Shown here: positions 1 to 64,000 of the stretch, piece after piece
Position numbering within the stretch: position 1 is the first letter of the stretch
How the letters are laid out: every line of letters begins with the position of its first letter
Assembly: GCF_058153355.1 (NCBI RefSeq)
Contig: NZ_CM177019.1
Direction: 5' to 3' (one strand)
Length of the DNA: 64,000 nt
Program-made: the position numbers and the translations under genes
The notes under the pieces: model-generated
What the model was told of the DNA's origin: nothing
Databases searched by the model: none
What the model saw: only the letters and a program-made list of their open reading frames with translations

Positions 1-10628: not shown

Positions 10629-11525
10629 TTATACAAAAAGTGACAAAAAAGATCGGGTTTGATCACAGTCAGGGATCCCGGCACGCCCACCGGGACGCGT
10701 GCATTTTAACGCCGCCACACCGCTGGCAAAGCGGACGGAATCCGCTAAATCTCCACCTGTTGCCAGCGCCACCGCCAATGCGCCGTGAAAAACATCGCCC
10801 GCACCGGTAGTATCTACCACATCAACTTTGAAAGCTGGCTGATGCTGTCGCCCGCCATTCTCCAGCCAGTCACAGCCTGCACTGCCCTGAGTAACATAGA
10901 CATGTCCATTTGTGAGCGTTTGTGCCTGTTTTAGGGCACTCGCCATCTCTTTCACGCCCGTTAGCCGCGCCAGACCCGGTTCTGAAAAAGCAGCATGATC
11001 GCTTAACGCCACCAGCTCACTGATATCCTGCGGCGTAATATCACCGTCCAGCACGGTCATCACGCCCACCTGCCGCGCCAGAGTGAAGGCTTTTTTTGCG
11101 CCGTCGTGCCAGCGTACATCTGCCAGCACCACGTCCCACTGAGAGAAATCAATTTCCTCCAACCACTCTGCGTCAGGCAGCAGGTCCGGGCTGGGATAGT
11201 TAATGATGATTCGCTCGCCTTTGGCATCCACCATGATGGCGGATTGCGAAGATTTCGCCTGGTTATACCGCTTGGTGTAACGGGTGTTAACGCCCCAGGA
11301 TTCCAGCTCTGCCAGCAGGCTGTTTCCCGTGTCGTCGTCACCGACGCGACCAATAAAATCGACCTGCGCACCTAGTCTGGCCGCCGCAACTGCTGCTGTA
11401 GCCGCTGGCCCGCCGCCGACTTCCGTATAATTTTTCGCCACGTATTTACCGCTCTCCGTCGGCAATCCTTCCACGTAATAGATGCGATCCATCACGGTAA
11501 TTCCTACACAAGCAACACGAATCAT
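10629..11525 (-). CDS. yihV: PfkB-family sugar kinase (6-deoxy-6-sulfofructose kinase)
   Basis: Ribokinase/PfkB motifs (GGxxAN near N-terminus, DTTGAGD near C-terminus); sulfoquinovose cluster context. Confidence 0.85.
   Translation of the reverse strand: MIRVACVGITVMDRIYYVEGLPTESGKYVAKNYTEVGGGPAATAAVAAARLGAQVDFIGRVGDDDTGNSLLAELESWGVNTRYTKRYNQAKSSQSAIMVDAKGERIIINYPSPDLLPDAEWLEEIDFSQWDVVLADVRWHDGAKKAFTLARQVGVMTVLDGDITPQDISELVALSDHAAFSEPGLARLTGVKEMASALKQAQTLTNGHVYVTQGSAGCDWLENGGRQHQPAFKVDVVDTTGAGDVFHGALAVALATGGDLADSVRFASGVAALKCTRPGGRAGIPDCDQTRSFLSLFV
10634..10651. promoter_or_regulatory. AAAAAGTGACA-type repeat, candidate CsqR operator (copy 1)
   Basis: caaaaagtgacaaaaaag lies between the yihW start and yihV stop; the same core recurs twice in the yihV-yihU divergent region. 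Confidence 0.35.
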
Positions 11526-11575
11526 GGTCATTCCTTAAGCATTTTGGGATGCGTTCATTTTAATTTCATCAATTG

Positions 11576-11677
11576 TTTAAAAAGTGACGGCTGTCAATTT
11601 TTTGACGATAAATTACAAATACGATCAAAAACAGACAAGCAAGACATGTCATAAATGACAAAAAGTGACATCACTGT
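11576..11677. promoter_or_regulatory. yihV-yihU divergent promoter region with two AAAAAGTGAC repeats and palindromes (candidate CsqR operators)
   Basis: ttaaaaagtgacggctgtcaattttttgac (palindromic TGACGGCTGTCA and GTCAAttttttGAC) and atgacaaaaagtgacatcactgt (palindrome GACATGTC nearby); AT-rich 160-bp divergent intergenic region. Confidence 0.4.
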
Positions 11678-11692
11678 ATTCAGGAGAGGGTT

Positions 11693-12589
11693 ATGGCAGC
11701 AATCGCGTTTATCGGTTTAGGGCAAATGGGTTCGCCAATGGCGAGCAATTTATTGCAGCAAGGGCATCAACTTTGCGTCTTCGATGTGAATGCCGAAGCC
11801 GTACAGCATCTGGTAGACAAAGGGGCGACTCCCGCTGCTAACCCAGCGCAGGCCGCTAAAGGTGCCGAATTTATCATTACCATGTTGCCGAATGGCGATC
11901 TGGTGCGTCACGTGTTGTTCGGTGAAAACGGTGTCTGTGAGAGCTTATCTTCCGATGCGCTGGTCATTGATATGTCGACCATCCACCCCCTGCAAACCGA
12001 TAAATTGATTGCTGATATGCAGGCCAGAGGCTTCAGCATGATGGATGTTCCGGTTGGCCGTACTTCCGCAAATGCCATTACCGGTACTCTGCTCCTGTTG
12101 GCTGGCGGCACTGCTGAACAAGTTGAACGCGCCACGCCGATCCTGATGGCGATGGGCAGCGAGTTGATCAACGCGGGCGGTCCGGGCATGGGGATCCGCG
12201 TTAAGCTTATCAACAACTACATGAGCATCGCGCTCAATGCGTTGTCGGCAGAAGCCGCCGTTTTGTGCGAAGCCCTCAATCTTCCCTTCGATGTTGCCGT
12301 CAAGGTAATGAGCGGTACTGCCGCCGGTAAAGGCCACTTCACCACTTCCTGGCCGAACAAAGTCCTCAGTGGAGATCTCTCTCCCGCCTTCATGATCGAT
12401 CTTGCCCATAAGGATCTTGGCATCGCCCTCGATGTCGCCAACCAGTTGCATGTGCCGATGCCGCTGGGCGCCGCCTCACGAGAGGTTTATAGCCAGGCGC
12501 GCGCAGCAGGTCGCGGTCGCCAGGACTGGTCCGCCATTCTGGAGCAGGTCCGTGTCAGTGCCGGGATGACTGCCAAAGTAAAAATGTAA
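11693..12589 (+). CDS. yihU: 3-sulfolactaldehyde reductase (NAD-binding beta-hydroxyacid dehydrogenase family)
   Basis: 298 aa, N-terminal Rossmann motif [10 protein letters not shown]; synteny. Confidence 0.9.
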
Positions 12590-12612
12590 CGACTGGATAA
12601 AGGAATAAATGA

Positions 12613-13491
12613 ATGAATAAGTACACCATCAACGACATTACGCGCGCATCGGGCGGTTTTGCCATGCTGGCAGTCGATCAGCGCGAAGCCATGCGCATGA
12701 TGTTTGCCGCGTCTGGCGCACCCGCTCCAGTAGCCGATAGCGTTTTAACTGATTTCAAAGTTAACGCCGCGAAGACGCTTTCACCTTATGCATCGGCGAT
12801 TCTGGTAGATCAACAATTCTGCTACCGCCAGGTGGTTGAGCAAAACGCGATTGCCAAAAGTTGCGCCATGATTGTCGCCGCCGATGAGTTCATCCCTGGC
12901 AACGGTATTCCGGTAGATAGCGTAGTCATTGACCGCAAAATCAACCCGCTACAAATCAAACAAGACGGTGGCAAAGCCCTGAAACTACTGGTGCTGTGGC
13001 GTAGTGATGAAGATGCGCAGCAACGCCTGGATATGGTGAAAGAGTTCAATGAACTGTGCCACTCACACGGTCTGGTGAGCATCATTGAGCCAGTCGTCCG
13101 CCCACCGCGTCGTGGCGATAAATTCGATCGCGAACAAGCGATCATCGATGCCGCTAAAGAGCTGGGCGACAGTGGCGCTGACCTCTACAAAGTTGAAATG
13201 CCGCTTTATGGCAAAGGTCCGCAACAAGAGCTTCTCAGTGCTTCACAACGTCTGAATGACCATATCAATATGCCGTGGGTGATCCTCTCATCCGGCGTCG
13301 ACGAAAAACTGTTCCCGCGTGCCGTACGCGTGGCAATGACAGCGGGTGCATCGGGCTTCCTGGCTGGTCGTGCCGTCTGGGCATCGGTTGTCGGTTTACC
13401 GGACAACGAGCTGATGCTGCGTGACGTTTGCGCACCGAAATTACAACAACTTGGCGATATCGTCGACGAAATGATGGCTAAACGCCGTTAA
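12613..13491 (+). CDS. yihT: 6-deoxy-6-sulfofructose-1-phosphate aldolase
   Basis: 292 aa class I aldolase-like (LacD/FbaB-like) protein; synteny. Confidence 0.9.
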
Positions 13492-13506
13492 GATGAGGAT
13501 ACAAAA

Positions 13507-14748
13507 ATGAAATGGTTTAACACCTTAAGTCACAACCGTTGGCTGGAACAGGAAACCGATCGCATCTTTGATTTTGGTAAAAATTCCGTAGTACCGACTG
13601 GCTTTGGCTGGTTAGGCAATAAAGGGCAAATCAAAGAAGAGATGGGCACCCATCTGTGGATCACCGCCCGTATGTTGCACGTGTATTCCGTTGCTGCGGC
13701 GATGGGTCGACCTGGCGCTTACTCGTTGGTTGATCATGGTATCAAAGCCATGAACGGCGCACTGCGCGATAAAAAATATGGCGGCTGGTATGCCTGTGTC
13801 AATGACGAGGGCGTGGTGGATGCCTCCAAACAGGGCTATCAACATTTCTTTGCCCTGCTGGGTGCCGCCAGTGCCGTCACAACGGGTCACCCGGAAGCGC
13901 GTAAGCTGCTCGATTACACCATTGAAATTATCGAGAAATACTTCTGGAGCGAAGAAGAGCAGATGTGCCTGGAATCCTGGGACGAAGCCTTCAGCAAAAC
14001 CGAAGAGTACCGCGGCGGCAATGCCAATATGCACGCGGTGGAAGCTTTCTTGATTGTTTATGACGTAACGCATGACAAAAAATGGCTGGATCGCGCGATT
14101 CGCGTGGCTTCCGTCATTATCCACGACGTCGCCAGAAATAATCATTATCGCGTTAACGAGCACTTCGATACCCAGTGGAATCCGCTGCCGGATTACAACA
14201 AAGATAACCCGGCGCACCGCTTCCGCGCATTCGGAGGCACGCCGGGCCACTGGATCGAATGGGGCCGTTTAATGCTGCATATCCACGCTGCCCTGGAAGC
14301 CCGTTGCGAACAGCCTCCGGCCTGGTTGCTAGAAGATGCCAAAGGTCTGTTCAACGCTACCGTGCGCGATGCCTGGGCGCCCGATGGTGCCGACGGGATT
14401 GTTTATACCGTTGACTGGGAAGGCAAACCGGTGGTCCGCGAACGTGTGCGTTGGCCTATCGTCGAAGCGATGGGTACGGCCTACGCGCTCTACACCGTCA
14501 CTGGCGATCGCCAGTACGAAACCTGGTATCAGACATGGTGGGACTACTGCATTAAGTACCTGATGGACTACGAAAACGGTTCCTGGTGGCAGGAGCTGGA
14601 TGCGGACAACAAGGTCACCACCAAAGTCTGGGACGGTAAACAGGATATTTACCACCTGCTGCATTGCCTGGTGATCCCGCGTATCCCGTTAGCACCAGGC
14701 CTGGCACCGGCTGTTGCCGCAGGCCTGCTGGACGTTAACGCGAAATAA
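13507..14748 (+). CDS. yihS: Sulfoquinovose isomerase (AGE / N-acyl-glucosamine 2-epimerase fold)
   Basis: 413 aa; synteny with yihT/yihU. Intact, ending 38 bp before the Mu right end. Confidence 0.9.
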
Positions 14749-14781
14749 CTGAGCTGAAATAACGGCATATCAGGCTACATG

Positions 14782-14786
14782 CCGGG
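14782..14786. repeat. Target-site duplication CCGGG (right-end flank of Mu)
   Basis: Identical 5-mer occurs immediately outside both Mu termini (14782..14786 and 51507..51511); fits the Mu target preference N-Y-G/C-R-N. Confidence 0.9.
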
Positions 14787-14901
14787 TGAAGCGGCGCACG
14801 AAAAACGCGAAAGCGTTTCACGATAAATGCGAAAACTTTAGCTTTCGCGCTTCAAATGAAACAGCAGTATTAATTACTGCTTTTTATTCATTGCATGGGG
14901 A

Positions 14902-15627
14902 TCACTTAGGGTATGGCTGAACCCTGAATAGTTTGGTATTTAGCCGCTTCCTTGCTCGCTTGTTCAGGAATCTGATATAGCGATACTGATTAAATTTGTG
15001 CACTACGGCACGCTCTTTATTAGCCCGTAAATACACGCCTCGTTGTCCACCTCGCTTAATCGCGTTCATCGTTATCTCGTGATACCACTCACCATCCAGC
15101 TCGTAGAACGTACTTTCATGACTGCCAATAAAATCAAAATTCGACGCCTGATACACAACGCCTGCGCGTCCGCAGCGTTCGTCAGCAAAGGACTGAACCC
15201 ACTCCACTGACGGATACAGTAATCTGATAACTTTCAGCGCGTAGCTGATGGCCCGTGATTCAGAGTTGCGGGGCATGTCGTCGTGTAGCCACATGCGGTT
15301 CAACTCCATATAGCCCCGGTTATCCGTTTCAAGCACGACACGACGACCTGAGTTGGGGTTAAGGGCATATCCCCACTGGAGAACGCCAACCAGATCGCGC
15401 CCGCTGAATACTCCCAGGTGGAGGTAAGAGTTATTCACAAAACGGCGGGAATAGTGCTTTGTCTGAATAATTGTGCGGGCCAGCCAGCAGGATATGGTTT
15501 CAACGCGCAGCTCCTTTGAACCATAGCCAACAATCTGGCCTTCATACTCAATAACGCACGGTTTCGTCAGAATGCGTGATTTTTTCTCTTTTCCCACAAT
15601 GTTTCTCCGTGGGATGCTCGCAGGCAT
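14902..15627 (-). CDS. mom: Mu Mom DNA-modification protein (anti-restriction)
   Basis: Last gene before the Mu right end; 5' end overlaps com, the characteristic com-mom arrangement. True start may be internal to the 241-aa ORF. Confidence 0.8.
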
Positions 15628-15736
15628 TCAGCATTATGATGTGACGTTTGCAACGCGGACACCTGATTTCAATGTGATCAAAGGAATCCGCCTTAAATAA
15701 CAGTTTGTTGCAGTTTTTACAGCGAATTGATTTCAT
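15548..15736 (-). CDS. com: Mu Com zinc-finger translational activator of mom
   Basis: 62 aa with CxxC...CxxC zinc finger ([13 protein letters not shown]...CPRCK); overlaps the mom start. Confidence 0.85.
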
Positions 15737-15804
15737 CTCACCTCCTTTGCATCAATTCGCCACTATCTTAAAAAACATCATGGGTTGAGTGTGGTTATTG
15801 GGGC

Positions 15805-15850
15805 ATAATCGATCTGTATTACCGATCGATTTGATTGATTCGATCGTCGT
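15805..15850. promoter_or_regulatory. mom/com upstream regulatory region with three clustered GATC (Dam) sites
   Basis: GATC at 15811, 15824 and 15842 within 35 bp, just upstream of com; matches the known Dam/OxyR-controlled region of the Mu mom promoter. Confidence 0.6.
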
Positions 15851-16412
15851 TTTCTATATGCGTTCGTTTCGCGGGGTGTTTTTTATACAGAGTTGACAGG
15901 GCCACATCGTAGATCAATGCAACCTGCTTGCGGGGGATTCCTTGTGCTAATAAACGCCCGGCCTGCTCCCATTCCGCTTTGGTTAGTTTAGGTGGTCGCC
16001 CACCAATACGGCCTTTATTTCTGGCGGCAGCAAGTCCAGCCATCGTTCGCTCGATGATTAGTTCTCGTTCCATTTCAGCTAGGGCACCCATAACGTGGAA
16101 GAAAAAACGCCCCATTGGAGAAGATGTATCTATGCTGTCGGTCAGACTGCGAAAATTAATCCCTCGCTCCCGTAGTTCCCCGACGAGAGAAATCAGATGT
16201 TTCATGCTTCGCCCGAGACGATCCAGTTTCCAGACAACCAGCGTGTCACCTTTTTGAAGGCGCTTTAAAGCGCGTTTTAATCCCGGTCGGTCTGTCTTTG
16301 TCCCGCTTAATTTATCTTCAAATATTTGTTCACATCCTGCACAAACAAGAGCGTTTCGTTGCAGGTCTGTATTCTGGTCATTTGTTGATACCCTTACATA
16401 GCCAATCAGCAC
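15819..16412 (-). CDS. gin: Gin serine recombinase (DNA invertase of the G segment)
   Basis: Resolvase/invertase N-terminus (LIGYVRVSTNDQ, catalytic Ser) and C-terminal HTH; likely GTG start at 16412 preceded by GGGAGA (ORF track 15819..16430). Confidence 0.85.
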   Translation of the reverse strand: MLIGYVRVSTNDQNTDLQRNALVCAGCEQIFEDKLSGTKTDRPGLKRALKRLQKGDTLVVWKLDRLGRSMKHLISLVGELRERGINFRSLTDSIDTSSPMGRFFFHVMGALAEMERELIIERTMAGLAAARNKGRIGGRPPKLTKAEWEQAGRLLAQGIPRKQVALIYDVALSTLYKKHPAKRTHIENDDRINQIDR

Positions 16413-16466
16413 GCTGAATCTCCCGTCCAAAAGCGCAAATCATGCCATGCAGGCCGGAAACGGCCA

Positions 16467-16500
16467 TTATCTAAAACCTCGGTTTACAGGAAACGGTAAA
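16467..16500. repeat. gix recombination site, gin-proximal inverted repeat bounding the G segment
   Basis: ttatctaaaacctcggtttacaggaaacggtaaa is the near-perfect inverted copy (2 mismatches) of 19537..19570. Confidence 0.8.
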
Positions 16501-16537
16501 CAAGGCTGGTAACGCTGTTCAAAAGACAGGTGATACC

Positions 16538-17503
16538 TTGTCCGGTGGACTTACTTTTGAAAACGACTCAATCCTTGCCTGGATTCGAAATACTGACTGG
16601 GCAAAGATTGGGTTTAAAAATAATTCGGATGCAGACACCGATTCCTACATGTGGTTTGAAACAGGCGACAACGGCAATGAATATTTCAAATGGAGACACC
16701 ACCTCACTGGCGGCCGGGTTAAAGACCTGATGAATCTTAAATGGGATGCTCTGTATGTTCTTGTGAAAGCCCTTTTCAGCAGTGAAGTGAAAATATCGAC
16801 AGTCAATGCACTGAGGATATTTAATTCATCTTTTGGTGCCATTTTTCGTCGTTCTGAAGAATGCCTGCATATCATCCCTACACGAGAGAATGAGGGGGAA
16901 AATGGTGATATAGGGCCACTACGCCCCTTTACGCTTAATCTCAGAACTGGCCGGATAAGCATGGGGCATGGTCTTGATGTTACAGGGGATATATTTGCAA
17001 ACCGTTTTGCAATTAACAGTAGTACCGGCATGTGGATTCATATGCGTGACCAGAATGTTATTCTGGGCCGTAATGCGGTATCCAACGATGGTGCGCAGGC
17101 ATTGCTTCGCCAGGACCATACCGACCGTAAATTCGTAATTGGTGGGCTGGGGAATAAGCAATTTGGCATCTACATGATTAATAACTCAAGGACAGCCAAT
17201 GGCACCGATGGTCAGGCGTACATGGATAATAACGGTAACTGGCTTTGTGGTGCGCAAGTTATTCCCGGCAATTATGGCAATTTTGACTCCAGATATGTGA
17301 AAGATGTCCGGCTTGGCTCACAGCAATATTATGGTGTGAATAACTGGCAAACATGGAATTTCCAGTGCCCGTCAGGCTATGTACTGACGGGGATTAACGT
17401 ACAGGATACCGGAAAAAACTCTGCCGATAATATTGCAGGCGTTCATTACAGGCCAGTGCAAAAGTATATAAATGGCACCTGGTATAATGTGGCGAGTATT
17501 TAA
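16538..17503 (+). CDS. Alternative tail-fibre variable part S'v (silent in this orientation)
   Basis: Inside the G segment on the opposite strand to S; C-terminus ([10 protein letters not shown]) resembles the S C-terminus (NGTWYNAGSI). A complete gene would form only after inversion. Confidence 0.6.
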
Positions 17504-18032
17504 TATGATGCACTTAAAGAACATAAAAGCGGGTAATGCTAAAACACCAGAACAGTATGAGTTAACAAAGAAACACGGAGTTATCTGGCTTTACTCTGAG
17601 GACGGAAAAAACTGGTATGAGGAAGTGAAGAACTTTCAGCCGGATACAATAAAGATTGTTTACGACGAAAATAATATTATTGTCGCCGTCACTAAAGATG
17701 CCTCCACGCTTAATCCTGAAGGTTTTAGCGTCGTTGAAATCCCCGATATAACAGCTAACCGTCGTGCCGATGATTCAGGGAAGTGGATGTTTAAGGACGG
17801 AGCGGTGGTCAGGAGGACTTATACAGCAGACGAACAGCAGCAACAGGCCGAATCACAAAAGGCCGAGTTACTTTCCGAAGCTGAATCAGTCATCCAGCCG
17901 CTGGAACGCGCTGTCAGGCTGAATATGGCAACAGACGAGGAACGCACACGACTGGAAGCATGGGAACGCTACAGTGTTCTGATCAGCCGTGTGGATACGG
18001 CAAAGCCCGAATGGCCACAAAAACCTGAGTAA
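17472..18032 (+). CDS. Alternative tail-fibre assembly protein U' (silent in this orientation)
   Basis: 186 aa paralogue of U ([11 protein letters not shown]... versus MMHLKNISAGN...), inside the G segment. Confidence 0.7.
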
Positions 18033-18060
18033 AAATTAAGGCCCGATATCGGGCCTTCTC

Positions 18061-18594
18061 TCATTCTGGTTGTTCGGGAAACGTTACTGGCAGGCTGGAG
18101 GTGTCTGTGGATTCGACCTTCTGCGCATAGAGCATCCACTCGGTTAATTTTTGTTTATTCTCGTCGGAAATAATGCCCAGCCGTAGCTGTGAGTCCCACA
18201 GCTGGGTTTTATCCCTGACGAGCTGTAGCAGGCTTTGCTTTTCATTTTCCGCTTGTTGCCTCTGCTCTTCCCCGGTATAAGTTCGCTTTATCACTACGCC
18301 ATCTTTGAACATCCATTTACCTGAAATATCAGCCCGGCGATTTGCTGTAATATCAGGAACCTCAACGACGCTTGCGCCTTCCGGATTAATTGCTGAAACA
18401 TCCTTTTCAATACAAATAATAACGCCGTTGTGGTCATAGACCATTTTCAACGTATCAGGCTGAAAGTTCTTTTGTTCCTCATACCAGTTTTTCCCATCCT
18501 CTGTATAAAGCCATTTGATGTTAAATTGCTTTGTTAGCTGGTATTGCTCTTTTGTTTCAGGATTACCAGCAGAAATGTTTTTTAAGTGCATCAT
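18061..18594 (-). CDS. U: Tail-fibre assembly protein U
   Basis: 177 aa, directly downstream of S on the same strand. Confidence 0.8.
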   Translation of the reverse strand: MMHLKNISAGNPETKEQYQLTKQFNIKWLYTEDGKNWYEEQKNFQPDTLKMVYDHNGVIICIEKDVSAINPEGASVVEVPDITANRRADISGKWMFKDGVVIKRTYTGEEQRQQAENEKQSLLQLVRDKTQLWDSQLRLGIISDENKQKLTEWMLYAQKVESTDTSSLPVTFPEQPE

Positions 18595-18596
18595 CG

Positions 18597-20063
18597 TTAA
18601 ATACTCCCCGCGTTATACCACGTCCCATTAATGCAATACTGAACTGGCCTTGCCTGAGTTGTATCAATTAGTTCATCTCTGTTTGAGTTAACGGAACCGG
18701 TAACAACATAACCTGACCTGTCAGACCAGCCGGGACCATTCCATGTCTGAACAGATGACAGACCACCAAGGCGAATACCTGTAATAAACCTTGAGTTACA
18801 TTCTGCCTGCGTATATGCGCCAACATCTCTCGCTGATGGCTTGCGTGTTGTGGTGTAAAACTCTGACCAGCCAGCCTCAAATCCATAACCATCACGCGCT
18901 GAACGATAAAAAATACCGCCGTTCCTGTAATTCACACGGAACTGTACGGCAGGGCAACTCCCCGTATTCATATTGAAGTGGAGGATTAATGTTGTTGCGC
19001 CACCAATATTTGCGTTATAGACCCCGCTATTCCAGTTCCAGCCAACGGCTTTGTCGTTTCCGACGGTATTTCCTGTTTGCCCTAAAGCAAATGCAGGCTG
19101 CTGGTTTTTCGTGTTGTAGTCTCGTCGCCAGCCAGGAGCGTAAGCATCACCATGATTAATATAAGTGAATTGAGCGTTAGTGATTCCGCCGCCGCTGGAC
19201 GTGCCCGGCGTGGTAACGCGTATGGTCATTGCGCCGCGGGTGCCAATAACTTCCACCACAGCACCTGCAAGACAAATATTTCCGCAACCTGTATCTGTAA
19301 TGACCTTATTATTTGCATAAGCCCATGAGCCTTTGCACATCCAGTAAGGATGGTTAAATGCTCCCTGACTCTCCAGCCACGAAATAAATTGCGCAGTTGT
19401 CCAGACCTGACTATCGCCACCAATATCCACCCATGCGCTATATGCGCGACAGGCACCAATATTTTTGGTGAAGGTATCTTTTCCTGGAATATCTGCGCCG
19501 TTCTGGTTTTTCTGTAATGCGCCAGAAGCCTGATTTACCGTTTCCTGCAAACCGAGGTTTTGGATAAACAGCGGCTTATTGGGAATATCTGCTCCGTTCC
19601 GGTCTTTTGCCAGACGGGCATTGGCATTATCCATCGCAATTTTCACCGCTTTTGCGGTGGCTGCCAGCGTTTCACTGGGGCTGTCAGTGGCACTGGTTAG
19701 CTGAACGAGTCCTTTTTTGTTCAGGCTGGCATCATAGATATCCAGATTTTCACGTGCTGTACGCTGTGCTGATGCCCCGGCAGTTTTAATTTCGCTGAGG
19801 TTATTTTTTATCAGCAGCGCGTTCTTGTTCATGATGGCTTTAATGGACAGTGCAAGCTGGTTTAATTTTGTTTTATCCGGTTGAATACCGGCTTCTTCCA
19901 GCGTGTTTAATAACTCCGCCTGCACAATATTAAACCAGTCCATGCCGGGCCATGTGATAACATTATTCCCGTCACCTTCTGAAAACCAGCGAACGATAGC
20001 ACTACGCTTGGCGGATACGGGCGGCATGACGGTTACGCCGCTGTCGTTATCAATATAAAACAT
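18597..20063 (-). CDS. S: Tail fibre protein S (constant part outside G, variable part inside G)
   Basis: 488 aa; ORF crosses the gix boundary at about 19570. Confidence 0.8.
   Translation of the reverse strand: MFYIDNDSGVTVMPPVSAKRSAIVRWFSEGDGNNVITWPGMDWFNIVQAELLNTLEEAGIQPDKTKLNQLALSIKAIMNKNALLIKNNLSEIKTAGASAQRTARENLDIYDASLNKKGLVQLTSATDSPSETLAATAKAVKIAMDNANARLAKDRNGADIPNKPLFIQNLGLQETVNQASGALQKNQNGADIPGKDTFTKNIGACRAYSAWVDIGGDSQVWTTAQFISWLESQGAFNHPYWMCKGSWAYANNKVITDTGCGNICLAGAVVEVIGTRGAMTIRVTTPGTSSGGGITNAQFTYINHGDAYAPGWRRDYNTKNQQPAFALGQTGNTVGNDKAVGWNWNSGVYNANIGGATTLILHFNMNTGSCPAVQFRVNYRNGGIFYRSARDGYGFEAGWSEFYTTTRKPSARDVGAYTQAECNSRFITGIRLGGLSSVQTWNGPGWSDRSGYVVTGSVNSNRDELIDTTQARPVQYCINGTWYNAGSI
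19537..19570. repeat. gix recombination site, S-proximal inverted repeat
   Basis: tttaccgtttcctgcaaaccgaggttttggataaaca; inverted copy of 16467..16500. Confidence 0.8.
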
Positions 20064-20605
20064 TAGTTATCTCCGTCATGGTAAACAAATTTATAAATCT
20101 GATGTGCGGGTTTATATTTCTCCAGTAAACATTCCAGTGCACCCGATTCATAAACACGTAACGGCGTCAGAACATTATCCAGCACCGTTGCGTTGCGATA
20201 ATTTTTAATACCGTAAATATTGACCTGCGTAACCCACTGGCCTTCTGTGGAATCCGTCAGTCTGACGGTAAAACCGTACTGCGCAGCCAGCCATTCATAA
20301 AAGCGCCGACTCAGATTGCCGGTCATACGCATTTTATTTGCGGCAGCCCGCTGGCGTTCGGACAGGGTGCCGTTTTCGCTTGTACAGTCCGGCAACCCCA
20401 GAAATGATTCCCACTCCCTCAGATACCAGCGGGATGTGGACGGGAAACGCTCCCGCAGCATTTGCCGCGCATCATCCGCCGCAGTGGCAATCACATCGCT
20501 GATGGCCTGCGCCAGCGCAGATAATTTGCTGTCGGGGCTTTTATTCCAGGCAAGCCCTGACGGCAGTAATTGCAGAAAGGCAGCCTGATACGGTGTTACA
20601 GCCAT
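20063..20605 (-). CDS. Mu tail/baseplate protein (R position)
   Basis: 180 aa, between W and S in Mu gene order. Confidence 0.6.
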   Translation of the reverse strand: MAVTPYQAAFLQLLPSGLAWNKSPDSKLSALAQAISDVIATAADDARQMLRERFPSTSRWYLREWESFLGLPDCTSENGTLSERQRAAANKMRMTGNLSRRFYEWLAAQYGFTVRLTDSTEGQWVTQVNIYGIKNYRNATVLDNVLTPLRVYESGALECLLEKYKPAHQIYKFVYHDGDN

Positions 20606-21678
20606 TCAATTGTCCCCGGTGTTAACAGTTCCGTATTCTCCGAACGCCGGATCTCTGTCGGGAAACGCACTTCAAAATCATCCAGACCGGTAACACCTGC
20701 CACCGCACGGATAATACGGGAGGGGGCAAGTGTGCCGCCCGGCGTCACTTCATTAAAAAACATGGTATTAATGGCGTGGGTAATAGCCTGTTTCAGTTCG
20801 ACAGTCTTCGGTGATATATAAATCCGTGGATTTACCGGCTTTGCCTTTGGCGCAAATACCGTGACATTTACACCGTCAGGCTGTCCGACAATCAGGCCGG
20901 TTATCGGGTCAGTATGACCGGCGATATAATCCGCCACGCGTTCCACATCTGCCGGTTGTGGAAAAATATTGCTCCGGTTATCCATAACAAACGTCACCCC
21001 GACTGTGCCACCGCCTTTCCATGCCGGAAAACACCAGGCACGGGTAACGCCGCTGACTTCACGCGCCCAGCGAACATAATCAAACTGATTACCGCCGAAC
21101 GGAGGATACTGGACACGATATTCCAGCCGTGACAGCAGCTCCGCTGCACTCTCAATATCAGCCCCACCGGAAAACCCTTTTACAGTGATGGCATCGGAAA
21201 CAACACAGGCAACCGGGGTGATCAACGTTAAAAGGGTATTCTCACCGGTATTTCCTGCCTCACCGGCAGCCAGTGCGGTAACGGTAATTTCCGTCGTTCC
21301 TGCACGGCCAATCACAATGGCATCAGCCAGACTGTAAACCACACCATCAGCACGCTGCCAGCGTGTACCGGCAGGAATGGTGGTCGCTGCCGATGTGGTG
21401 ACAGTCAGCGGGCCGCTGGCGGCTGTCGCCTGTTTGCGGCGCACGCCCCAGAACCGGCAGTGCTCCAGCAACTCATCTTCATCTGCTGTCGACGGGATAA
21501 TCTGCCGTCCAACCCATGAAATATGCTCGTGACAACCGGCAGCAAGGCCCGCCTGAGCATAAGCAATGGCACTCAGCGTTTTTTCACGGGCCTGAGGCCA
21601 GCTACCCGGCAGGCGCTGTTCAATATTCTGTTCTGTACGGGCAATCAGCGATGATAATGTCGGTGGTGAATAAGCCAT
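20596..21678 (-). CDS. Baseplate wedge protein (gpJ-like), Mu W position
   Basis: 360 aa; order V-W-R-S. Confidence 0.65.
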   Translation of the reverse strand: MAYSPPTLSSLIARTEQNIEQRLPGSWPQAREKTLSAIAYAQAGLAAGCHEHISWVGRQIIPSTADEDELLEHCRFWGVRRKQATAASGPLTVTTSAATTIPAGTRWQRADGVVYSLADAIVIGRAGTTEITVTALAAGEAGNTGENTLLTLITPVACVVSDAITVKGFSGGADIESAAELLSRLEYRVQYPPFGGNQFDYVRWAREVSGVTRAWCFPAWKGGGTVGVTFVMDNRSNIFPQPADVERVADYIAGHTDPITGLIVGQPDGVNVTVFAPKAKPVNPRIYISPKTVELKQAITHAINTMFFNEVTPGGTLAPSRIIRAVAGVTGLDDFEVRFPTEIRRSENTELLTPGTIEWL

Positions 21679-22116
21679 TTAAACCCCGTTAAATACTGTT
21701 TTAAACTCATAAGGAATAACGGAACCATCCGGTAATGTCAGTGCAATGTAGAGGTATAACCAGCCCTGATGTAACTGTTCCGCTCTGACGTTAACCGCAC
21801 TTACCCGGCCCGCTGTTTTCAGCCATTCCAGCGCCTCTTCGGCATACTCTCTGGCACGTTCCGGCGTATCCTGTGTGGTTTTTTCACGTGATAACAGCCA
21901 CAACCGCGAACCGATGGGACGGTCGCGGTAACTGTCACCCCACCATCCACGGCGATCATCTGAACCATCCGGCAGCGTGTCAGAATCCAGCGTGCGCCGG
22001 TCGGTAAACAGGGAGATTGTCACATCGGTTGTCAGGCTGTCGTCGGTCAGCATATCAATGCCATCCTGTGCAATATCGCCGCGTCCGTTCGTCCAGATAA
22101 TGGCTAAATCGGTCAT
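21679..22116 (-). CDS. Baseplate protein (gp25/lysozyme-like fold), Mu V position
   Basis: 145 aa; order. Confidence 0.6.
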   Translation of the reverse strand: MTDLAIIWTNGRGDIAQDGIDMLTDDSLTTDVTISLFTDRRTLDSDTLPDGSDDRRGWWGDSYRDRPIGSRLWLLSREKTTQDTPERAREYAEEALEWLKTAGRVSAVNVRAEQLHQGWLYLYIALTLPDGSVIPYEFKTVFNGV

Positions 22117-22706
22117 TGCATCGGCCCTGTGGTTCCGCCGCTGTCGCCACGGTGGATATGCTTATCCGTCGATTTGCCATTGATGATGGCATCCGGGGCA
22201 GTAATATTGCTGTCGAACTGGCTTTTACCTTTAACGCCCAGACCTTTCTGGATCTCAACGTCGCCGGTAAACGTGGTTCTGGGTGTATCAACGGTCATAC
22301 TTTCATCAGCGTAAATCTCAACCGTTTTACAGGTAATGACGCAGCGCCCGTCCTTTGTCAGCCTGATACGATGCCCCTCGTGGTGGTAAATGCCTGCATC
22401 ACCCGGTTCAAGATTTGTCGGGCGGTAGCGGCGATCTTCCACCACAACGGCAATCCCCTGATCACGTTGTGCACCCACACAGGCAATCAGCGCCTCTGCG
22501 CCCGGCAGGGGAACGCTGAAATGCCCGTAATTTTGCAGGCGCTCCACTTCATCAGATTCCTCATCATCCAGCAGACCGACCTGCAGGTTCTGAACCTTTC
22601 GCCCGTCGTGAATCACGTTAACAACGGCACGCGCAAGCATCAGACGCACACGACGCATCAGCGGTGTCAGCAGGCGGTTCATGGCGGAATCATTTACTCT
22701 TTCCAC
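22113..22706 (-). CDS. Baseplate spike/assembly protein, Mu Q position
   Basis: 197 aa; order. Confidence 0.6.
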   Translation of the reverse strand: MERVNDSAMNRLLTPLMRRVRLMLARAVVNVIHDGRKVQNLQVGLLDDEESDEVERLQNYGHFSVPLPGAEALIACVGAQRDQGIAVVVEDRRYRPTNLEPGDAGIYHHEGHRIRLTKDGRCVITCKTVEIYADESMTVDTPRTTFTGDVEIQKGLGVKGKSQFDSNITAPDAIINGKSTDKHIHRGDSGGTTGPMQ

Positions 22707-23833
22707 GGCGGCGTTTTCTCCGGGTGTCTGCGATAATAATCTTCAACCAGCGCATCAATACCGCCGTTACTGTCGCCGCCTTTCCTGTTTTTACGGTCGC
22801 TTTCAACCGGCACCAGAAAGCCTTCGCGTGGTGCAAGGCTGACGCGGGTTTTCAGCCCGTCCTGGTCATTCAGTATCAGGGTGACTTTGCTGACCAGTAA
22901 TTCCGTGGTTTTGATGGCATATTTCGAGGCATCAATAGTGACCAGCAGGTTCGGCATCCAGAGTTGCCCGTCCCTGCGTTTCCATCCGTCAATTTCTGCC
23001 TCAAAAGTGATGGATTTTGCCAGTCTGCGGCGTTGCTCACGCAGGGCGCGGGCCTGTGCATCCTTCGCCGTAATTTTGCTGTCAGCAATGATGATCATCG
23101 GTCTGTAACGGGTCACATCACTGTCAGTGGCGGTCCCTTTCCGGGAAACGATACTTTTCGCATCAATATCATCACCCTCAGCACCGTTCGCGCGGGCATA
23201 CCCCTTGACGATGTATTCGCTGAACCGGTCGCGGAAGTTTTCCTCAAAATCCAGTGTCAGCAGATTTTCTCCGAGAACCAGCTCATCAGTGGCTGTGCTG
23301 GCAGCCCGGCTGAATACCAGCTCTCCGGCGGCATTGCTGGTCATCAGTACACCGCGTGCGCGGGAGGCGCGCACCAGCGCCTCATAAACGGTTTCTGAAT
23401 GGTCCAGCGTGAAGCCGGGAAAAGCTGCCGAACTTTCCTTATCGGAAAGCTCCCAGCGAACGGTAACGCCATAAGGGGCGCACAGGTCACGCGCGATCTG
23501 CTCCAGTGTGCGGTTTTTCCACTGTCCACCACTGTAAACGGCAGCACAGTCAATCAGGTCAGCCGTTTTGTCACGTCCGGCGACAGTGATTTTCATACTG
23601 TCAGCGGTCATCTGGCGTCGCCGTGAATCGATATAACCGGTGCAGACAATCTGCCCCCCGATTTCCAGCGTGAACGCCTTCCCCGGTGCCAGCCCGGATA
23701 AATCCGTACCCGGTGGCACGTTCACCCCCAGCTCAAAATATCCGGCTACGGATTCAATCGAGCGGGTGACAGAGACTGACGTCCAGCCGGTAAAAAGCCT
23801 GCCATCCGTTCGCAGTGTGACGGTATTACTCAT
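22694..23833 (-). CDS. Baseplate hub protein, Mu P position
   Basis: 379 aa; order. Confidence 0.65.
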
Positions 23834-25313
23834 TAATCACCTCAATACTGACGCCACCGGGAACAAACAACGGGTTGCTGATACCATTCCTGCGGGCCAG
23901 CCGTTGCCAGTTCCGGCTGTTTCCTGTGTAACGGTACAGGGCCACCATTGCAGGCATCGTCTCCGGCAGGCGGTGCGTTTCACTTCCCGCCAGTTGCAGC
24001 CCACGTTTTTCCAGGTCGGCAACAACCAGCAGACGCAGTTGCGTAAGCTGAACGCTGTCTGTCGAAAAGCCCTGCTCAGATGCCGTCAGAATGACGGTAT
24101 CCAGTGCAGCCCCCAGCATGGCGGCTGTTTTTCCGATATCGGACACACTTTCAAATACCGGGGGCGTGGCTGTACCACTGTCTGAAAAGGATACCTGTGA
24201 AAAGCCGCCGTCCGGGGTTATGGTAGTTAACTGTAACTGTCCCTGTGTGACGGTAGCAGATGTGCTGCTGGCCCCGCTGGCTGTGCCGGTTGTGGTGGAC
24301 GGGGCATCCAGTACAGGTGTACGGGCGGCATTATCCATCCGGCGACTGAAATCCAGTGCCGCAGTCAGTGCCTGGCTGGCAGCTTCTGCCCGGTATGTCT
24401 GCGCCGCTGCCAGCATGACGTAGTTCAGTGTGGCAATATTTTTTTCTGCAACCGGACTGTTGTACGAGGTTGTGATTGCCCCCTGTCTGCCTGCGGTGGC
24501 GGCATGGCGACGTTCGAATCGCTGCGCCAGACGGTTCCATGTGGAAAATGCTGTCCGGGTATCGCATAACGATGAAACGCCGGACAGCGCCCCCATCAGC
24601 GAGGAGGCCAGCATGGCAGGCTGGTTAATCAGGCTGGTCACAGAGCCTTTCATCGCAGAAAGCGATCCCATCAGACCGCTGACAGTCTGCGTAACCCCCA
24701 GATTGTCCACCGCATCACTGATATCATCGATGACACCGGTTACAGCTTCCATCACGGCGGTTGCCGCCGCAGTGCCATCTTTTACGGTCTGCCAGACAGA
24801 GGACAGCGTATCCCCCAGAGAACCGGTTACAGCAACAGCCTGTGCCGGTACGGCTGCACTGGTGTCTGTTTCTGCGTCCGGGGCAGTATCCTGCAACGAC
24901 GGATAAACGGTAACGGTGAACGCGTAATAATTCAGTTCATCCGCTTTAGTGCGGCATTCCCATGAATCCACCATGACGTCCACAGTGCCGAAATCAGGAT
25001 GTACCAGCTCACCGCTGCCCGGAGCATCAAGAGCATCCATCAGCGCATCCGCTTCATCTCTGGCTGTTTCTGCGTTACTGTTCAGAATGCAGGCGCTGAA
25101 TGTACGGGAGCGAAGCTTTTTCCCCAGGTCATTGACGCCGCCGGTATCACGTAACGGGTACTCGCGTTTAACCAAGCGACGTCCGCCAGCCTGTTTTTGC
25201 TCCTCGATGACGAGAAACGGCACGTTACGGAACGTGCCTTTGCCGGTTGTTTTCCTGCCTCCACCGGTTTTATCCCGGACAGCATTAACGGCATTTAAAG
25301 CATCTTCAAACAT
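23826..25313 (-). CDS. Mu N-position protein (DNA circularisation / tail protein)
   Basis: 495 aa; immediately downstream of the tape measure gene. Confidence 0.65.
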
Positions 25314-25317
25314 GGTT

Positions 25318-27483
25318 TTACCAGCCCGTAATGTAGTTATCGCCCGCGTAAATATTCAGCCCCATACCATCCCCGGTGACGCGGGAACTGGTCAGACGTA
25401 ACCCCTCGCCAAGTTCGACGCGCAGCGAGGCTTCCGCATTGACTTTTTGTTCCTGCGGTTCCTTATCCGTGGCCGTCCATTTCTGATACAGGTCGGTTAC
25501 AAAACCGCCCAGATACTCCCCGGCGACACTGCCCAGCGTGGCACCGGCAACCGTACCCAGCGGTCCGGCAAGGCTGCCAACGGCACCGCCGAGCCATGCA
25601 CCGGCTGTACTGCCAATTGCTCCTGCTTTTTCATGGGCTGACGCCTGCTCATCCATCAGGACGGGGGCAAGCTGGAGTGCCCCCATTACCGGGCCACCCA
25701 GACGTGACAACGCACGACAGGCACCTTTGCCCATCCAGCCCAGCGCCCCGGCACCTTTTGCCACAACCCGACCGATCGCACTGCCTGCAAGTTTGTTTCC
25801 GATACCGGAAAACCACCCGCCAGCGGCACGCCCGGCATCAGCCAGCTTTCCGACCGTTCCCGTAACCAGTTGCCCGGCAGCACTGCCTGCAAGTCTGCTC
25901 AGAAGACCGGATTTACCGGGTAAAGGTAATGGTGCAGGCCGTGCTGTTACCGGTACGCCGGGTGGGGGTAATGCCAGTACAGGGCGTGGTGCAGGTAATG
26001 CCAGCGGCTGTGGCCCGGACAGCAATAACGGCTGGCGGGGTAACAGCGGGGCCATTCTTCCGCCGCTCCGTCCGCGACGACCGCCGCCACTCCCGTAGCC
26101 ACCAAATCCACGGGGCCAGTTGATGACAAACACACGCTGAATGCCGGTGCCCTGCAACAGCGTCTCAGACGTCATGGCATCCGGCACCGGCAGACCTGCC
26201 CGCCCACGTTTGCGGTTCCGCATCCAGCGCCACATACGACGCCCGGTTTTAAACGGATAACTGGCAACCTGCCATGAGGGTTTTGCCACGGCCCAGCCTG
26301 CTCTCAGGGCTTTATTGGCAAGCCAGACAGACACCAGAACAGCAGCCAGTTTTTTCAGGCTGACAATATTCTGGTCAACCCATGCCAGCGCATCTTTACC
26401 CGGTTTCAGCCAGCGCCATAATTCCTGCGCCGCGATTTTCACCGTTCTGAATGTGGTCAGAAACTTCTGACCAATGTTTTGCGCCAGTGCGTCAAGTTCC
26501 CCGGATTTATCCGCCATGTCGTGCCAGTCAAGCACCCGGCGCATCTCGTTCTTGATTTCTTCAAAGGGGCCGCTGTTGGCCACCTTTGTGCGAAACTCAA
26601 GCAGGTTGCCCTCCATCTGGGCCATCATCCCGTCCCAGGAGTTCATGGCAGCCGCCTGTGCGCCTTTTGACTGTTCCAGTAAGATTCTGAACACCGTCAG
26701 GATGGATTTCAGGCCCAGCTTGCCCTTTGTACCCAGATCACGGATTTTTTTCTCATCCTCACCCGTTGCATCTGCCAGCACCTTGTAGACGTTGATACCG
26801 TAGCCGGTCAGCAGGTTGGCGTCCGCCGCTGTGATTTGCTGACGGGCAAACATCTGTTTGAACTGTAACGAAGCCCCCTGTGCAGTGGGTAAATCCCAGC
26901 CGTGCATCGCCCCCTGGTTCTGTAGCATGGTGATGAACTGTTTTACCTGGGCATCAGTCATGCCAAACGCAGTTGATGTGCGGATCTCCTGCAGAACACC
27001 ACCCAGCCCCCAGGTGGTTTCTTTTGCGTTCTGCTTCGCCCACGCCATCATGGCCTGTGCTCTGGCCTTATCGCCGTGATAGAGCGAGTTCATGGCGATA
27101 ATCTGCTGCTCACGCTGGGCGGCTGCACCAATAAACAGTTTATTGGCGGTGTAACCCACGCCAGCGATACCCAGCGCCCCGGCTGACAGCATTCGGAATG
27201 TACGGGTTGACAGAGAACCCATTCTGTCAATGGCACCAGAAACGCGCACAACCTCCATACGCAGGGCACGCAGGGAACTTTGTCCGCTACGGGACAGGGC
27301 GTTTATCTGGTTCGAATACTGGCGGGAACGCCGGGAAAGATTGCCATTAAGATCAATAATGACAGACGCTTTTAAGCGTTTCCCGGTCACAGAAATCTCC
27401 TGATTTAACGGTGATATTGAGAGAGGGTTTTCGCCTGCTGGCAGTGCCGGAAAAAGCGGGACAGCGGGAGGGACAAGGCCCAT
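25318..27483 (-). CDS. Tail tape-measure protein
   Basis: 721 aa; coiled-coil N-terminal half, Gly/Pro/Ala-rich low-complexity C-terminal part; downstream of sheath, tube and chaperone genes. Confidence 0.7.
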
Positions 27484-27534
27484 TCCGGGCCACTTTTCAG
27501 AATAACGCCAATCGCTGTCGCCGCTTTCTCAATA

Positions 27535-27969
27535 TCATTCCGGCACCGCAGCCACTCGCCCCCGTTCTTGCGTCAGCGATGCTGCCACGGCCATGTCGTA
27601 CATTTCTGTGGCCAGCGACAGACGCTGGAAGTCATCGACGGACAGTTTACGCATCAGCGCCATCGACAACGGGCCTTTGATGCAGCCCACGCTGGCAATC
27701 TGTCGGCGCAGCATTTCCAGCCCCATCAGGGACGGGGAACTGACCAGCACCGGACCTTCCTTGCTCATTACCAGCTTTTCAGCAGCCACCTGGGCATCAA
27801 TCAGATCGCCTGCGGTCAGTTCACGCAGCGTCACGTCATACTGCATTTCAGTCTCGTCGCCGGTGCCGAACGGCAGGCCGTCTTTCAGTTTCAGCACGCC
27901 GGACTGAAGCTCTGCCACAATGCTGTCATGCAGTTCCTGTGCTTCCTCACTTAAATTCATTTCGTCCAT
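27535..27969 (-). CDS. Tail assembly chaperone-like protein
   Basis: 144 aa acidic protein between the tube and tape-measure genes. Confidence 0.5.
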   Translation of the reverse strand: MDEMNLSEEAQELHDSIVAELQSGVLKLKDGLPFGTGDETEMQYDVTLRELTAGDLIDAQVAAEKLVMSKEGPVLVSSPSLMGLEMLRRQIASVGCIKGPLSMALMRKLSVDDFQRLSLATEMYDMAVAASLTQERGRVAAVPE

Positions 27970-27978
27970 TGGTTCCCC

Positions 27979-28335
27979 TTATGCAATGCGTTTGCTTTGT
28001 TTTGCCATCAGTACCAGCGAAATTTCGCCGCCGTCGTTTTTCGGTTCATCTGCCTGCCAGGCATTCGCCATCATCCAGGTTTCACCGGTGTCTGCCTGAA
28101 ACTCTGCCGTGATGTTTTCCCAGCCGATGATTTCATCCAGACCGATATCACCACCGCCCGGAATTTTGCATTCCAGCTTTGCGGCACGTGGTTTACCTTT
28201 CCAGCCATAAACCCGCGAGCCGGTCACTTCTTCACGGGTGATGCCGGAAGGTGTGAAGGAGGCACCTTCCATCGTTTCAAGCTCCATGCCATTGACACGG
28301 ATGAACGCCACCCCCTGACGCTGATTTCCAGCCAT
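27979..28335 (-). CDS. M: Tail tube protein
   Basis: 118 aa directly downstream of the sheath gene. Confidence 0.75.
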   Translation of the reverse strand: MAGNQRQGVAFIRVNGMELETMEGASFTPSGITREEVTGSRVYGWKGKPRAAKLECKIPGGGDIGLDEIIGWENITAEFQADTGETWMMANAWQADEPKNDGGEISLVLMAKQSKRIA

Positions 28336-28344
28336 AAATGCTCC

Positions 28345-29832
28345 TTACAGAATGAACTGAACTTGTGCCGCGAAAATGCGGAACTGGTTAATCAGATTCG
28401 GGCCGCACAGCACATCAAGACGGTCTTTGTCGTCCTTGTTACGTGCCACATACAGCTCCTCTTTGAACGTGTCGAAATCCTCGACCAGTCCGGCGTTTTC
28501 CCATTCTTCAAACAGTGCCAGCAGCTCCGTTTTGATCACGGATGGCGTCACCACGGCCTGACCGGTGGCAAAGCGGGTGCCATCACTTGCCAGCTTGTAG
28601 TTCGGGAATTTCTGCGTGATGCGGGTTCGCAGCGAATAACGCAGATAACTCAGCGTGGCGATGGTATTCACGTTCAGATAAGACGGATCACTGTCACCGT
28701 ACTTGTTTGTGCGGTACATCGTGATCATGCGTTCAATCTGCATTTCACCACCATCATTCACGTTAAACGTGGAGATGCCGTCAAACAGCAGCGCATTACG
28801 TTCTGACCAGGTGAAACGATCCCCCACCGCAGGCGGCATTCTTCCGGGCAACGTCAGCGTCTGGAGTGGACGCGCCGGGTCGATGGAAAGCGCCTGGCTG
28901 GCAACGGCACACAGTGTGGCGGCGTACAGATATGACGGTTCCGGTGCACCGGCAATCCCCATACAGGAAATCAGATGGTCATTACGGCTGACACCAAACG
29001 TGGAAATATCCCCATACGTGCCGGACAGCACTGTCACGGCAAAGCCATCAGCCTGATTGACTGGTCCCCAGCGTTCCTGCAATTCAGTGCGTAACAGATT
29101 CAGGTTCGGTTCATCGGTATAGGGCATCACAATATATTTGTATTGCAGATCGCCCATTCCCGCGATACCTGCGCTGATATCCGGGTTGCCATTTTTCCCG
29201 GAGGCGGCTTTGAATGCCGTGATAATCCCGTAAGGGGTGGTTTCACCCGCGTAATAGTTCCAGCGCACGTCCACGGCAGATAATGCACCCGTAAATTTTG
29301 CACTCAGAACCACATCTGCATGGGTGTCATCATCTCCGCTGTCTGCGCGAACTTCTGCCGTCACCGGTAAATCCGGCTGGCCTTTGATTCGGGCAACCAG
29401 CAGGTCAGCCAGCGCCGCTCCCGTTGCACCTGCTGCGACAGATACCGCCAGTCGCTGACCGGCAATGTAAGTCACAAGCGAGCCGTTTTCGCCTGCCGTT
29501 CCGGACAGTGAGATTTCACCGACAGCAGCATTACCGGTGCCGTTCCCCTGCGGGATACACCACAGCTCCGCCACGCGGTTAGCGTTCAGGAATGCATCTG
29601 CCATCAGTGCCAGCATGGAACCCTGACCAAACGCCGCACTGGCCTGTGAGCCGGAACGGATACGGACAGGCACGTCTGGTGCCGCACTGGCTTTACTTCC
29701 GCTTTGCCCGAACATCAGCACGCGCTGACGGGGTGCCGGTGTTCCGCTGACGGCATTACTGTTATCAAATTCGATATACGTCAGAGGAACGCGAACATCT
29801 GACGGGATCGCGTTAAATGAAATATCGCTCAT
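28345..29832 (-). CDS. L: Contractile tail sheath protein
   Basis: 495 aa; position and size as Mu L. Confidence 0.8.
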
Positions 29833-30035
29833 TTCGATTTACTCCGTTTTTTCGGCGCAGTGTCGGTATCATCCGCCGTGTTTTCGGTGCTCCCGACTTC
29901 AACCACATCACCGGCTGCAAGGCGACGTATCCAGAAACTGTTACGGGGCTTTTCTTCTCCCTCAGACGCCAGTAATTTCATCGTGAGCGGGTCACGGATG
30001 GCTTTTCCCGCTGCGGGTTTAATTTTCAGCATCAT
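29829..30035 (-). CDS. Small Mu late protein (unknown function)
   Basis: 68 aa ORF overlapping its neighbours by a few bases; phage-operon packing. Confidence 0.4.
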
Positions 30036-30567
30036 GATCCTTTTCCTGATTCACATTGATATGTGCGGCAAATTCCGGGGTTTCGTCCGGGAATTTCCAG
30101 GTCTGCCAGTGGCGCTCGTAATCATCCAGCGAATCCATGTCCACCACGGACGGCAGCGGGGTAGTGCCACTGAACAGAACACCGTAAAGCACCACACCGG
30201 CATTGATACGGTTGTCGTCACAAAGATTTCTGACCTGCGTCAGTCTCATCCCGGTGGTCGGGCCAAACGTCTGACCGTTAACACCGGCAATCAGTCGCTC
30301 CACAATCTGATAAATACCGGGCCGGTTTACCTGTTCCCCGTTCAGCAACTCCGCCACGACAAAAAATGCCCAGCGACTTTCAACTTCCCGACGCGTACGC
30401 CCCTCACCACAGCCCATCCATGCCAGAAATACCGATGGCGGGGCCAGAAAGAGACGGTGCACATCCTCGTTAGTCCATGTGCCGGTAAGGGGTTCCACCT
30501 GCCGCAGGGTTGCCCCAAACAACTCACGAACGCGCGCCAGCAGTGCGGCTTCGGTTTCTTCCAGCAT
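30019..30567 (-). CDS. Head-tail joining/completion protein (Mu K position)
   Basis: 182 aa; order. Confidence 0.55.
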   Translation of the reverse strand: MLEETEAALLARVRELFGATLRQVEPLTGTWTNEDVHRLFLAPPSVFLAWMGCGEGRTRREVESRWAFFVVAELLNGEQVNRPGIYQIVERLIAGVNGQTFGPTTGMRLTQVRNLCDDNRINAGVVLYGVLFSGTTPLPSVVDMDSLDDYERHWQTWKFPDETPEFAAHINVNQEKDHDAEN

Positions 30568-30992
30568 CAGATAAACCCCTTCTGTTTTCGTGAGAAGACC
30601 GGCGCGTCAGACTGCACCTGCACAAGGTTTTCACCATCCGGCGAGGCTGCCGTCCTGCTTTCCACGCCGGGATCTGTTTTGCCATCGCGCACCTGTTCCA
30701 GCCAGCGCACTGTGTCCCTGTAGGCAGCGGTGATCTGCTCGGTGGGTTGTGATTCATTCAGATAAAACCAGGCCACCACGCAACACTGCCGTTTCAGCAG
30801 TGAGGGGACGACGGTAAGCGGCAGAACAAAGCGCGCGGCGAGATAGCCATCAATAAAGGCCGAAGCATCTGCCAGTGCCTGTTCTGCCACGGCATCATCC
30901 GGCTGCCCGTCCGCTGTTTTAGGGCGGGTGAGAATATCCAGCCGCGTACGTGTATAGCGGGCGCACAGGTCATTTACCGTCGCGTAATTCAT
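30567..30992 (-). CDS. Head-tail connector/completion protein (Mu J position)
   Basis: 141 aa; order. Confidence 0.55.
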   Translation of the reverse strand: MNYATVNDLCARYTRTRLDILTRPKTADGQPDDAVAEQALADASAFIDGYLAARFVLPLTVVPSLLKRQCCVVAWFYLNESQPTEQITAAYRDTVRWLEQVRDGKTDPGVESRTAASPDGENLVQVQSDAPVFSRKQKGFI

Positions 30993-31399
30993 GCATCCGC
31001 CTCAGCCTGCGCCGCTTTGATTTGCGCGCTGCTTACCGGTTCCCCCAGCGCCGCACTGACGGCTTTCACTTTGGGTTCCCCCCCTGCGGTAAAGTGTTCC
31101 GGGTTTGCCTTATCCAGACCGGCAACGGTCGCACGGATACGGGCGTTCAGATCGCCCACACCCAGAACGTCCAGCCCCCCAGCCTCAGCGAGCGTTTCTG
31201 CTGACGATGCAGATACCACAGACAGCACGCTGTCGGCACGAATGATCGCCAGTTGTTCTTCGGTGACTTCCACGGTGTTTTCGCCACGTGTAAAGGCGAT
31301 TCCGGCGCGGCGGTAGACCGGACGAAGGCATTTAATAATCGCCGTGCAAGTGATGCGAGAAGTGCCCAGCCGTTGTGAATTAAGCGAAGTGCCTGACAT
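30989..31399 (-). CDS. Head-associated protein downstream of the major capsid gene
   Basis: 136 aa; order. Confidence 0.5.
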   Translation of the reverse strand: MSGTSLNSQRLGTSRITCTAIIKCLRPVYRRAGIAFTRGENTVEVTEEQLAIIRADSVLSVVSASSAETLAEAGGLDVLGVGDLNARIRATVAGLDKANPEHFTAGGEPKVKAVSAALGEPVSSAQIKAAQAEADA

Positions 31400-31465
31400 A
31401 ACACATGCTCCTCCTTTTCCTTTAAATCAGGTTAAAAGGCGGTCTGAACCGCCTTTTAATGACGG

Positions 31466-32383
31466 TTACAGGTAGTCAGCGACAACCAGTTGCAGCTTGC
31501 CCTTCATCTCGTTGGAGACGGTGGTATTGCCATCCGCGAACAGTTCACGGTTAAGCAGTTGCTCTGCGGCTTTTTCCAGCCCGACCGGTACAACGATATG
31601 CGTCGGCTTCAGGCCCAGCTTCTTACCGCCATCACCTTCAAAAGATCGCATCAGTTGCCAGCCCTTCCAGAGGTTATCCAGCGTCAGATCGCCTTTTACC
31701 GCGACAGCCATCTGCCAGAAGCCGTAACCGGCAGCACGGCGGGCGCTGGCACCAAACAGGAACTCGTTATCCATAAAAACGTGGTCGTCATCGATACGGG
31801 TACGTGCGACCAGTTCCGGTTTGCGGCGCTCCTGGAAAATCAGCGGTTTGACTGCGCGGGAGCAGTCCAGCAGATAGAATGGCAGACCGCTGAAGCTGTC
31901 CTGCTCAACGATGTTGGAGGTATTAACCGCGCTGCCCGTGCCGTCCACATTCGGATATACCGGATGCTCCTTGTCGAAGAAGTTCTGACCGTCATAGCAG
32001 GGCTGGGTAAAGCCATCTTTCAGAAGTTTAAAAATCAGCTCATCCGGCTGAACTGCCGCAGAACGGCCCATCTCCTGAAAAATCGGCGCATAAATACCCA
32101 GATTGTCATCCTCGAAGTCATCACGGGAAATACCCACGGTGCCTTCAAACGTTTTATTGGCGATAGAGTAGCCATGCGCTTCCATTTGCTGAATGGTTCG
32201 CTTACCCACCCATTCTTTCAGGGTCGGGAATTTACCCAGCCAGCCATAGGTATTACTGCGGGTGGAAGAGTTCACCACCATTGCAATTTTGCTGTACTGC
32301 GACGGGGCGTCTTCAAGACCGCCCTGAAAATCCTTACGCCAGGAGGTCATCAGGGCTTTAATGGATGCCGGGGTGACAATCAT
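31466..32383 (-). CDS. T: Major capsid protein
   Basis: 305 aa; follows the protease/scaffold gene. Confidence 0.8.
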   Translation of the reverse strand: MIVTPASIKALMTSWRKDFQGGLEDAPSQYSKIAMVVNSSTRSNTYGWLGKFPTLKEWVGKRTIQQMEAHGYSIANKTFEGTVGISRDDFEDDNLGIYAPIFQEMGRSAAVQPDELIFKLLKDGFTQPCYDGQNFFDKEHPVYPNVDGTGSAVNTSNIVEQDSFSGLPFYLLDCSRAVKPLIFQERRKPELVARTRIDDDHVFMDNEFLFGASARRAAGYGFWQMAVAVKGDLTLDNLWKGWQLMRSFEGDGGKKLGLKPTHIVVPVGLEKAAEQLLNRELFADGNTTVSNEMKGKLQLVVADYL

Positions 32384-33465
32384 TTTTCTTGTTCCTGTTT
32401 CATTTTCAGATACTCAGCCTCAGTAATGCCGAGCGCCTTCACTGCTGCCTGTTCATCAGCAGACAGCACCGCCACTGCCGGTTTTTCCTGTGACAGGTTT
32501 TGTACCGTTGTGGTCTGCATGGCAGATAACGCAGCGATGGGCTGTTTTTTCTCAAGCTGTGCCGACAGTGCCGCCACGCCAATCTGACCGCCAAGCTGTT
32601 CCAGATAGGTACGTTCGCTTTTGAAAATGCGGCCTTCCTGTTCCGCCTTGTCCAGAACGGCGCTCAGGCTGGCTGTGGCGCTTTGTGCAGTCGCCTGTGC
32701 CAGTTCATCACGCAGGGCGTTGTAGCTTTCCACCGGGACGTATTTCGTCAGGTCAACGGCGGCGTTCTGTGCCTTTTCCAGTTCGGCGGATAACGACGCC
32801 ACTTTCCCGGCATTACTTTCCAGCGTGTCCAGTGCGGTCAGTGCCGCTGTTGCCTGTTCATCGGTGATGTCTGCATTTTCGGGGACAGTCACCCCAAGAC
32901 GCGCAAGCAGCTTGCGCAGCGTTTCATTCATGGGTTTGTTCTCCTGTTGAAGGATGTCGGGAAGGTCTGCCGCCAGTGCGGTCAGCTTTTTCATGCCGGT
33001 GGCACCGGGGTCATTGGTCAGCGCAGCAAGGCGGATTTGCAGCACCGCACCGGTGGCGGTGTCATACGGAAAAACCGCAGAGAGATAACCAAATTCGCCG
33101 TCATCGATGCGCTGCTGGGCCGCCGCCGTCCAGCGTGGGTGGATAAATAACCCTTCACCTTCACGCCACTGCATTTCATCGGCGTTAAACCAGCCAGCCG
33201 CGACGAGTTGTTCCGGGGGTAATCCTTTGTCCTTACGTAGCTGGTTATGCTCGTAATCAATCAGCACGTCCTGGTTGAGCGCGCGAACGCCTTCAACCAG
33301 ACGCCCGGCAATCTCACCGTCGATGAACCACCCCTGACCGTCTGTCACATCAAACGGACGACCATCACGGGCACTGAAATGACCGGCAGGCAATAGCTGG
33401 CACCAGCCGTCATCGTCAATGGACAGCGCACTCAGTGCGGCAATGCCAATCGCGTGTTTTTTCAT
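32380..33465 (-). CDS. I: Head maturation protease / scaffold protein
   Basis: 361 aa; Ala/Gln-rich coiled-coil C-terminal half (scaffold-like); immediately upstream of the capsid gene. Confidence 0.75.
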   Translation of the reverse strand: MKKHAIGIAALSALSIDDDGWCQLLPAGHFSARDGRPFDVTDGQGWFIDGEIAGRLVEGVRALNQDVLIDYEHNQLRKDKGLPPEQLVAAGWFNADEMQWREGEGLFIHPRWTAAAQQRIDDGEFGYLSAVFPYDTATGAVLQIRLAALTNDPGATGMKKLTALAADLPDILQQENKPMNETLRKLLARLGVTVPENADITDEQATAALTALDTLESNAGKVASLSAELEKAQNAAVDLTKYVPVESYNALRDELAQATAQSATASLSAVLDKAEQEGRIFKSERTYLEQLGGQIGVAALSAQLEKKQPIAALSAMQTTTVQNLSQEKPAVAVLSADEQAAVKALGITEAEYLKMKQEQEK

Positions 33466-33661
33466 GTCCTGCTGCTCATCATGGTTTGTGAGCAGTCAGT
33501 TTGCGGGTGGTGCGGGAAAATCTGGGGTTATGCTATTTGAGTAATGGAGAAAGAAAGTGGAAGGAAGATAAAACGGGATTCATACACCGTTAAATACCGG
33601 TTTAAAAATCCCCTGGCGCGTTTTAAAAAATCTGTGCGGCTGATTTCATGTCTGATTCAGT
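33466..33661. other. G-I intergenic region, expected site of the Mu strong gyrase site (SGS)
   Basis: 196-bp non-coding gap near the centre of the prophage (about 18 kb from the left end), where the SGS lies in Mu; exact site not verifiable by eye. Confidence 0.45.
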
Positions 33662-34132
33662 TTATTGCCTCAGAGCGGCGCTGACGCGTTTTCTGATGGC
33701 ATCAAAAATTTCCTGTTCCCCGGTCTTATCCAGCCCCATATAAGGACGCGCAGGAACGCCTGCCGGGCGGGGTGCCATATCGGGTGTACCTCCCCACTGA
33801 TGAATGGCAGCATAAATTTTTGGCGAACCAATCAGGGCATAATCCTGTCCATAATCGGTGGTAATGCTGCGTGCCAGATCGCCATGCAGGGTAAGGATAC
33901 TGCCCGGAACAAAACCATGATCCTGACGCCATGCCTGCCACGAATCGCTCCACGCTTCCCAGCCTTTCCCTGTATCCGGGTCTGCCTGCCGTTCAAATGC
34001 CTGTTCCGTGGATGACAGCAGCGCCGCAGCCATCACACGGGGAATGGCGCGGTCACGTGTAACGGTTCCCAGTTCATCCAGTGCAAGCTGAATACGTCGC
34101 ACATCCACGGCAACGTTCATATCAAGACTCAC
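33662..34132 (-). CDS. G: Virion morphogenesis protein G
   Basis: 156 aa; order F-G-I. Confidence 0.65.
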   Translation of the reverse strand: MSLDMNVAVDVRRIQLALDELGTVTRDRAIPRVMAAALLSSTEQAFERQADPDTGKGWEAWSDSWQAWRQDHGFVPGSILTLHGDLARSITTDYGQDYALIGSPKIYAAIHQWGGTPDMAPRPAGVPARPYMGLDKTGEQEIFDAIRKRVSAALRQ

Positions 34133-35484
34133 TTATTCACCTCCACATGCCCCTCCAGTACGTCAATCATCCCGTCAGCAATCGCGGTTTCAAGCGACTG
34201 TGCAGATACGCGGCTGATACTGACCAGCACATCCGCACGGTCATTCTGCCTGCCGACTGTCTGTGATGTTCTGACCACAATCCGGGCCATGCCGTCACGG
34301 GTTGCCACAACATACAGCAACTGGTGGTTCTCCCTGTCCCACAATACTGCCTGTGGTTTTGCCATCAGCGACGGCAGATGCTGTAAATCCTCCGGTTTCA
34401 GGGCGGCATCAGCAGTGGTCGCCAGACTTTTCCCGTTCATCACAAGCAGACGGGCTGGCATATTCCCGGTGCGCTGATGTACGGCTTCAGCTACCGATTC
34501 CGTCATAAAACCCAGTGCCCGGATTTCATGACCGGTCTGACGTGATCCTGCCAGGCGTTTAAGCCAGAGGGAAAAAGCAAGCTGACGCTCCCGGCTGTTA
34601 TTCAGCGTCTGAACAACCTGCTCACGCAACTGCGCGTCGCGAATTTCCACCAGTTTTCGAATCAGTGCCTGATCCGTACCAAATGCCGCCGAACCGGGGT
34701 TATATGACCAGCCCACATCCGGCGTCATTTTTACCCGACCGTTGTCAAACGTGGTTGACGATGTGCGGAAAATCTCTCCGGTGCTTTCATCCGTACCGGC
34801 ATCCACTTCGCGGGTATTCATGAATGACGCACCATAACTGACCTGTAGCCCCAGTTCTTTCATGCGGGCCGCAGACAGCGCCCGGACGCGACAGCGGCAG
34901 TTCCAGCCATTGGGCGGGTAATGCGTCTGCCAGAAAATGTCGTCATACCGGAAAACCATATTGTGCAGCCGCGCATGTTCCGGGCGTGTTCTGCCATCCA
35001 TAACGGCAACGTACTGCCAGTACGGGTACAAATCGGCGGTATTCATCATCTGCGCATAACGTCCTGCCCCATACGCCGTACGGGTATTGACGTTATAAAT
35101 GGTTGCCAGACGACGCGGACTGCCCAGCTCGATTACCTTCGCGTTTCCGTCTGCATCCACGATGATTTGTTTTCCCCACCATCCGAGTTTTTGCAGCCGG
35201 GGGGCCAGTGTGCGGGTAAATTCCTCACGGGTGATGCCTTCACTGACAGCCCGCTCCACTTCCTCACGGATTGTGGTCAGGACATCCATCCGGGTGGCTT
35301 TGGCAACGGTAAAGGCGCGGGCGTGCGCGTCTGCCAGTTGTTCGTACCAGTTCCAGGTGATGTTGTAGCCTTTGGCGCGGAAATACGCGACAGCCTCCTT
35401 TGGCGGGAGGCGTGCGGCATACGCCAGATCAATGGTCTGCTGCGGCATCCAGACGCCCCCATATATCGGCAACAAAAATGGCAC
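34129..35484 (-). CDS. F: Head morphogenesis protein F
   Basis: About 440-451 aa, downstream of the portal gene; true start may be an internal Met. Confidence 0.65.
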   Translation of the reverse strand: MPFLLPIYGGVWMPQQTIDLAYAARLPPKEAVAYFRAKGYNITWNWYEQLADAHARAFTVAKATRMDVLTTIREEVERAVSEGITREEFTRTLAPRLQKLGWWGKQIIVDADGNAKVIELGSPRRLATIYNVNTRTAYGAGRYAQMMNTADLYPYWQYVAVMDGRTRPEHARLHNMVFRYDDIFWQTHYPPNGWNCRCRVRALSAARMKELGLQVSYGASFMNTREVDAGTDESTGEIFRTSSTTFDNGRVKMTPDVGWSYNPGSAAFGTDQALIRKLVEIRDAQLREQVVQTLNNSRERQLAFSLWLKRLAGSRQTGHEIRALGFMTESVAEAVHQRTGNMPARLLVMNGKSLATTADAALKPEDLQHLPSLMAKPQAVLWDRENHQLLYVVATRDGMARIVVRTSQTVGRQNDRADVLVSISRVSAQSLETAIADGMIDVLEGHVEVNK

Positions 35485-36967
35485 GGGTCAGCATGTCGAT
35501 AAGTTCTGCATCATCCATCTGCGGATATAATGAAGCAGCTTTGTTCATGGCGGCTTCCGGGCCATCTTTCAGCACAGAAAAAATGACGGGTTTCAGCAGG
35601 GGATCAACCGAACGCTGCCAGTCTTCCGGTGAGACGCCCATCCGGTCGATATCATCCTCCTGCGGGATATCTTCAGCGGATAATGCGGCCTCTTTCTGCG
35701 GACCGTTATCCGGGACAACCGGTTGAGCAGTAAACACGGCTTCATCACCGACCGGCTGTGGAATATGAAGTTTTTCCTGTATCCAGGAGACCGGAATACG
35801 CATTCCCGCCGCCAGTTTCGGAATGGCGTCAGACAGTGCCGTAATATCACCCGCTTCACTGGTATCAAACACAATGCCCGGCAGGCGGTTAATATCAATG
35901 GTGCTGTCACTGTTCAGTGCCAGCAGGGGATAAATCAGGTCACGGTTAATACTGCGGGCAAGCTGGCCCACATCCGCGTTACGGATTTCCCGGCGAACCT
36001 CATCATGCACTTCACCCAGCGACCGTGCACCTTTATCGCCAGCCTCTGTGGTCAGGGTGCCGCCCAGAATGGCTTTTGAAATCGCTTTTTCTGCCCAGCC
36101 AATCATCGCCATAAAGGGGTCTGACTGACCATCTGCGGCGCTCTGAAAATCCAGCGTCATCCCCATCGGAATAATGCCGCCGGCACGTCGCCCGATATCC
36201 ATCACGGCCTGCATCAGCGTGGCTTTCTCGCGGTTCGTTGAGCCGGTCGGATATTTACCGACGCGCATGGGGAGTCCGTAAATTTCCAGAAACTCTGCAA
36301 AATCACGCACGGAATAGTTTTTAAAAATAAAAGGCCAGATAAGCGTGCGCACAAGGCCATTGGTGCCGACATACCCGGTGCGGGATTTGGCCCGGTGCAT
36401 AAACCAGCCGAACGGTTGCAGCTCCAGCCCGTGATAAGACGCATCACGCAGGCGTAATTCGTTCAGATTGTCGGGGTTCGCACAGAACAGCGCCGGATCG
36501 CGATGATGCAGCGCCACCGGCACGCGCATTTTGCCCAGCCAGCCCCATTCAATCTCCTGCATGGAATAACCCTTGAGAATGGCATCACCGGCATCAAACA
36601 GGGCATCTTCAAACCACGCCGCATCATGCAGATATTCATTCAGCATGTCGGCGTCTTTTTTCTCCTGTGCGCTGGCATCACGTGCCGGAGCGATGCGCCA
36701 TTCCAGCGCCTGAATGGCAAGGCGGCGCTTGCTCAGTTCGGAAAAAAGGTGGGTGTCCTTTTCTTCCATATCAAAGGCCAGGTCAGCCTGTGCGGTCAGA
36801 TCACCGCGTTCGGCATCACGCAGCATCTGCGCGGCCCGGTTCGGCGTCACACCACTGGAAGGATGCTCCTGCGTACGCTTCATGACCATTGCCAGCTCAT
36901 CGCTGCGGGTCTGCATTTCATCGTCAAAATCAAACGGCTGCCCGGAAATATCCAGAATACGGCCCAT
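35429..36967 (-). CDS. H: Portal protein
   Basis: 512 aa immediately after the large terminase. Confidence 0.8.
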   Translation of the reverse strand: MGRILDISGQPFDFDDEMQTRSDELAMVMKRTQEHPSSGVTPNRAAQMLRDAERGDLTAQADLAFDMEEKDTHLFSELSKRRLAIQALEWRIAPARDASAQEKKDADMLNEYLHDAAWFEDALFDAGDAILKGYSMQEIEWGWLGKMRVPVALHHRDPALFCANPDNLNELRLRDASYHGLELQPFGWFMHRAKSRTGYVGTNGLVRTLIWPFIFKNYSVRDFAEFLEIYGLPMRVGKYPTGSTNREKATLMQAVMDIGRRAGGIIPMGMTLDFQSAADGQSDPFMAMIGWAEKAISKAILGGTLTTEAGDKGARSLGEVHDEVRREIRNADVGQLARSINRDLIYPLLALNSDSTIDINRLPGIVFDTSEAGDITALSDAIPKLAAGMRIPVSWIQEKLHIPQPVGDEAVFTAQPVVPDNGPQKEAALSAEDIPQEDDIDRMGVSPEDWQRSVDPLLKPVIFSVLKDGPEAAMNKAASLYPQMDDAELIDMLTRAIFVADIWGRLDAAADH

Positions 36968-38622
36968 TACCAGCCCCCTCGTTCAAACTGGTGATAATCA
37001 TCAAAATCATCGTTATCAACATCATCACCACGGTGGCGTGGTGGCAGCGCCTGTATGCTGTCCTCGTCGATAACAAAACCATTCATATAAGACGCTCTGA
37101 CAGCCATACAGAGCGCCACGGCAAAGTCGCCATGTCGTCGGCCTTTACCACCTTCATCTTTTGTGCGCCCCTTATCAATCTGCGGAATACCTTTGTCCAC
37201 CTTGATGTGGAGCAGGTCATCAAGAGTGGTCTGGTGCCGGGCAATCGTGATGTTCTGCGCTTCAAACTCGCCTTTCAGTTTTGGCATCCACTCCTGATAC
37301 CAGGATGCGGTCAGATTCACACAGTCGATCATCTCCGGGCCATAAATCAGACGGGCGGCTTCTGCCAGATAACCGCCGTTACCGGTGGCATCAAATGCAG
37401 CGCCGGTAAAACGGGGCAAACGGGACAGAATGAATAAAAGGATTTGTCGCTGCTGGTCATAGGTCACATTACGCAGCTCCACGCGGAAACATTCGCGTTT
37501 GCGTAAGTCAGGAGTGATGGCAAGCGGAACAAACACCGTCAGGTCGCCACGGCGTGCAAAGTCTTCGCCCAGTACGTGTTTATTGAGCGGCGACAGCGCA
37601 TCGAGCAACGGGAGCAGCTCCTGTTCACACCAGTCCTGAACGATGCCGTGGCGCATTTGTGGTGTCAGCGATTCAAAATCGTCCGGGGCTTCAAAACGCA
37701 GAATCGGGATATCCCGCGCTGGCGTCATGGCGGCTTCAATCAGCACGCGTGACAGATAAGCGCCCCCGGATTTTTTAGGAATGCAGCCGTATTCCTCGTC
37801 GGCACTCTCTTTATTCGGCGCATTCCGGTACAGGCCATCACGCCAGGCTTTTTCCGCTTCCGGCGACCACGGCTGATTCGTGACGTAACAGATACGTCGG
37901 TACAACCCGTCAGCGATGGCATCATCCAGCGTGATGCGGTGAACGCTGTAATCCTTGCGCCCCTCGCGCGCATCCTGAATGTACTGGTTAAACAGGTTAT
38001 CGACGCCGTTATGTGTCGATATGATCCGCACGCGGGCACCCCACATGGTGAGAGCAAAGGCCGCTTTCAGGAGTTCGTCCAGGGCTTCATGAAATGCCGC
38101 CTCATCAATCACCACGTCCCCCTGCAAACCACGCAGGTTAGACGGACGGCTTGACAGCGCCTGCACCTTAAATCCGCTGTTAGGGAAACGGATCATATAA
38201 GTGAGGATTTCTTCTTTTTTGTCGCTGTCCCAGAAGGTCTGCTCCCAGACATCAGCCTTTGCCAGCTGGTTAAAGGCGCGGGCAAACAGGGCACAGGCGG
38301 CGATATATTCCAGCGCCATTTCCTGACGGGAACCCACATAAAAGACGTTGCGACCGCCACGGCGGCGCGGCTTTGCTGCCGTCATGACATTGCGGCCCGC
38401 TTCGGCCCATGTCAGACCGGTACGACGGGATTTTTCAGCGATGCAAATCTGGCTTTCATCCTCAAACCAGCGGCGCTGATAGCCCAGAAAAACCGGTTCA
38501 TTGCGGGGCTGTGCTTCCCCGATATCGGTCACGATATTCACGCCGAGCAGTTCGGCTTCCTCACGCAGGTTGATTTTTCGGGGGGCATGAAGGGCTTTAA
38601 GGTTGTTTTCTCTGGTGTTCAT
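36967..38622 (-). CDS. Terminase large subunit
   Basis: ORF track 36967..38814; trimmed to MNTRENNL so it does not overlap the upstream gene (552 aa). ATPase and nuclease-type acidic motifs. Corresponds to Mu E as I recall the nomenclature. Confidence 0.8.
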   Translation of the reverse strand: MNTRENNLKALHAPRKINLREEAELLGVNIVTDIGEAQPRNEPVFLGYQRRWFEDESQICIAEKSRRTGLTWAEAGRNVMTAAKPRRRGGRNVFYVGSRQEMALEYIAACALFARAFNQLAKADVWEQTFWDSDKKEEILTYMIRFPNSGFKVQALSSRPSNLRGLQGDVVIDEAAFHEALDELLKAAFALTMWGARVRIISTHNGVDNLFNQYIQDAREGRKDYSVHRITLDDAIADGLYRRICYVTNQPWSPEAEKAWRDGLYRNAPNKESADEEYGCIPKKSGGAYLSRVLIEAAMTPARDIPILRFEAPDDFESLTPQMRHGIVQDWCEQELLPLLDALSPLNKHVLGEDFARRGDLTVFVPLAITPDLRKRECFRVELRNVTYDQQRQILLFILSRLPRFTGAAFDATGNGGYLAEAARLIYGPEMIDCVNLTASWYQEWMPKLKGEFEAQNITIARHQTTLDDLLHIKVDKGIPQIDKGRTKDEGGKGRRHGDFAVALCMAVRASYMNGFVIDEDSIQALPPRHRGDDVDNDDFDDYHQFERGGW

Positions 38623-38629
38623 AACCCTC

Positions 38630-39220
38630 TCATGCCTTACCCAGCAGCACATCACGGATACGCTGCTCCAGCTCTTCGCTGATGCCATCCTGCCCGCGCA
38701 GTTCTTCACTGACGGCGTTTGCCGCTTCTTCTGCGAATGCCTGGCGGATTTCTTTCTCGCGCCGGTGGCTGGACATTGCCGTGGATTCCAGACGCTGTGC
38801 CGCCAGCATGGCATTTTTCAGCAGGTCAATATCCACGTCAGATTCCGGGTTTTCGATTTGCCGCATCATGGCCTTAAAAAGCTGGCTGCGGGCCATTTCC
38901 AGAATCAGCTTTGTGGTTTCTCCCATTGGCTTGTCGCCAAGTTCTGCGGTCAGTGCTGACGTCATTTCACGCATCTGTCGCAGGTTATGGCCTACCTGCT
39001 CGACGTTCGTCGCGTAACGATTCAGACCGGAACGGGAGAGTTTCATCTCATCCGGCAGGCCAGCGTCTTCAATCAGTGCGTTAATTTCTTCCAGAATGCG
39101 GGCCTGTGGGATCGCCTTATCACGCAGCATTTCATGCAGCGTTTTACGTACGTTTTCCGGCAGTAAATCCACTTTTGAAGCCCGGCCCCGTGTTTTCCTG
39201 TCCATCACGCCTCCTGTCAT
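38630..39220 (-). CDS. Terminase small subunit-like DNA-binding protein
   Basis: 196 aa, directly upstream of the large terminase. Confidence 0.6.
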   Translation of the reverse strand: MTGGVMDRKTRGRASKVDLLPENVRKTLHEMLRDKAIPQARILEEINALIEDAGLPDEMKLSRSGLNRYATNVEQVGHNLRQMREMTSALTAELGDKPMGETTKLILEMARSQLFKAMMRQIENPESDVDIDLLKNAMLAAQRLESTAMSSHRREKEIRQAFAEEAANAVSEELRGQDGISEELEQRIRDVLLGKA

Positions 39221-39507
39221 GCACGGGGACGCGGACGCTTGACACCGGCAACGCGGGCGCGGCCTTCCGCCACATCCTGACCTCGGGAGGTCAGCGTTAC
39301 GACATAAAAGCCGCGCAGGTTTTCCACGGTGACCAGTTGCTGCTCTGCCAGCCAGTCAATCTGGCCGCGAACCACATCGCGGGAAACGTTGTGTCCGTAT
39401 GCATCCAGACAGTCCTGAAGGATGGATTCGTTGGCTTCGTTATTGCAGTCCATCAGGGAACGCAGGATGACCAGACGACGGTCTTCAGTCAGAATATCGT
39501 TAATCAT
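39217..39507 (-). CDS. Mu late-region small protein
   Basis: 96 aa; tight packing. Confidence 0.45.
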   Translation of the reverse strand: MINDILTEDRRLVILRSLMDCNNEANESILQDCLDAYGHNVSRDVVRGQIDWLAEQQLVTVENLRGFYVVTLTSRGQDVAEGRARVAGVKRPRPRA

Positions 39508-39821
39508 GAATTACTCCGGTTTACTGCGTTTTCAAGCAGCAGCTCCAGTTGATGGGAAAATGACTGCACCCGCTGGGACAGCACCCGGATATCGCCGGAC
39601 AGCTCTGCAATACGCAGGCGCATTTCGTGTACATCTTCTGTGCCGGGGATGCTGGCGTAGCGGGTTTCCATTTCGGTCATCCGGTTTTCAAGACGCTCCA
39701 CACGCTCAGTGCTGGCAAAACTACGACGCATTGCCCAGACGGCCCCACCGGCCACAACAGGCAACAGGTAAGGCCATAACGCTAAAACTGAAATCAAATC
39801 CATTATTCTGCTCCACGGCAC
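39504..39821 (-). CDS. Mu late-region small membrane protein (lysis-associated position)
   Basis: 105 aa with N-terminal hydrophobic segment (LISVLALWPYLLPVVAGGAVWA). Confidence 0.45.
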   Translation of the reverse strand: MPWSRIMDLISVLALWPYLLPVVAGGAVWAMRRSFASTERVERLENRMTEMETRYASIPGTEDVHEMRLRIAELSGDIRVLSQRVQSFSHQLELLLENAVNRSNS

Positions 39822-39997
39822 CAGTGGCAGTAGTTCGCCATCGGCTGCTGTCTCAGCACATCAGGCCGCAGCTCACGACCGCAACCGGCACACAATACAG
39901 GCGGGTCATACGCCGCCGGGCGGGGAATATCACGGGTATCCCCCTGCCAGAGTTCAGCGAGCAGCAGCGCCACCGCCCGGTTCTGGTCTTCGTTCAT
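39803..39997 (-). CDS. Small Cys-containing protein
   Basis: 64 aa with CAGCGREL...CHWC pattern. Confidence 0.35.
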   Translation of the reverse strand: MNEDQNRAVALLLAELWQGDTRDIPRPAAYDPPVLCAGCGRELRPDVLRQQPMANYCHWCRGAE

Positions 39998-40295
39998 AAA
40001 TTTCTTTCCTTCGGGTCTCCTGTTCCCGGACTGATGCCTTGTCGCGGTTGCACTGCCCGAGCGCCATCAACAGGTCAGCATTCCAGAGAAGGGATGCTCC
40101 CCACGTCAGGGGCTGTGGCATGGGCGGAACGGGCGTTGCTTCCGTCAGTTCTGCATCAGTTTCGGGCAGGATCACCACCGATGGCACGGGTGCGTTTTTC
40201 GAGTTCCCGCAACCTGTCAGCAGCAACGGCAGGCACAGGACGAGTGCTGCAATTGTCACCGGTAATGGCGGTTGTAATTTTTTGTTTTGCATCAT
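39954..40295 (-). CDS. Outer-membrane spanin (lipoprotein), overlapping the i-spanin in another frame
   Basis: Lipobox LLLTGC after a signal-like segment; start trimmed to MMQNKK (ORF track to 40430). Confidence 0.5.
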   Translation of the reverse strand: MMQNKKLQPPLPVTIAALVLCLPLLLTGCGNSKNAPVPSVVILPETDAELTEATPVPPMPQPLTWGASLLWNADLLMALGQCNRDKASVREQETRRKEIYERRPEPGGGAAAR

Positions 40296-40542
40296 GATGT
40301 TCTGTCTCATCTTCCAGCCGCGCGGCACGATTTGCGGCACGGATAGCGGAAAATACCTGCATCGTCTGTTCCTGACTGTGTAACAACCATTCAGCAGTGT
40401 GGCGGGCCTGTTGCTCCGTCTGTAATTCACGGCGCAGCGTCTGGTTATCGTGGCGGGTGCTGTCCAGCCTGTGCCACAACACCCCGGACAGAACGGCGGT
40501 AAACACGGCTGCCAGCAGTAAACTTTTACTGGCGAAGGTCAT
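40156..40542 (-). CDS. Inner-membrane spanin (Rz-like)
   Basis: 128 aa; N-terminal transmembrane helix then coiled-coil; immediately downstream of the endolysin. Confidence 0.55.
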   Translation of the reverse strand: MTFASKSLLLAAVFTAVLSGVLWHRLDSTRHDNQTLRRELQTEQQARHTAEWLLHSQEQTMQVFSAIRAANRAARLEDETEHHDAKQKITTAITGDNCSTRPVPAVAADRLRELEKRTRAIGGDPARN

Positions 40543-41044
40543 CCGCCCCCCTGATATTCCAGATTGCCATTTCCACTTCGCGACGGTTCATCAGTCCTTT
40601 CCATTTATGGCCTGCGGCAAACACCCAGCGGGCCATCTGGTCACGTGCTCCGGCGTAATCACCGGCATTGAGTTTTTTCAGCAGCGTTGATTTACTGAAT
40701 GCGGTAACACCGGTGTTGAAAATAAACGTTGCCAGCGCCGTTTTCTGATATGGCGTCAGCGGCACCCTGACAAGACGATCGATTGCCGCATAAACCGGTT
40801 TTAAATCACTGTCGAGGAGAGCCATACACTCCGCATGGCTGTAACGGCGCATTTCAATATCCGGCCCGGTATGTCCCACACAGACCGTAAGCACACCGGC
40901 AATATCGCGGTAAGGCAGATAAGCGATATTTTCCAGATGGATCAGAGACTGACGGGTCATTTCCTGATAACCACCCACACCGCCACCGGCAATTGTTACA
41001 GCCAGCAGTGCGGCTTTCAGTTTTTTTGGGATCTCCGCCATCAT
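40526..41044 (-). CDS. lys: Endolysin with N-terminal signal-arrest-release-like segment
   Basis: 172 aa; N-terminal weakly hydrophobic Gly/Ala-rich stretch (AALLAVTIAGGGVGGY) followed by a lysozyme-like domain; follows C. Confidence 0.8.
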   Translation of the reverse strand: MMAEIPKKLKAALLAVTIAGGGVGGYQEMTRQSLIHLENIAYLPYRDIAGVLTVCVGHTGPDIEMRRYSHAECMALLDSDLKPVYAAIDRLVRVPLTPYQKTALATFIFNTGVTAFSKSTLLKKLNAGDYAGARDQMARWVFAAGHKWKGLMNRREVEMAIWNIRGADDLRQ

Positions 41045-41135
41045 GCTTCCCTGAAAAAATGCGCTGATGGCAGTCTAAAAAATCAGGTGACAGGTGCGGG
41101 ATTATGGTGACAGGAAATAACCGGCAGGATGCCGG

Positions 41136-41558
41136 TTATTTCTGGCTTTCAGGTGAGAACAGGTCAGGCTGATGACGTCGTGTATGCAGCTTTCTCTGGC
41201 GGGCAATAATCTGGTAGATCTGCGGCTGGGACAGGCGATACTGGCGACGCAGTTCTTCCATGTTACGACCATTGAACTGGCAGTAAAGCAAATCGTCGCG
41301 TAACGCGGTCAGGATCGTATCGCCGCAGGGGATGTAAAACTGCCGCCCGCCCAGAAAACAGGACAGGGCAACGGCCTGTTTACGGGCAAGCTCACGGGGA
41401 TTGCTGACGTTCTGGCGTTTCAGTTCGTTTTCCAGAACATCAATCAGATCAACCACCGAACGGGGCCAGCGTGATTCCAGTTCCGGGGCCGGGATGTTAT
41501 CAATATGTCCGATTAACTGGCGAATTGCCGGATCGTGTTCAAATAAATCATGCTGCAT
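41136..41558 (-). CDS. C: Late-gene transcription activator C
   Basis: 140 aa; paralogue of Mor (shared ...FNGRN...EL...Y..S motif). Confidence 0.85.
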   Translation of the reverse strand: MQHDLFEHDPAIRQLIGHIDNIPAPELESRWPRSVVDLIDVLENELKRQNVSNPRELARKQAVALSCFLGGRQFYIPCGDTILTALRDDLLYCQFNGRNMEELRRQYRLSQPQIYQIIARQRKLHTRRHQPDLFSPESQK

Positions 41559-41670
41559 ATTTTCCCCCGGTTAACAGACAGAAAGATACACCACGGCACT
41601 GATGGTTATCAGAACCACAAGGGCAATCACTTTTATCGCACTCATCAGCGTGGACGGACCGAAACATTCA

Positions 41671-41901
41671 TCACTGAATTTTCTGTACACAATATTTTTC
41701 CTTATAACGTTGGCAGTGGTGAAGAATTTCCGGCATATCAACCGACTGCCAGCCTTTCATGTAATAACTTCCGTGGGTGCCATCATGACCGGTATAGTCG
41801 CGGGGCGAAGGCCGTGGCCCACCGGCGACACGGTGTAAAACCTCCTGACGCAGCCGCTCACGTCTGCCAAGATGAAAGGATGCATTCCAGCCTTTACCCA
41901 T
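41671..41901 (-). CDS. Hypothetical small ORF between mor and C
   Basis: 76 aa ORF in the mor-C gap; no motif recognised. Confidence 0.3.
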   Translation of the reverse strand: MGKGWNASFHLGRRERLRQEVLHRVAGGPRPSPRDYTGHDGTHGSYYMKGWQSVDMPEILHHCQRYKEKYCVQKIQ

Positions 41902-41978
41902 GATGATTTCCCCCGGTACGGTTATTCATCACAGGATATTGAGGACGTAAAAAAAGCCGGATTAACCGGCTTTACTGT

Positions 41979-42368
41979 TTACAGTAGTGAGGGCTGGTAC
42001 TGGCGGTATTTCAGCCGTCGCATCCGGCGAATGGCCTTGTAAACCGTATTGAAAGTGACACCATAACGGGTGGTCAGTTCGCTGACGTTGCGACCGTTAA
42101 AATCATTCCAGATACGCAAATCCCGAATCAGCGAGTCCAGAACCTGACCGCGTGGAATGTAGACCTGACCGCCGCCCAGATGCTTACAGATAGCCACAAC
42201 AATCTCCAGTGAATGGGCAGGATCAACACCCAGCCGGGACAATTCCCCGCGCAGTAAATCGTTCAGCTCCGCCAGCAGTGCCGGAAAGCGTGACGTATCC
42301 TCGGCGGGATTGTCAAGATGTGCCAGGATGGTGTCATCCTGCAAATCACCAAATAAATCTTCCGTCAT
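41979..42368 (-). CDS. mor: Middle-gene transcription activator Mor
   Basis: 129 aa; Mor/C family; follows gemA with a 4-bp overlap. Confidence 0.85.
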   Translation of the reverse strand: MTEDLFGDLQDDTILAHLDNPAEDTSRFPALLAELNDLLRGELSRLGVDPAHSLEIVVAICKHLGGGQVYIPRGQVLDSLIRDLRIWNDFNGRNVSELTTRYGVTFNTVYKAIRRMRRLKYRQYQPSLL

Positions 42369-42916
42369 TGTGCCATCCTCCGTGTCTTTCTGGCATGGGC
42401 ATAAGCCGCCGTCATGGCATCATAGCCGCGCAGTTCACGCCCGGACGGACTGACCGGCAACGGAAGCTCGTGACGGGAAAAGGCTTCACGAATACAGCGG
42501 ATGTGCCACTGCTTGAGTGTTTCGAGGACTGTCAGCAGCGTGTCGCCATGACACCACGCCAGTGTGGAAACGCCCTGTCCGCCGTTGCGTTTCGCGGTCA
42601 GGCGCTGAACATATTTATCCAGCGCCACATCACCGCCATCGGTAATAAAACCGTCTTCTGCCATCTGCTGCCAGACTTTGTATACCTTCTCGCGGGGCGT
42701 GACATGCCCCTTAAAGCGGCGACGTGGATGTTTATTCTGCTTCTTAAAGCCGCGTTCTTTCATGGCATCAATCACCTGTTCCAGTTGCGTAACCGTCAGC
42801 TCGCGGCAACTGATTTTGCCCGTTTTCTGCATCAGAAAGGCGCGGTAAGTATCGTCGCCGAGTTGTAGCTCCCGACGGGCGACATGGATTAATTTAATCA
42901 GGGATGTGCGATTCAT
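42365..42916 (-). CDS. gemA: GemA host-gene-expression modulator
   Basis: 183 aa directly upstream of mor. Confidence 0.75.
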   Translation of the reverse strand: MNRTSLIKLIHVARRELQLGDDTYRAFLMQKTGKISCRELTVTQLEQVIDAMKERGFKKQNKHPRRRFKGHVTPREKVYKVWQQMAEDGFITDGGDVALDKYVQRLTAKRNGGQGVSTLAWCHGDTLLTVLETLKQWHIRCIREAFSRHELPLPVSPSGRELRGYDAMTAAYAHARKTRRMAQ

Positions 42917-43190
42917 GATCGTACCTCCGGAAAGAGGCGGTGCTGCAACACCGCCTGAATTTACACATCAATCAGAGAGGATTTTATGGAAAATAATGTA
43001 CAACCTTATGATGTTGCAGGTTATGCGATTGCATCAGCACTGGTGCGCCTTCTGGTGAAGAAGGCGATCATCACCGCAGAAGAGGGCCAAGCCATTTTCA
43101 GCTCTTCAGCAGAGATTTTAAAAGATGCGCCTGCAATAAGAACAAGCCGCCGCGAAAACATGCAACTGTCAAAGATCATGGAAGACATTA

Positions 43191-43493
43191 TCAGTTCGTT
43201 AGACCCAGATGCTGACGGATCTCAAAAGCCTCAAACACATGAGCGTCAGTAACAATATCCTGGTCTGATAACCCCAGCCTGCGGCGGATGTACTCCTCGC
43301 GGGCTGTTTCATTTTGCAGTGCCACTACTGTTTCCAGACGATTCATTTCGCGGTTGATAATGTCACGGACTTCTCTGGCGGTGAGATTATGCTTAATACC
43401 ATATTCAACGATAGCGCGAACACGTTCCAGCATCCCTTTTTCAGCCATGACGTTATCAATATTAAGGGGAGTAAATTTATCTTCATTGTTCAT
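43191..43493 (-). CDS. Mu semi-essential early-region protein
   Basis: 100 aa; order. Confidence 0.45.
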   Translation of the reverse strand: MNNEDKFTPLNIDNVMAEKGMLERVRAIVEYGIKHNLTAREVRDIINREMNRLETVVALQNETAREEYIRRRLGLSDQDIVTDAHVFEAFEIRQHLGLTN

Positions 43494-43813
43494 TTTGCGG
43501 CCCTCAGAATAAATTCAGGATAAAATTTCAGACTCATTTGCCGTAACACATCCAGTGCAGCAACGGCTGCTGATTTATCGTTGCCATCAGCAATAGCGCG
43601 GAGATTTTCAATAATCCAGTGAGGACTCAGTGACTCAGCAACAATACCGAGTCGGTACGCCATGACCTCATCAATTGCACGGTTATAAGACGGGGCGTAT
43701 ACCGCCGCCACAAAGTTACCGATCACATCTTCAGGAAAACCCGCCGCCGTCAACAACGCTGTCAGTTCCTCGGATTTTGTAAATACGCCATTATTCATTC
43801 TGTTCACCTTCAC
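43490..43813 (-). CDS. Mu semi-essential early-region protein
   Basis: 107 aa. Confidence 0.45.
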   Translation of the reverse strand: MKVNRMNNGVFTKSEELTALLTAAGFPEDVIGNFVAAVYAPSYNRAIDEVMAYRLGIVAESLSPHWIIENLRAIADGNDKSAAVAALDVLRQMSLKFYPEFILRAAK

Positions 43814-44054
43814 AATTCATGCACGCCGTGTCATCGCCCATATCGCAGTGGTTGCATTTCTGCCCGCCACAATGGGGACACTCTTTCAGATATTCAGGGG
43901 ATTCATTACCGCAGGTCGGGCATTCCTGTTTCACCGTGGTGAATTTCCCCAGCCACGAATACGATGTTTCATTGTTTTCCATTGTTTGCCTCCGCCTGCT
44001 CCAGTGCCATAACTGGTGCGTCAGAACAGTCAAGAATGAGATAGCGCAGTACAT
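43791..44054 (-). CDS. Mu early-region Cys-rich small protein
   Basis: 87 aa; CPTCG...CPHCGGQKCNHC...CMNC zinc-ribbon-like cysteines. Confidence 0.45.
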   Translation of the reverse strand: MYCAISFLTVLTHQLWHWSRRRQTMENNETSYSWLGKFTTVKQECPTCGNESPEYLKECPHCGGQKCNHCDMGDDTACMNCEGEQNE

Positions 44055-44520
44055 GGTCGGTGATATTCCATGCGCTTGAGCTGCAAATAAAACGCCCCAG
44101 CCGGATATCGATATAAGCCATCACAAAACGGGGCATTCCCTGTTTGCACATCTCGTCATCCACTTCTGCAACGATGTGAACGGATTCACAGGTCAGTACG
44201 CCTGTCGCAAACTCTTTTGCCAGCGCGGGGATAGTATTACCTTCCACCCAGGGTAATGAGCGACGCCAGTTGCACCACACCGCATCATCAACGGCAGGCT
44301 GCTCAGTTGCGTTTCGTCTTACAGGCGGCGTCGGACGCGGGCGCGGAACGTCATAAAATCCGTTGCATTCGGTGAGCACTCCGGCATCAACCGCATCCCG
44401 CAGGAAATACACCATTGACGAGGGCAGCATCTTCATTTTTTCAGCCAGAACCCCGCAGGTCAGACGCCCGTAAGCCAGTAATAATGTGCTGACCCCATTC
44501 AGAACTTTTGCATCAATCAC
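43969..44520 (-). CDS. Mu semi-essential early-region protein
   Basis: 183 aa. Confidence 0.45.
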   Translation of the reverse strand: MIDAKVLNGVSTLLLAYGRLTCGVLAEKMKMLPSSMVYFLRDAVDAGVLTECNGFYDVPRPRPTPPVRRNATEQPAVDDAVWCNWRRSLPWVEGNTIPALAKEFATGVLTCESVHIVAEVDDEMCKQGMPRFVMAYIDIRLGRFICSSSAWNITDHVLRYLILDCSDAPVMALEQAEANNGKQ

Positions 44521-44523
44521 CGG

Positions 44524-45078
44524 TTATTCCTCCGTCAGTGCCACAAATTCAGAATGTTTAATACGCTGGCATTCGGAGGGAACTGGTCCTTTAACCTCAC
44601 CGTCCAGAAGGCGCACCTCAAACAAAATGCCGAATCCATCACGGGTGTGGTGCATCTCCCAGAGCGATTTGAAATCCCACATATTGGGTATGACATCAAC
44701 CCCAAGTTCATTGCACAGCCAGCCCGGAAAATCCGGGTATTTACCGAGCTGATTTTCATAGCCCCGGATAAGCTCCGCGTGTTCCCGGCCTGCTGGTGTT
44801 GTCATATCCGGCATCGCTGCCCATAACTGAATATCACCAATAAAAAGTGTCCTTGATTTAATCTCCCATCCTTCCGGTGGTAAACGGTTAAACCAGACAC
44901 GCGTAACCCTCTCAGGCCCTTTGTCACCAGACAAAAACACACCGCTTGCTTTCACTGATTGCTGTAATGACGCAATAATCTCACCACGCTTAACAGAAAC
45001 CTCTTTCAGCCAGCGAATCGTATAACCGTTAGCGGCTGCGTCACTCAGTTTAAAATAAGCACATGCTTTCATTTTCAT
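44524..45078 (-). CDS. Mu semi-essential early-region protein
   Basis: 184 aa. Confidence 0.45.
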   Translation of the reverse strand: MKMKACAYFKLSDAAANGYTIRWLKEVSVKRGEIIASLQQSVKASGVFLSGDKGPERVTRVWFNRLPPEGWEIKSRTLFIGDIQLWAAMPDMTTPAGREHAELIRGYENQLGKYPDFPGWLCNELGVDVIPNMWDFKSLWEMHHTRDGFGILFEVRLLDGEVKGPVPSECQRIKHSEFVALTEE

Positions 45079-45169
45079 TCTCTCCGGTTCTGATTAAGGC
45101 GCGAGTCGTCCCCTGACGCATCGCGCCATAATTAAACGAATGTGAATTAATTAAATATTAATGGTGGTA

Positions 45170-45694
45170 TTAAATACCGGCTTCCTGTTCAAACGGAATA
45201 ATGGAAAAATCTTCAATTCCCGATTTAACTGTAATTCCGGCAACACCTGCGACCGCTTTCGGTTCCAGTAAAATCGCTTCCTTGTTGATTTCCTGCTTCG
45301 TGCGAATAAAGCGTTGCAGGCCAAGACGCTCCAGCGTTTCCATCACTGCATCCATACCACGAATACTTACTGATGGTGGACGGACCCGCCACGATACATC
45401 ACCGGTGACAAGATTTGCCGTTTTCACTTTGCCGCCGTTTGTCAGTTCGTCGCGGTTCGCTTCACACCATCCCTGAACGCCTTTTGAAAGGGTTTCAATA
45501 TCGGTTTTAATCGGTGCAATCCGGGCTGCAAATTTCTCCGTAATTTCCGCGATGGCATCATTCATTTCCGTTTCCAGACGTGATGCTTCGCGCTGTAAGT
45601 CCCCGATGCGTTTAATATCGGTAATCACCGCATCGCGGTTTTGTGGCACATAAGCCGCTGCGGCACTTTTGATACGTTTTGCTGGTTTAGCCAT
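45170..45694 (-). CDS. gam: Gam (Ku-like DNA-end-binding host-nuclease inhibitor)
   Basis: 174 aa, MAKPAKRIKSAAAAYVPQN...; size and position as Mu Gam. Confidence 0.8.
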   Translation of the reverse strand: MAKPAKRIKSAAAAYVPQNRDAVITDIKRIGDLQREASRLETEMNDAIAEITEKFAARIAPIKTDIETLSKGVQGWCEANRDELTNGGKVKTANLVTGDVSWRVRPPSVSIRGMDAVMETLERLGLQRFIRTKQEINKEAILLEPKAVAGVAGITVKSGIEDFSIIPFEQEAGI

Positions 45695-45713
45695 AAATTA
45701 AAGCTCCTGTTAA

Positions 45714-46013
45714 TTAATATCCGCTGTATACAATGCTGGATACAGCTCGATTGCTTAATTCCATCTTTCGGGCAATGACATGAATATCCAGCCCTTCTTT
45801 ATAAAGTTCACGACATAAATATTTGTCGTGTTCACTGATTCGGTATACACACAATGATATTCCGTGCCTTCTGGCATGTGCCCGGAGGGCGGTTGTGGCG
45901 ACTTTCAGTTTTTCCGCCATTTCTTCAACGGTCATTTTCCCGACGTTGGCTTCGATAAATTCCCGGTCTTCGCGTGACCAGCGCTTACGATTACACTTCA
46001 TGTCAGCCACCAT
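45714..46013 (-). CDS. Mu early-region small protein, HTH-like
   Basis: 99 aa. Confidence 0.45.
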   Translation of the reverse strand: MVADMKCNRKRWSREDREFIEANVGKMTVEEMAEKLKVATTALRAHARRHGISLCVYRISEHDKYLCRELYKEGLDIHVIARKMELSNRAVSSIVYSGY

Positions 46014-46433
46014 TCAGTACAGCAGAGGCTCGCGCAGTGATGCCGGAATATGCCGCAGCGATAACTGAACCGCTTTCAGGGCAAGCGAGGAATAACAGCA
46101 GCGCGCCCGGCCTTTTGCCATTAACCGGTAATCGCGCCAGATACGCTGCCACATTTCACGGGCTTCAGGGTCTGATGCGCAGATGTATTCCCGGTCCATG
46201 ACGTACTCCCATAAATCCACGTTGAACGCACCGCCAAATGCAATGGCGCGGGATATGCTTTCGCCGCAATAACGCGCACAGATGCTGTAATGGTCGAAAG
46301 CAATCAGGTAAGTCTTTTCACCACAATCATCAACTTTCCGGGCGTAAATAAATCCGCGTAATTCACCACCGTTGTTATTGCGTCCCTGAATTCGGATTAA
46401 TGCCTGAATTTCATTTCGGATTTTGACGTTCAT
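46014..46433 (-). CDS. Mu early-region protein
   Basis: 139 aa. Confidence 0.45.
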   Translation of the reverse strand: MNVKIRNEIQALIRIQGRNNNGGELRGFIYARKVDDCGEKTYLIAFDHYSICARYCGESISRAIAFGGAFNVDLWEYVMDREYICASDPEAREMWQRIWRDYRLMAKGRARCCYSSLALKAVQLSLRHIPASLREPLLY

Positions 46434-46453
46434 TGTCAGCGCTCCTTTGCGAA

Positions 46454-46723
46454 TTAATGTTTAACCGCATTCACCGGATGTGGTACTAAATCACATTCAG
46501 CCTCCATACCCACTTTCTTCATAGTGGTCAGCATCTCATCTTTGGCCTTTTTAATAATTTCAGGAGCCATAGTCAGGACGATATTTGCCAGTAAATCATG
46601 AGGCCCGGTATTTTCCGTTGGCGAGATATCTGCAAGACATGCTTTTGCATCCAGAACTTCTCTGCGCCCATTGCAACCTTCACAACTTTCCAGCCATGTA
46701 AACTCAAAGATAACTTTTGCCAT
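46454..46723 (-). CDS. Mu early-region small protein
   Basis: 89 aa. Confidence 0.45.
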   Translation of the reverse strand: MAKVIFEFTWLESCEGCNGRREVLDAKACLADISPTENTGPHDLLANIVLTMAPEIIKKAKDEMLTTMKKVGMEAECDLVPHPVNAVKH

Positions 46724-46734
46724 TTTGTTTCCCC

Positions 46735-46989
46735 TTATTGATTCTGAATAACTGCGCTGGCTTTTACCTTCGCGCCTTTTACCTGCTTAAAGAAAACCGC
46801 GCTGCACCACGGACAACATGCAAAGGAGTCCCATACTTCATTTTCTGGTGAGCATTGCGTCATAATTTGCTCTTTGCACTTGGGGCAATTAAATGCAGTC
46901 AGAGCCACATTGTTATTCTGTACCCGTTTAACCCATTCAATATATTTTCCAGCTTTAGTACACATCGTTATCTCCAGATAATCTGGCAA
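46735..46989 (-). CDS. Mu early-region Cys-containing small protein
   Basis: 84 aa; CPKC...CCPWC pattern. Confidence 0.45.
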
Positions 46990-47195
46990 CCATTAAGACG
47001 GGCCGTCCATACAGAACGGGCCACCCCGGACTTATGCTCCATAATTCTGACCGCGTTTTTTACCAGTTCCACCGGTGGGTAAGTGATTTCAAGAATCGGA
47101 CGCGCCACGCCGAGATATGATTCATTTACATGACTCCCGCGCGCCTGTAACCAGTTCTGCGCATCCGTTGCCATTTTTATATTTCGGGCCATCAT
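46968..47195 (-). CDS. kil: Kil-position small protein
   Basis: 75 aa, first ORF downstream of B, as Mu kil. Confidence 0.55.
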
Positions 47196-47210
47196 AATTT
47201 CTTCTCCTTC

Positions 47211-48149
47211 TTAATTACGCAGCAGCGTTAAAATATCAACGTCCAGGTCTAATTCACGGAAAGCCTGACGCAGATAATCTTCGTTAACACGCTCACCTTT
47301 ACCATGAGCCGTCATGGCGGCAAGGCGAAGCGAATGATTCAGAATGCGAAGCGCACCGGGTTTCTGTGCAATTTGCTGTAACAACTCCAGTTCTTTTTCG
47401 CCGTTAATATGCCAGGCATCCGCAATAGCTTTTACATCGGCTTTTTTGGTTTTATTAATTGCAGTGGGCTTTGCAATACGGGAAAACAGACGGGCAAATT
47501 CAACCGTTCTGTTGCCCCCCGTCATATTTGAATAAACGCGGTGATTGCCCATCAGCACAAGGCCAGTGCGGGTTGATTCCTGTAACAGGCGGAGTTCTTC
47601 CAGAGCTTCAGCACCAAGATGATCAGCTTCGTCGATGATAACCAGCCCCTGTGTACCTTCAAGGCGGCGTCGCAGGGCGCGGGAGAGCGGCCCTTTACGG
47701 CGTGGTGCGTCATTCATTCCCAGCTCAAACGCCAGTTCAGTAAGACATTCCAGAACGCTGGCACAGGATGGCGTAATGGTGATCATCCAGACATTGTTAT
47801 TGGTGCGGCGATATTCACGGGCCGCTTCGGTTTTGCCCACACCAGGATTGCCACATACAACAGCAATACTTTCAGTCAGGCTGGCAAAACGCATACTTGT
47901 CCAGATTTGTTTTACCGTCTGCGTTTCCACAAAGCGGGGCGGTTCCGGTAGTTCTGCGACTGCATGATATTTTTCCAACCAGCGTTGCAGTATTTGTGCA
48001 ACACGTTCGTTATCCCCGTTGTACTTATCATTGATAAAACTACTGATAGTCCCGGTAGAAAGTCCGCTCTCAAGGGCAATTTGTTTAAAGGTGGTTTCTT
48101 CATTTTCTACAAGGGTGCGCAGTCCTGCGCGAATATCTGAAATATTCAT
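47211..48149 (-). CDS. B: Transposition ATPase / target DNA activator MuB
   Basis: 312 aa; N-terminal HTH, Walker A GNPGVGKT, Walker B VIIDEAD. Confidence 0.9.
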   Translation of the reverse strand: MNISDIRAGLRTLVENEETTFKQIALESGLSTGTISSFINDKYNGDNERVAQILQRWLEKYHAVAELPEPPRFVETQTVKQIWTSMRFASLTESIAVVCGNPGVGKTEAAREYRRTNNNVWMITITPSCASVLECLTELAFELGMNDAPRRKGPLSRALRRRLEGTQGLVIIDEADHLGAEALEELRLLQESTRTGLVLMGNHRVYSNMTGGNRTVEFARLFSRIAKPTAINKTKKADVKAIADAWHINGEKELELLQQIAQKPGALRILNHSLRLAAMTAHGKGERVNEDYLRQAFRELDLDVDILTLLRN

Positions 48150-48187
48150 CTGAATAACCTCGTAATTAAATTTTGTTAAAACGTTAA

Positions 48188-50179
48188 TTAAATGACTTTT
48201 TTACGTCTGTTCTGTTCCAGAATATCCAGCGAATGATTCAGATATTCATCACGCTCAGTTTCGTATTCATCATCACGCTCCTGATTCTTCACCCGTTCCG
48301 TATTACCGGAAGGCCGGAAAATGCTTACAATTCGTGATTCTGGTGCTTCAGGTTCGGCTATCTGCGGCAGCAGCTCTGCCACTTCCAGTGCATCCATTTG
48401 TTTCTGTGCCTTAATCGCTGCTTTCGTCGCAGATTTCAGTTGTTTCTGGCGGCGGCGATATTCACGGCCTGCCGCAGCATCATTAAACGCAACAGGTGCC
48501 AGACATTCCGCTTCACAGATAAACCGACCGTCCAGGGTGTAGCAATAAACCGTGCTGTGTAACTGCTGTGGATCAAATCTGACCACAACTTTTTTCACTC
48601 CGGCATTCATTAACGCCATGTTGTAATAAACGTTTTTCGCGCCTTTAAGGGAGCCGCCAACTTTAAGCGCGAACTCGCCTTTACGTGAAACGTTCACCGC
48701 CTCGGCAGGCAGTAACAGCATCCGTTTTTGCTCTTCGGTAGGCTTACGCACAATCGTTCTGGCGTATTCACGCTCAAAAACGTCATCAAACGAAAGTTTG
48801 CCCCCGCACATTTCTGTTTCTCGGCCTGTTCTGGCATTGAACATCGCCACACCTTCGGCAAGGGTTTTCAGAAACAGCTCTGCATCAACAGCGCGGTCGC
48901 CATAGTTATCAGGTTTTGCCTGCGGATTAGGCCCCGTATATGCGCCAGCCAGTGCCGGATGTTTATCAACGTATTCCTCAAGGCCACCAACACCGAAAGC
49001 ACGTTCTACAGGTTTTGCCTGGCCCCAGCCTTTACCGGCAACAACGCTTGTCCAGTGCATGGTCGCCCCCATCAGTAAAAACAGCCCCTTTGGATCGTCC
49101 TCTTTCACCTTAAAGCGGTAGCGATTGGGCGCGCCCCCCGTCAGCCATTTATTCGCAGCACCACGGGTGTTATCAATGGTGATGTGAAAATCCTCCGGGA
49201 TGCCGTAGCGTGTCACTACATCCATGAACGAGAGGCGAATTGAATCGATGTTCTCGCTAACATCGCAGCGCCAGCCCAGAATTTTTCGGGTTTTCACATC
49301 CTGCCAGAACCATGTTTTCGGGCGGATCACATCACCGTTAAACCAGCGTACAAAGACGTTATGCAGATAACCGTCGCCGTTGATCCACTGCATGGCGTCC
49401 AGGTGTTCCACAGTTCGTTGCTGTGCCGGTATCAGATGCATCAGTGCATGTTCACCTTCACGGCAGGCAACAACCATTGCCCCGTCCAGTTGCTGAATCC
49501 GGCGAAATGCCGTGGCTCGGGAGGGAATACTCCAGCCATGCTCGCGGGCTGCCAGTTCCAGACGCTCATAACATTTGCGGAAGGCGGGTTTTTCCGGTCG
49601 CAGATAATCTGCAATCAGAAACTGCCAGGCATCCTCGTCAAATTCACTTTTGTGAACATTGCGACGGGATGCTCCACGTCCATCAACAAGTGCAGCCGCC
49701 CAGTCAGGCTTCGCAAACTTCTGTACCTGGTAATACTTGTCCCGCAAAGTGGATGCGCTGACCTGGTAATGCCCTGCAACGGTCGCAAAAGCCGTTTTCG
49801 TTGAAATCCCCTGGTTCAGCATTTCGTCTGCAGCCTGAACCGCAGGCAACCATTTTTCAGCAAGTCTGCGCTGGGAATCGCTGGCGTTATCCCATTTGCT
49901 CCACAGTGCCTCACGATCATAATCATGGGCTTCCAGCGTGGGGCGGGCGATTTCAAAATACCCCTGACTTGTTTCAATCTCTCCTTGTCTCAGCAATAAC
50001 GCCGCTTTCGCTTCAACAGGTAAAGAGTTCGCATTGTATTCAATTGCTTTACCACCTTTGACACCTGCTCTAGTGCGGTTTTGCCATCCTTGCTTTTTAG
50101 CAACATAAATCACACCAGCCGATGTTTTCGGCAAACCAGGAAGATTCGCACACTCTTTCGGTGATACCCAAAGTTCCAT
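48188..50179 (-). CDS. A: DDE transposase MuA
   Basis: About 663 aa from [15 protein letters not shown] (ORF track starts 3 codons earlier at 50188); end- and enhancer-binding N-terminal domains, DDE core, C-terminal MuB/ClpX-interaction tail. Confidence 0.9.
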
Positions 50180-50180
50180 G

Positions 50181-50408
50181 TTATTCACCTGCTTGATATC
50201 GGCTAGGCCAGATTACTTCCGGTTTAGTTTCTAAGGCGTTAGCAATAATCTGCTCACCCTTTGGCCAGTGTCGTTCTAGCGCATTAGCTAATGTAGTTGG
50301 CGCATAACCGAACTGCCGGGAAAGAGCTGATAAAGAGAGCTTTCTTTTCTTAAGTCCCGCAATCACATCCGCTCGATGCCAATCACGGGCCTTTTCGTTG
50401 GAACACAT
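50181..50408 (-). CDS. ner: Ner (Cro-like early repressor)
   Basis: 75 aa HTH protein immediately upstream of A, divergent from c. Confidence 0.85.
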
Positions 50409-50577
50409 TTAAAAACCCTCCTAAGTTTTGTAATCTATAAAGTTAGCAATTTAACTAAGTGTAAAAACTTAGCTAGCTTGCTAAAAAGATAATTACTGAA
50501 AAGCTTTTTGTAAAGTTACTTTTTAGTAAATTTCTTTGATTACTGATTAATGCATTGATAAATAAGGGGTTTAAATT
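50409..50577. promoter_or_regulatory. c-ner operator / early promoter / transposition enhancer region
   Basis: AT-rich 169-bp divergent region between c and ner with repeated ...aaagttac/gtaact... motifs; corresponds by position to the Mu operator region. Confidence 0.6.
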
Positions 50578-51168
50578 TTGAAAAGTAACTTTATAGAAAA
50601 AGACGATACTGAAAAGTCAATTTGGTGTTCGCCGCAAGAAATTATGGCTGCTGATGGTATGCCTGGATCTGTTGCTGGTGTTCACTATCGAGCAAATGTT
50701 CAAGGCTGGACGAAGCGAAAAAAGGAAGGTGTCAAGGGGGGGAAAGCTGTTGAATACGATGTGATGTCTATGCCCACCAAAGAACGAGAGCAAGTTATTG
50801 CGCACTTGGGGTTATCCACACCGGATACTGGTGTTCAAGCCAATGAGAAACAGGATTCTTCGGAACTGATAAACAAATTAACCACAACCTTAATCAATAT
50901 GATTGAAGAGCTGGAACCAGATGAAGCACGCAAGGCACTGAAACTTTTAAGTAAAGGGGGGTTGTTGGCGTTAATGCCTCTTGTATTTAATGAACAGAAA
51001 CTTTACAGCTTTATAGGATTTTCACAGCAAAGTATTCAGACGTTGATGATGTTAGATGCATTACCTGAAGAAAAACGCAAAGAGATTTTGTCAAAGTATG
51101 GGATTCATGAACAGGAAAGTGTTGTAGTACCTTCACAGGAACCACAGGAGGTAAAAAAAGCCGTATAA
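50578..51168 (+). CDS. c: Mu repressor c
   Basis: 196 aa, MKSNFIEKDDTEKSIWCSPQEI...; only Mu gene transcribed away from the early operon; TTG start with upstream AAGGGG. Confidence 0.85.
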   Translation: MKSNFIEKDDTEKSIWCSPQEIMAADGMPGSVAGVHYRANVQGWTKRKKEGVKGGKAVEYDVMSMPTKEREQVIAHLGLSTPDTGVQANEKQDSSELINKLTTTLINMIEELEPDEARKALKLLSKGGLLALMPLVFNEQKLYSFIGFSQQSIQTLMMLDALPEEKRKEILSKYGIHEQESVVVPSQEPQEVKKAV

Positions 51169-51236
51169 CAACCATGAACCAGCTAAAACATACTTCACCT
51201 CACATAATCACACATGTAACATACCTAAACGGCATA

Positions 51237-51506
51237 AGCTGATTTGTGATATGAGTCATTTGGTGACAGCCTGGTTGTTATCGGTTTTGAACGTTTTTTG
51301 AAGCTGTTATTGAAATGATTTGCAGTGTTTTTGTTTTTCGTATTTTGAATGAAACAAAAGCAATTTTTTACTATCTTTCGCGTTTCATTGATTAACGACT
51401 AAAATTTGCGCTACAGGCTTGCAAGCCCCACCAAATCTAATCCCATCAGATCCCGAATAATCCAATGTCCTCCCGGTTTTTTTCGTACTTCAAGTGAATC
51501 AATACA
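51237..51506. other. Mu left-end terminal region (attL; MuA end-binding sites)
   Basis: Reverse complement of the Mu left-end sequence TGTATTGATTCACTTGAAGTACGAAAAAAACCGGGAGGACATTGGATTATTCGGGATCTGATGGGATTAGATTTGGTGGGGCTTGCAAGCC... as I recall it. Confidence 0.8.
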
Positions 51507-51511
51507 CCGGG
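51507..51511. repeat. Target-site duplication CCGGG (left-end flank of Mu)
   Basis: Identical to 14782..14786. Confidence 0.9.
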
Positions 51512-51540
51512 TATGTCGTTATTCAATAAAGGTGCCTCGT

Positions 51541-52443
51541 ATGCAAATCACCAACATGCATTGCAGTGGACAAACCGTTTCACTTGCCGCGGGGGATTAT
51601 CACGCGACTATCGTGACGGTTGGTGCTGGTCTGGCTGAATTAACTTTTCAGGGTTGTCATTTAGTCATCCCGCACAAACCCGAAGAGATGCCGCTGGCGC
51701 ATCTGGGTAAAGTGCTTATTCCGTGGCCGAACCGGATCGCCAACGGCTGTTACCGCTATCAGGGACAGGAATATCAGTTACCCATTAATGAACATAGTTC
51801 AAAAGCCGCTATTCACGGGCTGCTTGCCTGGCGAGACTGGCAAATTAGCGAATTAACCGCCACCAGCGTTACCCTGACAGCTTTTCTACCGCCCAGTTAC
51901 GGCTATCCGTTTATGCTGGCTTCGCAGGTTGTTTATTCGCTCAATGCTCGCACGGGCCTTTCCGTTGAGATCGCAAGCCAGAATATTGGTACTGTGACCG
52001 CACCTTATGGTGTGGGTATTCATCCTTATTTAACCTGCAACTTAACATCTGTTGATGACTATCTTTTCCAGCTTCCGGCAGAACAGGTTTATGCCGTCGA
52101 TGAGCACGCAAATCCGACAACGCTTCACCACGTTGATGAGCTGAATTTAAATTTCACGCGGGCGACAAAAATAGCCGCGACAAAAATAGACCATACCTTT
52201 AAAACCGCTAATGATCTGTGGGAAATGACCATTACCCATCCACAGCAGGCGCTGTCGGTGAGTCTTTGTTCCGATCAACCCTGGGTGCAGGTTTATAGCG
52301 GCGAAAAATTACAGCGTCAGGGACTGGCAGTTGAACCTATGAGTTGCCCGCCTAACGCCTTTAATTCAGGTATCGACTTATTATTACTGGAACCAGGAAA
52401 AACGCACCGCCTGTTTTTTAATATTCACGGGCAGCACAATTAA
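51541..52443 (+). CDS. yihR: Aldose 1-epimerase-family protein (sulfoquinovose mutarotase)
   Basis: Start MQITNMH... with RBS AAAGG; the longer 345-aa ORF (from 51406) begins inside Mu left-end DNA and is an artefact. Synteny between yihS and yihQ. Confidence 0.85.
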   Translation: MQITNMHCSGQTVSLAAGDYHATIVTVGAGLAELTFQGCHLVIPHKPEEMPLAHLGKVLIPWPNRIANGCYRYQGQEYQLPINEHSSKAAIHGLLAWRDWQISELTATSVTLTAFLPPSYGYPFMLASQVVYSLNARTGLSVEIASQNIGTVTAPYGVGIHPYLTCNLTSVDDYLFQLPAEQVYAVDEHANPTTLHHVDELNLNFTRATKIAATKIDHTFKTANDLWEMTITHPQQALSVSLCSDQPWVQVYSGEKLQRQGLAVEPMSCPPNAFNSGIDLLLLEPGKTHRLFFNIHGQHN

Positions 52444-52503
52444 TTTTATTAAGAAAAGAACGAGATTATTGTTTAGGGTTGTATTTACACAACAGGAAAT
52501 ATT

Positions 52504-53379
52504 ATGGACTTTTTTACGTTATTTTCGCCAGATGGGGCCATGCTGGAAACAAACGTGGTATGTATCGTTATCGCGTTGATGTTTCTTTATACCTTTGTGG
52601 GGATATGCGCGGGATTTGGTGGCGGTTTAACCACCATGCCACTCGTCACGTTAATGCTCCCCGTAAAAATGGCAACACCACTTTCGGTAATTGTCGGCAC
52701 CGCAACCGCCTTGTACGCCACCTGGCTATCACGCAAAGAAACGGATTGGCGCTCGGCAATGGTGCTGATTATTTTCTCATTTTTGGGAATACCCGTCGGT
52801 TTATATGCGCTGTCATATTTACCCGACCATTTTATGAAAGTGGGCTTAGGTGGATTTCTTATCCTCTACTCCTTTTACAGCATGTTTATTCCTCGCTTGC
52901 CGATTTATGACCGTAACTGGATCGCCGCACCTATCGGCGCAGTAGCTGGCGCATTAGGCGCGGCGTTCTCAACCAACGGGCCGCCGATGGTTATCTACGG
53001 GATGCTGCGTAACTTAGGTCCGGCGGCATTTCGCGGCACTCTGAACGCTTTCTTCACCGCAAACAACATCGCGGTGATCGGCGGGCTGGCGACCAGCGGA
53101 ATTTTGACTGTTTCTATCTTTAAACTGGTGCTGTTTTGTATTCCCACCATGATCCTCGGTTCACTGATTGGACAATATGTGCATAAACGCATTTCGGTCA
53201 AAGTGTTTCGTGTGATGGTCTTTTTATTGTTGATTGCCTCCGGTTCTATGTTGATAAAAGGTGCGTTGGGAATTCCCGCCGCTGCCGCACTTCTGCCTCC
53301 GTTTACCTTGTTAGTTATACTGCAACTGGCATTTGGTAAAAAAGTGGCGGCAATCCGCCGGGCTGAAGAAAGTAAATAA
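52504..53379 (+). CDS. TauE/SafE-like polytopic membrane protein (putative sulfonate/sulfite-type anion exporter)
   Basis: 291 aa, very hydrophobic with Gly-rich helices (GFGGGLTT, GAVAGALGAAFSTNGPP); co-oriented inside the yihR-yihQ interval. Confidence 0.65.
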   Translation: MDFFTLFSPDGAMLETNVVCIVIALMFLYTFVGICAGFGGGLTTMPLVTLMLPVKMATPLSVIVGTATALYATWLSRKETDWRSAMVLIIFSFLGIPVGLYALSYLPDHFMKVGLGGFLILYSFYSMFIPRLPIYDRNWIAAPIGAVAGALGAAFSTNGPPMVIYGMLRNLGPAAFRGTLNAFFTANNIAVIGGLATSGILTVSIFKLVLFCIPTMILGSLIGQYVHKRISVKVFRVMVFLLLIASGSMLIKGALGIPAAAALLPPFTLLVILQLAFGKKVAAIRRAEESK

Positions 53380-53485
53380 TCATTATGCGGGTTTTAATTT
53401 ATACCTTCACACATTCTTTAATTAATGAAACCTGTAATAACAGGATGGCATGAAATATTAGTTTTATACTCTATGGAGATTATTT

Positions 53486-55522
53486 ATGGATACGCCACGC
53501 CCACAGTTATTAGATTTTCAATTTCATCAGAATAACGACAGTTTTACTCTACGTTTTCAAGACCGTCTTATTTTAATCCATAGCAAAGATAATCCTTGCT
53601 TATCGATTGGCTCAGGTATAGCGGATATCGATATGTTCCGCGGTAATTTCAGCATTAAAGATAAATTGCAGGAGAAGATTGCGCTCACCGACGCCATCGT
53701 CAGCCAGTCACCGGATGGCTGGTTAATCCATTTCAGCCGTGGTTCTGACATTAGCGCCACGCTGCGTATCTCTGCCGACGATCAGGGCCGTTTATTGCTG
53801 GAACTACAAAACGACAACCATCACCACAACCGCATCTGGCTGCGTCTTGCCGCACAACCAGAGGACCATATCTACGGCTGCGGCGAACAATTCTCCTACT
53901 TTGATCTGCGCGGCAAACCGTTCCCGCTATGGACCAGTGAACAAGGCGTTGGTCGCAACAAACAAACCTATGTCACCTGGCAGGCCGACTGCAAAGAGAA
54001 CGCGGGCGGCGACTATTACTGGACTTTCTTCCCGCAGCCTACTTTTGTCAGCACGCAGAAGTATTACTGCCATGTCGATAACAGCTGCTATATGAACTTC
54101 GACTTCAGTGCTCCGGAATACCATGAACTGGCATTGTGGGAAGACAATGCCACCCTGCGTTTTGAATGTGCGGACACATACATCTCCCTGTTGGAAAAAT
54201 TAACCGCCCTGCTGGGACGTCAGCCAGAACTGCCCGACTGGATTTATGACGGGGTAACGCTAGGTATTCAGGGCGGGACAGATGTATGCCAGAAGAAACT
54301 GGATACCATGCGTAACGCGGGTGTGAAGGTCAACGGCATCTGGGCGCAGGACTGGTCCGGGATCCGCATGACCTCGTTTGGCAAACGTGTGATGTGGAAC
54401 TGGAAGTGGAACAGTGAAAACTACCCACAGTTAGATTCCCGCATCAAGCAATGGAAAGAAGAAGGCGTGCAGTTCCTCGCCTACATCAACCCGTATGTTG
54501 CCAGCGATAAGGACCTCTGCGCCGAGGCGGCTTCACATGGCTATCTGGCAAAAGATGCCTCTGGCGGTGACTATCTGGTGGAATTTGGGGAGTTTTACGG
54601 CGGCGTTGTCGATTTGACCAATCCTGAAGCATATTCCTGGTTCAAAGAAGTCATCAAGAAAAACATGATCGAATTGGGCTGCGGCGGCTGGATGGCAGAT
54701 TTTGGCGAATACTTGCCGACCGATACGTATCTGCATAACGGCGTTAGCGCCGAAATTATGCATAACGCCTGGCCCGCACTGTGGGCGAAATGTAACTACG
54801 AAGCCCTTGAAGAAACGGGCAAGCTTGGCGAGATCCTTTTCTTTATGCGCGCCGGTTCTACCGGTAGCCAGAAATACTCCACCATGATGTGGGCGGGCGA
54901 CCAGAACGTCGACTGGAGTCTGGACGATGGCCTGGCGTCGGTTGTTCCGGCGGCGCTCTCGCTGGCGATGACCGGGCATGGCCTGCATCACAGTGACATT
55001 GGCGGTTACACCACCCTGTTTGAGATGAAGCGCAGCAAAGAGCTGCTGCTGCGCTGGTGCGATTTCAGCGCCTTCACGCCGATGATGCGCACCCACGAAG
55101 GTAACCGTCCTGGCGACAACTGGCAGTTTGACGGCGACGCGGAAACCATCGCCCATTTTGCCCGTATGACCACCGTCTTCACCACCCTGAAACCTTACCT
55201 CAAAGACGCCGTCGCGCTGAATGCGAAGTCCGGCCTGCCGGTTATGCGCCCGCTGTTCCTGCATTACGAAGACGACGCGCAGACCTACACCCTGAAATAT
55301 CAGTACCTGTTAGGCCGCGACATTCTGGTCGCTCCGGTGCATGAACAAGGCCGTAGCGACTGGACGCTCTATCTGCCGGAGGATAACTGGGTCCACGCCT
55401 GGACAGGTGAAGCGTTCCGGGGCGGGGAAGTTACCGTTAATGCGCCCATCGGTAAACCGCCGGTCTTTTATCGCGCCGATAGCGAATGGGCGGCACTGTT
55501 CGCGTCGTTAAAAAGCATCTAA
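53486..55522 (+). CDS. yihQ: Sulfoquinovosidase (GH31 alpha-glycosidase)
   Basis: 678 aa; GH31-like catalytic region (WAQDWSG..., GGWMADFGE); synteny. Confidence 0.9.
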   Translation: MDTPRPQLLDFQFHQNNDSFTLRFQDRLILIHSKDNPCLSIGSGIADIDMFRGNFSIKDKLQEKIALTDAIVSQSPDGWLIHFSRGSDISATLRISADDQGRLLLELQNDNHHHNRIWLRLAAQPEDHIYGCGEQFSYFDLRGKPFPLWTSEQGVGRNKQTYVTWQADCKENAGGDYYWTFFPQPTFVSTQKYYCHVDNSCYMNFDFSAPEYHELALWEDNATLRFECADTYISLLEKLTALLGRQPELPDWIYDGVTLGIQGGTDVCQKKLDTMRNAGVKVNGIWAQDWSGIRMTSFGKRVMWNWKWNSENYPQLDSRIKQWKEEGVQFLAYINPYVASDKDLCAEAASHGYLAKDASGGDYLVEFGEFYGGVVDLTNPEAYSWFKEVIKKNMIELGCGGWMADFGEYLPTDTYLHNGVSAEIMHNAWPALWAKCNYEALEETGKLGEILFFMRAGSTGSQKYSTMMWAGDQNVDWSLDDGLASVVPAALSLAMTGHGLHHSDIGGYTTLFEMKRSKELLLRWCDFSAFTPMMRTHEGNRPGDNWQFDGDAETIAHFARMTTVFTTLKPYLKDAVALNAKSGLPVMRPLFLHYEDDAQTYTLKYQYLLGRDILVAPVHEQGRSDWTLYLPEDNWVHAWTGEAFRGGEVTVNAPIGKPPVFYRADSEWAALFASLKSI

Positions 55523-55567
55523 TCACGTCCGCCCGTGGGGAAACTCACGGGCAAAGGGAGAACAACG

Positions 55568-56953
55568 ATGAGTCACATCACAACGGAAGATCCGGCTACT
55601 TTACGTCTGCCCTTTAAAGAGAAACTCTCTTACGGTATCGGCGATCTGGCCTCTAACATCCTGCTGGATATCGGCACGCTTTATCTTTTGAAGTTTTATA
55701 CCGACGTTCTGGGGCTGCCCGGTACCTATGGCGGCATTATCTTTTTGATTTCGAAGTTCTTTACTGCGTTTACCGATATGGGTACCGGCATCATGCTCGA
55801 TTCCCGACGCAAGATCGGTCCAAAAGGTAAGTTCCGTCCTTTTATTCTGTATGCGTCATTCCCGGTCACCTTACTGGCGATCGCCAACTTTGTCGGCACA
55901 CCGTTTGATGTCACCGGTAAAACGGTGATGGCCACTATCCTGTTTATGCTCTACGGGCTGTTTTTCAGCATGATGAACTGCTCTTATGGCGCAATGGTCC
56001 CCGCTATTACCAAAAACCCCAACGAACGCGCATCACTGGCGGCATGGCGTCAGGGTGGCGCTACATTGGGCCTGCTGCTTTGTACGGTGGGATTCGTGCC
56101 GGTTATGAATCTTATCGAGGGTAATCAGCAACTTGGCTATATCTTCGCCGCCACGCTGTTTTCACTGTTCGGCCTGCTGTTTATGTGGATCTGCTATTCG
56201 GGCGTGAAAGAGCGTTATGTCGAAACGCAACCTGCAAATCCGGCGCAAAAGCCTGGCTTGTTGCAGTCTTTCCGCGCAATTGCGGGTAACCGCCCACTGT
56301 TCATTCTGTGTATTGCCAACCTCTGCACCTTAGGGGCGTTTAACGTCAAGCTCGCCATCCAGGTCTATTACACCCAGTACGTACTTAACGATCCCATCCT
56401 GTTGTCGTATATGGGATTTTTCAGCATGGGCTGTATTTTCATCGGCGTGTTCCTGATGCCTGGCGCAGTCAGACGTTTTGGTAAGAAGAAGGTCTATATC
56501 GGCGGTCTGCTGATCTGGGTGCTGGGCGATCTGCTCAACTATTTCTTCGGCGGCGGCTCGGTTAGCTTTGTGGCGTTCTCCTGCCTGGCATTCTTCGGCT
56601 CGGCGTTTGTTAACAGCCTGAACTGGGCACTGGTTTCTGACACCGTCGAGTACGGCGAGTGGCGCACCGGTGTGCGTTCGGAAGGTACGGTCTACACCGG
56701 CTTCACCTTCTTTCGCAAAGTTTCTCAGGCGCTGGCAGGCTTCTTCCCTGGCTGGATGCTGACGCAAATCGGCTATGTACCAAACGTCGCCCAGGCTGAC
56801 CACACCATTGAAGGGTTGCGCCAGCTGATCTTCATCTACCCAAGCGCACTGGCGGTAGTCACCATTGTTGCGATGGGTTGCTTCTACAGCCTGAACGAGA
56901 AGATGTACGTCCGCATTGTAGAAGAAATAGAAGCCCGTAAACGCACGGCATAA
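55568..56953 (+). CDS. yihP: GPH-family glycoside/cation symporter
   Basis: 12-TM transporter; start trimmed to MSHITTEDP with RBS AAAGGGAGA (ORF track from 55535). Confidence 0.85.
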   Translation: MSHITTEDPATLRLPFKEKLSYGIGDLASNILLDIGTLYLLKFYTDVLGLPGTYGGIIFLISKFFTAFTDMGTGIMLDSRRKIGPKGKFRPFILYASFPVTLLAIANFVGTPFDVTGKTVMATILFMLYGLFFSMMNCSYGAMVPAITKNPNERASLAAWRQGGATLGLLLCTVGFVPVMNLIEGNQQLGYIFAATLFSLFGLLFMWICYSGVKERYVETQPANPAQKPGLLQSFRAIAGNRPLFILCIANLCTLGAFNVKLAIQVYYTQYVLNDPILLSYMGFFSMGCIFIGVFLMPGAVRRFGKKKVYIGGLLIWVLGDLLNYFFGGGSVSFVAFSCLAFFGSAFVNSLNWALVSDTVEYGEWRTGVRSEGTVYTGFTFFRKVSQALAGFFPGWMLTQIGYVPNVAQADHTIEGLRQLIFIYPSALAVVTIVAMGCFYSLNEKMYVRIVEEIEARKRTA

Positions 56954-56960
56954 ATAATAA

Positions 56961-56982
56961 ACAACGCCCTGCGGGGCGTTAT
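56961..56982 (+). other. Intercistronic GC stem-loop between yihP and yihO
   Basis: aacgccc-tgcg-gggcgtt perfect 7-bp stem directly before the yihO RBS (ataaggag); no T-tract, so likely a processing or stability element rather than a terminator. Confidence 0.4.
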
Positions 56983-56993
56983 AAGGAGTGATT

Positions 56994-58397
56994 ATGTCTG
57001 ACCATAATCCACTGACATTAAAACTGAATCTGCGGGAAAAAATCGCTTATGGCATGGGCGACGTCGGTTCGAATTTAATGCTTAGCATCGGCACTCTGTA
57101 TCTCCTCAAATTTTATACCGATGAATTAGGGATGCCTGCTTACTATGGCGGGATTATCTTTCTGGTGGCGAAATTCTTTACCGCGTTTACCGATATGCTC
57201 ACCGGATTTTTACTCGACTCGCGGAAAAATATTGGGCCTAAAGGCAAATTTCGTCCCTTTATTTTATATGCAGCGGTTCCGGCGGCGTTAATTGCAACGC
57301 TCCAGTTTATCGCCACCACTTTTAGTTTGCCGATTAAAACGACGATTGCCACCGCGCTGTTTATGATGTTTGGACTTTCATACAGTCTGATGAACTGCTC
57401 GTATGGCGCGATGATCCCAGCAATTACCAAAAACCCCAATGAGCGCGCGCAGCTTGCGGCTTACCGCCAGGGTGGTGCAACCATAGGGCTATTGATTTGT
57501 ACCGTAGCATTTATTCCATTGCAGTCGCTTTTTTCTGACTCCACTGTCGGTTATGCCTGCGCGGCACTGATGTTCTCCATTGGTGGCTTTATTTTTATGA
57601 TGCTGTGCTACAGAGGCGTCAAAGAGCATTATGTGGACACGACGCCAACCGGACATAAAGCCAGTATTCTCAAATCTTTTTGCGCGATATTTCGTAATCC
57701 GCCATTGCTGGTTTTATGCATTGCTAACCTGTGTACCCTGGCGGCATTTAATATCAAACTGGCAATTCAGGTCTATTACACCCAGTATGTGCTGAATGAT
57801 ATTAATTTATTGTCGTGGATGGGATTCTTCAGTATGGGATGCATCCTCATCGGCGTATTGCTGGTGCCATTAACTGTAAAATATTTTGGTAAAAAACAGG
57901 TTTATTTAGCTGGCATGGTGCTGTGGGCGGTGGGGGATATCCTGAATTATTTCTGGGGCAGTAACTCTTTCACTTTCGTCATGTTCTCTTGTGTCGCCTT
58001 TTTTGGTACGGCCTTTGTAAACAGCCTGAACTGGGCGCTGGTACCGGATACCGTAGATTATGGTGAATGGAAAACAGGTATACGTGCCGAAGGTTCTGTT
58101 TATACCGGTTATACCTTCTTTCGTAAAATTTCAGCCGCACTTGCTGGCTTCTTGCCAGGCATTATGCTGACGCAAATCGGTTATGTTCCCAACATCGCGC
58201 AAAGCGATGCAACATTACAGGGTTTGCGTCAGCTCATTTTTATTTGGCCTTGTGCGCTGGCGATAATTGCTGCATTGACGATGGGATTCTTTTACACGCT
58301 CAATGAAAAACGTTTTGCGATGATTATTGAGGAAGTTAACCAACGCAAAAATAAAGAAATTAAGACAGAAGAAAAAACGGCTTCCGTAACGTTATAA
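56994..58397 (+). CDS. yihO: GPH-family transporter (sulfoquinovose/sulfoquinovosyl-glycerol uptake), paralogue of yihP
   Basis: Paralogous to yihP (shared LYLLKFYTD, FTAFTDM, NCSYGAM motifs); ATG at 56994 preceded by TAAGGAG. Confidence 0.85.
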   Translation: MSDHNPLTLKLNLREKIAYGMGDVGSNLMLSIGTLYLLKFYTDELGMPAYYGGIIFLVAKFFTAFTDMLTGFLLDSRKNIGPKGKFRPFILYAAVPAALIATLQFIATTFSLPIKTTIATALFMMFGLSYSLMNCSYGAMIPAITKNPNERAQLAAYRQGGATIGLLICTVAFIPLQSLFSDSTVGYACAALMFSIGGFIFMMLCYRGVKEHYVDTTPTGHKASILKSFCAIFRNPPLLVLCIANLCTLAAFNIKLAIQVYYTQYVLNDINLLSWMGFFSMGCILIGVLLVPLTVKYFGKKQVYLAGMVLWAVGDILNYFWGSNSFTFVMFSCVAFFGTAFVNSLNWALVPDTVDYGEWKTGIRAEGSVYTGYTFFRKISAALAGFLPGIMLTQIGYVPNIAQSDATLQGLRQLIFIWPCALAIIAALTMGFFYTLNEKRFAMIIEEVNQRKNKEIKTEEKTASVTL

Positions 58398-58463
58398 AAA
58401 CAATAGCCGCTATGACCATCTACAGGGATGGCGGCCTTCCTACATATAAAAAATGGATTTAAT

Positions 58464-59156
58464 ATGAAAAAGTTAAATGCAATAATTTTATTATCCTCTC
58501 TGACTTCCGCATCGGTATTCGCAGGCGCATACGTCGAAAACAGGGAGGCATATAATCTCGCCTCCGATCAGGGCGAGGTTATGCTACGTGTGGGTTATAA
58601 CTTCGATATGGGCGCGGGTATCATGTTAACCAATACCTACAACTTTCAGCGAGAAGATGAACTAAAACATGGATATAACGAAATCGAAGGTTGGTATCCT
58701 TTATTTAAACCAACCGATAAATTAACCATCCAGCCCGGTGGCTTAATTAATGATAAGAGCGCCGGTTCCGGTGGTGCTGTTTATCTGGATGTTAACTACA
58801 AATTTGCCCCGTGGTTTAACCTGACGGTACGCAACCGTTTTAACCATAATAACTACAGCACAACCGATTTAAACGGTGATCTGGATAATAATGACAGCTA
58901 CGAGATTGGTAACTACTGGAACTTTATTATTACCGATAAGTTCTCATATACCTTTGAACCGCATTATTTTTATAATATTAATGATTTCAACAGCAGCAAT
59001 GGCACCAAGCATCACTGGGAAATCACTAACACCTTCCGTTACCGAATTAATGAGCACTGGCTGCCCTATATTGAATTGCGCTGGTTAGACCGCAACGTCG
59101 AGCCGTACCACCGCGAGCAAAACCAGATCCGTATCGGGACGAAGTATTTCTTCTGA
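58464..59156 (+). CDS. ompL: Outer-membrane porin OmpL
   Basis: Start MKKLNAIILLSSLTSASVFA (signal peptide); beta-barrel-like alternating pattern, C-terminal ...KYFF; ORF track begins 36 bp earlier. Confidence 0.85.
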   Translation: MKKLNAIILLSSLTSASVFAGAYVENREAYNLASDQGEVMLRVGYNFDMGAGIMLTNTYNFQREDELKHGYNEIEGWYPLFKPTDKLTIQPGGLINDKSAGSGGAVYLDVNYKFAPWFNLTVRNRFNHNNYSTTDLNGDLDNNDSYEIGNYWNFIITDKFSYTFEPHYFYNINDFNSSNGTKHHWEITNTFRYRINEHWLPYIELRWLDRNVEPYHREQNQIRIGTKYFF

Positions 59157-59169
59157 TGTAAAAATGTAA

Positions 59170-59198
59170 AAAGCCGCTGATATTTAAGCGGCTTTTTA
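59170..59198 (+). terminator. Rho-independent terminator after ompL
   Basis: aagccgct-gatattta-agcggct stem-loop followed by TTTTT. Confidence 0.7.
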
Positions 59199-59336
59199 CA
59201 CAGATATTCACAATATAAATAACTCCCCATAATTATATAACCGCGTTGATTATAAAATATTCCTCGTCCTCTCTATCAAAGTCATTGACTACCAGGTAAG
59301 ATCTTTTCCACTGCAACACTCACAAGGAATGAGAAA

Positions 59337-60185
59337 ATGGAAAAGAAATTTTTTATGGATTGGGATAATGAAATCCCGCAAGAAGAGTTTATTAACAATA
59401 TTTTAGCCGATGAAGACCTGCCTAAAATCCGCTCTCTGATTATTGGTCGTTGGGGGGAGTGCTGGGATGAGGAAAGTTGCCAACCAATAATCGACATGTT
59501 TGTTGAACATGCCGAACGCTTTGCTCATCTCGAATCCCTATTTATCGGCGATATGGAAAGCGAAGAGTGTGAAATTTCGTGGATAAAACAAGGGGATTAT
59601 TCTCGTCTGTATGCTGCGCTGCCGAACCTGAAAAAGCTGACAATTAAAGGTACTCAGGGCCTGGAACTGGGAGAAATCGCCCATGACAAACTGGAGCATC
59701 TGGAAATTATCTCTGGCGGTACGCCGTGTGACGTGTTCGCCTCATTGCAAAATGCCCAACTGCCTGCGTTAAAAACACTTATCGTTTATATTGGCGTTGA
59801 GAATTATGGTTTTGATGCATCGCTGGATATCGTAATGAAGCTGGCGTCGAAATCCCTCTTCCCGAGCCTGACGCATCTTGGCCTGGTGAACAGCGAAGAG
59901 CAAAACGAAATCGTCCGCCGCGTGCTGGAAAGCGACATTCTGCCGCAACTGGAAGTGCTGGCACTCTCCTGCGGTACGCTTACCGACGAAGGTGCAGAGC
60001 ATCTTCTCAAACATGCCGATCGCCTTAGCCATCTGAAACTGCTGGATTTGTACCATCATTACCTGACAGAAGAGATGCAGAAAAAACTGCAAAAAACACT
60101 GACATGTACTCTCGAATTATCAGAAGCGCTAACGCCTGAAGTCTATGATGACGAAATTTATATGCATGCGATGTATACCGAATAA
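59337..60185 (+). CDS. Repeat-containing protein with leucine-rich-repeat-like segments (accessory cluster gene 1)
   Basis: 282 aa acidic protein with recurring LxxLxxLxL-type units (LPNLKKLTIKG, LEHLEIISG, LPALKTLIVY, FPSLTHLGLVN, LPQLEVLALSCG, LSHLKLLDLY); preceded by the ompL terminator and an AT-rich promoter-like region. Confidence 0.55.
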   Translation: MEKKFFMDWDNEIPQEEFINNILADEDLPKIRSLIIGRWGECWDEESCQPIIDMFVEHAERFAHLESLFIGDMESEECEISWIKQGDYSRLYAALPNLKKLTIKGTQGLELGEIAHDKLEHLEIISGGTPCDVFASLQNAQLPALKTLIVYIGVENYGFDASLDIVMKLASKSLFPSLTHLGLVNSEEQNEIVRRVLESDILPQLEVLALSCGTLTDEGAEHLLKHADRLSHLKLLDLYHHYLTEEMQKKLQKTLTCTLELSEALTPEVYDDEIYMHAMYTE

Positions 60186-61232
60186 ATGACATTTATTGGG
60201 AGAGAGTCATCTCTCCCATTATTTATCACAGAAAAGGAATTCTTCGTGATTACGCTAATTGGTCATCCTGAAAGCAAACGCACATTTTATTTTTGCCAGG
60301 CAGCGTCACGCTTACAGGAACATATCAACGTAGTGAGCTATGATCAAGCACTTACCCTGCTCTTAAATAAAGGCATGGTAAAAATCGATCCCCCCTTACA
60401 TCAGGAAACAGATATTCGCTTAATTAATACGGTTAGCCAAAACTATATTACTTTTTTACAAAAAATGGCTACCAGAAGGGAGATCCGTTTTATTAACTCA
60501 CCAGAAGGTATTATTCATCTTCTGGATAAACGCCACTGTAAGCAACGATTAGTCGAACACGCGATCCCGACACCGCCAATATTAGCGGATGATATCCGTA
60601 GCTACGATCAACTGATCGCCTGTATGCGCAGCGAAAAGGTTTATCGCGTGTTTATTAAGCCGAATTTCGGATCAGGGGCCGCCGGGGTGCTGGCTTTGAG
60701 TCTACATCCCGGCGATAACCGTCAGGCGCTTTATTGCGCCATCCAGGTTGCAGGTGACAGGCTGGTGAACAGTAAACATATTATCCGCTATGAAAACAGC
60801 GGTGATATTACGTTGATTGTGAATGCTATTTTACAACAAGACAATATTATCGAACGCTGGCTGGCAAAAGCCAGAGTGGGCAATAAAAGCTACGATTTAC
60901 GCATAGTGTACGTTAATGGTGAAATCGTCTGGCGGGTTGTCAGAACATCATCACAGCCGATCACCAATTTGCATCTGCAAAATGAAGCCATTCGTTTTGC
61001 CGATCTTAATTTACCCGCAGAAAAAGTGGCTGACATTGACACGCTTTGTCTCAACGCCATGAAACTCTACCCGGACGTACACATTGCCGGGCTTGATGTA
61101 TTACTCACGCAAAACTTAACCCCCTATATTATCGAAATTAACGGCCAGGGCGATCTTATTTATCAGGACACCTGCGAACAAAATATGATTTATCAACGCC
61201 AGATTCAGGTAATGAGAGAACACCATGTATAA
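60186..61232 (+). CDS. ATP-grasp family enzyme (YheC/YheD / RimK-like ligase) (accessory cluster gene 2)
   Basis: Motifs VFIKPNFGSGAAGVLAL, YDLRIVYVNGEIVW, YIIEINGQGD typical of ATP-grasp folds. Alternative GTG start at 60247 after a perfect hairpin gggagagagtcatctctccc (60205..60224). Confidence 0.6.
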   Translation: MTFIGRESSLPLFITEKEFFVITLIGHPESKRTFYFCQAASRLQEHINVVSYDQALTLLLNKGMVKIDPPLHQETDIRLINTVSQNYITFLQKMATRREIRFINSPEGIIHLLDKRHCKQRLVEHAIPTPPILADDIRSYDQLIACMRSEKVYRVFIKPNFGSGAAGVLALSLHPGDNRQALYCAIQVAGDRLVNSKHIIRYENSGDITLIVNAILQQDNIIERWLAKARVGNKSYDLRIVYVNGEIVWRVVRTSSQPITNLHLQNEAIRFADLNLPAEKVADIDTLCLNAMKLYPDVHIAGLDVLLTQNLTPYIIEINGQGDLIYQDTCEQNMIYQRQIQVMREHHV

Positions 61233-62097
61233 CGTAACAGACGAAGTCCCGGAAAATACCCGCACGGCAATCCATTCCTGCGATGGCGAAATCAATATGA
61301 ATGATTTGATAGCCAGGGAGGCGAATGTTCTGTTTGTAGTGCTTGATTCCCTGCGTTTTGATATTGCGTTTCAGGAACAAGAGGCGGGCAATACGCCGAA
61401 CATTAACCGCTATGGTCGCTGGATAAAGTGCGAAGCCGCTGGCAATTTTACCTGGCCTTCGCATCATTCGATGTTTTCTGGTTTTATGCCTAAGCCGCTG
61501 GAAGCCGCACCGGGCCATTCAATGCTCTTTTTTCCCAAAGATATTGGCTTAGGGCGTTTAGGGCCAAAAAATGCATTCGCATTCAGCGAAGAGACGTGGA
61601 TTAAAGGGCTGGAAAACAAAGGTTACCGCACTATCTGCGTGGGTGGCATCTCCTTTTTTAATAACCGCTCAGGGATGGGAAAAGTGTTCCCGGCGATGTT
61701 TAAAGAGAGTTACTGGTATCCTAATTTCTCCTGCACGGTGAAAGAGAGCATGGATAATCAGCTCACCTTAATTAACAAAAAGGTGAACGCTGAACAGCCG
61801 CTGATGATGTATATCAATATCGACACCATTCATTATCCGAATCATTTTTATATTGAAAATGCCAAACCTGGCGATACGGTAGAAACTCACGCCGCTGCCC
61901 TGCATTATATTGATGCCAGAATCGAAAAACTTTTCGATATCTTTCGGCAAACCGGGCGGGAAACGTTAGTTATTCTCTGTTCCGATCATGGCACCTGCTA
62001 CGGGGAAGACGGTAAATATTTCCACAGTTTTAACCATCCGATTGTGAATACCGTACCCTATTTTCACTTTGTGTTAGACGGCAAAGACCATGAATAA
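61225..62097 (+). CDS. Alkaline-phosphatase-superfamily metalloenzyme (sulfatase/phosphotransferase-like) (accessory cluster gene 3)
   Basis: 290 aa; N-terminal VVLDSLRFD and C-terminal LCSDHGT motifs typical of the AP/sulfatase superfamily; overlaps gene 2 by 8 bp. Confidence 0.55.
   Translation: MYNVTDEVPENTRTAIHSCDGEINMNDLIAREANVLFVVLDSLRFDIAFQEQEAGNTPNINRYGRWIKCEAAGNFTWPSHHSMFSGFMPKPLEAAPGHSMLFFPKDIGLGRLGPKNAFAFSEETWIKGLENKGYRTICVGGISFFNNRSGMGKVFPAMFKESYWYPNFSCTVKESMDNQLTLINKKVNAEQPLMMYINIDTIHYPNHFYIENAKPGDTVETHAAALHYIDARIEKLFDIFRQTGRETLVILCSDHGTCYGEDGKYFHSFNHPIVNTVPYFHFVLDGKDHE

Positions 62098-64000: not shown

Follow-up and report, generated by a model that had tools for sequence, protein, structure and literature searches.

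Candidate TGACA-based control sites for the sulfoquinovose regulator CsqR around yihV

Three copies of the 10-mer AAAAAGTGAC lie around yihV in the window, i.e. the whole 64-kb stretch of DNA analysed here. We read them, and the longer form AAAAAGTGACA, as parts of a composite, multi-site candidate control region for three CsqR-repressed promoters (csqR, yihV, and yihU), and assign to this reading a probability of roughly one half. As its core, CsqR would most likely recognise TGACA, a pentamer flanked on its 5' side by A-rich sequence, in three arrangements. Copy 2 and its partner would form an inverted pair over the -35 region of yihV; copy 3, with a twin upstream of it, would form a direct repeat of 10 bp covering the proximal starts of yihU; and copy 1 would act as a single strong copy between the csqR -35 and -10 elements.

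The yih cassette and reported CsqR binding

The sulfoquinovose cassette (sulfo-EMP, yih; E. coli type) occupies positions 9810-14748 of the window, in an orientation reversed with respect to MG1655. Its relevant genes and sites are listed in Table 1; yihT and yihS lie downstream of yihU on the plus strand. Gene names are supported by the annotation of near-identical E. coli genomes (csqR, sulfofructose kinase, sulfolactaldehyde reductase). Between yihV and yihU lies a spacer of 167 bp, which shares 97% identity with its counterpart in MG1655 (K-12). CsqR displays an HTH_DeoR domain (Pfam PF08220, 2.6e-23) and a DeoRC domain (PF00455, 1.7e-49), which confirms, in agreement with the annotation, the DeoR-family membership that a preliminary description of this DNA had given to the adjacent regulator YihW/CsqR. 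The recognition-helix segment VSTQTVRRD, most residues of which are invariant in an alignment of 20 CsqR sequences, served as the search pattern for orthologues. No structure of CsqR or of a CsqR-DNA complex was found in the PDB, where the sole match was the DeoR sensor domain 7l6l.

Table 1. Genes and candidate regulatory sites of the yih region, in window coordinates
Feature	Position	Strand	Remarks
csqR (yihW)	9810-10595	-	DeoR-family repressor, 261 aa; annotated as csqR in near-identical E. coli genomes
csqR -10 TATAAA (putative)	10628-10633	-	Overlaps yihV stop; placed from sequence and published TSS
yihV	10629-11525	-	Sulfofructose kinase; csqR promoter and copy 1 within its last 14 codons
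Copy 1, AAAAAGTGACA	10635-10645	+	-13 to -23 of csqR promoter; directly upstream of -10 hexamer
CRP-like site TGTGATCAAACCCGAT	10652-10667	-	Upstream of csqR promoter; perfect left half only; conserved
yihV -10 TAAAAT (putative)	11557-11562	-	Placed from published TSS and sequence
Imperfect palindrome AAAAAGTGAC-GGCT-GTCAATTTTT	11579-11602		Copy 2 and inverted partner; 24 bp; centre 11590.5
Short palindrome GTCAATTTTTTGAC	11593-11606		Overlaps right arm of 24-bp palindrome; in invariant block of spacer alignment
Invariant block GATAAATTACAAATACGATCAAAAACAGACA	11607-11637	+	Degenerate repeats ATAAATTACA and AAAAACAGACA; conserved GATCA; possible -10 TACGAT
Direct repeat TGACAAAAAGTGACA, TGACA-N5-TGACA	11656-11670	+	Includes copy 3 (11660-11670)
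yihU	11693-12589	+	Sulfolactaldehyde reductase; gene 1 of yihUTS operon

According to three reports, CsqR binds the yihU/yihV spacer and its own upstream region as assessed by gSELEX and EMSA, represses the csqR, yihV, and yihU transcription units, is released by sulfoquinovose, and forms cooperative, polymer-like complexes with DNA as seen by AFM and EMSA (PMC8006165, PMC8249747, PMC12608037). The control of yihUTS, yihV, and csqR by CsqR was described by Shimada et al. in 2019 (Microbiology 165:78), as cited in PMC8006165 and PMC8249747. In the accessible literature, up to an EMSA study of 2025, binding is described at the level of fragments; we found there no recognition sequence or consensus for CsqR, and the words "motif" and "operator" are both absent from the text of the 2025 study. 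Copies 2 and 3 lie in the yihU/yihV spacer and copy 1 upstream of csqR, i.e. in the two regions to which CsqR binds experimentally.

Kaznadzey et al. (PMC5816610) mapped transcription starts of yihV at -25/-27, of csqR at -27/-28, and of yihU at -15, -25, -35, -62/-63, and -82/-92. A sigma-70 consensus scan of positions 10500-11800 returned no promoter and promoter elements were therefore placed from these published starts, which map to 11550-11552 for yihV and 10622/10623 for csqR. The sequence TACGAT (11620-11625) is the likely -10 element for the yihU -62/-63 start, judging from the sequence and the published start. All three copies overlap core promoter elements, of the csqR, yihV, and yihU promoters respectively, which are positions where a bound protein could interfere with transcription.

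Clustering and conservation of the three copies

The preliminary description had reported a core occurring three times, near 10638, 11580, and 11660. There are indeed exactly three matches to AAAAAGTGAC in the 64-kb window, all on the plus strand (10635-10644, 11579-11588, and 11660-11669) and all inside 1.05 kb, where dinucleotide shuffles of the window yield 0.12 matches on average. The next base is A in copies 1 and 3, giving AAAAAGTGACA, and G in copy 2; copies 1 and 3 share the 13-mer ACAAAAAGTGACA. As for the frequency of the motif genome-wide, which the preliminary description had named as a possible objection, the 10-mer is not rare, with three occurrences in yih and three elsewhere in a 400-kb sample of MG1655 (∼7.5 per Mb), but its clustering is unusual, since at that rate ∼0.008 copies would be expected in 1.05 kb. 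A relaxed motif, defined as at least four A in five nucleotides, then any base, then TGACA with at most one mismatch, has 30 matches in the 64 kb. Four of these fall in the 167-bp yihU/yihV spacer, where 0.08 are expected (Poisson P ∼1.5e-6), and one upstream of csqR; other equally AT-rich windows of 167 bp have a mean of 0.06 and a maximum of 2.

For comparison, 80 orthologous loci were fetched via the CsqR alignment, of which individual counts use ∼68-74 loci or species. The csqR-yihV/yihU gene arrangement is kept among them, and the candidate sites are kept together with csqR. In 72 loci (1.03 Mb in total), the exact 10-mer occurs 48 times in yihU/yihV spacers and 34 times upstream of csqR, as against 12 times elsewhere, nine of these at one orthologous coding site. 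The spacer contains an 85-bp core, CATTTTAATTTCAnnAAaTGTTTAAAAAGTGAC-nnn-TGTCAATTTTTTGACcATAAATTACAAATACGATCAAAAACAGACA, which hardly changes across genera from Escherichia to Yersinia, Pantoea, and Rahnella, and in which the only part that varies freely is the three-base centre of the palindrome. Motif scanning of orthologous regions, which had been suggested as a check, thus found copy 2 with its partner, copy 1, and the TGACA pair at copy 3 to be strongly conserved, each in its own way.

Copy 2 and its partner form an imperfect palindrome whose arms are complementary at 9 of 10 positions. In the form AAAAAGTGAC-nnnT-GTCAATTTTT the pair is almost invariant in ∼70 orthologous loci; across genera the arms do not change, whereas variation is seen at three of the four bases in the centre. 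Copy 2 itself covers -29 to -38 of the yihV promoter, on the -35 element, and the whole palindrome extends from -29 to -52. The sequence CATTTTAAT around the yihV -10 is nearly invariant in 68 spacers. The two short palindromes of the preliminary description, TGACGGCTGTCA (11585-11596) and GTCAATTTTTTGAC, are both present, but they are not conserved units as written. They were not recovered by a repeat search with a 6-nt seed, and with arms of only 4-5 bp neither is significant by itself. Combined with copy 2 they make up the 24-bp imperfect palindrome, which is more informative.

Copy 1 is 40 bp upstream of the csqR ATG (10595). The three copies had been described as flanking yihV, which holds for copies 2 and 3 in the yihV/yihU spacer but not for copy 1, which is inside the last codons of yihV (stop codon at 10629-10631). 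Over the last 14 codons of yihV, third-position conservation is 0.86, compared with a mean of 0.57 for codons 1-280, which ranks first among 285 windows. Upstream of csqR, the sequence CATTTTATACAAAAAGTGACAaAAAAGA is kept without codon wobble, and the block CATTTTATAC at the csqR -10 is nearly invariant among orthologous loci. Copy 1 is present in most of 74 loci and has been lost in Yersinia, Serratia, and Hafnia. In Dongshaea marina (Aeromonadales), whose CsqR is 68% identical, the palindrome of the spacer reads AGTGAC-GAA-TGTCA, and the csqR-proximal site AAACTGACA, which adjoins the csqR -10, keeps TGACA and not GTGA.

Copy 3 belongs to a direct repeat, which is found 23-37 nt ahead of the yihU ATG, over the published -25 and -35 starts, and corresponds to +26 to +40 relative to the yihU -62 start. 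This yihU-proximal segment is poorly alignable. In 73 species it nevertheless contains 108 TGACA on the plus strand, compared with ∼5 expected, almost always paired 10 bp apart, and in the spacers of 23 genera no other 5-mer, those made of A and T alone excepted, is as enriched as TGACA. Of 72 loci, 44 carry TGACA-N5/6-TGACA in the spacer, as compared with four matches elsewhere in the 1.03 Mb. The bases between the two pentamers vary (AAAAA, CGATG, AAATA, and others), and the base preceding them may be A, G, or T. Because TGACA and its 10-bp twin are conserved amid variable neighbours, the exact 10-mer is not the conserved unit at copy 3. The motif as originally written has to be modified accordingly: what is conserved is TGACA in 10-bp direct repeats. 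Copy 3 is in fact the second half of TGACA-N5-TGACA, the conserved core being TGACA rather than GTGA or the A-tract. A 10-bp phasing of the array is weakly supported, both by autocorrelation over the whole spacer (z ∼2 at d = 9-10) and by the 16 of 22 positions at which the copy-1 region is identical to the invariant block (p ∼0.05). Because of this, and because the quantisation of distances stems partly from the choice of which member of a TGACA pair is used, a phased array is no more than a suggestive reading.

The central palindrome, the ChIP-exo peak, and alternative readings

The palindrome of copy 2 could primarily be a class II CRP site shared by back-to-back promoters, activating yihV and possibly yihU from its -62 start, a reading that is compatible with CsqR binding over or beside it. 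Class II CRP sites have the consensus AAATGTGATCTAGATCACATTT and are centred near -41.5. The palindrome resembles them in its GTGA-N6-TCA pattern, its A/T flanks, and its position: the centre lies at -40.5 of the yihV promoter, and its distances to the yihV start (11550) and to the yihU -62 start (11631) are equal, 40.5 bp each. Scored with an approximate CRP matrix built from 23 sites (training range 2.8-20.8 bits, median 13.5), AAAAGTGACGGCTGTCAATTTT reaches 8.6 bits and ranks 16th of ∼64,000 positions in the window, and with the same approximate matrix the palindrome has a median score of 8.6 and a maximum of 11.9 bits (in Enterobacter) across 70 species. A symmetric GTGA-N6-TCAC is found in Budvicia, Limnobaculum, Leminorella, and Edaphovirga. 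Moreover, CRP has been reported to bind both the yihU/yihV fragment and the region upstream of csqR, where a conserved CRP site was described, and to activate the yihV promoter on lactose (Kaznadzey et al., PMC5816610). The corresponding CRP-like site upstream of csqR, TGTGATCAAACCCGAT, scores 4.6 bits with our approximate matrix.

Several features of the palindrome nevertheless go beyond, or fall short of, what CRP needs. Compared with the 22-bp CRP pattern TGTGA-N6-TCACA, the half-sites match at 4 of 5 positions on the left and 3 of 5 on the right, where TCAAT is without the second C that is critical for CRP. Invariance also extends to the C that follows GTGA and to the TG that precedes TCA, which complete the TGACA/TGTCA that is also seen in copies 1 and 3. 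Those two copies do not match the CRP matrix (at most 1.1 bits) and have no partner half-site at N6, and the G of GTGA is not conserved at copy 3. With a matrix that is itself approximate, we hold the view that the palindrome is primarily a CRP site as a tentative alternative, somewhat short of probable. Co-regulation by CRP is possible in any case, by analogy with many sugar operons.

A second alternative is that the primary CsqR operator is the invariant block at 11607-11637, the AAAAAGTGACA copies being A-tracts or -35-like elements of the promoters or sites of another factor. YihW ChIP-exo produced one dominant peak, at 4071641-4071681 in U00096.2, with a signal-to-noise ratio of 168 (PMC8464067). 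Kaznadzey et al. (PMC5816610) put the yihV start, which precedes the ATG by 25 nt, at 4071737; with the ATG at 4073739 in NC_000913.3, the offset from U00096.2 to NC_000913.3 is 1977, and the peak corresponds to 11606-11646 of the window. It therefore falls on the invariant block, in the interval separating copy 2 from copy 3, with no exact copy inside. The block is also the most invariant stretch of the spacer and is retained even in the divergent short-cassette group. The word GATCA(AA) is common to the block and the csqR upstream region, both being kept in Dongshaea. On the other side, the csqR upstream fragment binds CsqR, and the longest words that it shares with the spacer contain AAAAAGTGAC, up to ACAAAAAGTGACA. 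Furthermore, the block itself can be read as degenerate copies of the TGACA unit, and a pair of ChIP-exo borders in a large oligomeric complex need not mark the site of highest affinity. We consider it unlikely, on balance, that the block alone is the primary operator. Readings of the block and of CTGTAT as IHF or LexA sites were dropped by eye; consensus positions mismatch.

The invariant-block reading also draws on the raiA promoter of MG1655, which contains a 15-mer identical to TGACAAAAAGTGACA, adjoining a strong CRP match (approximate matrix). Neither gSELEX nor ChIP-exo lists raiA among the targets of CsqR, so that even a perfect direct repeat does not suffice for binding. The motif thus does not predict CsqR binding elsewhere: raiA carries it and is no reported target, and at ssuE and glpA, where YihW ChIP-exo gave minor peaks, the sequence contains no TGACA repeat, so that these peaks are uninformative. 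On these sequence comparisons, the TGACA motif would at best be necessary for CsqR binding, and not sufficient.

The identical 15-mer at raiA would be accounted for if the TGACA direct repeats were bound by another regulator that recognises tandem pentamers or heptamers, such as a response regulator of the PhoB/OmpR type. The Pho box bound by PhoB consists of tandem CTGTCAT units with a period of 11 bp. On the opposite strand, the yihU-proximal repeat reads TGTCA-N5-TGTCA, close to this unit, and shares with the Pho box tandem TGTCA units on one strand and A/T-rich spacers. However, a Pho box was rejected on its period, since the units recur every 10 bp both in the window and in almost every species (an 11-bp period occurs in two Serratia loci only). 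The repeat also does not have a -10 element 10 bp downstream of it, and phosphate plays no part in the pathway. Nor is any regulator of the PhoB/OmpR type reported at the locus in the accessible literature, whereas CsqR gives the strong ChIP-exo signal in the spacer and the direct repeat is found alongside csqR in every genus examined. Binding by a regulator of this kind is very improbable.

Finally, chance recurrence in AT-rich intergenic DNA can practically be dismissed: although one of 100 dinucleotide shuffles reached three copies and the background rate in MG1655 is appreciable, all copies fall within two regulatory regions, AT-rich control windows contain hardly any relaxed matches, and the sites are conserved across genera, including at synonymous positions.

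A model for CsqR binding and its relation to known systems

In the composite model that we favour, the individual TGACA units would be weak, and degenerate units (TTACA, AGACA) would occupy the invariant block that separates copy 2 from copy 3. CsqR, an oligomerising winged-helix protein of the DeoR type, would bind the cluster cooperatively and cover the whole spacer. Bound CsqR would exclude RNA polymerase, and probably CRP too, its oligomers occluding the -35 element of yihV, the core of the yihU promoters, and the promoter spacer of csqR. CsqR would be released once sulfoquinovose binds to its DeoRC domain. We infer in this model a base-specific contact at TGACA, cooperativity across these particular sites, and occlusion as the mechanism of repression.

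The model fits the polymer-like complexes, the status of CsqR as a regulator with a single target, and a ChIP-exo peak in the middle of the array. The original proposal, that the copies are CsqR operators, draws support from their location in CsqR-bound regions, their conservation, and their overlap with promoters. It is weakened by the position of the ChIP-exo peak, by the fit of the palindrome to CRP, and by the raiA 15-mer. Our confidence in the composite model is not higher because the ChIP-exo interval excludes the exact copies, and because of the raiA 15-mer, the CRP fit, and the weak phasing; the losses of copy 1 also count against it.

A bolder version is doubtful. It would make the palindrome, placed midway (40.5 bp) between divergent starts, a switch shared by competing CRP and CsqR, with phased TGACA pentamers, one of them in the coding end of yihV, nucleating a CsqR filament that closes three promoters, and with a CsqR recognition code that was previously undescribed.

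The organisation proposed here can be compared with that of other E. coli regulators of the DeoR family. DeoR, GlpR, and AgaR act through multiple operators, to which they bind as oligomers and cooperatively, at divergent promoters, and repress their own genes. CsqR shares with them the HTH_DeoR and DeoRC domains, several weak candidate operators over divergent promoters, and repression of its own gene. Unlike in those systems, the candidate core is TGACA, an inverted pair is mixed with 10-bp direct repeats, and one candidate operator is inside the coding end of the upstream gene. With respect to class II CRP promoters, the copy-2 palindrome differs by its poor right half-site and by the extra invariant positions that make TGACA.

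If the composite model is true, it would explain why CsqR has a single target, the weak sites working only as a cooperative cluster, and why synonymous sites are frozen in the last codons of yihV, and it would reveal the way in which the yih locus combines signals from CRP and CsqR. Its practical value is that of a concrete and testable operator model, with TGACA repeats, a central palindrome, and a site in the end of yihV.

The CsqR-yih regulatory system is already known, and the refinement at the level of the motif is incremental. The region matches that of E. coli K-12 in its genes, their order, the two bound regions, the cooperative repressor released by sulfoquinovose, and the 97% identical spacer, and is therefore no new system. 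Compared with the accessible literature on CsqR of K-12, what is added here is candidate TGACA repeats at nucleotide resolution and the promoter geometry. The candidate core TGACA, the symmetric placement of the palindrome, and the apparent synonymous-site constraint that the csqR promoter and candidate operator would place on the end of yihV would be new with respect to that literature. The cassette of the window does differ from that of K-12 in being split after yihS: a Mu-like prophage of 36.7 kb is inserted 39 bp past the yihS stop codon, ahead of yihR, and separates yihUTS from yihR.

Constraint at the csqR promoter and a second conserved word

The coding end of yihV houses the csqR promoter, the TGACA-containing copy 1 and a CRP-like sequence (TGTGATCA), and the inferred −10 hexamer of this promoter shares bases with the stop codon of yihV. 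In a comparison of 62 species, synonymous changes are nearly absent from the final 14 yihV codons, with a conservation of 0.86 versus a mean of 0.57 for codons 1-280, the top value of 285 windows. A second conserved word, GATCA, which includes a Dam GATC site, is found both in the invariant block of the yihU/yihV spacer and upstream of csqR. At both places, the Dongshaea marina locus (L083) has TGATCAC (about 4957-4963 and 5927-5933). Possible roles for the conserved GATCA are half of a CRP site, a portion of the CsqR site, or an element sensitive to methylation.

Coordinates of features in the window
Feature	Position	Sequence	Remark
3′ end of yihV	10629-10670
GATCA upstream of csqR	10661-10665	GATCA
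GATCA in invariant spacer block	11623-11627	GATCA
Mu-like prophage	14787-51506		complete; 36,720 bp
Mu right end	starts 14787	TGAAGCGGCGCACGAAAAACGCGAAAG
Mu left end	ends 51506	...CAAGTGAATCAATACA
Target duplication	14782-86 and 51507-11	CCGGG	5 bp; both sides of prophage

TGACA-type repeats in short-cassette loci and elsewhere in MG1655

Seven loci are of the short-cassette type (L079, L070, L071, L075, L077, L078, and L081), with CsqR identities of 70-73%. The A/T tracts of the palindrome are eroded in all seven, and the yihU-proximal TGACA units are inverted (TGTCA on the yihU strand) in L079, L071, L077, and L081, with L079 having three copies. For the Nissle-type cassette, weaker binding and no SQ induction have been reported (PMC12608037).

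The 15-mer at window 11656-11670, TGACAAAAAGTGACA, recurs unchanged in the raiA promoter of MG1655 (L090 37055-37069; NC_000913.3 2,737,055-2,737,069), about 100 bp upstream of raiA, with a chance expectation of <0.01 in the 400 kb of MG1655 sampled. There, it overlaps a TTGACA, and 3 bp separate its end from a strong CRP match (15.1 bits with an approximate matrix). raiA is absent from the CsqR targets reported in the gSELEX and ChIP-exo lists. In addition, TGTCAC, GTGACA, and TGACAA words, including one exact AAAAAGTGAC, cluster in the feaR-feaB spacer of MG1655 (L088 47400-47480), showing that one or more regulatory regions unrelated to yih also use GTGACA-type repeats.

A prophage in the cassette and the probable origin of the yih allele

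The Mu-like prophage, in which Pfam identifies Mom, a Gin-type invertase, and tail-fibre and baseplate genes, is inserted 39 bp past the yihS stop codon, ahead of yihR (ATG at 51542). The sulfoquinovose cassette is therefore split, and yihR and the genes beyond it are probably cut off from the yihU promoter.

Window 9800-12700 has counterparts in 4,035 E. coli genomes. A few of these match it at 99% identity, and 3,336 at only 90-95%. The CsqR it encodes shares 99% identity with the Escherichia whittamii protein. A divergent Escherichia lineage is a probable source of the window, or else the yih allele is recombinant. CsqR residues 52-261 are also encoded, with 100% identity to the window protein, by an 885-bp contig assigned to 'Bacillus coahuilensis m4-4' (L060, NZ_ABFU01000106.1), which is almost certainly an enterobacterial contamination of that assembly.

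Follow-up and report, generated by a model that had tools for sequence, protein, structure and literature searches.

Mu-type phages transpose into essentially non-specific chromosomal targets and leave a 5-bp duplication of the target at the insertion site; for Mu itself, CYSRG pentamers are preferred 7-fold in vivo (PMC7350765). The element analysed here was compared with Mu (NC_000929/AF083977, Muvirus mu), with the Shigella phage SfMu (NC_027382) and with natural Mu-like prophages of Escherichia coli, which are found at various sites in 37 of 5,426 complete E. coli genomes. Such prophages (e.g. those of E. coli W and isolate 30602_1#64) resemble the present one in that they have the termini of Mu and lie, at unrelated sites, between 5-bp duplications. 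The prophage of isolate 30602_1#64 (NZ_OZ040490) is located in pspG, between copies of ATCAG, and is 93.4% similar, the widest alignment (coverage × identity) among those examined. None of these natural prophages, however, lies between the sulfoquinovose-utilisation genes yihS and yihR, where the element is inserted in the window studied here, i.e. the whole stretch of 64,000 nucleotides that was analysed.

With Mu, the element shares the termini, the gene order from c to mom, the immunity type, the 5-bp duplication, an invertible G segment with gin, the com and mom genes, and, at the sequence level, the central gyrase-site region. It differs from Mu in its overall similarity (93.5%), in the absence or replacement of gp7, gp12 and gp19, in three extra early ORFs, in a more divergent silent S-type fibre part (~62%), in the opposite orientation of the G segment, and in the presence of Arg47 instead of Gln47 in the repressor. 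With SfMu, it shares a colinear late half (~97%) that includes the whole G segment, the extra early ORFs (DUF5420-like and gp14-like) and the lack of Mu gp19, whereas the two cannot be aligned over the first 1.5 kb, where c, ner and the operators are located, and the overall similarity is 91.0%. As judged from these sequences, a Mu immunity type (c, ner) is combined with an SfMu-like tail-fibre segment. The element is, very probably, a natural and apparently intact Muvirus prophage that entered an E. coli-type chromosome via a single transposition, an identification that none of the observations contradicts; likely effects on the yih genes are considered below.

Element ends and relationship to Mu

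In BLAST alignments, the element is colinear with Mu from end to end, except that the G segment is inverted and that short stretches of the accessory early region are swapped. Full-length, uninterrupted counterparts were identified for 51 of the 54 Mu genes, in the Mu order (c, ner, A, B, accessory early genes, mor, C, lysis, head, tail, G segment, gin, com, mom), in agreement with a preliminary description of this locus as containing a complete, Mu-colinear prophage of 36,720 bp. The minus strand of the element starts with TGTATTGATTCACTTGAAGTACG and ends with ...CGTGCGCCGCTTCA. Identity to the Mu ends indicates termini of the Mu type (5′-TG...CA-3′ with MuA-binding end sequences): the alignment to the Mu reference proposed in the preliminary description showed the first 96 nt and the last 79 nt to be identical to NC_000929; over the first 340 nt, 3 differences were counted, and over the last 200 nt, 6. 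The left end (attL, 51169..51506, minus strand) starts with TGTATTGATTCACTTGAAG; the right end (attR, 14787..14865, minus strand), which corresponds to the region of transposase-binding sites in Mu, ends with ...CGCCGCTTCA. A consensus of the MuA-binding site matched both Mu and the prophage poorly (4–5 mismatches) and was abandoned for direct comparison of the ends. Neither the Rfam scan nor the tRNA scan of the whole window gave a hit.

The nucleotide identity to Mu is ~97% where the two genomes align, and the whole-genome similarity given above is the BLAST-based identity multiplied by coverage. The ICTV species criterion is nucleotide similarity of at least 95% across the whole genome, and by this measure the element falls outside the species Muvirus mu. 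The ends match those of canonical Mu, as previously described, but the element as a whole is a natural relative of Mu, as indicated by its level of identity, its mosaic early region and Arg47 of the repressor.

These comparisons also bear on the possibility that the element is a laboratory Mu (e.g. Mu cts62) in an engineered or laboratory-lysogenised strain of the S17-1 type. Such an origin would be compatible with the length of the element (36,720 bp vs. 36,717 bp) and with termini that are nearly those of Mu itself, and Mu-carrying laboratory strains (S17-1) are indeed present in the genome collection. However, the identity and similarity values, the missing or replaced gp7, gp12 and gp19, and the extra ORFs argue against it, as do the host flanks, which belong to a lineage matching just 6–10 complete genomes at ≥99%. 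Furthermore, residue 47 of the repressor is Arg here and Gln in the Mu reference record, where Gln47 corresponds to the cts62 change. Given the identity, the mosaicism and this residue, a laboratory Mu was rejected, with a probability that we consider negligible.

Target duplication and empty site

The element (14787-51506) is flanked by two copies of CCGGG, the left one at 14782..14786 and the right one at 51507..51511, both read directly in the window; at the empty site, the pentamer is present once, the expected outcome of a 5-bp duplication. CCGGG matches CYSRG and is one of the eight preferred pentamers of Mu. Two identical 5-mers are expected by chance in 1 of 1,024 cases; because the empty site was matched, there is no remaining doubt that the duplication is not a chance coincidence. 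The predicted empty site, ...ggctacatgCCGGGtatgtcgtt..., with a single CCGGG, was read directly in E. coli Z0117EC0005. When the element and one CCGGG are taken out, the resulting 79-nt site has perfect matches (100% identity) in 539 complete E. coli genomes, and a 1,205-nt reconstruction of the empty site yields a one-piece alignment at 99.0%. Thus, the uninterrupted yihS-yihR sequence with one CCGGG that had been predicted exists, and the earlier claims of a perfect duplication and of a single, unrearranged transposition event are corroborated by the Mu termini, the duplication, the contiguous flanks and the empty site.

The choice of the genome for this comparison is important. The yihS-yihR spacer of E. 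coli K-12 is a different allele that contains an extra element of ~85 bp; at the position of CCGGG in the window, it has a 13-nt gap and no CCGGG and, therefore, a genome with the same allele is needed for the empty-site test. K-12 was considered as an empty site and discarded as misleading on these grounds. The preliminary description had regarded an empty site without a single CCGGG at this position as evidence against the insertion; the prediction holds in genomes with the same allele, whereas K-12 would have wrongly counted against it.

The same observations make an assembly artefact, i.e. spurious joining of a Mu-like contig to the yih locus, exceedingly improbable, and nothing was found in its favour: each junction coincides exactly with a Mu terminus, the 5-bp duplication matches, and the reconstituted target is identical in the 539 genomes. 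A natural insertion, by contrast, would arise by the route established for Mu. MuA and MuB would capture the target, with 5-bp staggered cuts at CCGGG, and joint repair would then yield the two CCGGG copies; this mechanism is suggested by the end sequences, the duplication and the established biology of Mu.

The insertion is contained within the 67-bp yihS-yihR spacer, just past yihUTS, and all host ORFs are intact. The ATG of yihR, at 51541, is 29 nt past the right-hand CCGGG, close to the 30 bp initially reported, and its Shine-Dalgarno sequence is kept. The junction reads GGCTACATGCCGGGTGAAGCGGCGCACGAAAAACG (35 nt). Among the 5,426 complete E. coli genomes, the same junction was found in none, as was the case among 100,044 species-representative genomes and in the metagenome contigs; the insertion is unique among the collections searched. 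The yihS-yihR spacer is a new insertion site, occupied by an element of a known kind that is real but ordinary.

Immunity region and transposition genes

The lysogenic repressor gene c (50578..51168) is on the plus strand, the same strand as yihR, and its 196-aa product differs from the Mu reference at 4 residues, one of which is residue 47. The ner gene (50181..50408, minus strand) encodes a protein 100% identical to Mu Ner. The operator region between these genes (50409..50577) would contain the divergent repressor and early promoters, an arrangement taken from PMC3820752, according to which the repressor promoter drives c. Compared to positions 864-1098 of Mu, there are 12 differences in 235 nt, a comparison that includes the first 66 nt of c. 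With Mu, the alignment of the immunity region begins at position 1, but those with SfMu and D108 start only at positions 1508 and 1519 of the prophage, respectively; given that the first 1.5 kb does not align with SfMu, the immunity type differs from that of SfMu. From the sequences of c, ner and the operators, we assign the prophage to the Mu immunity group rather than to the D108 or SfMu group. In the lysogen, the repressor would keep the early promoter off.

The genes for a DDE transposase and an AAA+ protein are both present. The A gene (48188..50179, minus strand) encodes a transposase of 663 aa that has 7 substitutions compared to MuA (98.9% identity) and contains D269, D336 and E392, and the B gene (47211..48149, minus strand) encodes an AAA+ target-capture and transposition protein of 312 aa, 97.8% identical to MuB.

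Early, middle and late genes and the G segment

Compared to Mu, the accessory 'semi-essential' early region, from kil to gemA (42368..47192, minus strand), is mosaic. This is where gp7 and gp12 are absent or replaced and where the extra ORFs are located (46454-46723, 44524-45078 and 43490-43813), all of which belong to existing PHROG families of unknown function; the place of the absent gp19, in the gp18/gp20 interval beside mor, is outside this region. The mor and C genes (41139..42368, minus strand), for the middle and late transcription activators, are 99.2% and 98.6% identical to those of Mu, respectively. Among the lysis, head and tail genes, from lys through gp48 (20066..41041, minus strand), all Mu counterparts are full length, with 94.5–100% amino acid identity and no internal stops. 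The region homologous to the central strong gyrase site of Mu (33492..33791) is, at the sequence level, identical at 292 of 300 nt around the annotated cut site of Mu. Near the right end of the element, com (15548..15736, minus strand), for the translational activator of mom, is 100% identical to Mu Com at the protein level, and the DNA modification gene mom (14902..15627, minus strand) is full length (241 aa, 99.6% identical to Mu Mom).

The G segment (16467..19567) was detected by an inverted-repeat search and by a reversed BLAST match to Mu. It is bounded by two 34-bp inverted repeats, the gix sites (16467-16500 and 19534-19567), which match at 32 of 34 positions and have the same central TC, and is located beside gin (15831..16412, minus strand), the gene for the G-segment invertase (193 aa, 99.0% identical to Mu Gin). 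The segment is in the orientation opposite to that in the Mu reference record and is colinear with SfMu. The tail fibre gene in the expressed position (18600..20063, minus strand) is an uninterrupted ORF of 488 aa that consists of the constant S part and an S′-type variable part, the latter 95.7% identical to Mu S′ and with matches to PHROG tail-fibre families; it is accompanied by a U′-type tail-fibre assembly gene in the expressed orientation (18064..18594, minus strand), 97.7% identical to Mu U′. In the silent orientation (16500..18029, plus strand), tblastn identified an alternative S-type variable part, with the low identity to Mu S noted above, and a U-type assembly gene (89%), in an arrangement colinear with SfMu. 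Gin would be able to flip the segment, and the captured copy would be one in which the S′/U′-type fibre is expressed.

Some of these features could point to a defective or domesticated Mu-like remnant, unable to transpose or to form particles, in particular the two differing positions in the gix sites and the 12 substitutions in the 235-nt operator region. Against this interpretation, all essential Mu genes are full length and without stops, and the transposase-binding regions at the ends do not differ from those of Mu; furthermore, the transposase retains its catalytic residues, and the two copies of the duplication match perfectly. A remnant of this kind is, hence, improbable, and an apparently intact prophage remains our preferred interpretation.

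Host yih genes and the possible effect on transcription

The genes upstream of the insertion, yihU, yihT and yihS (11693..14748, plus strand), have the ORF lengths and order seen in the annotation of NZ_CP098223 and make up the described operon yihUTS (PMC8006165). A pattern scan detected a hairpin (CGGCAT...ATGCCG; 14763..14784, plus strand, reported by the scan on the minus strand) right behind the stop codon of yihS; its 3′ arm includes part of the target CCGGG, and the yihS side retains the hairpin. On the other side, yihR (51541..52443, plus strand), encoding the sulfoquinovose mutarotase (aldose-1-epimerase), is intact and matches NCBIfam NF011719 over residues 1–299 of 300 (E = 1e-185), in agreement with the genome annotation. 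ORFs, annotation and profile matches delineate a co-directional block further downstream (52504..59156, plus strand), consisting of a TauE/SafE-family gene (52504-53379), yihQ (53486-55522), yihP (55568-56953), yihO (56994-58397) and ompL (58464-59156). The co-directional genes listed in the preliminary description (yihR, yihQ, yihP, yihO and ompL) are all present, but the TauE/SafE-family gene between yihR and yihQ had been missed. Similarly, the Mu late genes had been described as antisense to the yih genes, which is the case for the early, middle and late genes, but c had been overlooked; it is co-directional with yihR and ends 372 nt upstream of it.

Mu insertions are classically reported as strongly polar, and the classical polar Mu insertion mutations reportedly include those of Taylor (1963) and Mu insertions in lac. 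The arrangement here is similar in that a 37-kb phage separates a promoter from the co-directional genes downstream of it; it differs in that the insertion is intergenic, with no ORF broken, and that the effect on expression is a predicted one. The 36.7 kb of mostly antisense phage DNA separates the sulfoquinovose-responsive yihU promoter from yihR, the TauE/SafE-family gene, yihQ, yihP, yihO and ompL, so that expression of yihR through ompL would likely be reduced or uninduced. Such a loss might be partly offset by c transcription that continues beyond the left end of Mu in the direction of yihR. No terminator-like site was detected from the stop codon of c to yihR, and therefore transcripts initiated at the repressor promoter could extend into yihR to some degree; RNA folding of the same interval showed no structure beyond that of shuffled controls (z = −0.86). 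Nothing usable was found in the literature on transcription out of the left end of Mu or on a terminator downstream of c.

Conversely, the insertion could be transcriptionally neutral or even activating if yihR through ompL had their own promoters or if transcription from the c promoter read out into yihR. The published operon yihUTS ends just ahead of the insertion, and the position and strand of c, with no terminator-like site before yihR, would be compatible with this scenario. However, no consensus promoter was found on the plus strand at 51500-58458, i.e. before yihR, the TauE/SafE-family gene, yihQ, yihP and yihO, in a scan that detects near-consensus sigma-70 sites alone and was at chance level overall. 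Moreover, in the sulfoquinovose papers on the operon, CsqR binding is described solely at the yihU/V and yihV/W spacers, although sulfoquinovose induces all genes of the long cassette; the same papers leave the transcription of yihR through ompL unsettled. The classical polarity of Mu insertions also argues against neutrality. We regard a neutral or activating insertion as possible but the less likely outcome, and a polar effect on yihR through ompL as plausible given the arrangement of the genes. Two stronger readings, namely that yihR through ompL, which make up the uptake and hydrolysis half of the sulfoquinovose pathway, have been rewired from the yihU promoter to a repressor-promoter read-out tied to lysogeny, or that a wild 'mutator' phage has turned the strain into a natural sulfoquinovose-negative mutant, appear unlikely.

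Implications

The current understanding of Mu and of sulfoglycolysis is unchallenged by this prophage, and its importance is modest. It provides, for a wild lineage of E. coli, a clean natural case of Mu-type transposition, with perfect ends, a consensus pentamer and the exact empty site in hundreds of genomes, and adds one more mosaic genome, with Mu immunity and SfMu-like fibres, to the small group of close Mu relatives. If the strain is available, the insertion also offers a natural setting for asking whether transcription of yihR through ompL relies on the yihU promoter.

Insertion site and its empty counterpart

The Mu-like prophage lies between yihS and yihR at positions 14787-51506 (36,720 bp), flanked by CCGGG copies at 14782-14786 and 51507-51511; length, junctions and 5-bp duplication read exactly as in the preliminary description. 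On the minus strand, it starts with TGTATTGATTCACTTGAAGTACG and ends with ...CGTGCGCCGCTTCA. Identity to Mu (NC_000929) is 100% over the terminal 96 nt at the start and 79 nt at the end, as expected of the canonical Mu ends that had been claimed, with 3 mismatches within the initial 340 nt and 6 within the final 200 nt. Thus, the left (c) end of Mu adjoins yihR and the right (mom) end adjoins yihS.

The reconstructed 1,205-nt empty site (element and one CCGGG removed) aligned unbroken over 100% of its length, with 99.0% identity to the closest complete E. coli genomes and at least 80% query coverage in 3,982 of the 5,426 complete E. coli genomes. E. coli Z0117EC0005 carries one CCGGG at the predicted position (...caggctacatgCCGGGtatgtcgtt...), and a 79-nt reconstruction matched 539 complete E. 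coli genomes at 100%. Thus, the flanks are continuous in uninfected relatives, and the insertion was one event without neighbouring rearrangement, as originally proposed.

K-12 was unsuitable as an empty-site comparator: its spacer carries an extra repeat-like element of ~85 bp and lacks 13 nt at the position of CCGGG. This 113-bp spacer (6403-6515 of the K-12 locus) was compared with 14749-14786 plus 51512-51540: the extra element is GC-rich (…CCCTCTCCCTAACCCTCTCCCCAAAGGGGCGAGGGGAC…) and absent from the window, the 13 nt missing from K-12 include the CCGGG target, and the annotated K-12 yihR start lies 8 codons farther upstream; the ATG used there is out of frame in the window allele.

From established Mu biology and the sequence, we infer that MuA, aided by MuB, would have joined the Mu 3' ends to target phosphates 5 bp apart, repair of the staggered joints then yielding the 5-bp duplication. 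CCGGG is one of the eight pentamers fitting 5'-CYSRG-3', the Mu target consensus; the preference for this consensus comes from MuA and is ~7-fold in vivo (PMC7350765). A small hairpin (CGGCAT...ATGCCG, 14763-14784) located 3' of the yihS stop codon shares part of its 3' arm with the target and is kept on the yihS side of the prophage.

Gene content and classification of the prophage

The nearest phage records by BLAST were Mu relatives (~97% identity), none of them identical to the prophage. The colinearity with Mu that had been described extends from end to end, except that the G segment, the invertible tail-fibre DNA, matches in reverse orientation and the accessory early region contains small swaps. 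Full-length, stop-free counterparts were found for 51 of the 54 Mu coding sequences, mostly with 95-100% amino acid identity; the only exceptions, absent or substituted, are gp7, gp12 and gp19, and each of the replacement or extra early ORFs (46454-46723, 44524-45078 and 43490-43813) falls in an already defined PHROG family of unknown function. The key functions look intact: D269, D336 and E392 are conserved in the transposase, which has 7 substitutions in 663 residues relative to MuA, and identity to the Mu proteins is 97.8-100% for MuB, Ner, Mor, C, Gin, Com and Mom. Around the position of the central gyrase site of Mu, 292 of 300 nt are identical.

The immunity region is Mu's own: the 196-aa repressor has 4 substitutions relative to that of Mu and ner has none, whereas the alignments with SfMu and D108 begin only at prophage positions 1508 and 1519, respectively. 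At repressor residue 47, the prophage has Arg and the Mu reference record Gln; the latter is the cts62 temperature-sensitive change of the sequenced laboratory Mu, so that Arg47 would be the wild-type residue.

The G segment is flanked by 34-bp inverted repeats (16467-16500 and 19534-19567) that share the central TC and agree at 32 of 34 positions, whereas the two repeats of Mu are identical; a 1-bp repeat difference has been proposed as a possible hindrance to inversion (SfMu paper). In the captured orientation, the fibre gene (18600-20063, minus strand) is an unbroken 488-aa frame combining constant S with a variable part of the S' type; U' comes next, and the alternative S-type and U-type pair is silent on the opposite strand. 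Both orientations are usual in lysogen populations (PMC4406740), so the captured one carries no meaning.

Whole-genome similarity (BLAST-based, identities times 2 over summed lengths) was 93.5% with Mu, 93.4% with the Mu-like prophage in pspG of E. coli isolate 30602_1#64, 91.6% with Yersinia phage vB_YpM_3 and 91.0% with SfMu. The prophage is thus a natural mosaic member of the genus Muvirus; lying below the conventional 95% species level, it is not laboratory Mu.

The vB_YpM_3 record (MT374852) contains host DNA at both ends (1-108 and 37010-39387), as expected with headful packaging of Mu-like virions; the left flank ends in CCGGG and the right one holds dtd and IS genes. The record length is therefore too large, the phage genome being the 36,901 bp between the Mu ends.

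Host locus

The flanks correspond gene by gene to the annotated sulfoquinovose cassette of NZ_CP098223. All on the plus strand, yihU (11693-12589), yihT (12613-13491) and yihS (13507-14748) precede the prophage, and yihR (51541-52443), yihQ (53486-55522), yihP (55568-56953), yihO (56994-58397) and ompL (58464-59156) follow it, co-directional as first listed, although that list left out a TauE/SafE-family gene (52504-53379, plus strand) between yihR and yihQ. The window yihT is an unbroken 292-aa ORF; in Z0117EC0005, a genome tied for top identity to the window flanks, its counterpart (4432-5310 of that locus) contains an internal stop and is annotated as a pseudogene. The yihR gene is complete and intact, NCBIfam NF011719 covering residues 1-299 of 300, and 29 nt remain upstream of it, close to the 30 bp first estimated, including an AAGGTG ribosome-binding sequence.

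The TauE/SafE gene (291 aa, annotated 'sulfite exporter TauE/SafE family protein') occurs in 1,287 of 5,426 complete E. coli genomes and is absent from K-12; its product matched nothing in NCBIfam or PADLOC, and TauE goes unmentioned in the main text of a 2025 paper on the long and short forms of the yih cassette (PMC12608037). Cassettes with this gene possibly represent a third common form, equipped with one more exporter of sulfonate or sulfite.

The fdoH-fdhE stretch shows at least 99% identity in only 10 complete genomes and 95-99% in the rest; the host is E. coli-like, of a sparsely sampled lineage. Between yiiF-like and yiiE-like genes lies a 637-aa ORF (4597-6510, minus strand; GC 39.6% over 4001-6000, which is low) without a match in Pfam, NCBIfam or PADLOC; its 2.7-kb stretch is found in 1,061 of 5,426 complete E. 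coli genomes, in which it is annotated as a hypothetical protein beside a transposase; K-12 lacks it. Immediately 3' of ompL (59337-63232, plus strand) are four genes of the Salmonella STM4015, STM4014 (ATP-grasp), STM4013 (sulfatase-like hydrolase) and STM4012 (radical SAM) families; the radical SAM protein, at 380 aa, matches the 427-position model in two stretches, so an internal deletion is possible.

Expression of the downstream genes

The prophage is genuine and its preliminary description right in essentials; its consequence for expression is what we infer. In classical genetics, Mu insertions are strongly polar. Published work treats yihUTS as an operon and places CsqR binding both within the yihU/V spacer and upstream of csqR (PMC8006165; PMC12608037), and sulfoquinovose strongly induces all long-cassette genes, including yihR, yihQ, yihP, yihO and ompL (PMC12608037). 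A simple consensus scan detected no sigma-70-like site on the plus strand of 51500-58458 or in the uninterrupted spacer of the empty-site genome, which is weak evidence, as non-consensus promoters escape such scans. Taken together, the downstream genes plausibly rely on transcription arriving from yihU, and this would be blocked by the 36.7 kb of mostly antisense phage DNA.

The phage genes are indeed mostly antisense to the yih genes, but the lysogenic repressor gene c (50578-51168), unmentioned at first, is on the yihR strand and ends 372 nt upstream of yihR. Neither pattern scan nor RNA folding identified a terminator in this interval, so transcription from the repressor promoter (described in PMC3820752) might reach yihR; we found no literature on such read-out.

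At the opposite end, an AT-rich hairpin after mom (14863-14881, AGCAGTATTAATTACTGCT; 2 substitutions relative to Mu) is terminator-like on both strands and continues as TTTTATT on the plus strand, so yihS-side transcripts entering the Mu right end might stop there.

Occurrence

Mu-like prophages (at least 80% of a 25-kb query) were found at varied sites in 37 of 5,426 complete E. coli genomes, including E. coli W and the laboratory strain S17-1. The pspG prophage, the widest alignment among those examined (coverage times identity), differs in interrupting pspG, with its own 5-bp duplication, ATCAG. The yihS-yihR prophage junction was present in none of the 5,426 genomes, nor in the species-representative genomes and metagenome contigs searched. 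The yihS-yihR insertion site is new, as is this mosaic variant, but the type of element is well known, a finding unsurprising to specialists.

Follow-up and report, generated by a model that had tools for sequence, protein, structure and literature searches.

Insertion sequences and transposons may be insulated from outside transcription by terminators or similar devices close to their termini. Phage Mu itself also has terminators of the lys and P transcripts. The annotation of the Mu genome AF083977 gives terminators predicted by TransTermHP elsewhere in the genome, among them those at 9179–9200 after mor and at 10383–10406 after C, and none after mom. The paper on Shigella phage SfMu reports six predicted terminators, the positions of which are given only in a figure. 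In the literature searched, no mapping of mom 3′-ends or of transcriptional read-through at attR was found. Here, we analysed the right end of a Mu-family prophage lying in a 64-kb stretch of DNA (64,000 nucleotides, referred to as the window), for which the original prediction had proposed a hairpin and T-tract oriented to stop host read-through. Scoring of this copy and comparison with its relatives lead us to favour, with a probability of roughly 0.55, an intrinsic-type terminator at the mom/attR boundary, which would be basically two-way in the family and inward-biased in this copy.

Results

The right end of the prophage faces transcription from yihS

Using BLAST and end inspection, the window was found to contain a complete prophage of the Mu family, 36,720 bp long (14787–51506) and inserted between yihS and yihR. 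Its right terminus, TGAAGCGGCGCACG... at 14787, corresponds to the last base of Mu (36717) in the BLAST alignment, and its left terminus, ...CAATACA, is located at 51506. The nearest relative by BLAST is Shigella phage SfMu, with 99.1% identity over the mom region, and reference Mu is 98.6% identical. The features of the right end and its host flank are as follows.

13507–14748, plus strand: host sugar isomerase gene, named yihS in the original prediction (D-mannose-isomerase-like, E = 1e-150, below the family cutoff).
14782–14786, no strand: CCGGG, 5-bp target-site duplication flanking both prophage ends, second copy at 51507–51511.
14787–14835, plus strand: Mu right terminus TGAAGCGG... with the MuA sites R1 (core 14797–14813) and R2 (core 14819–14835), from the alignment to Mu base 36717.
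14842–14863, minus strand: MuA-binding site R3, inverted, with the 17-mer core CTTTCGCGCTTCAAATG at 14842–14858, from the match to the consensus.
14902–15627, minus strand: mom, the last prophage gene (open reading frame; annotated as Mom in Mu and SfMu, 98.6–99.1% DNA identity).

The cores of R1–R3 were placed by eye using YMyNwRAARYRCGAAAR, the consensus given in the D108 record; in the longer, 22-bp form of the MuA consensus, R3 extends to 14863 and abuts the stem described below. The yihS gene is transcribed toward the Mu right end, with its stop 38 bp short of the terminus, and the neighbours, an aldolase and an aldose-1-epimerase (PRK15172, E = 1e-185, start ~51541), fit yihT and yihR. 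Because yihS lies on the plus strand upstream of the right end, host transcription leaving yihS enters the prophage via this end, as the original prediction had assumed, and here mom, com and gin are all encoded on the minus strand. This exact yihS–Mu junction was absent from 5,426 complete E. coli genomes. A host hairpin, CGGCATATCAGGCTACATGCCG, was also observed at 14763–14784, past the end of yihS and ahead of the Mu insertion site, with CCGGG overlapping its 3′ arm; carrying no plus-strand T tract, it is unlikely to act as a stop for yihS transcription ahead of Mu.

A stem-loop followed by a T tract lies between R3 and the mom stop codon

The hairpin and T-tract that had been proposed between the Mu right terminus and the mom stop were found at 14863–14889, and the sequence initially given for them, gcagtattaattactgc followed by tttttatt, corresponds to 14864–14888. 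The element and its two tails are composed as follows.

14863–14881, RNA of either strand: stem-loop with the stem AGCAGTA (14863–14869)/TACTGCT (14875–14881) and the loop TTAAT (14870–14874), from sequence and fold.
14882–14889, plus strand: T tract TTTTATTC right after the stem (TTTTTATT when the closing A–T pair is counted as tail), tail score 5.2.
14853–14862, minus strand: mom-sense tail GTTTCATTTG, a weak U-tract, tail score 3.0–3.6.

The stem-loop consists of a perfect 7-bp stem with three G–C pairs and a 5-nt loop, and forms a perfect 19-bp palindrome 77–95 bp inside the right terminus (77–103 bp with the T tract included). Its stem starts 5 nt beyond the 17-mer core of R3 and, in the mom sense, it is situated 20 nt beyond the mom stop codon (TGA, 14904–14902). 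On the plus strand, the sequence 3′ of the stem is TTTTATTCAT (14882–14891), and the T tract is the U-tract for transcription arriving from yihS. On the mom-sense side, the first four bases of the tail lie between the R3 core and the stem and its distal part falls within R3, so that this tail is constrained by R3. A plus-strand frame of 44 codons is open at 14786–14920, from the Mu terminus across the hairpin and past the mom stop; it is not a gene.

The 7-bp stem alone folds with −8.4 kcal/mol and the hairpin ranges from −6.6 to −8.4 kcal/mol, which is weak; in the 41-nt context, the fold energies were −11.5 kcal/mol on the plus strand and −9.6 kcal/mol on the minus strand (z = −3.9 and −3.5, respectively), and none of 200 shuffles was as stable. 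On the plus strand, the stem has the properties of an intrinsic terminator stem (~5–14 bp, G+C-containing, short loop) at the weak end of the range, and it is followed by a U-tract with the tail TTTT(T)ATTCAT. A discriminant d, which combines hairpin energy and T-tail, was re-implemented after a published rule, its constants and absolute values being approximate, and was scanned over both strands of the whole window, where 54 sites had d > 0. The plus-strand site scored d = +15.0 and ranked 14th among all window candidates of both strands, and when the 130-nt right end was dinucleotide-shuffled 250 times, this score was never reached on either strand, in agreement with the earlier view that the plus strand resembles an intrinsic terminator. 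The mom-sense site scored d = −18.7 and ranked 308th, lacking an adequate U-tract in this haplotype; it falls short of the rule because of its tail in or next to R3, and the minus-strand T-tract had correctly been called the weaker of the two.

Across the whole window, d ≥ 15 was reached at 13–14 real sites and at 0 and 3 sites in two shuffles, and from these two shuffles the false-positive rate at d = 15 was estimated as roughly 10–20%. A crude consensus scan by itself was not significant, with 12 terminator-like sites in 6 kb vs. 6.9 ± 3.0 in shuffled sequence, and no family match was found in Rfam (best E = 6.6–9.6 at 10–14 bits vs. gathering scores of 43–65). The top-ranked site of the window (41956, minus strand), with a hairpin of −8.3 kcal/mol, corresponds to the ~9.2-kb Mu terminator annotated in AF083977; therefore, the scorer recovers the predicted terminators of Mu itself, and small stems are normal for the phage. 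At the prophage left end (50700–51560), no terminator-like site was found in either direction (best d = −6); repressor-gene transcripts running toward attL and yihR are left with no predicted intrinsic stop.

The scan also returned a second hairpin, which is embedded in attR itself.

14801–14849, minus strand: attR-embedded hairpin, R3 paired with R1/R2 (14849–14806), then TTTTT (14805–14801); ΔG −16.3 kcal/mol, d = +4.7, rank 36.

This hairpin is followed by UUUUUCGUG, 13–18 nt ahead of the Mu terminus, and is the sole positive-scoring outward-facing site from gin to the Mu end. It arises incidentally from the inverted arrangement of the MuA sites and could act as an outward terminator; with its U5 run, it is in this copy a better outward candidate than the stem-loop at 14863–14881.

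Pairing and T run are kept in related right ends while the sequence changes

Right ends were gathered from records of phages, from complete E. coli genomes and from contigs of viral and metagenomic origin, and were grouped by the sequence lying between R3 and the mom stop. A gapped pattern scan of the viral contigs gave mostly chance matches, and a stricter pattern used on the metagenome contigs gave 11 true loci. The haplotypes and their terminator scores on the two strands (d inward/d mom sense) are listed below.

Haplotype A: the perfect stem of the window; the commonest, in SfMu, E24377A and at least 16 loci; +15/−19.
Haplotype A variants: one stem mismatch; 8 loci, namely TACCGCT (6), L012 and L007; −12/−23 for TACCGCT.
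Reference Mu type: AGATGTA, with two central pairs broken; reference Mu, E. coli W, S17-1 and one metagenome contig; −54/−64.
Haplotype B: ACAGCGG-CATTAA/CATTGA-CCGCTGT followed by T7–9; a lineage ~88% identical over the right end; +37/+16.
Haplotype C: CAGCGGC-ATTG-GCCGCTG followed by C and T6; loci L058 and L078; +21/+21.

The mismatches in haplotype A affect the two RNAs differently: the TACCGCT variant has A·C in the plus-strand RNA and G·U in the mom-sense RNA, and the L012 variant has G·U in the plus-strand RNA and C·A in the mom-sense RNA. Haplotypes B and C differ from A at 6–7 of ~20 positions, and their stems form at the same location with the register shifted; they score positive both ways, with +21 to +38 inward and +12 to +32 in the mom sense. 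Because A and B/C pair in different registers and share no single consensus structure, a substitution simulation was used in place of a covariation count. Random substitution at the observed density kept the original stability in 1.3% of trials and reached the stability of B in 0.2–0.3%. In an alignment of 11 haplotypes, the T-run columns were invariant and the remaining spacer toward the mom stop was variable, and in haplotype B the T run was lengthened to T7–9. Since pairing and T run are conserved and the sequence is not, the comparison points to a role at the RNA level, and it favours a real RNA stem-loop of the intrinsic-terminator type.

Right ends with another hairpin or none were also found. 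Two loci of a more distant lineage whose Mom is 85–89% identical, L061 and L063, carry an unrelated GC-rich hairpin at the same place with T6 on the mom-sense side, and their mom-sense scores were d = +13 and +36, respectively. The hairpin is absent in D108-type phages (D108, PhiR68_1, Yersinia YpM_23 and Mu_3F6), which have an extra gene after mom with its stop 15 bp from R3, and from the end type with the terminal repeat "TTTGATAC", in which the mom stop overlaps the innermost repeat. The mom 3′-end of D108, TTATATGATACTAATCAGAACTGCTTTTTGGG (L002 540–600, between gp56 and mom), resembles the innermost repeat of this "TTTGATAC" type, and may be a fossil right end to which gp56 and a Mu-type attR were added later. 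The hairpin is intact in most natural relatives, and reference Mu is atypical at this position; the stem-loop lacks an annotation mainly because the reference genome has the broken version.

The hairpin and T run accompany mom beside different terminal repeats

At three loci with alternative ends (L036, L038 and L045), the B/C hairpin and T run lie directly inside repeats beginning TAAAGCGCG(C/G)AAAATTATTCAAGATA..., with d of +21 to +38 inward and +28 to +32 in the mom sense. As hairpin and T run are kept beside another repeat family, the module is tied to mom rather than to the MuA sites. Near-identical mom genes were observed with three terminal-repeat families, the Mu-type TGAAGCGG..., TAAAGCGCG.AAAATTATTCAAGATA... 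and TAAAGCGCGCAAAATCATTTGATACC... (the loci compared were L036, L038 and L045, and L025, L041, L051, L053, L054 and L055), and mom and its 3′ module are therefore exchanged between Mu-like phages of differing transposase and end specificity. Homology to Mu begins precisely where the hairpin has its outer boundary. In E. coli 2014C-3075 (L018 701–850), a right end of the Mu type, in which the hairpin is intact and only the last ~12 codons of mom are left, runs directly into TAAAGCGCGCAAAAAC..., where another Mu-like element ends, and this locus looks like one Mu-like phage inserted in the mom gene of another.

The stem-loop is dispensable for Mu

Engineered 50-bp Mu ends, which consist of R1–R2, transpose without the stem-loop region. 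Given these ends, a reference Mu without an intact stem and an annotation with no terminator after mom, the stem-loop is clearly dispensable. Mud-lac operon fusions, in which lac is driven by transcription coming in through the Mu right end, were considered as an argument against an inward terminator and were set aside, since the fusion end in E. coli BW2952 lacks the hairpin region. This right end (NC_012759.1 4180256–4180360; L066 601–705) is a perfect palindrome of R1–R2 (62 bp) and inverted R2–R1 (42 bp), followed by trpB, in which R3 and the hairpin region are absent and an inverted R2 takes the place of R3. Protein-fusion vectors were likewise rejected as evidence, being uninformative because they would carry the broken hairpin of reference Mu in a translated context. 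The GATC at 14900–14903 ends exactly 117 bp from the Mu terminus, which fits the "117-bp S end" of Mu-lac protein-fusion vectors, and among plasmids no construct with a 117-bp Mu S end was found. Exact Mu R1–R2 ends of 50–51 bp were observed at the extremities of plasmid assemblies from Streptomyces, Borrelia and Acinetobacter (H103–H128), and an exact Mu R1–R2 end was also present in the Autographiviridae record of Proteus phage PM1 (L023 130–179); such ends in plasmid and phage records are most likely adapter remnants of MuA-transposome sequencing libraries and not biology.

Discussion

Throughout the family, the element has a common layout in the 20–40-nt spacer between the mom stop and R3, with the stem-loop flanked by an A-rich run toward the outside and by the T run toward the inside. 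This A-run/hairpin/T-run symmetry and the two-way scores in most lineages suggest a basically bidirectional element, of which only the inward, plus-strand reading has a canonical U-tract in the present haplotype. RNA polymerase coming from yihS would cross R1–R3, transcribe the hairpin, pause on UUUUAUU and release the transcript, and release at this U-tract would prevent read-through from the host gene from entering mom, com, gin and the late genes in antisense. A plausible benefit of such an inward stop is that mom and the late genes would be spared antisense transcripts and head-on collisions caused by host read-through. In the outward direction, the mom transcript would receive a 3′ stem-loop with a poor U-tract (GUUUCAUUUG) limited by R3, and mom termination would probably be inefficient. 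What the analysis shows is the anatomy of the sequence, the stability of the fold, the score against shuffles and the rest of the window, and the maintenance of the hairpin among relatives; termination itself, its efficiency and its benefit are inferred from these.

The orientation against host read-through that was first proposed holds for this copy as a predicted inward bias and is too narrow for the family, in which most other haplotypes score both ways. For the family as a whole, it agrees with a stem-loop and plus-strand T run that are maintained through sequence change, but L063 has its strong T run on the mom-sense side. The element is broken in the reference phage and absent from the D108-type and another end type, so Mu does not require it. 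Against the favoured terminator reading speak, besides these losses, the weakness of the hairpin, the 8 haplotype A loci with a stem mismatch, the left end, which has no counterpart, the annotation of AF083977 with no terminator after mom, and a location inside R1–R3 that leaves the transposase sites unprotected.

The stem-loop may instead be primarily a 3′-end element of the mom transcript, namely a terminator and/or an exonuclease-protecting stem-loop, for which the plus-strand T run would be merely the upstream A-tract and a block to host transcription would be incidental; we regard this as possible though doubtful. Its location 20 nt after the mom stop is typical of a gene terminator, and it travels with mom across end families. 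The mom-sense scores of B and C are positive, and L063 and L061 have T6 on the mom-sense side (d of +36 and +13). However, the mom-sense site of the present haplotype fails the rule (d = −19, rank 308), the invariant T run lies on the opposite strand and is extended to T7–9 in B, and reference Mu makes Mom without the hairpin. The mismatch variants divide, since TACCGCT at its 6 loci keeps G–U pairing only in the mom-sense RNA, whereas L012 pairs only in the plus-strand RNA.

We hold it to be rather unlikely that the stem-loop is a "boundary module" under selection, accompanying mom and shielding both the transposition end and the prophage interior from transcription in either direction, with a bias flipping between lineages. 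If the boundary-module reading were true, laboratory reference Mu would be a natural loss-of-hairpin variant, and the classic work on mom expression, right-end function and effects on flanking genes would have been done without the hairpin.

That the element has no function, being a neutral palindrome of the AT-rich untranslated spacer which is terminator-like by accident, we consider quite unlikely. Terminator-like patterns are frequent in the crude scan, no other part of the right end varies as much within haplotype A as the stem, which is broken in a fully viable reference Mu, D108-type and TTTGATAC-type ends do without it, and so, as general knowledge has it, do the transposing R1–R2 ends. 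Against such an accident stand the hairpin potential retained through 6–7 substitutions in B and C, with a simulated probability of 0.2–1.3%, the failure of all 250 local shuffles to reach the observed score, and the invariance of the T run. A DNA-level element, in the form of a protein-binding palindrome or cruciform beside R3 that tunes transpososome assembly or end usage, would suit a perfect 19-bp palindrome starting 5 nt past the 17-mer core of R3 and abutting the 22-bp form of the site, but it is very improbable, and a MuA-binding site was rejected, as A, B and C differ at 6–7 of 20 positions while R3 is conserved, the palindrome persists beside unrelated terminal repeats, it is missing from D108 despite Mu-type R1–R3, and the conserved features, pairing and T run, point to an RNA-level role.

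If the intrinsic-type terminator at the mom/attR boundary is active, it would determine the depth to which host transcription enters a Mu-family prophage from the right and, in the two-way lineages, would limit the run-out of mom and late transcription into the neighbouring host genes at each insertion. It would then matter for polarity and activation in genes next to inserted Mu, and for how Mu-like prophages are annotated. As a routine, predicted regulatory feature, it leaves present views of Mu biology as they are; mildly notable are that its stem has turned over in a compensatory manner, that it is linked to mom across end families and that it has been lost in laboratory Mu.

Compared with known systems, the element resembles intrinsic terminators in E. 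coli and its phages, among them the bidirectional kind that separates convergent transcription units: a stem-loop is followed by a U-tract and preceded by a run rich in A, and it is positioned at the end of a gene, mom, that faces the convergent yihS. It differs from them in that its stem is short and AT-rich (three G–C pairs, about −8 kcal/mol), only one direction passes the rule in this copy, and its activity is a prediction. With the Mu terminators of AF083977, it has in common short palindromes, T runs and a location at operon boundaries; the equivalents of those terminators in the window (41956/41970 and 41121/41138) are top-scoring and palindromic, and hence readable on both strands, whereas the present stem-loop is not annotated and has two stem-breaking substitutions in the reference sequence. 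As in the end insulation of insertion sequences and transposons, a stop signal lies within ~100 bp of the terminus and faces host transcription. In contrast to that insulation, the stem-loop lies inside the transposase sites R1–R3, which are therefore not protected from incoming transcription, so that it would protect the interior; only the right end has one, and incoming transcripts would be antisense to the phage genes, making the benefit less obvious than in those elements.

Follow-up and report, generated by a model that had tools for sequence, protein, structure and literature searches.

Three clustered GATC sites upstream of com-mom as the probable Dam-methylation sensor of the mom promoter in a Mu-type prophage

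The three GATC sites found upstream of the com-mom operon of a Mu-type prophage most probably form the Dam-methylation sensor of the mom promoter, Pmom, a reading to which we give a probability of about 93% on the basis of sequence comparisons. In phage Mu, OxyR represses mom in dam- cells by binding the unmethylated GATC region, and this binding does not take place when the three GATCs are fully methylated by Dam. The prophage was identified in a stretch of 64,000 nucleotides of contig NZ_CM177019.1, which was analysed as a whole and is referred to here as the window. The Dam/OxyR control region of Pmom is already-known biology, encountered here in a natural Mu-type prophage: Dam and OxyR have been described as controlling mom (PMC2909390) and as governing Pmom together (PMC3378877).

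Results

The original prediction, made from the sequence alone, had placed GATC sites at 15811, 15824 and 15842 within 35 bp, and a sequence scan confirmed all three (starts on the plus strand), the cluster extending from 15811 to 15845. When read on the minus strand, the start-to-start spacing is 18 and then 13 nt, and the sites are located 75 to 109 nt upstream of the com start codon (ATG at 15736). The description of the cluster as lying at the 3' end of gin and upstream of com was also accurate, given that two of the sites fall within the last codons of gin and the third begins 5 nt after its stop. The coordinates of all features are given in Table 1.

It had further been claimed that the cluster matches the known methylation-sensitive control region of the mom operon, and this is supported by the alignment of the segment 15700-15920 (minus strand) with the Mu genome (AF083977), which is free of gaps and shows only 2 differences in 221 nt. 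The cluster is found at the same place in the Pmom control region of Mu (35640-35770) and not at a different location, and the three GATCs coincide with the Mu sites, which are directly upstream of the late promoter annotated in Mu (35693-35759). In the gap-free alignment of the same segment with both Mu and D108 (GQ357916), all three GATCs are invariant. One of the two differences from Mu is at -105, where G is replaced by A and an Ala of Gin by Thr. The other is at -75 (window 15833), where T is replaced by C and the stop codon of Mu gin, TAA, becomes CAA. Gin is 4 amino acids longer here (QIDR), making the middle GATC coding, and two of the three sites are thus in the gin frame versus one in Mu. 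Both differences are outside the putative OxyR half-sites (see below) and the GATCs; the one at -75 is inside the OxyR footprint, in the spacer between the half-sites, and D108 has the same base.

Table 1. Features of the prophage and of its com-mom control region (coordinates in the window; promoter positions relative to the Pmom start, +1)
Feature	Window coordinates	Strand	Position relative to Pmom start	Description
Mu-type prophage, complete	14787..51506	minus		right end at 14787, left (c) end at 51506
mom	14902..15597	minus		enzyme of DNA adenine modification; 231 aa when counted from the GUG that is the annotated start in Mu; 230/231 identical to Mu Mom
com	15548..15736	minus		zinc-ribbon protein of 62 aa that activates the translation of mom; same as Mu Com at 62/62 positions
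RNA hairpin (predicted)	15592..15614	minus		GGAG, the Shine-Dalgarno sequence of mom, is paired with the GUG start (15597); sequence identical to Mu
Pmom core promoter	15758..15795	minus		-35 ACCACA, 15795..15790; -10 TAAGAT, 15770..15765
C-binding dyad TTAT-N6-ATAA (presumed)	15795..15808	minus	-50..-37	overlaps the -35 hexamer; identical to Mu
GATC site 3 (promoter-proximal)	15811..15814		-56..-53	Mu 35690; in the right arm of putative half-site B, abuts the C-binding dyad; intergenic
Putative OxyR half-site B	15812..15826	minus	-68..-54	ATCGGTAATACAGAT; 7/10 against ATAGnTnnnAnCTAT
gin	15819..16412	minus		G-segment invertase, 197 aa; TAA stop at 15821..15819; last codons overlap GATC sites 1 and 2
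GATC site 2 (middle)	15824..15827		-69..-66	Mu 35677; inside CGATCG, in the left arm of putative half-site B; in the gin frame here, not in Mu
GATC site 1 (promoter-distal)	15842..15845		-87..-84	Mu 35659; inside CGATCG, in the right arm of putative half-site A; within the gin coding sequence
Putative OxyR half-site A	15843..15857	minus	-99..-85	ATAGAAAACGACGAT; 7/10 against ATAGnTnnnAnCTAT
Gene C	41136..41558	minus		Mor-family late activator; 138/140 aa identical to Mu C (tblastn 98.6%)

The -35 and -10 hexamers, the T6 run, the 19-nt spacer, the C dyad, the leader, com and the translation-inhibition hairpin are all identical to those of Mu. With D108, the window shares the bases at -105 and -75, the 197-aa Gin and the three GATCs. 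It differs from D108 in the centre of the C dyad, which is GTCTC in D108 versus GCCCC in the window, as in Mu, and in the extra gene that D108 has after mom. The control region is, in this respect, a mosaic that is D108-like at -105 and -75 and Mu-like at the dyad centre.

The numbering of the promoter was established by aligning, in register from window position 15816, a 78-bp Pmom fragment that was published with the limits -58 and +20 (PMC3378877) and is available as an oligonucleotide (PMC4461284). This puts the Pmom start, +1, at window position 15758, a G on the minus strand. The restriction sites that had been used to delete the Fis sites at -123 and -98, BstUI and PvuI (PMC3378877), agree with this numbering, as they are found at -115..-112 (CGCG) and at -88..-83 (CGATCG), respectively. 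The two hexamers are separated by a spacer of 19 nt that includes a run of six T (TTTTTT). Pmom has been described as having weak -35 and -10 elements and a suboptimal spacing (PMC3378877), and the features of a promoter that is weak and activator-dependent (a poor -35, an over-long spacer with a T run, and TAAGAT) are present here, identical to Mu. A scan of 15400-16600 with the sigma-70 consensus found no promoter. This is uninformative, since Pmom is a deliberately poor promoter that depends on an activator. As for the activator itself, the dyad TTAT-N6-ATAA is, following the Mu literature, what we take to be the exact C site. Binding of the late activator C to a site overlapping Pmom has been reported (PMC4461284).

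The mom regulatory module is complete, as the original prediction had it, and its promoter, C dyad, Com, Mom, C and hairpin are all intact. Pfam models matched the three proteins, namely Com (Zn_ribbon_Com, E = 2.7e-9), Mom (Mom family, E = 2.5e-75) and C (Mor, E = 9e-34), and NCBIfam yielded no model matching Com, Mom or C. The com and mom reading frames overlap, and an in-frame ATG is also present upstream of the mom start, at 15627. The current description of Mom is that of an enzyme that modifies adenine in a tRNA(Gly)-dependent manner (PMC13219725, and also the RefSeq names), and the binding of Com is known to relieve a translation-inhibition structure of mom (PMC6483171). The global RNA fold of 15570-15650 was no more stable than that of shuffled sequences (z = -0.7), and only the local hairpin was used.

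On unmethylated mom DNA, the stretch protected by reduced OxyR extends from about -104 to -46. For the identification of the OxyR contacts within this region, we relied on the OxyR dimer half-site consensus, printed as ATAGxTxxxAxCATAT (PMC2909390), and half-sites were scored against its palindromic form, ATAGnTnnnAnCTAT, with 10 specified positions. Two putative half-sites, A (ATAGAAAACGACGAT) and B (ATCGGTAATACAGAT), were obtained; the matches are moderate, with a score of 7/10 or better being reached by only 0.23% of the 15-mers of the window. Their offset is exactly 31 bp, one helical turn beyond the contiguous 22-bp form, and this is the spacing expected for reduced OxyR. The half-site spacing at the Salmonella/P22 gtr operon is likewise consistent with the binding of reduced OxyR (PMC2909390). 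The three GATCs fill three of the four arms of the two putative half-sites, and the spacing of 13 nt arises because sites 2 and 3 occupy the left and the right arm of half-site B.

The contiguous 37-nt OxyR consensus of the oxidised form was tried as well and was replaced by the two-half-site analysis, as it matched at only 13/20 (-90..-54), which is weak in absolute terms. This is the top 37-nt score in the 64-kb window and is centred on the cluster, with 16 of approximately 128,000 positions reaching 13/20.

The control region is present at 98% identity or more in 46 of 5,426 complete E. coli genomes. The prophage of APEC E19057 has a control region 100% identical to that in the window and is inserted elsewhere. 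More diverged relatives were collected by two IMG/VR scans with Mom, which gave over 100 loci with Mom identities of 69-100%, and the GATC arrangement was examined in the 160 nt upstream of com (loci L006-L123). Spacings of 13 and/or 18-19 nt between the GATCs upstream of com are found in 11 of the 13 diverged Com sequence types, while flanks, promoter, com and the upstream gene vary. The spacing is 18 + 13 in the Mu type and in L044, L045 and L115, and 19 + 13 in L084. Only the 18-nt spacing is present in L026-L042, where site 3 is changed to GCATCG, and only the 13-nt spacing in L086-L114. In L043, L091 and L116, the spacing is 31 + 13, with a GATC occupying the arm that is ATAG in Mu. A single four-arm grid, at -31, -18, 0 and +13 relative to the middle site, accommodates all of these positions, and the ATAG arm of half-site A is conserved in the relatives. 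L116 has one more GATC, at -63, a hint that it may have a third half-site, as gtr does.

In many cases, the gene upstream of com is a different one from gin. The Mu-type prophage of E. coli S6 (NZ_CP107134; L004, 2375-2640) has lost gin, with no more than a tail-fibre-assembly remnant left upstream, while the homology of the com-mom control region is kept from about -108, just outside the OxyR site. The most distant lineages, with Mom identities of approximately 69-72%, are without the GATC grid. The Aeromonas phage pAEv1818, which was found separately, has a Mom identity of 69%, and this suggests, through that phage rather than by a direct linkage, an Aeromonas-like origin for these lineages.

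The arrangement at mom resembles that of two proven Dam/OxyR switches outside the com-mom family. At agn43 (flu) of E. coli K-12, three GATCs are spaced 19/13, versus 18/13 at mom, and the half-sites score 8/10 and 8/10 with an offset of 32 bp, versus 7/10, 7/10 and 31 bp. Both regions have an ATAG left arm followed by arms bearing GATC. Comparison of the agn43 segment (L124, NC_000913, 2071300-2071360) with window 15803-15862 gave 42 identical nucleotides of 63 (67%) and an alignment score of 54, versus 14 ± 5.6 for shuffled sequences. Methylation abrogates the binding of OxyR at agn43 (PMC2909390). The two systems differ in the position of the OxyR site: at agn43, it is at the annotated transcript start (IsrC begins at the first GATC) and OxyR alone decides between ON and OFF, whereas at mom it is upstream (-99..-54) of a promoter that depends on the activator C. 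The agn43 gene lies in the cryptic prophage CP4-44.

The gtr operon of P22 has pairs of GATCs at -110/-97 and -46/-33, each with a spacing of 13 nt and each lying inside a single OxyR half-site, and OxyR does not bind there once the DNA is methylated (PMC2909390). These pairs have the same arrangement as sites 2 and 3 at mom. The number of elements differs, with three half-sites and four GATCs at Salmonella/P22 gtr versus two half-sites and three GATCs at mom; at gtr, OxyR has alternative positions, some activating and some repressing.

The count of GATC sites was also considered. The 64-kb window contains 169 GATCs, fewer than the 226 ± 12 expected from dinucleotide-preserving shuffles. Four triplets within 31 nt or less are found in it, the other three being in host genes, at 10651-10677 and 12374-12416. 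Under random placement of the GATCs, a mean of 0.52 triplets per window was obtained and the probability of at least one was 0.39, and thus the count alone is not significant. For the prophage taken alone (71 GATCs, 1.9 per kb), in which the cluster is the only triplet, the probability is approximately 0.11. Given the four triplets in the window and the occurrence of at least one in 39% of random trials (11% for the prophage alone), count-based significance was rejected as evidence in either direction. The GATC density of the prophage, 1.9 per kb, is about half of that in the host flanks (3.6 per kb). Among the clusters in the flanks, one has three GATCs in 27 bp (10651-10677) at the 3' end of a yihV-like kinase gene and another has four GATCs in 43 bp (12374-12416) in the 3' part of yihU; these show that tight GATC clusters arise without known regulatory meaning.

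For most of its length, the prophage shares approximately 97% identity with Mu AF083977, and it lies in reverse orientation in the window. Its exact Mu ends are flanked by a 5-bp target duplication, CCGGG (14782-14786 and 51507-51511). The invertible G segment (16480-19553) is inverted, that is, G(-) relative to AF083977. Identity to Mu S/U is only 82-87% in the homologous part (16467-17290), pointing to a variant specificity of the tail fibre. In the early region (43494-46703), the Mu segments 4803-5047, 6406-6412, 6921-7455, the 7664-7655 junction and 9462-9832 are missing or replaced. The replaced segments are the typical mosaicism of the semi-essential early region.

The insertion is between yihS and yihR, in an Escherichia-type sulfoquinovose catabolism cluster, with yihW, yihV, yihU, yihT and yihS on one side of the prophage and yihR and yihQ on the other. 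Neither dam nor oxyR is inside the 64-kb window; from the Escherichia-type flanks, we infer that both Dam and OxyR are present in the host. Compared with complete E. coli genomes, the flanks (14400-14786 and 51507-54500) show 90-95% identity to most and no more than 98.7% to a subset, and the host-prophage junction was found in no complete E. coli genome of the collection searched. Thus, either the yih allele of this host is one of the less common ones, or the host belongs to a divergent Escherichia lineage.

Discussion

Based on the identity with Mu, the control of mom in this prophage would be layered. OxyR bound to the unmethylated GATCs would repress mom, and full Dam methylation would prevent OxyR from binding. 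Transcription would in addition need the phage late activator C, acting at its dyad (-50..-37) next to site 3 and over a poor promoter, and translation would need Com, which would open the hairpin that hides the ribosome-binding site and the GUG start of mom. Such layers would confine Mom, a toxic DNA-modifying enzyme, to the late lytic phase. As the methyl groups presumably occupy the major-groove contacts of the OxyR arms, it would be the 18/13-nt spacing, and not the surrounding sequence, that the relatives keep. The comparison of com-mom modules supports the geometry of the OxyR arm contacts, rather than the sequence around them, as the feature that may have been selected.

Several other explanations could account for the cluster. 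It could be a by-product of coding constraints on the C-terminus of Gin, or a product of chance, with no regulatory role here. Two of the three sites are indeed in the gin frame (codons GAC GAT CGA ATC AAT ...), three more triplets of this kind occur in ordinary host genes, and at least one is found in 39% of random trials. However, only one site is coding in Mu, where gin stops earlier, and the same spacing is common to agn43 and gtr, both of which are without gin. The grid is also kept where another gene is upstream or gin is deleted (L016, L018, L019, L026-L042 and E. coli S6). Because it persists without gin upstream, a gin-coding by-product is largely excluded, and because the control region is identical to that of Mu and the spacing grid is kept in diverged relatives, the cluster is not a chance one. 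Taken together, coding constraint or chance has next to no probability as an explanation. It is also possible to envisage that the main reader of the sites is SeqA, or the hemimethylated state, and not OxyR alone. Mu replication leaves hemimethylated sites and closely spaced hemimethylated GATCs recruit SeqA, so that the expression of mom would be timed to coincide with the end of replication. The distance between sites 1 and 3, 31 bp, is approximately three helical turns, which puts them on the same face of the DNA. By its title, the study of Correnti et al. (2002) has SeqA altering the related agn43 switch, and binding of OxyR to hemimethylated Pmom DNA is stated in the title of Hattman and Sun (1997), so that hemimethylation matters. 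On the other hand, a site used by SeqA only would have no need of the OxyR half-site consensus that the arms around the GATCs match, one conserved arm is ATAG and has no GATC, and the literature searched gave no evidence on a role of SeqA at mom. As the main reader, SeqA or hemimethylation is therefore quite unlikely; as an added layer on the cluster, it is possible.

The likeness to agn43 raises the question of whether the lysogen has a heritable ON/OFF switch, in which OxyR-bound, unmethylated lineages would alternate with methylated ones and only a fraction of the induced cells would yield Mom-modified phage. The GATC geometry and the half-site layout are nearly those of agn43, with 67% identity over 63 nt. 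Yet the OxyR site of mom is upstream of the promoter (-99..-54), while the flu transcript IsrC begins at the first GATC. Moreover, expression needs C, which is absent in the lysogen, and there would be no phenotype until induction; nor are the GATCs at mom known to stay unmethylated in dam+ cells. We consider such a switch unlikely. A broader proposal joins a portable four-arm Dam/OxyR cassette with a heritable state in lysogens, methylated or OxyR-protected, that would decide whether induced cells yield Mom-modified phage, and this joint reading is tentative and rather doubtful. The cassette may consist of two OxyR half-sites 31-32 bp apart, of which com-mom modules fill two to three arms with GATC in various ways. 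The 67% identity between the agn43 and mom control regions could reflect common descent rather than convergence. Our preferred reading is still that the three GATCs act as the Dam-methylation sensor of Pmom, read by OxyR.

Descriptions of the control of mom by Dam and OxyR date back to the 1980s, and the present case brings nothing new for the mechanism. A modest addition comes from the diverged com-mom modules, which retain both the 18/13 GATC grid and the ATAG arm, the grid also coinciding with the architectures of agn43 and gtr. The result is, in the first place, one of annotation, in that the system controlling Mom, a toxic anti-restriction enzyme, is complete in this prophage and identical to that of Mu. 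The phage induced from a dam+ host should therefore be Mom-modified, and such phage should resist many restriction enzymes.

Follow-up and report, generated by a model that had tools for sequence, protein, structure and literature searches.

Orientation of the invertible tail-fibre segment in a Mu-like prophage: a probable G(−) state with the S'/U'-type pair predicted to be expressed

The tail-fibre region of a Mu-like prophage is a Mu G segment with its Gin/gix invertible switch, a system already known, and the segment very probably stands in the G(−) state, in which the S'/U'-type fibre and chaperone genes would be expressed and the S/U-type pair would be silent. Inversion of the G segment in Mu is a textbook site-specific recombination switch for phage host range. 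The prophage was found in a 64-kb stretch of DNA that was analyzed as a whole and is referred to here as the window. A first-pass annotation of this sequence had assigned the S/U-expressing orientation. Alignment to the Mu reference, which had been set beforehand as the test of that assignment, contradicts it: window positions 16467-19567 align reversed to the Mu G(+) reference genome (AF083977), whereas the flanks (14787-16507 and 19529-41689) align forward, and the constant part Sc proved to be joined to the other variable half. Sc runs into the S'-type part, which is followed by U', the G(−) arrangement as defined for Mu; neither an Sc joined to the S-type part and then U, nor collinearity of the segment with AF083977, as expected of G(+), was found. 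The result has little significance beyond correct annotation, and SfMu, the phage most closely related, was published earlier in this same orientation. The features are collected in Table 1.

Table 1. Positions of the prophage, the invertible segment, and associated features in the window.
Feature	Position	Strand	Remarks
Complete Mu-like prophage, 36,720 bp	14787..51506	−	Late genes on − strand; end-to-end alignment with Mu AF083977
mom	14902-15627	−	Position equivalent to annotated Mom of Mu and SfMu
com	15548-15736	−	Position equivalent to annotated Com of Mu and SfMu
gin, serine DNA invertase, 197 aa	15819..16412	−	GTG start as in Mu; adjoins segment
gin 5' end, putative recombinational enhancer (sis) region	16303..16412	−	First 110 nt of gin identical to Mu
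gin-proximal 34-bp inverted repeat, TTATCTAAAACCTCGGTTTACAGGAAACGGTAAA	16467..16500	+	26-bp gix 16467-16492; crossover core TC 16479-16480
Invertible G segment, core to core	16479..19555	.	Reversed vs Mu G(+) reference (alignment)
S-type variable part, predicted silent, 340 aa	16481..17503	+	Open frame from gix; no constant part, no own start codon
U-type chaperone, predicted silent, 175 aa	17505..18032	+	Pfam Caudo_TAP
GC-rich palindromic hairpin, AAGGCCCGATATCGGGCCTT	18038..18057	−	28-bp gap between convergent chaperone genes; consensus scan and direct reading
U'-type tail-fibre assembly chaperone, predicted expressed, 177 aa	18061..18594	−	Pfam Caudo_TAP
Tail-fibre gene, predicted expressed, 488 aa	18597..20063	−	ORF crosses gix; Pfam Phage_fiber_2, gp37_C
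Sc-proximal 34-bp inverted repeat, − strand TTATCCAAAACCTCGGTTTGCAGGAAACGGTAAA	19534..19567	−	Within fibre gene; 26-bp gix 19542-19567

Over its entire length the prophage aligns with Mu AF083977 (from 36717 down to 1) at ~97% identity, and a 5-bp target duplication, CCGGG (14782-14786 and 51507-51511), read directly from the sequence, lies on either side of it. Judged by sequence comparison, it is a mosaic of Mu and the Shigella phage SfMu. The com and mom genes (14902..15736) sit 3' of gin at the right end of the prophage. Beside the prophage lies yihS sequence, which shows at most 98.8% identity to any complete E. coli genome.

The two 34-bp repeats that bound the segment are mutually identical at 32 of 34 positions in inverted orientation, and their outer ends span 3,101 bp, which bears out the earlier description of near-perfect inverted gix repeats around a 3.1-kb segment; the segment end given at the time, 19570, lies 3 bp too far, the repeat ending at 19567. 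Each repeat carries a single mismatch to that of Mu: C6T in the outer half-site of the gin-proximal copy, a variant also present in SfMu and P88, and A20G in the inner half-site of the Sc-proximal copy. Either gix consists of two 12-bp half-sites on the two sides of a 2-bp core. The core of the Sc-proximal gix (19554-19555) reads GA on the + strand, i.e., TC, the same asymmetric dinucleotide as in the gin-proximal core. The Mu-type 34-bp repeat occurs exactly twice within the window, with 0 copies expected by chance, and a search of the same 64 kb for further cryptic gix sites, of the kind found in Min or shufflon-type multi-segment systems, yielded none besides these two.

Assignment of the two gene pairs is carried by homology to Mu. 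The fibre gene on the late strand comprises the constant part Sc (~19556-20063, aa 1-170) and a variable part (18597-19553) that shares 96.5% amino acid identity with Mu S'v; the whole fibre is 48.5% identical to Mu S, a value that owes much to the common constant part. It matches PDB entry 8ju3_A, "Tail fiber protein S,S'" (488 aa, E 3e-215), an assignment made solely by the PDB molecule name. The chaperone encoded downstream has 97.7% identity to Mu U', compared with 56% to Mu U. On the opposite strand, the variable part is 66% identical to residues 169-503 of Mu S and matches PDB entry 5yvq_A, the Mu "Tail fiber protein S" (E 1e-136); it shows 95% identity to SfMu ORF52 and 80-82% to the fibres of P88 and PhiR68_1. 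Its chaperone shares 89% identity with Mu U, as against 56% with Mu U'. ORF lengths agree with this division, as the late-strand pair has the 488 and 177 aa of Mu S' and U', and the opposite chaperone the 175 aa of Mu U. The layout that had been described, with one contiguous fibre and chaperone pair on the late strand and a paralogous pair opposite it lacking a constant region, thus stands, but the labels were reversed: what had been named S/U has its orthologues in Mu S'/U', and what had been named S'v/U' is of the S/U type.

Could the segment nonetheless be G(+), with S and U expressed and induction giving rise to phage with an E. coli K-12 host range? Sc does have one fibre/chaperone pair next to it on the late strand, and the name S/U could, without a reference, be fitted to either pair. 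We consider the probability of a G(+) segment close to nil, however, as the orthologues in Mu are S'/U' for the pair adjoining Sc and S/U for the other pair, the segment is reversed relative to the G(+) reference genome, the PDB matches split the pairs cleanly (8ju3 vs 5yvq), and the collinear SfMu was published as G(−), without plating on K-12 (PMC4406740).

Naming the halves S/U or S'/U' requires homology to a reference, gene layout alone being insufficient, and the choice of reference matters. In the P7 record the labels are reversed, in that the homologue aligning with the S'-type part of the window is called "Sv" in P7, and the one aligning with the S-type part "Sv prime"; prime and C(+)/C(−) names therefore do not transfer between phages. 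The C(+)/C(−) labels of P7 were considered for naming the orientation and rejected, since that record places "Sv" on the homologue of Mu S'.

From this anatomy we infer how the genes are expressed, how the segment would flip in this strain, and what host range would follow. The late transcript would run along the − strand from Sc across gix, continuing through the S'-type variable part to the U' chaperone gene, and the product of the G(−) state would be the 488-aa S' fibre. Because AATTTTTA follows the hairpin between the two chaperone genes on the − strand, the two elements together likely constitute a putative terminator of the late transcript past U'. The S-type variable part and U lie inverted, with neither promoter nor constant part, and would therefore be silent. 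Scanned for sigma-70 promoters, the segment gave 4 sites against 7.1 expected from shuffled controls; with sites not above the control level, the silent genes give no sign of independent expression.

Inversion would begin with Gin pairing the two inverted gix sites, aided by host Fis at an enhancer in the 5' end of gin. Strand exchange by Gin at the 2-bp core would then invert ~3.08 kb, so that Sc would be fused in frame with the alternative variable part and followed by U. Flipping the segment in silico does yield an in-frame Sc+Sv fibre of 510 aa, in place of the current 488-aa fusion, with a Caudo_TAP chaperone gene 3' of each. The invertase matches Pfam families Resolvase (E 2e-50; N-terminal catalytic domain, Ser9) and HTH_7 (E 2e-17; C-terminal), and contains the YVRVSTNDQ motif. 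It is 98% identical to Mu Gin, from which it differs by two substitutions (R39K and A185T) and a 4-aa C-terminal extension that is shared with SfMu. Within the gin 5' region, ~16327-16394 corresponds by homology to nt 19-86 of P7 cin, which the P7 record annotates as the enhancer.

Relatives of the segment have been captured in both states. Two assemblies of E. coli W, NC_017635 and NC_017664, share a 3,084-bp segment with 100% identity that stands in opposite orientations between identical flanks, and two IMG/VR contigs (L011 and L013) hold a 99.9% identical segment in opposite orientations relative to Sc. The GGTTTGCAGGAA half-site variant is common to the window and to this IMG/VR segment, in which T6 (outer half-site) and G20 (inner half-site) both occur. 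Intact Gin, a gin 5' region identical to that of Mu, the in-frame 510-aa product, and the opposite states in E. coli W are the grounds on which the switch looks functional. The general reading offered at first, of a Mu-type G segment with one pair expressed, one silent, and an adjacent Gin able to flip it, seems right on sequence grounds, apart from its orientation.

Two further readings concern what the G(−) arrangement can tell about the phage. In one, the gix substitutions or low Gin activity keep the segment in G(−) by blocking inversion or severely reducing it, which would leave the S-type module permanently silent, as a relic. Each repeat does depart from Mu by one substitution, and the authors of the SfMu study reported the same host range for lysates obtained by induction and by infection, and proposed that inversion might be reduced or abolished (PMC4406740). 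A genome search can be read in the same direction: the flipped Sc junction, used as an in-silico query, was absent at ≥99% from 5,426 complete E. coli genomes, its best match being 94.0%. The current Sc junction has a best match of 98.0% in that collection. Nevertheless, the core-adjacent SfMu mutation blamed for the impairment (C12G) is missing from the window, the T6 and G20 variants occur together in the IMG/VR segment seen in both orientations, and Gin and the enhancer region hardly differ from those of Mu. Long-term disuse is also at odds with the silent Sv and U frames, which are open throughout, and with the in-frame fusion that flipping produces. We accordingly regard a locked switch as quite improbable.

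The other reading, to which we give somewhat better than even chances, is that the orientation in the window is biologically uninformative, the culture being a mixture of both states of which the assembler reported one. Induced Mu lysogens are reported to yield both particle types in roughly equal amounts (PMC4406740), and the two E. coli W assemblies disagree in the state they show. A mixed culture does not conflict with the G(−) assignment, as the given sequence is unambiguously G(−); it only limits prediction. A single assembly captures one state of a population, and the state reported may be a minority or arbitrarily chosen.

The same caution governs host range. Virions from the G(−) state would carry an S'-family fibre and not the K-12-specific G(+) fibre. 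The reported hosts of Mu in the G(−) state are E. coli C, Citrobacter freundii, Shigella sonnei, Enterobacter, Serratia, and Erwinia, and those reported for SfMu are S. flexneri Y and 3b (PMC4406740). The earlier prediction of a G(+)-type host range on induction does not hold: the fibre encoded is of G(−) type, and induced Mu lysogens reportedly release both fibre types, the segment flipping during lysogenic growth (PMC4406740). Such flipping makes any one assembled orientation a snapshot of a flipping population, from which the host range after induction cannot be read.

The late-strand fibre differs by 14 amino acids from an in-silico Mu S' and by 14 from SfMu ORF49. At the 18 positions separating these two proteins it is evenly mosaic, with nine Mu-like and nine SfMu-like residues, and it carries five private substitutions. 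This S' allele and the divergent silent S-type allele together raise the prospect, which we hold to be unlikely but worth stating, that the fibre pair confers a host-range combination unlike that of Mu or SfMu. If so, flipping would toggle between two receptors uncharacterized so far for any Muvirus.

Comparison with known systems places the locus closest to Mu and SfMu. Mu has the same 34-bp repeats, save for the single substitutions described above, and the same gene order, in which Sc is followed by the inverted pairs Sv-U and U'-S'v and then by gin, com, and mom; outside the segment the prophage is ~97% identical to Mu, including the ends and the immunity region. The differences from Mu are that its deposited genome is G(+), that its Gin lacks the four extra C-terminal residues, and that the window has a divergent S-type part (66% amino acid identity) and, to a lesser degree, a divergent U-type chaperone (89%).

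In SfMu (KP010268), the right end (14787-20700 in the window) aligns as one collinear block at 97.1% identity and shows the same G(−) arrangement. The SfMu G segment has been reported to match Mu in the G(−) orientation, with 96, 97, 90, and 65% identity to S', U', U, and S, respectively (PMC4406740). Its U' (ORF50) is identical to that of the window, its silent Sv is 95% identical, and the C-terminal extension of Gin and the gin-side gix variant are held in common. Unlike the window, SfMu has the core-adjacent gix substitution C12G, whereas A20G belongs to the window; the expressed fibres are 14 residues apart, and the left (immunity) end of the window prophage, along with 30427-30989, is Mu-like.

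The Mu-like prophage of E. coli W has the same architecture with canonical gix sites, and the window is collinear with its NC_017635 state (488-aa fibre). That prophage carries Mu's own S-type allele, however, where the window has the SfMu-like one, and identity across 14783-20700 is 91.6%. More distant systems, namely the C segment of P1 and P7 with Cin and the segment of the P2-like phage P88, likewise combine a constant part with two inverted variable/chaperone modules and a Din-family invertase. P1/P7 and P88 differ from the window in phage backbone and in the constant part of the fibre, yet parts of the P88 and P7 segments are 88-92% identical at the DNA level to the window segment.

Comparison with phage Mu assigns the invertible tail-fibre segment to the G(−) state, in which S'/U' are expressed, and not to G(+), the S/U-expressing state called by the first-pass annotation; five independent lines of evidence concur. 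The variable part fused to the constant fibre part (Sc) shares 96.5% protein identity with Mu S'v, while the full expressed fibre is only 48.5% identical to Mu S, and the adjoining chaperone matches Mu U' at 97.7% versus 56% for Mu U. The silent frame and chaperone are 66% and 89% identical to Mu S and U, respectively. Protein lengths follow the same pattern, with the expressed pair (488/177 aa) having the lengths of Mu S'/U' and the silent chaperone (175 aa) that of Mu U. At the DNA level, window positions 16467-19567 run against both flanks when aligned to the G(+) reference genome (Mu, AF083977). Among solved structures, the expressed variable part hits PDB 8ju3_A ("Tail fiber protein S, Tail fiber protein S'", 488 aa; E 3e-215) and the silent part hits PDB 5yvq_A (Mu "Tail fiber protein S"; E 1e-136). 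Finally, the closest relative, Shigella phage SfMu (KP010268), is collinear in one piece with the prophage right end here, and its authors describe its G segment as matching Mu in G(−), S', U', U, and S being 96, 97, 90, and 65% identical (PMC4406740), figures nearly equaled by those of the window. The first-pass annotation had named Sc joined to the other variable half as the outcome that refutes its call, and this is the arrangement found by reference alignment. Repeat and ORF positions bear out its physical layout of inverted repeats enclosing two fibre/chaperone pairs, including the start at 16467, with the end at 19570 lying 3 bp beyond the repeat; the orientation call is the sole correction to its account.

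At the right end of the prophage, the − strand order is baseplate genes, fibre gene, chaperone gene, the + strand pair, gin, com, and mom. A T-run lies 3' of the hairpin separating the convergent chaperone genes on the − strand only, the direction now expressed, so that termination might be more or less efficient depending on how the segment is oriented.

Coordinates of the prophage and its tail-fibre switch
Feature	Position	Strand	Remarks
Target duplication CCGGG	14782-14786 and 51507-51511		5 bp, perfect; flanks prophage
Complete Mu-like prophage	14787-51506	late genes −	36,720 bp; end-to-end alignment to Mu
gin	15819-16412	−	com and mom follow in gene order
34-bp repeat, gin side	16467-16500		
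Silent variable frame	16481-17503	+	no start codon of its own; promoterless
Silent chaperone gene	17505-18032	+	175 aa
Hairpin	18038-18057		AAGGCCCGATATCGGGCCTT; perfect GC-rich palindrome in 28-bp gap between chaperone genes
Chaperone gene	18061-18594	−	177 aa
Expressed fibre gene	18597-20063	−	488 aa
34-bp repeat, Sc side	19534-19567		

The window contains exactly two copies of the Mu 34-bp inverted repeat, mutually inverted, with none expected in shuffled sequence. The copies agree at 32 of 34 positions, each carrying one substitution relative to Mu, and each holds a 26-bp gix site with the asymmetric core TC; no further AAACC-NN-GGTTT site occurs in the 64-kb window. The Sc-proximal gix lies within the fibre ORF and the second directly upstream of the promoterless frame. 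All sequence-testable defining features of the Mu Gin/gix/Fis inversion switch are present, and the system is, as judged from sequence, this well-known switch, without departure from what is already known.

The segment here can, we infer, flip as well. Gin has a GTG start like that of Mu, the catalytic YVRVSTNDQ motif, and Resolvase and HTH_7 domains; relative to Mu Gin it shows two substitutions and, at the C-terminus, a 4-aa extension common to SfMu. Over its first 110 nt, gin has the Mu sequence unchanged; in this family the Fis-dependent enhancer sits in that stretch, as annotated in the P7 cin record, and the stretch is a putative enhancer here. In silico inversion of 16479-19555 yields an in-frame Sc+Sv fibre of 510 aa followed by U. 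The SfMu authors suspected a substitution beside the crossover core of impairing inversion (PMC4406740); repeat comparison found this substitution absent at the window's gix sites. The two substitutions that do occur, T6 in the gin-side outer half-site and G20 in an inner half-site, are both present in an IMG/VR G segment carried by two viral contigs (L011 and L013) at 99.9% identity and in opposite orientation relative to Sc. Furthermore, a Mu-like prophage is shared by a pair of RefSeq E. coli W assemblies (NC_017635.1 292751-302351 and NC_017664.1 292759-302351), and its 3,084-bp segment, although 100% identical in the two, is inverted between identical flanks, which directly documents flipping in a lysogen.

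The G(−)-state E. coli W assembly annotates the silent S-type variable part as an incomplete pseudogene. Another viral contig (IMGVR_UViG_2690316161_000025) holds two directly oriented copies of the gin-side gix region with its flanks (3445-3480 and 11565-11600, 8,120 bp apart), a pattern suggestive of either duplication or misassembly in a Mu-like right end.

By sequence comparison, the virion produced in the state shown would carry an S'-family fibre. Plating of SfMu, whose fibre is S'-type, was confined to S. flexneri Y and 3b, with none on K-12 (PMC4406740). The expressed fibre differs by 14 residues from Mu S' and by 14 from SfMu ORF49, being Mu-like at nine and SfMu-like at nine of the 18 positions separating those two. 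The allele of the silent S-type part is divergent and shares 95% identity with SfMu ORF52, ~80% with the P88 and PhiR68_1 fibres, 75% with P7 "Sv prime", 66% with Mu S, and 64% with P1 S. Given this divergence in both fibre parts, the exact hosts of either state are not readable from sequence. Both particle types reportedly emerge from Mu lysogens on induction (PMC4406740), so the orientation in the assembly is a snapshot rather than a forecast of the lysate. Orientation labels do not carry over from one phage to another, S/S' and +/− being phage-specific conventions: the P7 record (AF503408 34228-40217) attaches "Sv" (C(+)) to the homologue of Mu S' and "Sv prime" to that of the S-type part, next to which the chaperone is split into Ua and Ub.

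The prophage is a mosaic, with a Mu-like backbone and immunity end and an SfMu-like G region. Mu positions 36717 down to 1 align across its whole length at ~97% identity; its right end (14787-20700) is collinear with SfMu in one piece (97.1%). The left (immunity/early) end, ~50000-51506, aligns to Mu and not to SfMu, the S-type half of the SfMu-like G segment has only ~82-87% DNA identity to Mu, and parts of the semi-essential early region (~43500-46700) match both phages poorly. Insertion was intergenic, between yihS (sulfoquinovose isomerase, 13507-14748) and a yihR-like epimerase gene, within a sulfoquinovose catabolism cluster. The yihS flank (13900-14786) reaches at best 98.8% identity among 5,426 complete E. 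coli genomes, most giving 90-95%, and the host may belong to an unusual Escherichia/Shigella lineage outside that collection.

Follow-up and report, generated by a model that had tools for sequence, protein, structure and literature searches.

The gap between genes G and I of a Mu-type prophage very probably holds the Mu strong gyrase site beside the late promoter P_I

The 196-bp non-coding gap between genes G and I of a Mu-type prophage very probably holds Mu's strong gyrase site (SGS), together with a separate element formed by the late promoter P_I and the RBS of gene I; given the near-identity of the sequences, the site would be expected to function as it does in Mu. The prophage lies in a stretch of 64,000 nucleotides (contig NZ_CM177019.1 of NCBI RefSeq assembly GCF_058153355.1), which is referred to here as the window; all positions are those of the window unless assigned to Mu, and the coordinates of the features are collected in Table 1. 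The element itself is already known, because it is a textbook cis-acting site of Mu. As far as its sequence can tell, the gap is bifunctional, with the SGS core and right arm beside G, the late promoter beside I, and a pyrimidine-rich spacer between the two.

Table 1. Features of the prophage, the G-I gap and its flanking genes in the window.
Feature	Position	Strand	Basis or remark
Complete Mu-type prophage, 36,720 bp	14787-51506	minus	BLAST to Mu, identical termini, target duplication
Target duplications, 5 bp, CCGGG	14782-14786 and 51507-51511		Flank both prophage ends
Pmom	15745-15811		Late promoter of the same prophage
PP	24168-24234		Late promoter of the same prophage
Gene I, head maturation protease with internal scaffold gene Z	32380-33465	minus	361 aa; Mu-like_Pro PF10123, E 5e-98
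ATG start codon of gene I	33463-33465	minus
Non-coding gap between I and G, 196 bp	33466-33661	none	ORF boundaries
RBS of gene I	33475-33477	minus	Mu 18044-18046, sequence identical
Late promoter P_I, C-dependent	33478-33544	minus	Mu 17977-18043, annotated "late promoter, PMID 2522923"
Late-promoter box GCATAACCCC	33524-33533		Within P_I
Hairpin followed by GTTTTAT	33568-33613	minus	Mu 17908-17953, terminator predicted by TransTermHP
SGS, ~133 bp, predicted to be wrapped by gyrase	33577-33709	minus	Ungapped match to the published Mu SGS fragment
SGS right arm	33577-33641	minus	Wholly within the gap
Three phased TTTAAAC-like boxes of the right arm	33588-33626	minus	Conserved-column pattern and signature scan
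Right-arm A/T tracts	~33621-33631, 33601-33609, 33590-33596
Mu "gyrase cut site"	33642/33641		Mu 17879/17880, annotation of AF083977
Putative cleavage stagger, 4 bp	33642-33645		GATT, centre of the 133-bp fragment
SGS left arm	33646-33709	minus	Last 48 bp are the 3′ end of G
Gene G, virion morphogenesis/neck protein	33662-34132	minus	156 aa; Phage_tail_S PF05069, E 1.6e-42
Plys	41052-41118		Late promoter of the same prophage

BLAST comparison showed that the prophage is ~97% identical to Mu along most of its length, and 40 nt at each terminus are identical to those of Mu. The insertion, with duplication of CCGGG, separates yihS (sulfoquinovose isomerase) from yihR (aldose-1-epimerase), and in prophage-free E. 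coli genomes both flanks abut between these two genes with an overlap of exactly 5 bp. According to the ORF list and the Mu annotation, the ORFs for transposase A, B, the repressor c and the activator C have the same lengths as in Mu; C corresponds to a 140-aa ORF (41136-41558), the length of Mu C, inside a block ~97.7% identical to Mu. Complete ends, a target duplication and the A, B, c and C ORFs would fit an element that is still able to transpose.

In the host sequences that flank the prophage (13300-14786 and 51507-53000), identity to complete E. coli genomes reached 99.1-99.2% at most and was 90-95% for the majority; judging from these identities, the host looks like an uncommon Escherichia lineage outside the complete E. 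coli genomes that were compared. Within the prophage, the invertible G segment (16467-19567), which carries the tail-fibre genes S/U and S'/U', is inverted with respect to the rest of the prophage when compared with the Mu reference. Its identity to Mu is just ~86%, compared with ~97% elsewhere, and this divergence suggests a different host-range cassette. The early/middle region is mosaic relative to Mu (41687-41689 and 43496-45089): the prophage lacks an equivalent of Mu 9463-9831 (gene 19, a 4-TM protein), ~550 bp at 44535-45089 and ~290 bp at 43496-43789 gave no BLAST match to Mu, and ~24 bp stand in the place of Mu 6921-7455.

The initial annotation had described a 196-bp gap separating G and I, and the ORF boundaries give exactly this interval: the stop codon of gene G occupies 33662-33664, and the 5′ side of gene I ends at 33465. 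The G+C content of the gap is 43.9%, as against 55-56% for the flanking genes. It had also been counted among the few sizeable non-coding gaps of the late region, which the ORF list and the Mu annotation bear out, since it is the largest internal intergenic interval of the whole prophage. Only the two terminal att regions are longer, and the next largest internal intervals measure 169 bp (the repressor/ner operator region) and then ~105-112 bp. Compared with the G-I gaps of Mu, D108, SfMu and Mu_3F6, the gap is 96.4-99% identical (96.4% to Mu AF083977 17860-18055, 98-99% to D108 and 99% to Mu_3F6). The alignment to Mu contains no insertions or deletions, so that a window coordinate here equals 51521 minus the Mu coordinate.

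The supposition that this gap lies where the SGS is expected held, because it aligns without indels to the Mu interval that bears the annotated gyrase cut site. The initial annotation had named alignment to the mapped Mu SGS as the way to check this, and we performed it using as the query the 133-bp Mu SGS fragment of Sutormin et al. 2019 (PMC6379681, Suppl. Table S2), which had served gyrase binding and supercoiling assays in that study. The fragment fell on 33577-33709 without gaps, with 128 of 133 positions identical, and the same segment matched GenBank Mu 17812-17944 at 129 of 133. Both GenBank Mu and the window have C at window position 33640 (Mu 17881), two bases off the plus-strand cut, but the PMC6379681 fragment has G; strains may differ here, the source plasmid may carry a nuB-type allele, or the G may be a typographical error.

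By position, the putative plus-strand cut would lie between T33641 and G33642 (5′-T/GATT), and that of the minus strand between 33646 and 33645 (A/AATC in phage orientation). At the sequence level, T/GATT is kept at 33641-33645, and the T at 33643 is nearly invariant among relatives. The arm limits given in Table 1 follow secondary citations. The cut sequence reported from cryo-EM work is 5′-T/GATTT (PMC11626157). The putative cut is 17,865 bp from the left end, at 48.65% of the prophage (Mu, 17879/36717, 48.7%) and 495 bp left of the exact centre, in agreement with the description of the gap as roughly mid-genome. Gap and site do not coincide, however. The core and the right arm, which is the arm required for function, are inside the gap, but the left arm extends 48 bp past it into the 3′ end of G. 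Conversely, only the G-proximal ~85 bp of the gap belong to the SGS (85 bp of core and right arm), and the remainder consists of the predicted hairpin, the pyrimidine-rich spacer, P_I and the RBS of I.

The window site thus resembles the Mu SGS in its flanking genes, its distance from the G stop codon, its cleavage tetranucleotide, its right-arm boxes and its fractional genome position, and differs from it by four substitutions in 133 bp (33647, 33651, 33659 and 33613), all of which fall in alignment columns that vary among relatives. The first three, just left of the cut, constitute a D108-type allele common to D108, Mu_3F6 and FDAARGOS_1058. Relative to D108, the window has further single-base changes at 33613 in the right arm and at 33544 and 33508 in the P_I region. 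The substitution at 33613 is C to G in phage orientation, which leaves the strong/weak base class unchanged; it falls in the G/C spacer that separates boxes 1 and 2 of the right arm, in a column that varies freely among relatives. Mu-type sites occur in 40 complete E. coli genomes, none of which has exactly this 85-bp core and right arm, indicating that the change at 33613 is private to this prophage.

In the I-proximal half, the segment corresponding to Mu P_I is identical at 65 of 67 positions, and the two substitutions (33544 and 33508) are both outside the box common to late promoters. This box, ATAAC/TC, is in register across P_I and the other C-activated late promoters of the same prophage, Plys, PP and Pmom. 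A simple scan of 33300-33800 found no sigma-70 -35/-10 consensus, as would be expected of a promoter that needs the activator C. P_I and the RBS of I would constitute a separate, ordinary element in the I-proximal part of the gap.

To describe the right arm across relatives, we used 13 aligned sequences spanning 49-100% identity in the I protein. Fourteen of the 18 invariant columns fall in three boxes (TT..AA.G / TT.AA / TT.AA.G), which are invariant across all 13 sequences and separated by free spacers; successive conserved TT dinucleotides are separated by 21 and 11 bp, or about two and one helical turns. Turned into a search signature, the boxes occur once in the window (33588-33626, minus strand; 0 expected) and once in the whole Mu genome. 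When IMG/VR was searched with the I protein, 22 loci at 49-97% amino-acid identity were retrieved, in 20 of which the G-I gap measures 196-254 bp; the two exceptions are L009, where the locus includes too little upstream sequence, and L023, where the interval is 624 bp. At least one copy of the signature was present in all 29 loci examined (two in L026), a result that is partly circular, some of these loci having supplied the pattern, although the positive loci include some outside the derivation set, notably the divergent L023. Coordinates were usable for 15 related viral contigs; 13 of these carry the signature 47-58% of the way along the contig, whose borders approximate the phage ends.

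A diverged Mu-like prophage, which we call SE11-type, occurs in three E. coli genomes (SE11, TUM9757 and PEC422) with a G-I region 78% identical to that of the window. Its coding flanks are 90-96% identical but its right arm only ~52%; when only the strong/weak class of each base is compared, identity is ~74% in the right arm and 56% in the spacer, a contrast that is statistically weak. The SE11-type prophage keeps the core ATAAAATCA, the T tracts and the late-promoter box. Diverged Mu-like prophages in general (SE11-type, Pasteurellaceae-type and others from IMG/VR) share with the window a gap of ~196-254 bp, a core ~20 bp after the G stop codon and three TTTAAAC-like boxes at 21 and 11 bp, roughly central in the genome, whereas their cleavage tetranucleotide varies (AATC, CATG, AATG, GTTG). 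Oram and Pato 2004 reportedly tested such sites from prophages of E. coli O157 Sakai, Salmonella Typhi, Haemophilus and Neisseria.

When a slightly tightened signature was scanned against all IMG/VR contigs, at least 80 loci were found. Among the matches listed, in 47 of 80 the signature directly follows a G-family ORF and/or precedes an I-family ORF, and some of these ORFs are only 24-32% identical to the window proteins. The other 33 of the 80 listed are mostly on low-G+C contigs, where a chance A/T-rich pattern is likelier. They include three recurrent groups of contigs that have the signature but no recognizable adjacent G or I (L079/L080/L082/L083; L043/L075/L085; L049/L062/L063/L064), and within each group the neighbours are conserved and particular to it, such as an ORF of 331 aa upstream and one of 131 aa downstream; the groups may be either chance matches or gyrase-type sites of other phage families. 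The exact three-box signature was absent from Mannheimia 3927AP2, Pasteurella Pmp9, Pseudomonas MP42 and Alteromonadaceae B23, all four of which have comparable phased boxes upstream of I that differ in spacing or in the final base, so the signature is not universal among Mu-like phages.

Considering that the signature is kept in phages whose G and I proteins are 25-50% identical to those of the window, it could serve as a general predictor of central gyrase sites in transposable phages. It is conceivable, but we regard it as a tentative proposal, that the SGS right arm is defined throughout the family by this searchable pattern, namely three TTTAAAC-like boxes at 21 and 11 bp that begin ~35 bp after the G stop codon. 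Mutations of the nuB type tune the strength of the SGS, and a lesser variant of the same proposal is that the private change at 33613 might do likewise.

Two other features of the relatives were observed around the box array. In some Mu-like phages, extra genes lie between it and I (L023:841-1500; L151:119-814; L152:226-631): a 231-aa ORF in Pasteurella phage Pmp9 (L151), two small ORFs in Pseudomonas phage MP42 (L152) and ~620 bp in L023. Inserted cargo seems to be tolerated immediately downstream of the gyrase site. In L011, L015 and L028, a near-perfect inverted repeat is located between the putative core and box 1, ~25-50 bp after the G stop codon; that of L015 reads GGCGTTTAAA-TTCT-TTTAAACGCC and is absent from Mu and the window.

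Scores that make no use of homology were also computed. As a proxy for Topo-Seq, we applied the published 133-bp consensus without weights (PMC6379681). The site ranked ~2,400-4,700 among 127,736 window positions (top 2-4%), and the unweighted consensus was rejected as an SGS finder because it did not single the site out. With only the A/T positions of the consensus, 31 of 42 were matched (mean 20.7, sd 4.2; z ~2.4), which places the site in the top 0.7% but not first; this score falls steeply when the register is shifted by a few bases in either direction from the mapped one, and in its A/T positions the site keeps phase with the gyrase motif derived genome-wide by Topo-Seq. For Mu itself, PMC6379681 reports that the full Topo-Seq position matrix ranks the SGS first. 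In a Fourier analysis of A/T periodicity at 10-11 bp, the right arm reached the top 2.6-9% at best and the left arm was at background; the boxes, spaced 21, 11 and 12 bp, do not give a single clean period. These results are compatible with a gyrase site, but composition alone would not have found it.

Other strong gyrase sites (pSC101 par, the pBR322 site, BIME-2/REP) and the Topo-Seq motif have in common with the window site a length of ~130 bp, central cleavage and arms of periodic A/T versus G/C, whereas those sites show no sequence homology to it. According to passages of PMC6379681 and PMC13284261 that cite Pato and Banerjee 1999/2000 and Oram 2006, these other sites could not replace the Mu SGS in replication, and the right arm of Mu is unusually extended. 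We identify the window segment as the SGS because of its near-identity to an experimentally mapped site, the homology-independent scores being insufficient by themselves. Since the core, the right arm, the central position, both prophage ends and the A, B and repressor ORFs are all present, we infer with high confidence that its function is the same as in Mu.

The steps by which the site would act are taken from the Mu literature and carried over to the window by this near-identity. Efficient replication of Mu requires the SGS, which works best from a central position (PMC10052514, PMC3820752); for Mu lacking its SGS, a delay of about 100 min after induction is reported in a review (PMC10052514). 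It promotes synapsis of the prophage ends and formation of a prophage domain, for which IHF, Fis and HU are also needed (PMC3820752). In cryo-EM on the Mu SGS, the right arm is wrapped by gyrase on the GyrA C-terminal domain in the role of T segment, with the A/T repeats of this arm facing the protein in the minor groove (PMC11626157). In the prophage described here, host DNA gyrase would bind the SGS in a fixed register, cleave it at 33642-33645 with a 4-bp stagger and wrap the right arm (33577-33641) round the GyrA C-terminal domain as the T segment, a path that the phased TTTAAAC-like boxes would favour. The outcome would be unusually processive negative supercoiling. With the SGS nearly equidistant from the prophage ends, it would come to lie at the apex of a growing plectoneme at whose base attL and attR meet, and synapsis by the transposase and rapid replicative transposition after induction would thereby be promoted. 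The SGS may also help to keep the prophage a separate chromosomal domain.

Because the homologous Mu interval is annotated with both P_I and a terminator hairpin, the gap could be read as an ordinary inter-operon region, in which a terminator of the lys-to-G late transcript is followed by P_I and the SGS has been inactivated by the four substitutions. The good preservation of P_I agrees with this, and so does the change at 33613, which has no exact counterpart in the 40 E. coli genomes with Mu-type sites. Neither the cleavage core nor any of the three right-arm boxes is disrupted, however, the substitutions sit in columns that are freely variable among relatives, and three of them are common to D108 and Mu_3F6. 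In relatives the DNA boxes are conserved and the hairpin, whose sequence overlaps boxes 2 to 4 of the right arm, is not. This hairpin folds with a predicted -19.8 kcal/mol (z -3.2) in Mu but -16.8 kcal/mol (z -1.9) in the window, where the private change at 33613 removes the outer pair, and in the SE11-type relative the region is no better than shuffled sequences (z -0.2). A simple scan of the gap found no canonical terminator and missed this hairpin too, and as a terminator it is weakly supported here. An Rfam scan of 33300-33850 with E up to 1 gave no match, and a conserved terminator or RNA element was rejected because no consensus RNA structure was found across the 13 relatives. Moreover, promoter and SGS occupy different halves of the gap, so the one does not exclude the other, and we consider it very unlikely that the gap is an inter-operon region with a defunct SGS.

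Protein coding is the least credible alternative, with a probability close to negligible. Two public records annotate an ORF inside the SGS/P_I gap, namely D108 "gene 31.5" in the phage sense (33528-33656, minus strand) and the 46-aa "hypothetical protein" VUD37893.1 of Mu_3F6 (33544-33684, plus strand), and both frames are open in the window. These annotations overlap on opposite strands, however, and look spurious: the sense frame lacks an ATG, GTG or TTG start, neither product has a Pfam match, and stops together with a 1-bp indel break both frames in the SE11-type prophage, whose G and I are conserved. The conservation takes the form of three short DNA boxes with free spacers and shows no codon pattern. 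A small-protein gene in the gap was rejected.

Somewhat less improbable, but still unlikely, is that the TTTAAAC boxes are sites for a sequence-specific protein such as IHF, Fis or a phage factor, instead of or besides being bending signals for the GyrA C-terminal domain. They are conserved at the base level (TT..AA.G), more tightly than A/T tracts would need, IHF, Fis and HU are required for the Mu prophage domain (PMC3820752), and 33 of the 80 signature matches listed, including the three recurrent groups, are outside recognizable G-I junctions. Against this, the cryo-EM structure places the right arm, with its A/T repeats facing the protein, on the GyrA C-terminal domain (PMC11626157), purified gyrase alone suffices for strong binding to the SGS (PMC6379681), the phase of the boxes agrees with the genome-wide gyrase motif, and the literature examined contained no report of another protein binding at the SGS.

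With the gap read as the Mu SGS beside a P_I/RBS element, the annotated Mu site is present and intact in a wild Mu-type prophage, a result of little wider import. For annotation, the gap should be labelled as SGS and P_I rather than as a small ORF, on which the two public records conflict, and the SGS feature should be made to span the stop codon of G (33577-33709). The family-wide three-box signature is a modest by-product. If it is true, recognition by the GyrA C-terminal domain would be base-specific, beyond mere A/T phasing, and the signature could help to locate central gyrase sites in other transposable phages, where they have so far only been guessed at, for example in Pseudomonas phage Ab30 (PMC5977238).

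Follow-up and report, generated by a model that had tools for sequence, protein, structure and literature searches.

The minus strand of the window (the whole 64,000-nucleotide stretch of DNA that was analysed) carries three genes between positions 39954 and 41044 that encode, in order of transcription, the GH24 lysozyme gp22, gp23 and the lipoprotein gp23.1. We assigned gp22 (Lys; 40526-41044 or 40526-41041) as a SAR endolysin with GH24 muramidase activity from its matches to PF00959 and phrog_7 and its near-identity to the Mu protein; gp23 (40156-40542) as the i-spanin, or inner-membrane subunit, from phrog_214, an N-terminal TMD and predicted helices; and gp23.1 (39954-40295) as the o-spanin, an outer-membrane lipoprotein, from PF23793, phrog_3001 and the lipobox LLLTGC. 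Continuing on the same strand are gp24 (39803-39997), a 64-aa protein encoded between the spanins and the releasin and placed by its identity to Mu gp24 and by phrog_3260, and the releasin gp25 (39504-39803), a DUF2730 protein placed by PF10805 and its identity to Mu gp25. All five open reading frames of this cassette (gp22, gp23, gp23.1, gp24 and gp25) are intact, with zero internal stops. On the other side of gene 22, also on the minus strand, are the C-dependent late promoter Plys (41052-41118), an intrinsic terminator 3' of gene C that closes the middle transcript (41115-41138), both recognised by identity to features of AF083977, and gene C itself (gp21; 41136-41558), which encodes the late-transcription activator of the Mor family (PF08765). 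Gene 20 (41571-41690, on the late, Mu-forward strand) is retained, with a GTG start.

A preliminary description of this DNA, made from the sequence alone, had placed a three-gene lysis cassette at 39954-41044, and we found every element that it described, on the minus strand. The extent that it gave holds for the coordinates of gp22, gp23 and gp23.1 and leaves out the releasin gene at 39504-39803. Because the cassette reaches gp25 on one side and Plys on the other, the functional unit is approximately 39504-41118, not 39954-41044. We consider it very likely (probability about 0.95) that the genes at 39954-41044 are the lysis module of an intact Mu-type prophage (genus Muvirus) and would work as published for Mu. 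That lysis system is already known, the near-identical Mu copy having been characterised experimentally (Chamblee et al., 2022; PMC9239132), and near-identity to the Mu proteins strongly suggests what the lysis proteins of the prophage do.

The cassette lies in a complete Mu-type prophage on the minus strand (14787-51506), recognised by its Mu ends, its target duplication and its collinearity with Mu. Exact 27-nt matches to the Mu right end at 14787 and the Mu left end at 51506 delimit 36,720 bp flanked by a 5-bp target duplication, CCGGG. Over the 22-kb late region the prophage aligns collinearly with Mu, with 97-98% identity. The left flank, which ends in yihS, is 98.9% identical to E. coli; the right flank, which begins upstream of yihR, is 90-95% identical to most E. 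coli genomes. The empty site is present in E. coli CP098223.1, where the two flanks abut with an exact 5-bp overlap (coordinates 156595 and 156599), the signature of genuine Mu transposition. The lower identity of the right flank led us to consider a host other than E. coli; judged by the left flank and the empty site, the chromosome is E. coli-like and the yihO-yihQ neighbourhood variable. Of 5,426 complete E. coli genomes, 40 carry the cassette at 95-99% identity, in every case chromosomally; 15 phage records contain it too.

The 3-kb region around the cassette has 98.0% DNA identity to Mu (AF083977, NC_000929), 98.7% to vB_YpM_Tongde (Tongde), 97.8-98.7% to D108, SfMu, PhiR68_1 and several Yersinia Muvirus phages, and 95.8% to vB_YpM_5 and vB_YpM_6. 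At the protein level, identity to Mu is 169/171 residues for gp22, 124/128 for gp23, 108/113 for gp23.1, 64/64 for gp24, 99/99 for gp25, 96/96 for gp26, 138/140 for C and 128/129 for Mor. The gene content, gene order, overlaps, promoter and regulators are those of Mu, and K6/K7/K9 and the catalytic triad of gp22, the lipobox and the TMDs are conserved. This copy differs from Mu by two substitutions in gp22 (G3E and M42L), four in gp23 and five in gp23.1, by the absence of gene 19 and by the GTG start of gene 20. The AF083977 record labels 22 as SAR endolysin, 23 as i-spanin, 23.1/Mu_55 as o-spanin, 24 as hypothetical and 25 as releasin; the comparison with published Mu lysis genes that had been proposed as a check therefore bears out the assignments of 22, 23 and 23.1, which agree with these labels and with PMC9239132. 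Similarity to SfMu, Tongde, vB_YpM_23 and PhiR68_1 extends over a one-piece alignment from mor to gene 26, and these phages likewise have no gene 19. The releasin is identical in Tongde, vB_YpM_23 and PhiR68_1, and that of SfMu has one extra codon. Unlike this copy, all four have Gly3 and Met42 in gp22; residue 15 of gp22 is Val here and in Mu and Ala in most of the phages that lack gene 19.

The endolysin gene opens with a tandem ATG-ATG, common to all 9 genomes compared, that gives a 172-aa product from the first ATG (40526-41044) and a 171-aa product from the second (41041), which is the curated start of Mu gene 22. By sequence, either 41044 or 41041 is a candidate start. The protein matches Pfam Phage_lysozyme (PF00959; E=1.6e-37, 129 bits against a cut-off of 22.3) and the PHROG endolysin family phrog_7 (E=1.1e-51), and it carries the catalytic motif E-X8-D-X5-T as E37/D46/T52 (ENIAYLPYRDIAGVLT). 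A search of NCBIfam with the five cassette proteins gave no match that reached the cut-off, with weak domain-level lysozyme matches only. The N-terminus, MAEIPKKLKAALLAVTIAGGGVGGY, consists of a basic head, with conserved K6, K7 and K9, and then a weakly hydrophobic segment. Residues 6-25 (KKLKAALLAVTIAGGGVGGY) include 4 Ala, 5 Gly and 1 Thr, so that 10 of 20 residues are Ala, Gly or Thr, and the highest Kyte-Doolittle mean over any 19 aa is 1.09, as compared with 1.8-2.3 in the true TMDs and signal sequence encoded nearby. The closest solved structures are RrrD (4ZPU) and the phage 21 SAR endolysin R21 (3HDE, 3HDF), and the alignment to 3HDE (E=2.5e-37) begins at residue 6 and hence runs through the SAR segment. 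Mu gp22 has been shown experimentally to be a SAR endolysin that is membrane-bound and inactive until released by gp25, chloroform or a pinholin, with the phage 21 pinholin and chloroform each being able to release it (PMC9239132). Composition, hydropathy, the 3HDE alignment and the Mu experiments thus all speak for the SAR-type endolysin with a Gly/Ala-rich, weakly hydrophobic N-terminus that had been noticed in the sequence. By its 98.8% identity to Mu gp22, the endolysin of this prophage is expected to be tethered to the membrane and then released without cleavage (PMC9239132).

Compared with R21 of phage 21 and RrrD of DLP12 (3HDE, 3HDF, 4ZPU), gp22 shares the GH24 fold family, the catalytic motif and a SAR alignment from residue 6 (E ~1e-37). 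The Mu-type cytoplasmic tail is longer and more basic, however, and the SAR segment is Gly-rich, with 5 Gly in residues 19-24 of this copy. Control also differs: R21 and RrrD are controlled by a pinholin (S21 68), whereas in the Mu type a releasin takes the place of the holin (PMC9239132).

Gene 25 is the fourth gene after gene 22, two genes past 23.1 on the same late transcript and 151 bp beyond position 39954, which agrees with the expectation for a type I releasin, that its gene follow the endolysin gene by no more than five genes on that transcript. Its product, identical to the prototype Mu gp25 at 99 of 99 residues and labelled 'releasin' in AF083977, matches PF10805 (DUF2730) over its full length (E=2.5e-13, 50.4 bits against a cut-off of 24.9). 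An N-terminal TMD (Kyte-Doolittle mean 1.84) is followed by RR at residues 26-27, and the positive-inside rule predicts an N-out/C-in topology; the cytoplasmic part contains 12 acidic residues, 9 Ser and 2 His. In Mu, deletion of gene 25 (Mu 25::cam) blocks lysis for ~3 h, gp22 and gp25 expressed together suffice for lysis, the dependence of gp22 on gp25 is conferred by the basic residues at positions 6 and 7, and gp25 also helps to release unrelated SAR endolysins (PMC9239132). For its molecular action the authors proposed a protease, charge neutralisation or a transient TAT-like channel (PMC9239132). By analogy with Mu, gp25 of this copy is probably needed for the release of gp22 (PMC9239132). 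Since gp25 is a membrane protein that is not a holin, it would explain how lysis is triggered without one. Among the papers that we searched for later work on the releasin, none adds to the 2022 paper, save for a mention in a 2024 preprint on Shewanella LambdaSo.

The intervening protein, gp24, is identical to Mu gp24 at 64 of 64 residues, has four Cys (CxxC...CxxC) and matches phrog_3260, a family of unknown function (E=1e-42). Searches of Pfam and NCBIfam gave only sub-threshold NinF, BsaP and CxxC matches, and gp24 is not mentioned in PMC9239132.

The first 17 bp of gene 23 are also the last 17 bp of gene 22. The 128-aa product of gene 23 is hydrophobic near its N-terminus, at residues 4-22 (Kyte-Doolittle mean 1.80), and is predicted by single-sequence AlphaFold2 (mean pLDDT 78.6) to be nearly all helical, with helices at 4-75, 79-94 and 105-122. 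The protein matches phrog_214, 'Rz-like spanin' (E=1.5e-34). Pfam returned only DUF2570, below threshold (18.7 bits against a cut-off of 26.6), so its family assignment rests on PHROGs together with identity to Mu. Gene 23.1 begins inside gene 23 and, from an MMQ start at 40295, encodes 113 aa and ends at 39954. From this start it shares exactly 140 bp with gene 23, read in a different frame (offset 1), and extends 202 bp beyond the end of gene 23, a layout that we take to be the 'overlapped' spanin type, being neither fully embedded, as lambda Rz1 is, nor separate. By sequence, the start candidates for gp23.1 are 40310, 40295 and 40292.

In the gp23.1 N-terminus, MMQNKKLQPPLPVTIAALVLCLPLLLTGC, the stretch VLCLPLLLTGC fits the PROSITE PS51257-type lipobox rule, with Cys29 as the lipobox Cys and Gly30 at +2; the predicted mature chain has 85 aa, 10 of them Pro. 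As a control for chance, the same rule was applied to all six frames of the whole window, where only 3 loci, gp23.1 included, fitted it out of 746 frames that start with ATG and encode 50 aa or more. The protein matches Pfam PF23793, 'Rz1-like lysis system protein LysC', above the cut-off (E=8.6e-15) and phrog_3001, an Rz-like spanin family (E=9.3e-30), and it is identical at 113/113 residues to the proteins of SfMu, Tongde and PhiR68_1, as compared with 108/113 for Mu. What had been described here as an i-spanin-like ORF with an N-terminal TM segment, overlapped by about 140 bp in a different frame by a lipoprotein ORF with the lipobox LLLTGC, is confirmed on each point: the TM and lipoprotein predictions were positive for the two spanin ORFs, and gp23 is the i-spanin in the Mu assignments as well (PMC9239132). 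The Mu gp23 and gp23.1 proteins are spanins; amber mutations in 23 and 23.1 gave a spherical-cell phenotype, and lambda RzRz1 complemented the Mu 23.1 amber tested (PMC9239132). Carried over from the Mu 23.1 ambers, the same activity, with spherical cells on its loss when the outer membrane is stabilised, would be expected of this copy (PMC9239132). The resemblance to lambda Rz/Rz1 and P2 LysB/LysC includes this complementation and the Pfam LysC match; unlike in those systems, the o-spanin gene here has its start within the i-spanin gene and its last 202 bp beyond it. Gene 23.1 is unannotated in seven other Mu-group phage records that we inspected, including those of phages without gene 19.

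The regulatory elements upstream of the cassette are conserved as well. The C protein (140 aa; PF08765, E=9.3e-34) is identical to Mu C at 138 of 140 residues and is labelled 'transcription regulator C' in AF083977. Plys is identical at 64 of 67 bases to the feature that AF083977 places just upstream of gene 22 as 'Late promoter activated by C, PMID 2522923', and the terminator after C is identical at 24 of 24 bases to a TransTermHP terminator in the same record. A scan of positions 39200-41700 for sigma-70 promoters and terminators gave counts no higher than in shuffled sequence and nothing at Plys; the blank at Plys is expected of a promoter that depends on an activator (C).

To look for a holin, every ORF of 30 aa or more on the Mu-forward strand of the prophage was scanned for Kyte-Doolittle hydropathy, and no candidate emerged. 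Among the real genes of that strand, a strong hydrophobic segment was seen only in gene 20 and the genes for gp23, gp23.1 and gp25; the other hits were short out-of-frame ORFs within large structural or early genes, and the late-strand membrane proteins are the spanins and gp25 only. There are no insertions relative to Mu in or near the late lysis region. The scan and the AF083977 annotation concur with the preliminary description in finding no obvious holin next to the cassette. Gene 19 is absent, with a clean gap of 369-372 bp relative to Mu that runs from the gene 19 start codon to the gene 20 start codon; gene 20 here starts with GTG, and the C-terminus of gp18 differs from that of Mu. The same arrangement is found in SfMu, Tongde, YpM_23 and PhiR68_1, all of which were isolated as phages.

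These observations bear on the idea that lysis is controlled in the canonical way by a holin, and perhaps an antiholin, encoded near the cassette, for example by genes 19 and 20, with release of gp22 following holin or pinholin triggering. Reference Mu does encode two small membrane proteins just upstream of C, gp19 with 4 TMDs and gp20 with 1 TMD, which were proposed as a holin-antiholin pair by Samanta et al., 2021 (as cited in PMC9239132); gene 20 is kept in this prophage (41571-41690), and a heterologous pinholin is able to release gp22 (PMC9239132). However, gene 19 is cleanly missing here and from SfMu, Tongde, YpM_23 and PhiR68_1, and the late strand carries no further real TMD gene. 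Moreover, genes 19, 20 and 25, expressed singly or all together, were not lethal upon addition of DNP, and DNP delays Mu lysis instead of triggering it, the experimental conclusion being that Mu has no holin (PMC9239132). We therefore regard holin control as extremely improbable. The phages without gene 19 agree with the conclusion of PMC9239132 that gp19 is not a lysis protein.

Equally improbable is the account in which gp22 has no SAR domain but a cleavable Sec signal peptide, as an ordinary secreted endolysin would. The N-terminus does have the layout of an n-region (KKLK) and an h-region, and small residues at the Gly-rich end of the segment could loosely fit the -3/-1 cleavage rule. The hydrophobic core is unusually weak, however (mean 1.09, half of its residues Ala, Gly or Thr), and it aligns with the SAR domain of R21, for which the tethered and released forms have both been solved (3HDE, 3HDF). 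Constitutive secretion of an active lysozyme would be lethal from the moment the enzyme was made. In Mu, gp22 remains in the membrane without activity until it is released by gp25, chloroform or a pinholin (PMC9239132). Somewhat less remote, though still very unlikely, is that the prophage is defective and its cassette a relic, inactive in the host. Decay is frequent among chromosomal prophages; against it stand the five intact ORFs with no internal stops, the conservation of Plys and gene C, and a full-length prophage with exact transposition ends, a target-site duplication and collinearity with Mu.

We thus favour a working, holin-less and releasin-dependent Mu-type lysis module, for which the following course of events may be proposed. 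Late in induction, the C protein would activate Plys, giving a transcript that encodes gp22, gp23, gp23.1, gp24 and gp25, then the packaging and head genes. The endolysin would be exported by Sec and tethered in the inner membrane by its SAR segment, with the periplasmic muramidase domain held inactive and with K6 and K7 in the short cytoplasmic tail locking the protein in the membrane. Anchored in the membrane N-out/C-in, gp25, with its acidic cytoplasmic domain, would let the SAR segment leave the bilayer; freed gp22 would refold and degrade peptidoglycan, and the complex of the inner-membrane spanin gp23 with the outer-membrane lipoprotein gp23.1 would then disrupt the outer membrane. With no holin, timing would be set at the level of endolysin release.

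The one feature that may set this copy apart is the G3E substitution in gp22. Neither of the two differences from Mu gp22, G3E and M42L, occurs in the eight other Mu-group genomes compared. The substitution places an acidic residue in the short cytoplasmic tail, adjoining the K6/K7 'lock', and lowers the net side-chain charge of residues 1-9 from +3 to +2. It is conceivable, although unlikely, that this change weakens membrane retention and renders the endolysin partly or wholly independent of the releasin. If so, G3E would be a natural allele for probing the charge arrangement in SAR release; its possible effect on retention and releasin dependence is the only angle with some novelty, and a mild one.

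Overall, the significance of this cassette goes little beyond correct annotation, since holin-less, releasin-dependent Mu lysis was published in 2022 for identical or near-identical proteins (PMC9239132). The absence of gene 23.1 from the Mu-group phage records suggests that automated annotation of such prophages would miss the o-spanin. The lineage without gene 19 may provide natural evidence that gp19 is dispensable in Mu lysis, and the natural G3E variant and the natural gene 19 deletion together offer ready-made alleles for a laboratory that studies Mu lysis.

A complete Mu-type prophage occupies window positions 14787–51506 in the minus orientation (36,720 bp, with exact Mu ends) and is flanked by a 5 bp target duplication, CCGGG. 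The host chromosome is E. coli-like, with yihS and yihR as the genes on either side of the insertion, and the empty site was found in E. coli CP098223.1. The left host flank has 98.9% identity. The right host flank (51507–64000) carries yihR, yihQ, yihP and yihO, followed by radical-SAM genes of the STM4012/STM4014 family; it shares only 90–95% identity with most E. coli genomes, its best match is 97.6%, and at least 80% of it is covered in 154 genomes. This region appears to be a variable chromosomal neighbourhood.

Within the lysis region, we observed two changes in the SAR endolysin gp22, each confined to the window copy among the nine Mu-group genomes compared. Position 3, in the cytoplasmic tail, is Glu rather than Gly (G3E; codon 3 of gene 22 is at 41033–41035), and the second change is M42L. 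G3E adjoins K6/K7, the residues that determine dependence on the releasin (Chamblee et al., 2022; PMC9239132). On the late transcript, gp24 is flanked by the spanins and the releasin. gp24 (39803–39997; 64 amino acids with a CxxC...CxxC arrangement) is 100% identical to Mu gp24; the paper on Mu lysis (PMC9239132) makes no mention of it. Family searches with gp24 gave only sub-threshold matches; its orthologue in the PhiR68_1 record is labelled a TraR/YbiI family protein.

The o-spanin gene, 23.1, is intact at positions 2347–2688 of all seven compared phage loci (PhiR68_1, D108, Tongde, Mu_3F6, YpM_5, YpM_23 and SfMu) and annotated in none of the seven records; the re-curated Mu record, AF083977, is the only one here in which it is annotated. 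Mu gene 19, whose product is a protein with four TMDs that was formerly put forward as a holin, is cleanly missing from the window copy (41571–41901), leaving a gap of ~370 bp that spans the distance between the start codons of genes 19 and 20. The latter gene is itself retained (41571–41690, GTG start), and the C-terminus of gp18 differs from that of Mu. The same layout lacking gene 19 is found in SfMu, Tongde, YpM_23 and PhiR68_1.

Several blocks of the early "semi-essential" region (43497–46712) have no match in Mu, namely those at about 44536–45088 (553 bp), 46449–46712 and 43497–43788; these are small early genes, either replaced or extra. Compared with the Mu reference record, the invertible G segment (16467–19567) is flipped. 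Parts of the tail-fibre and assembly genes within it have diverged, with 82–92% identity as compared to ~97% elsewhere, suggesting that the G segment of this prophage carries a different host-range cassette.
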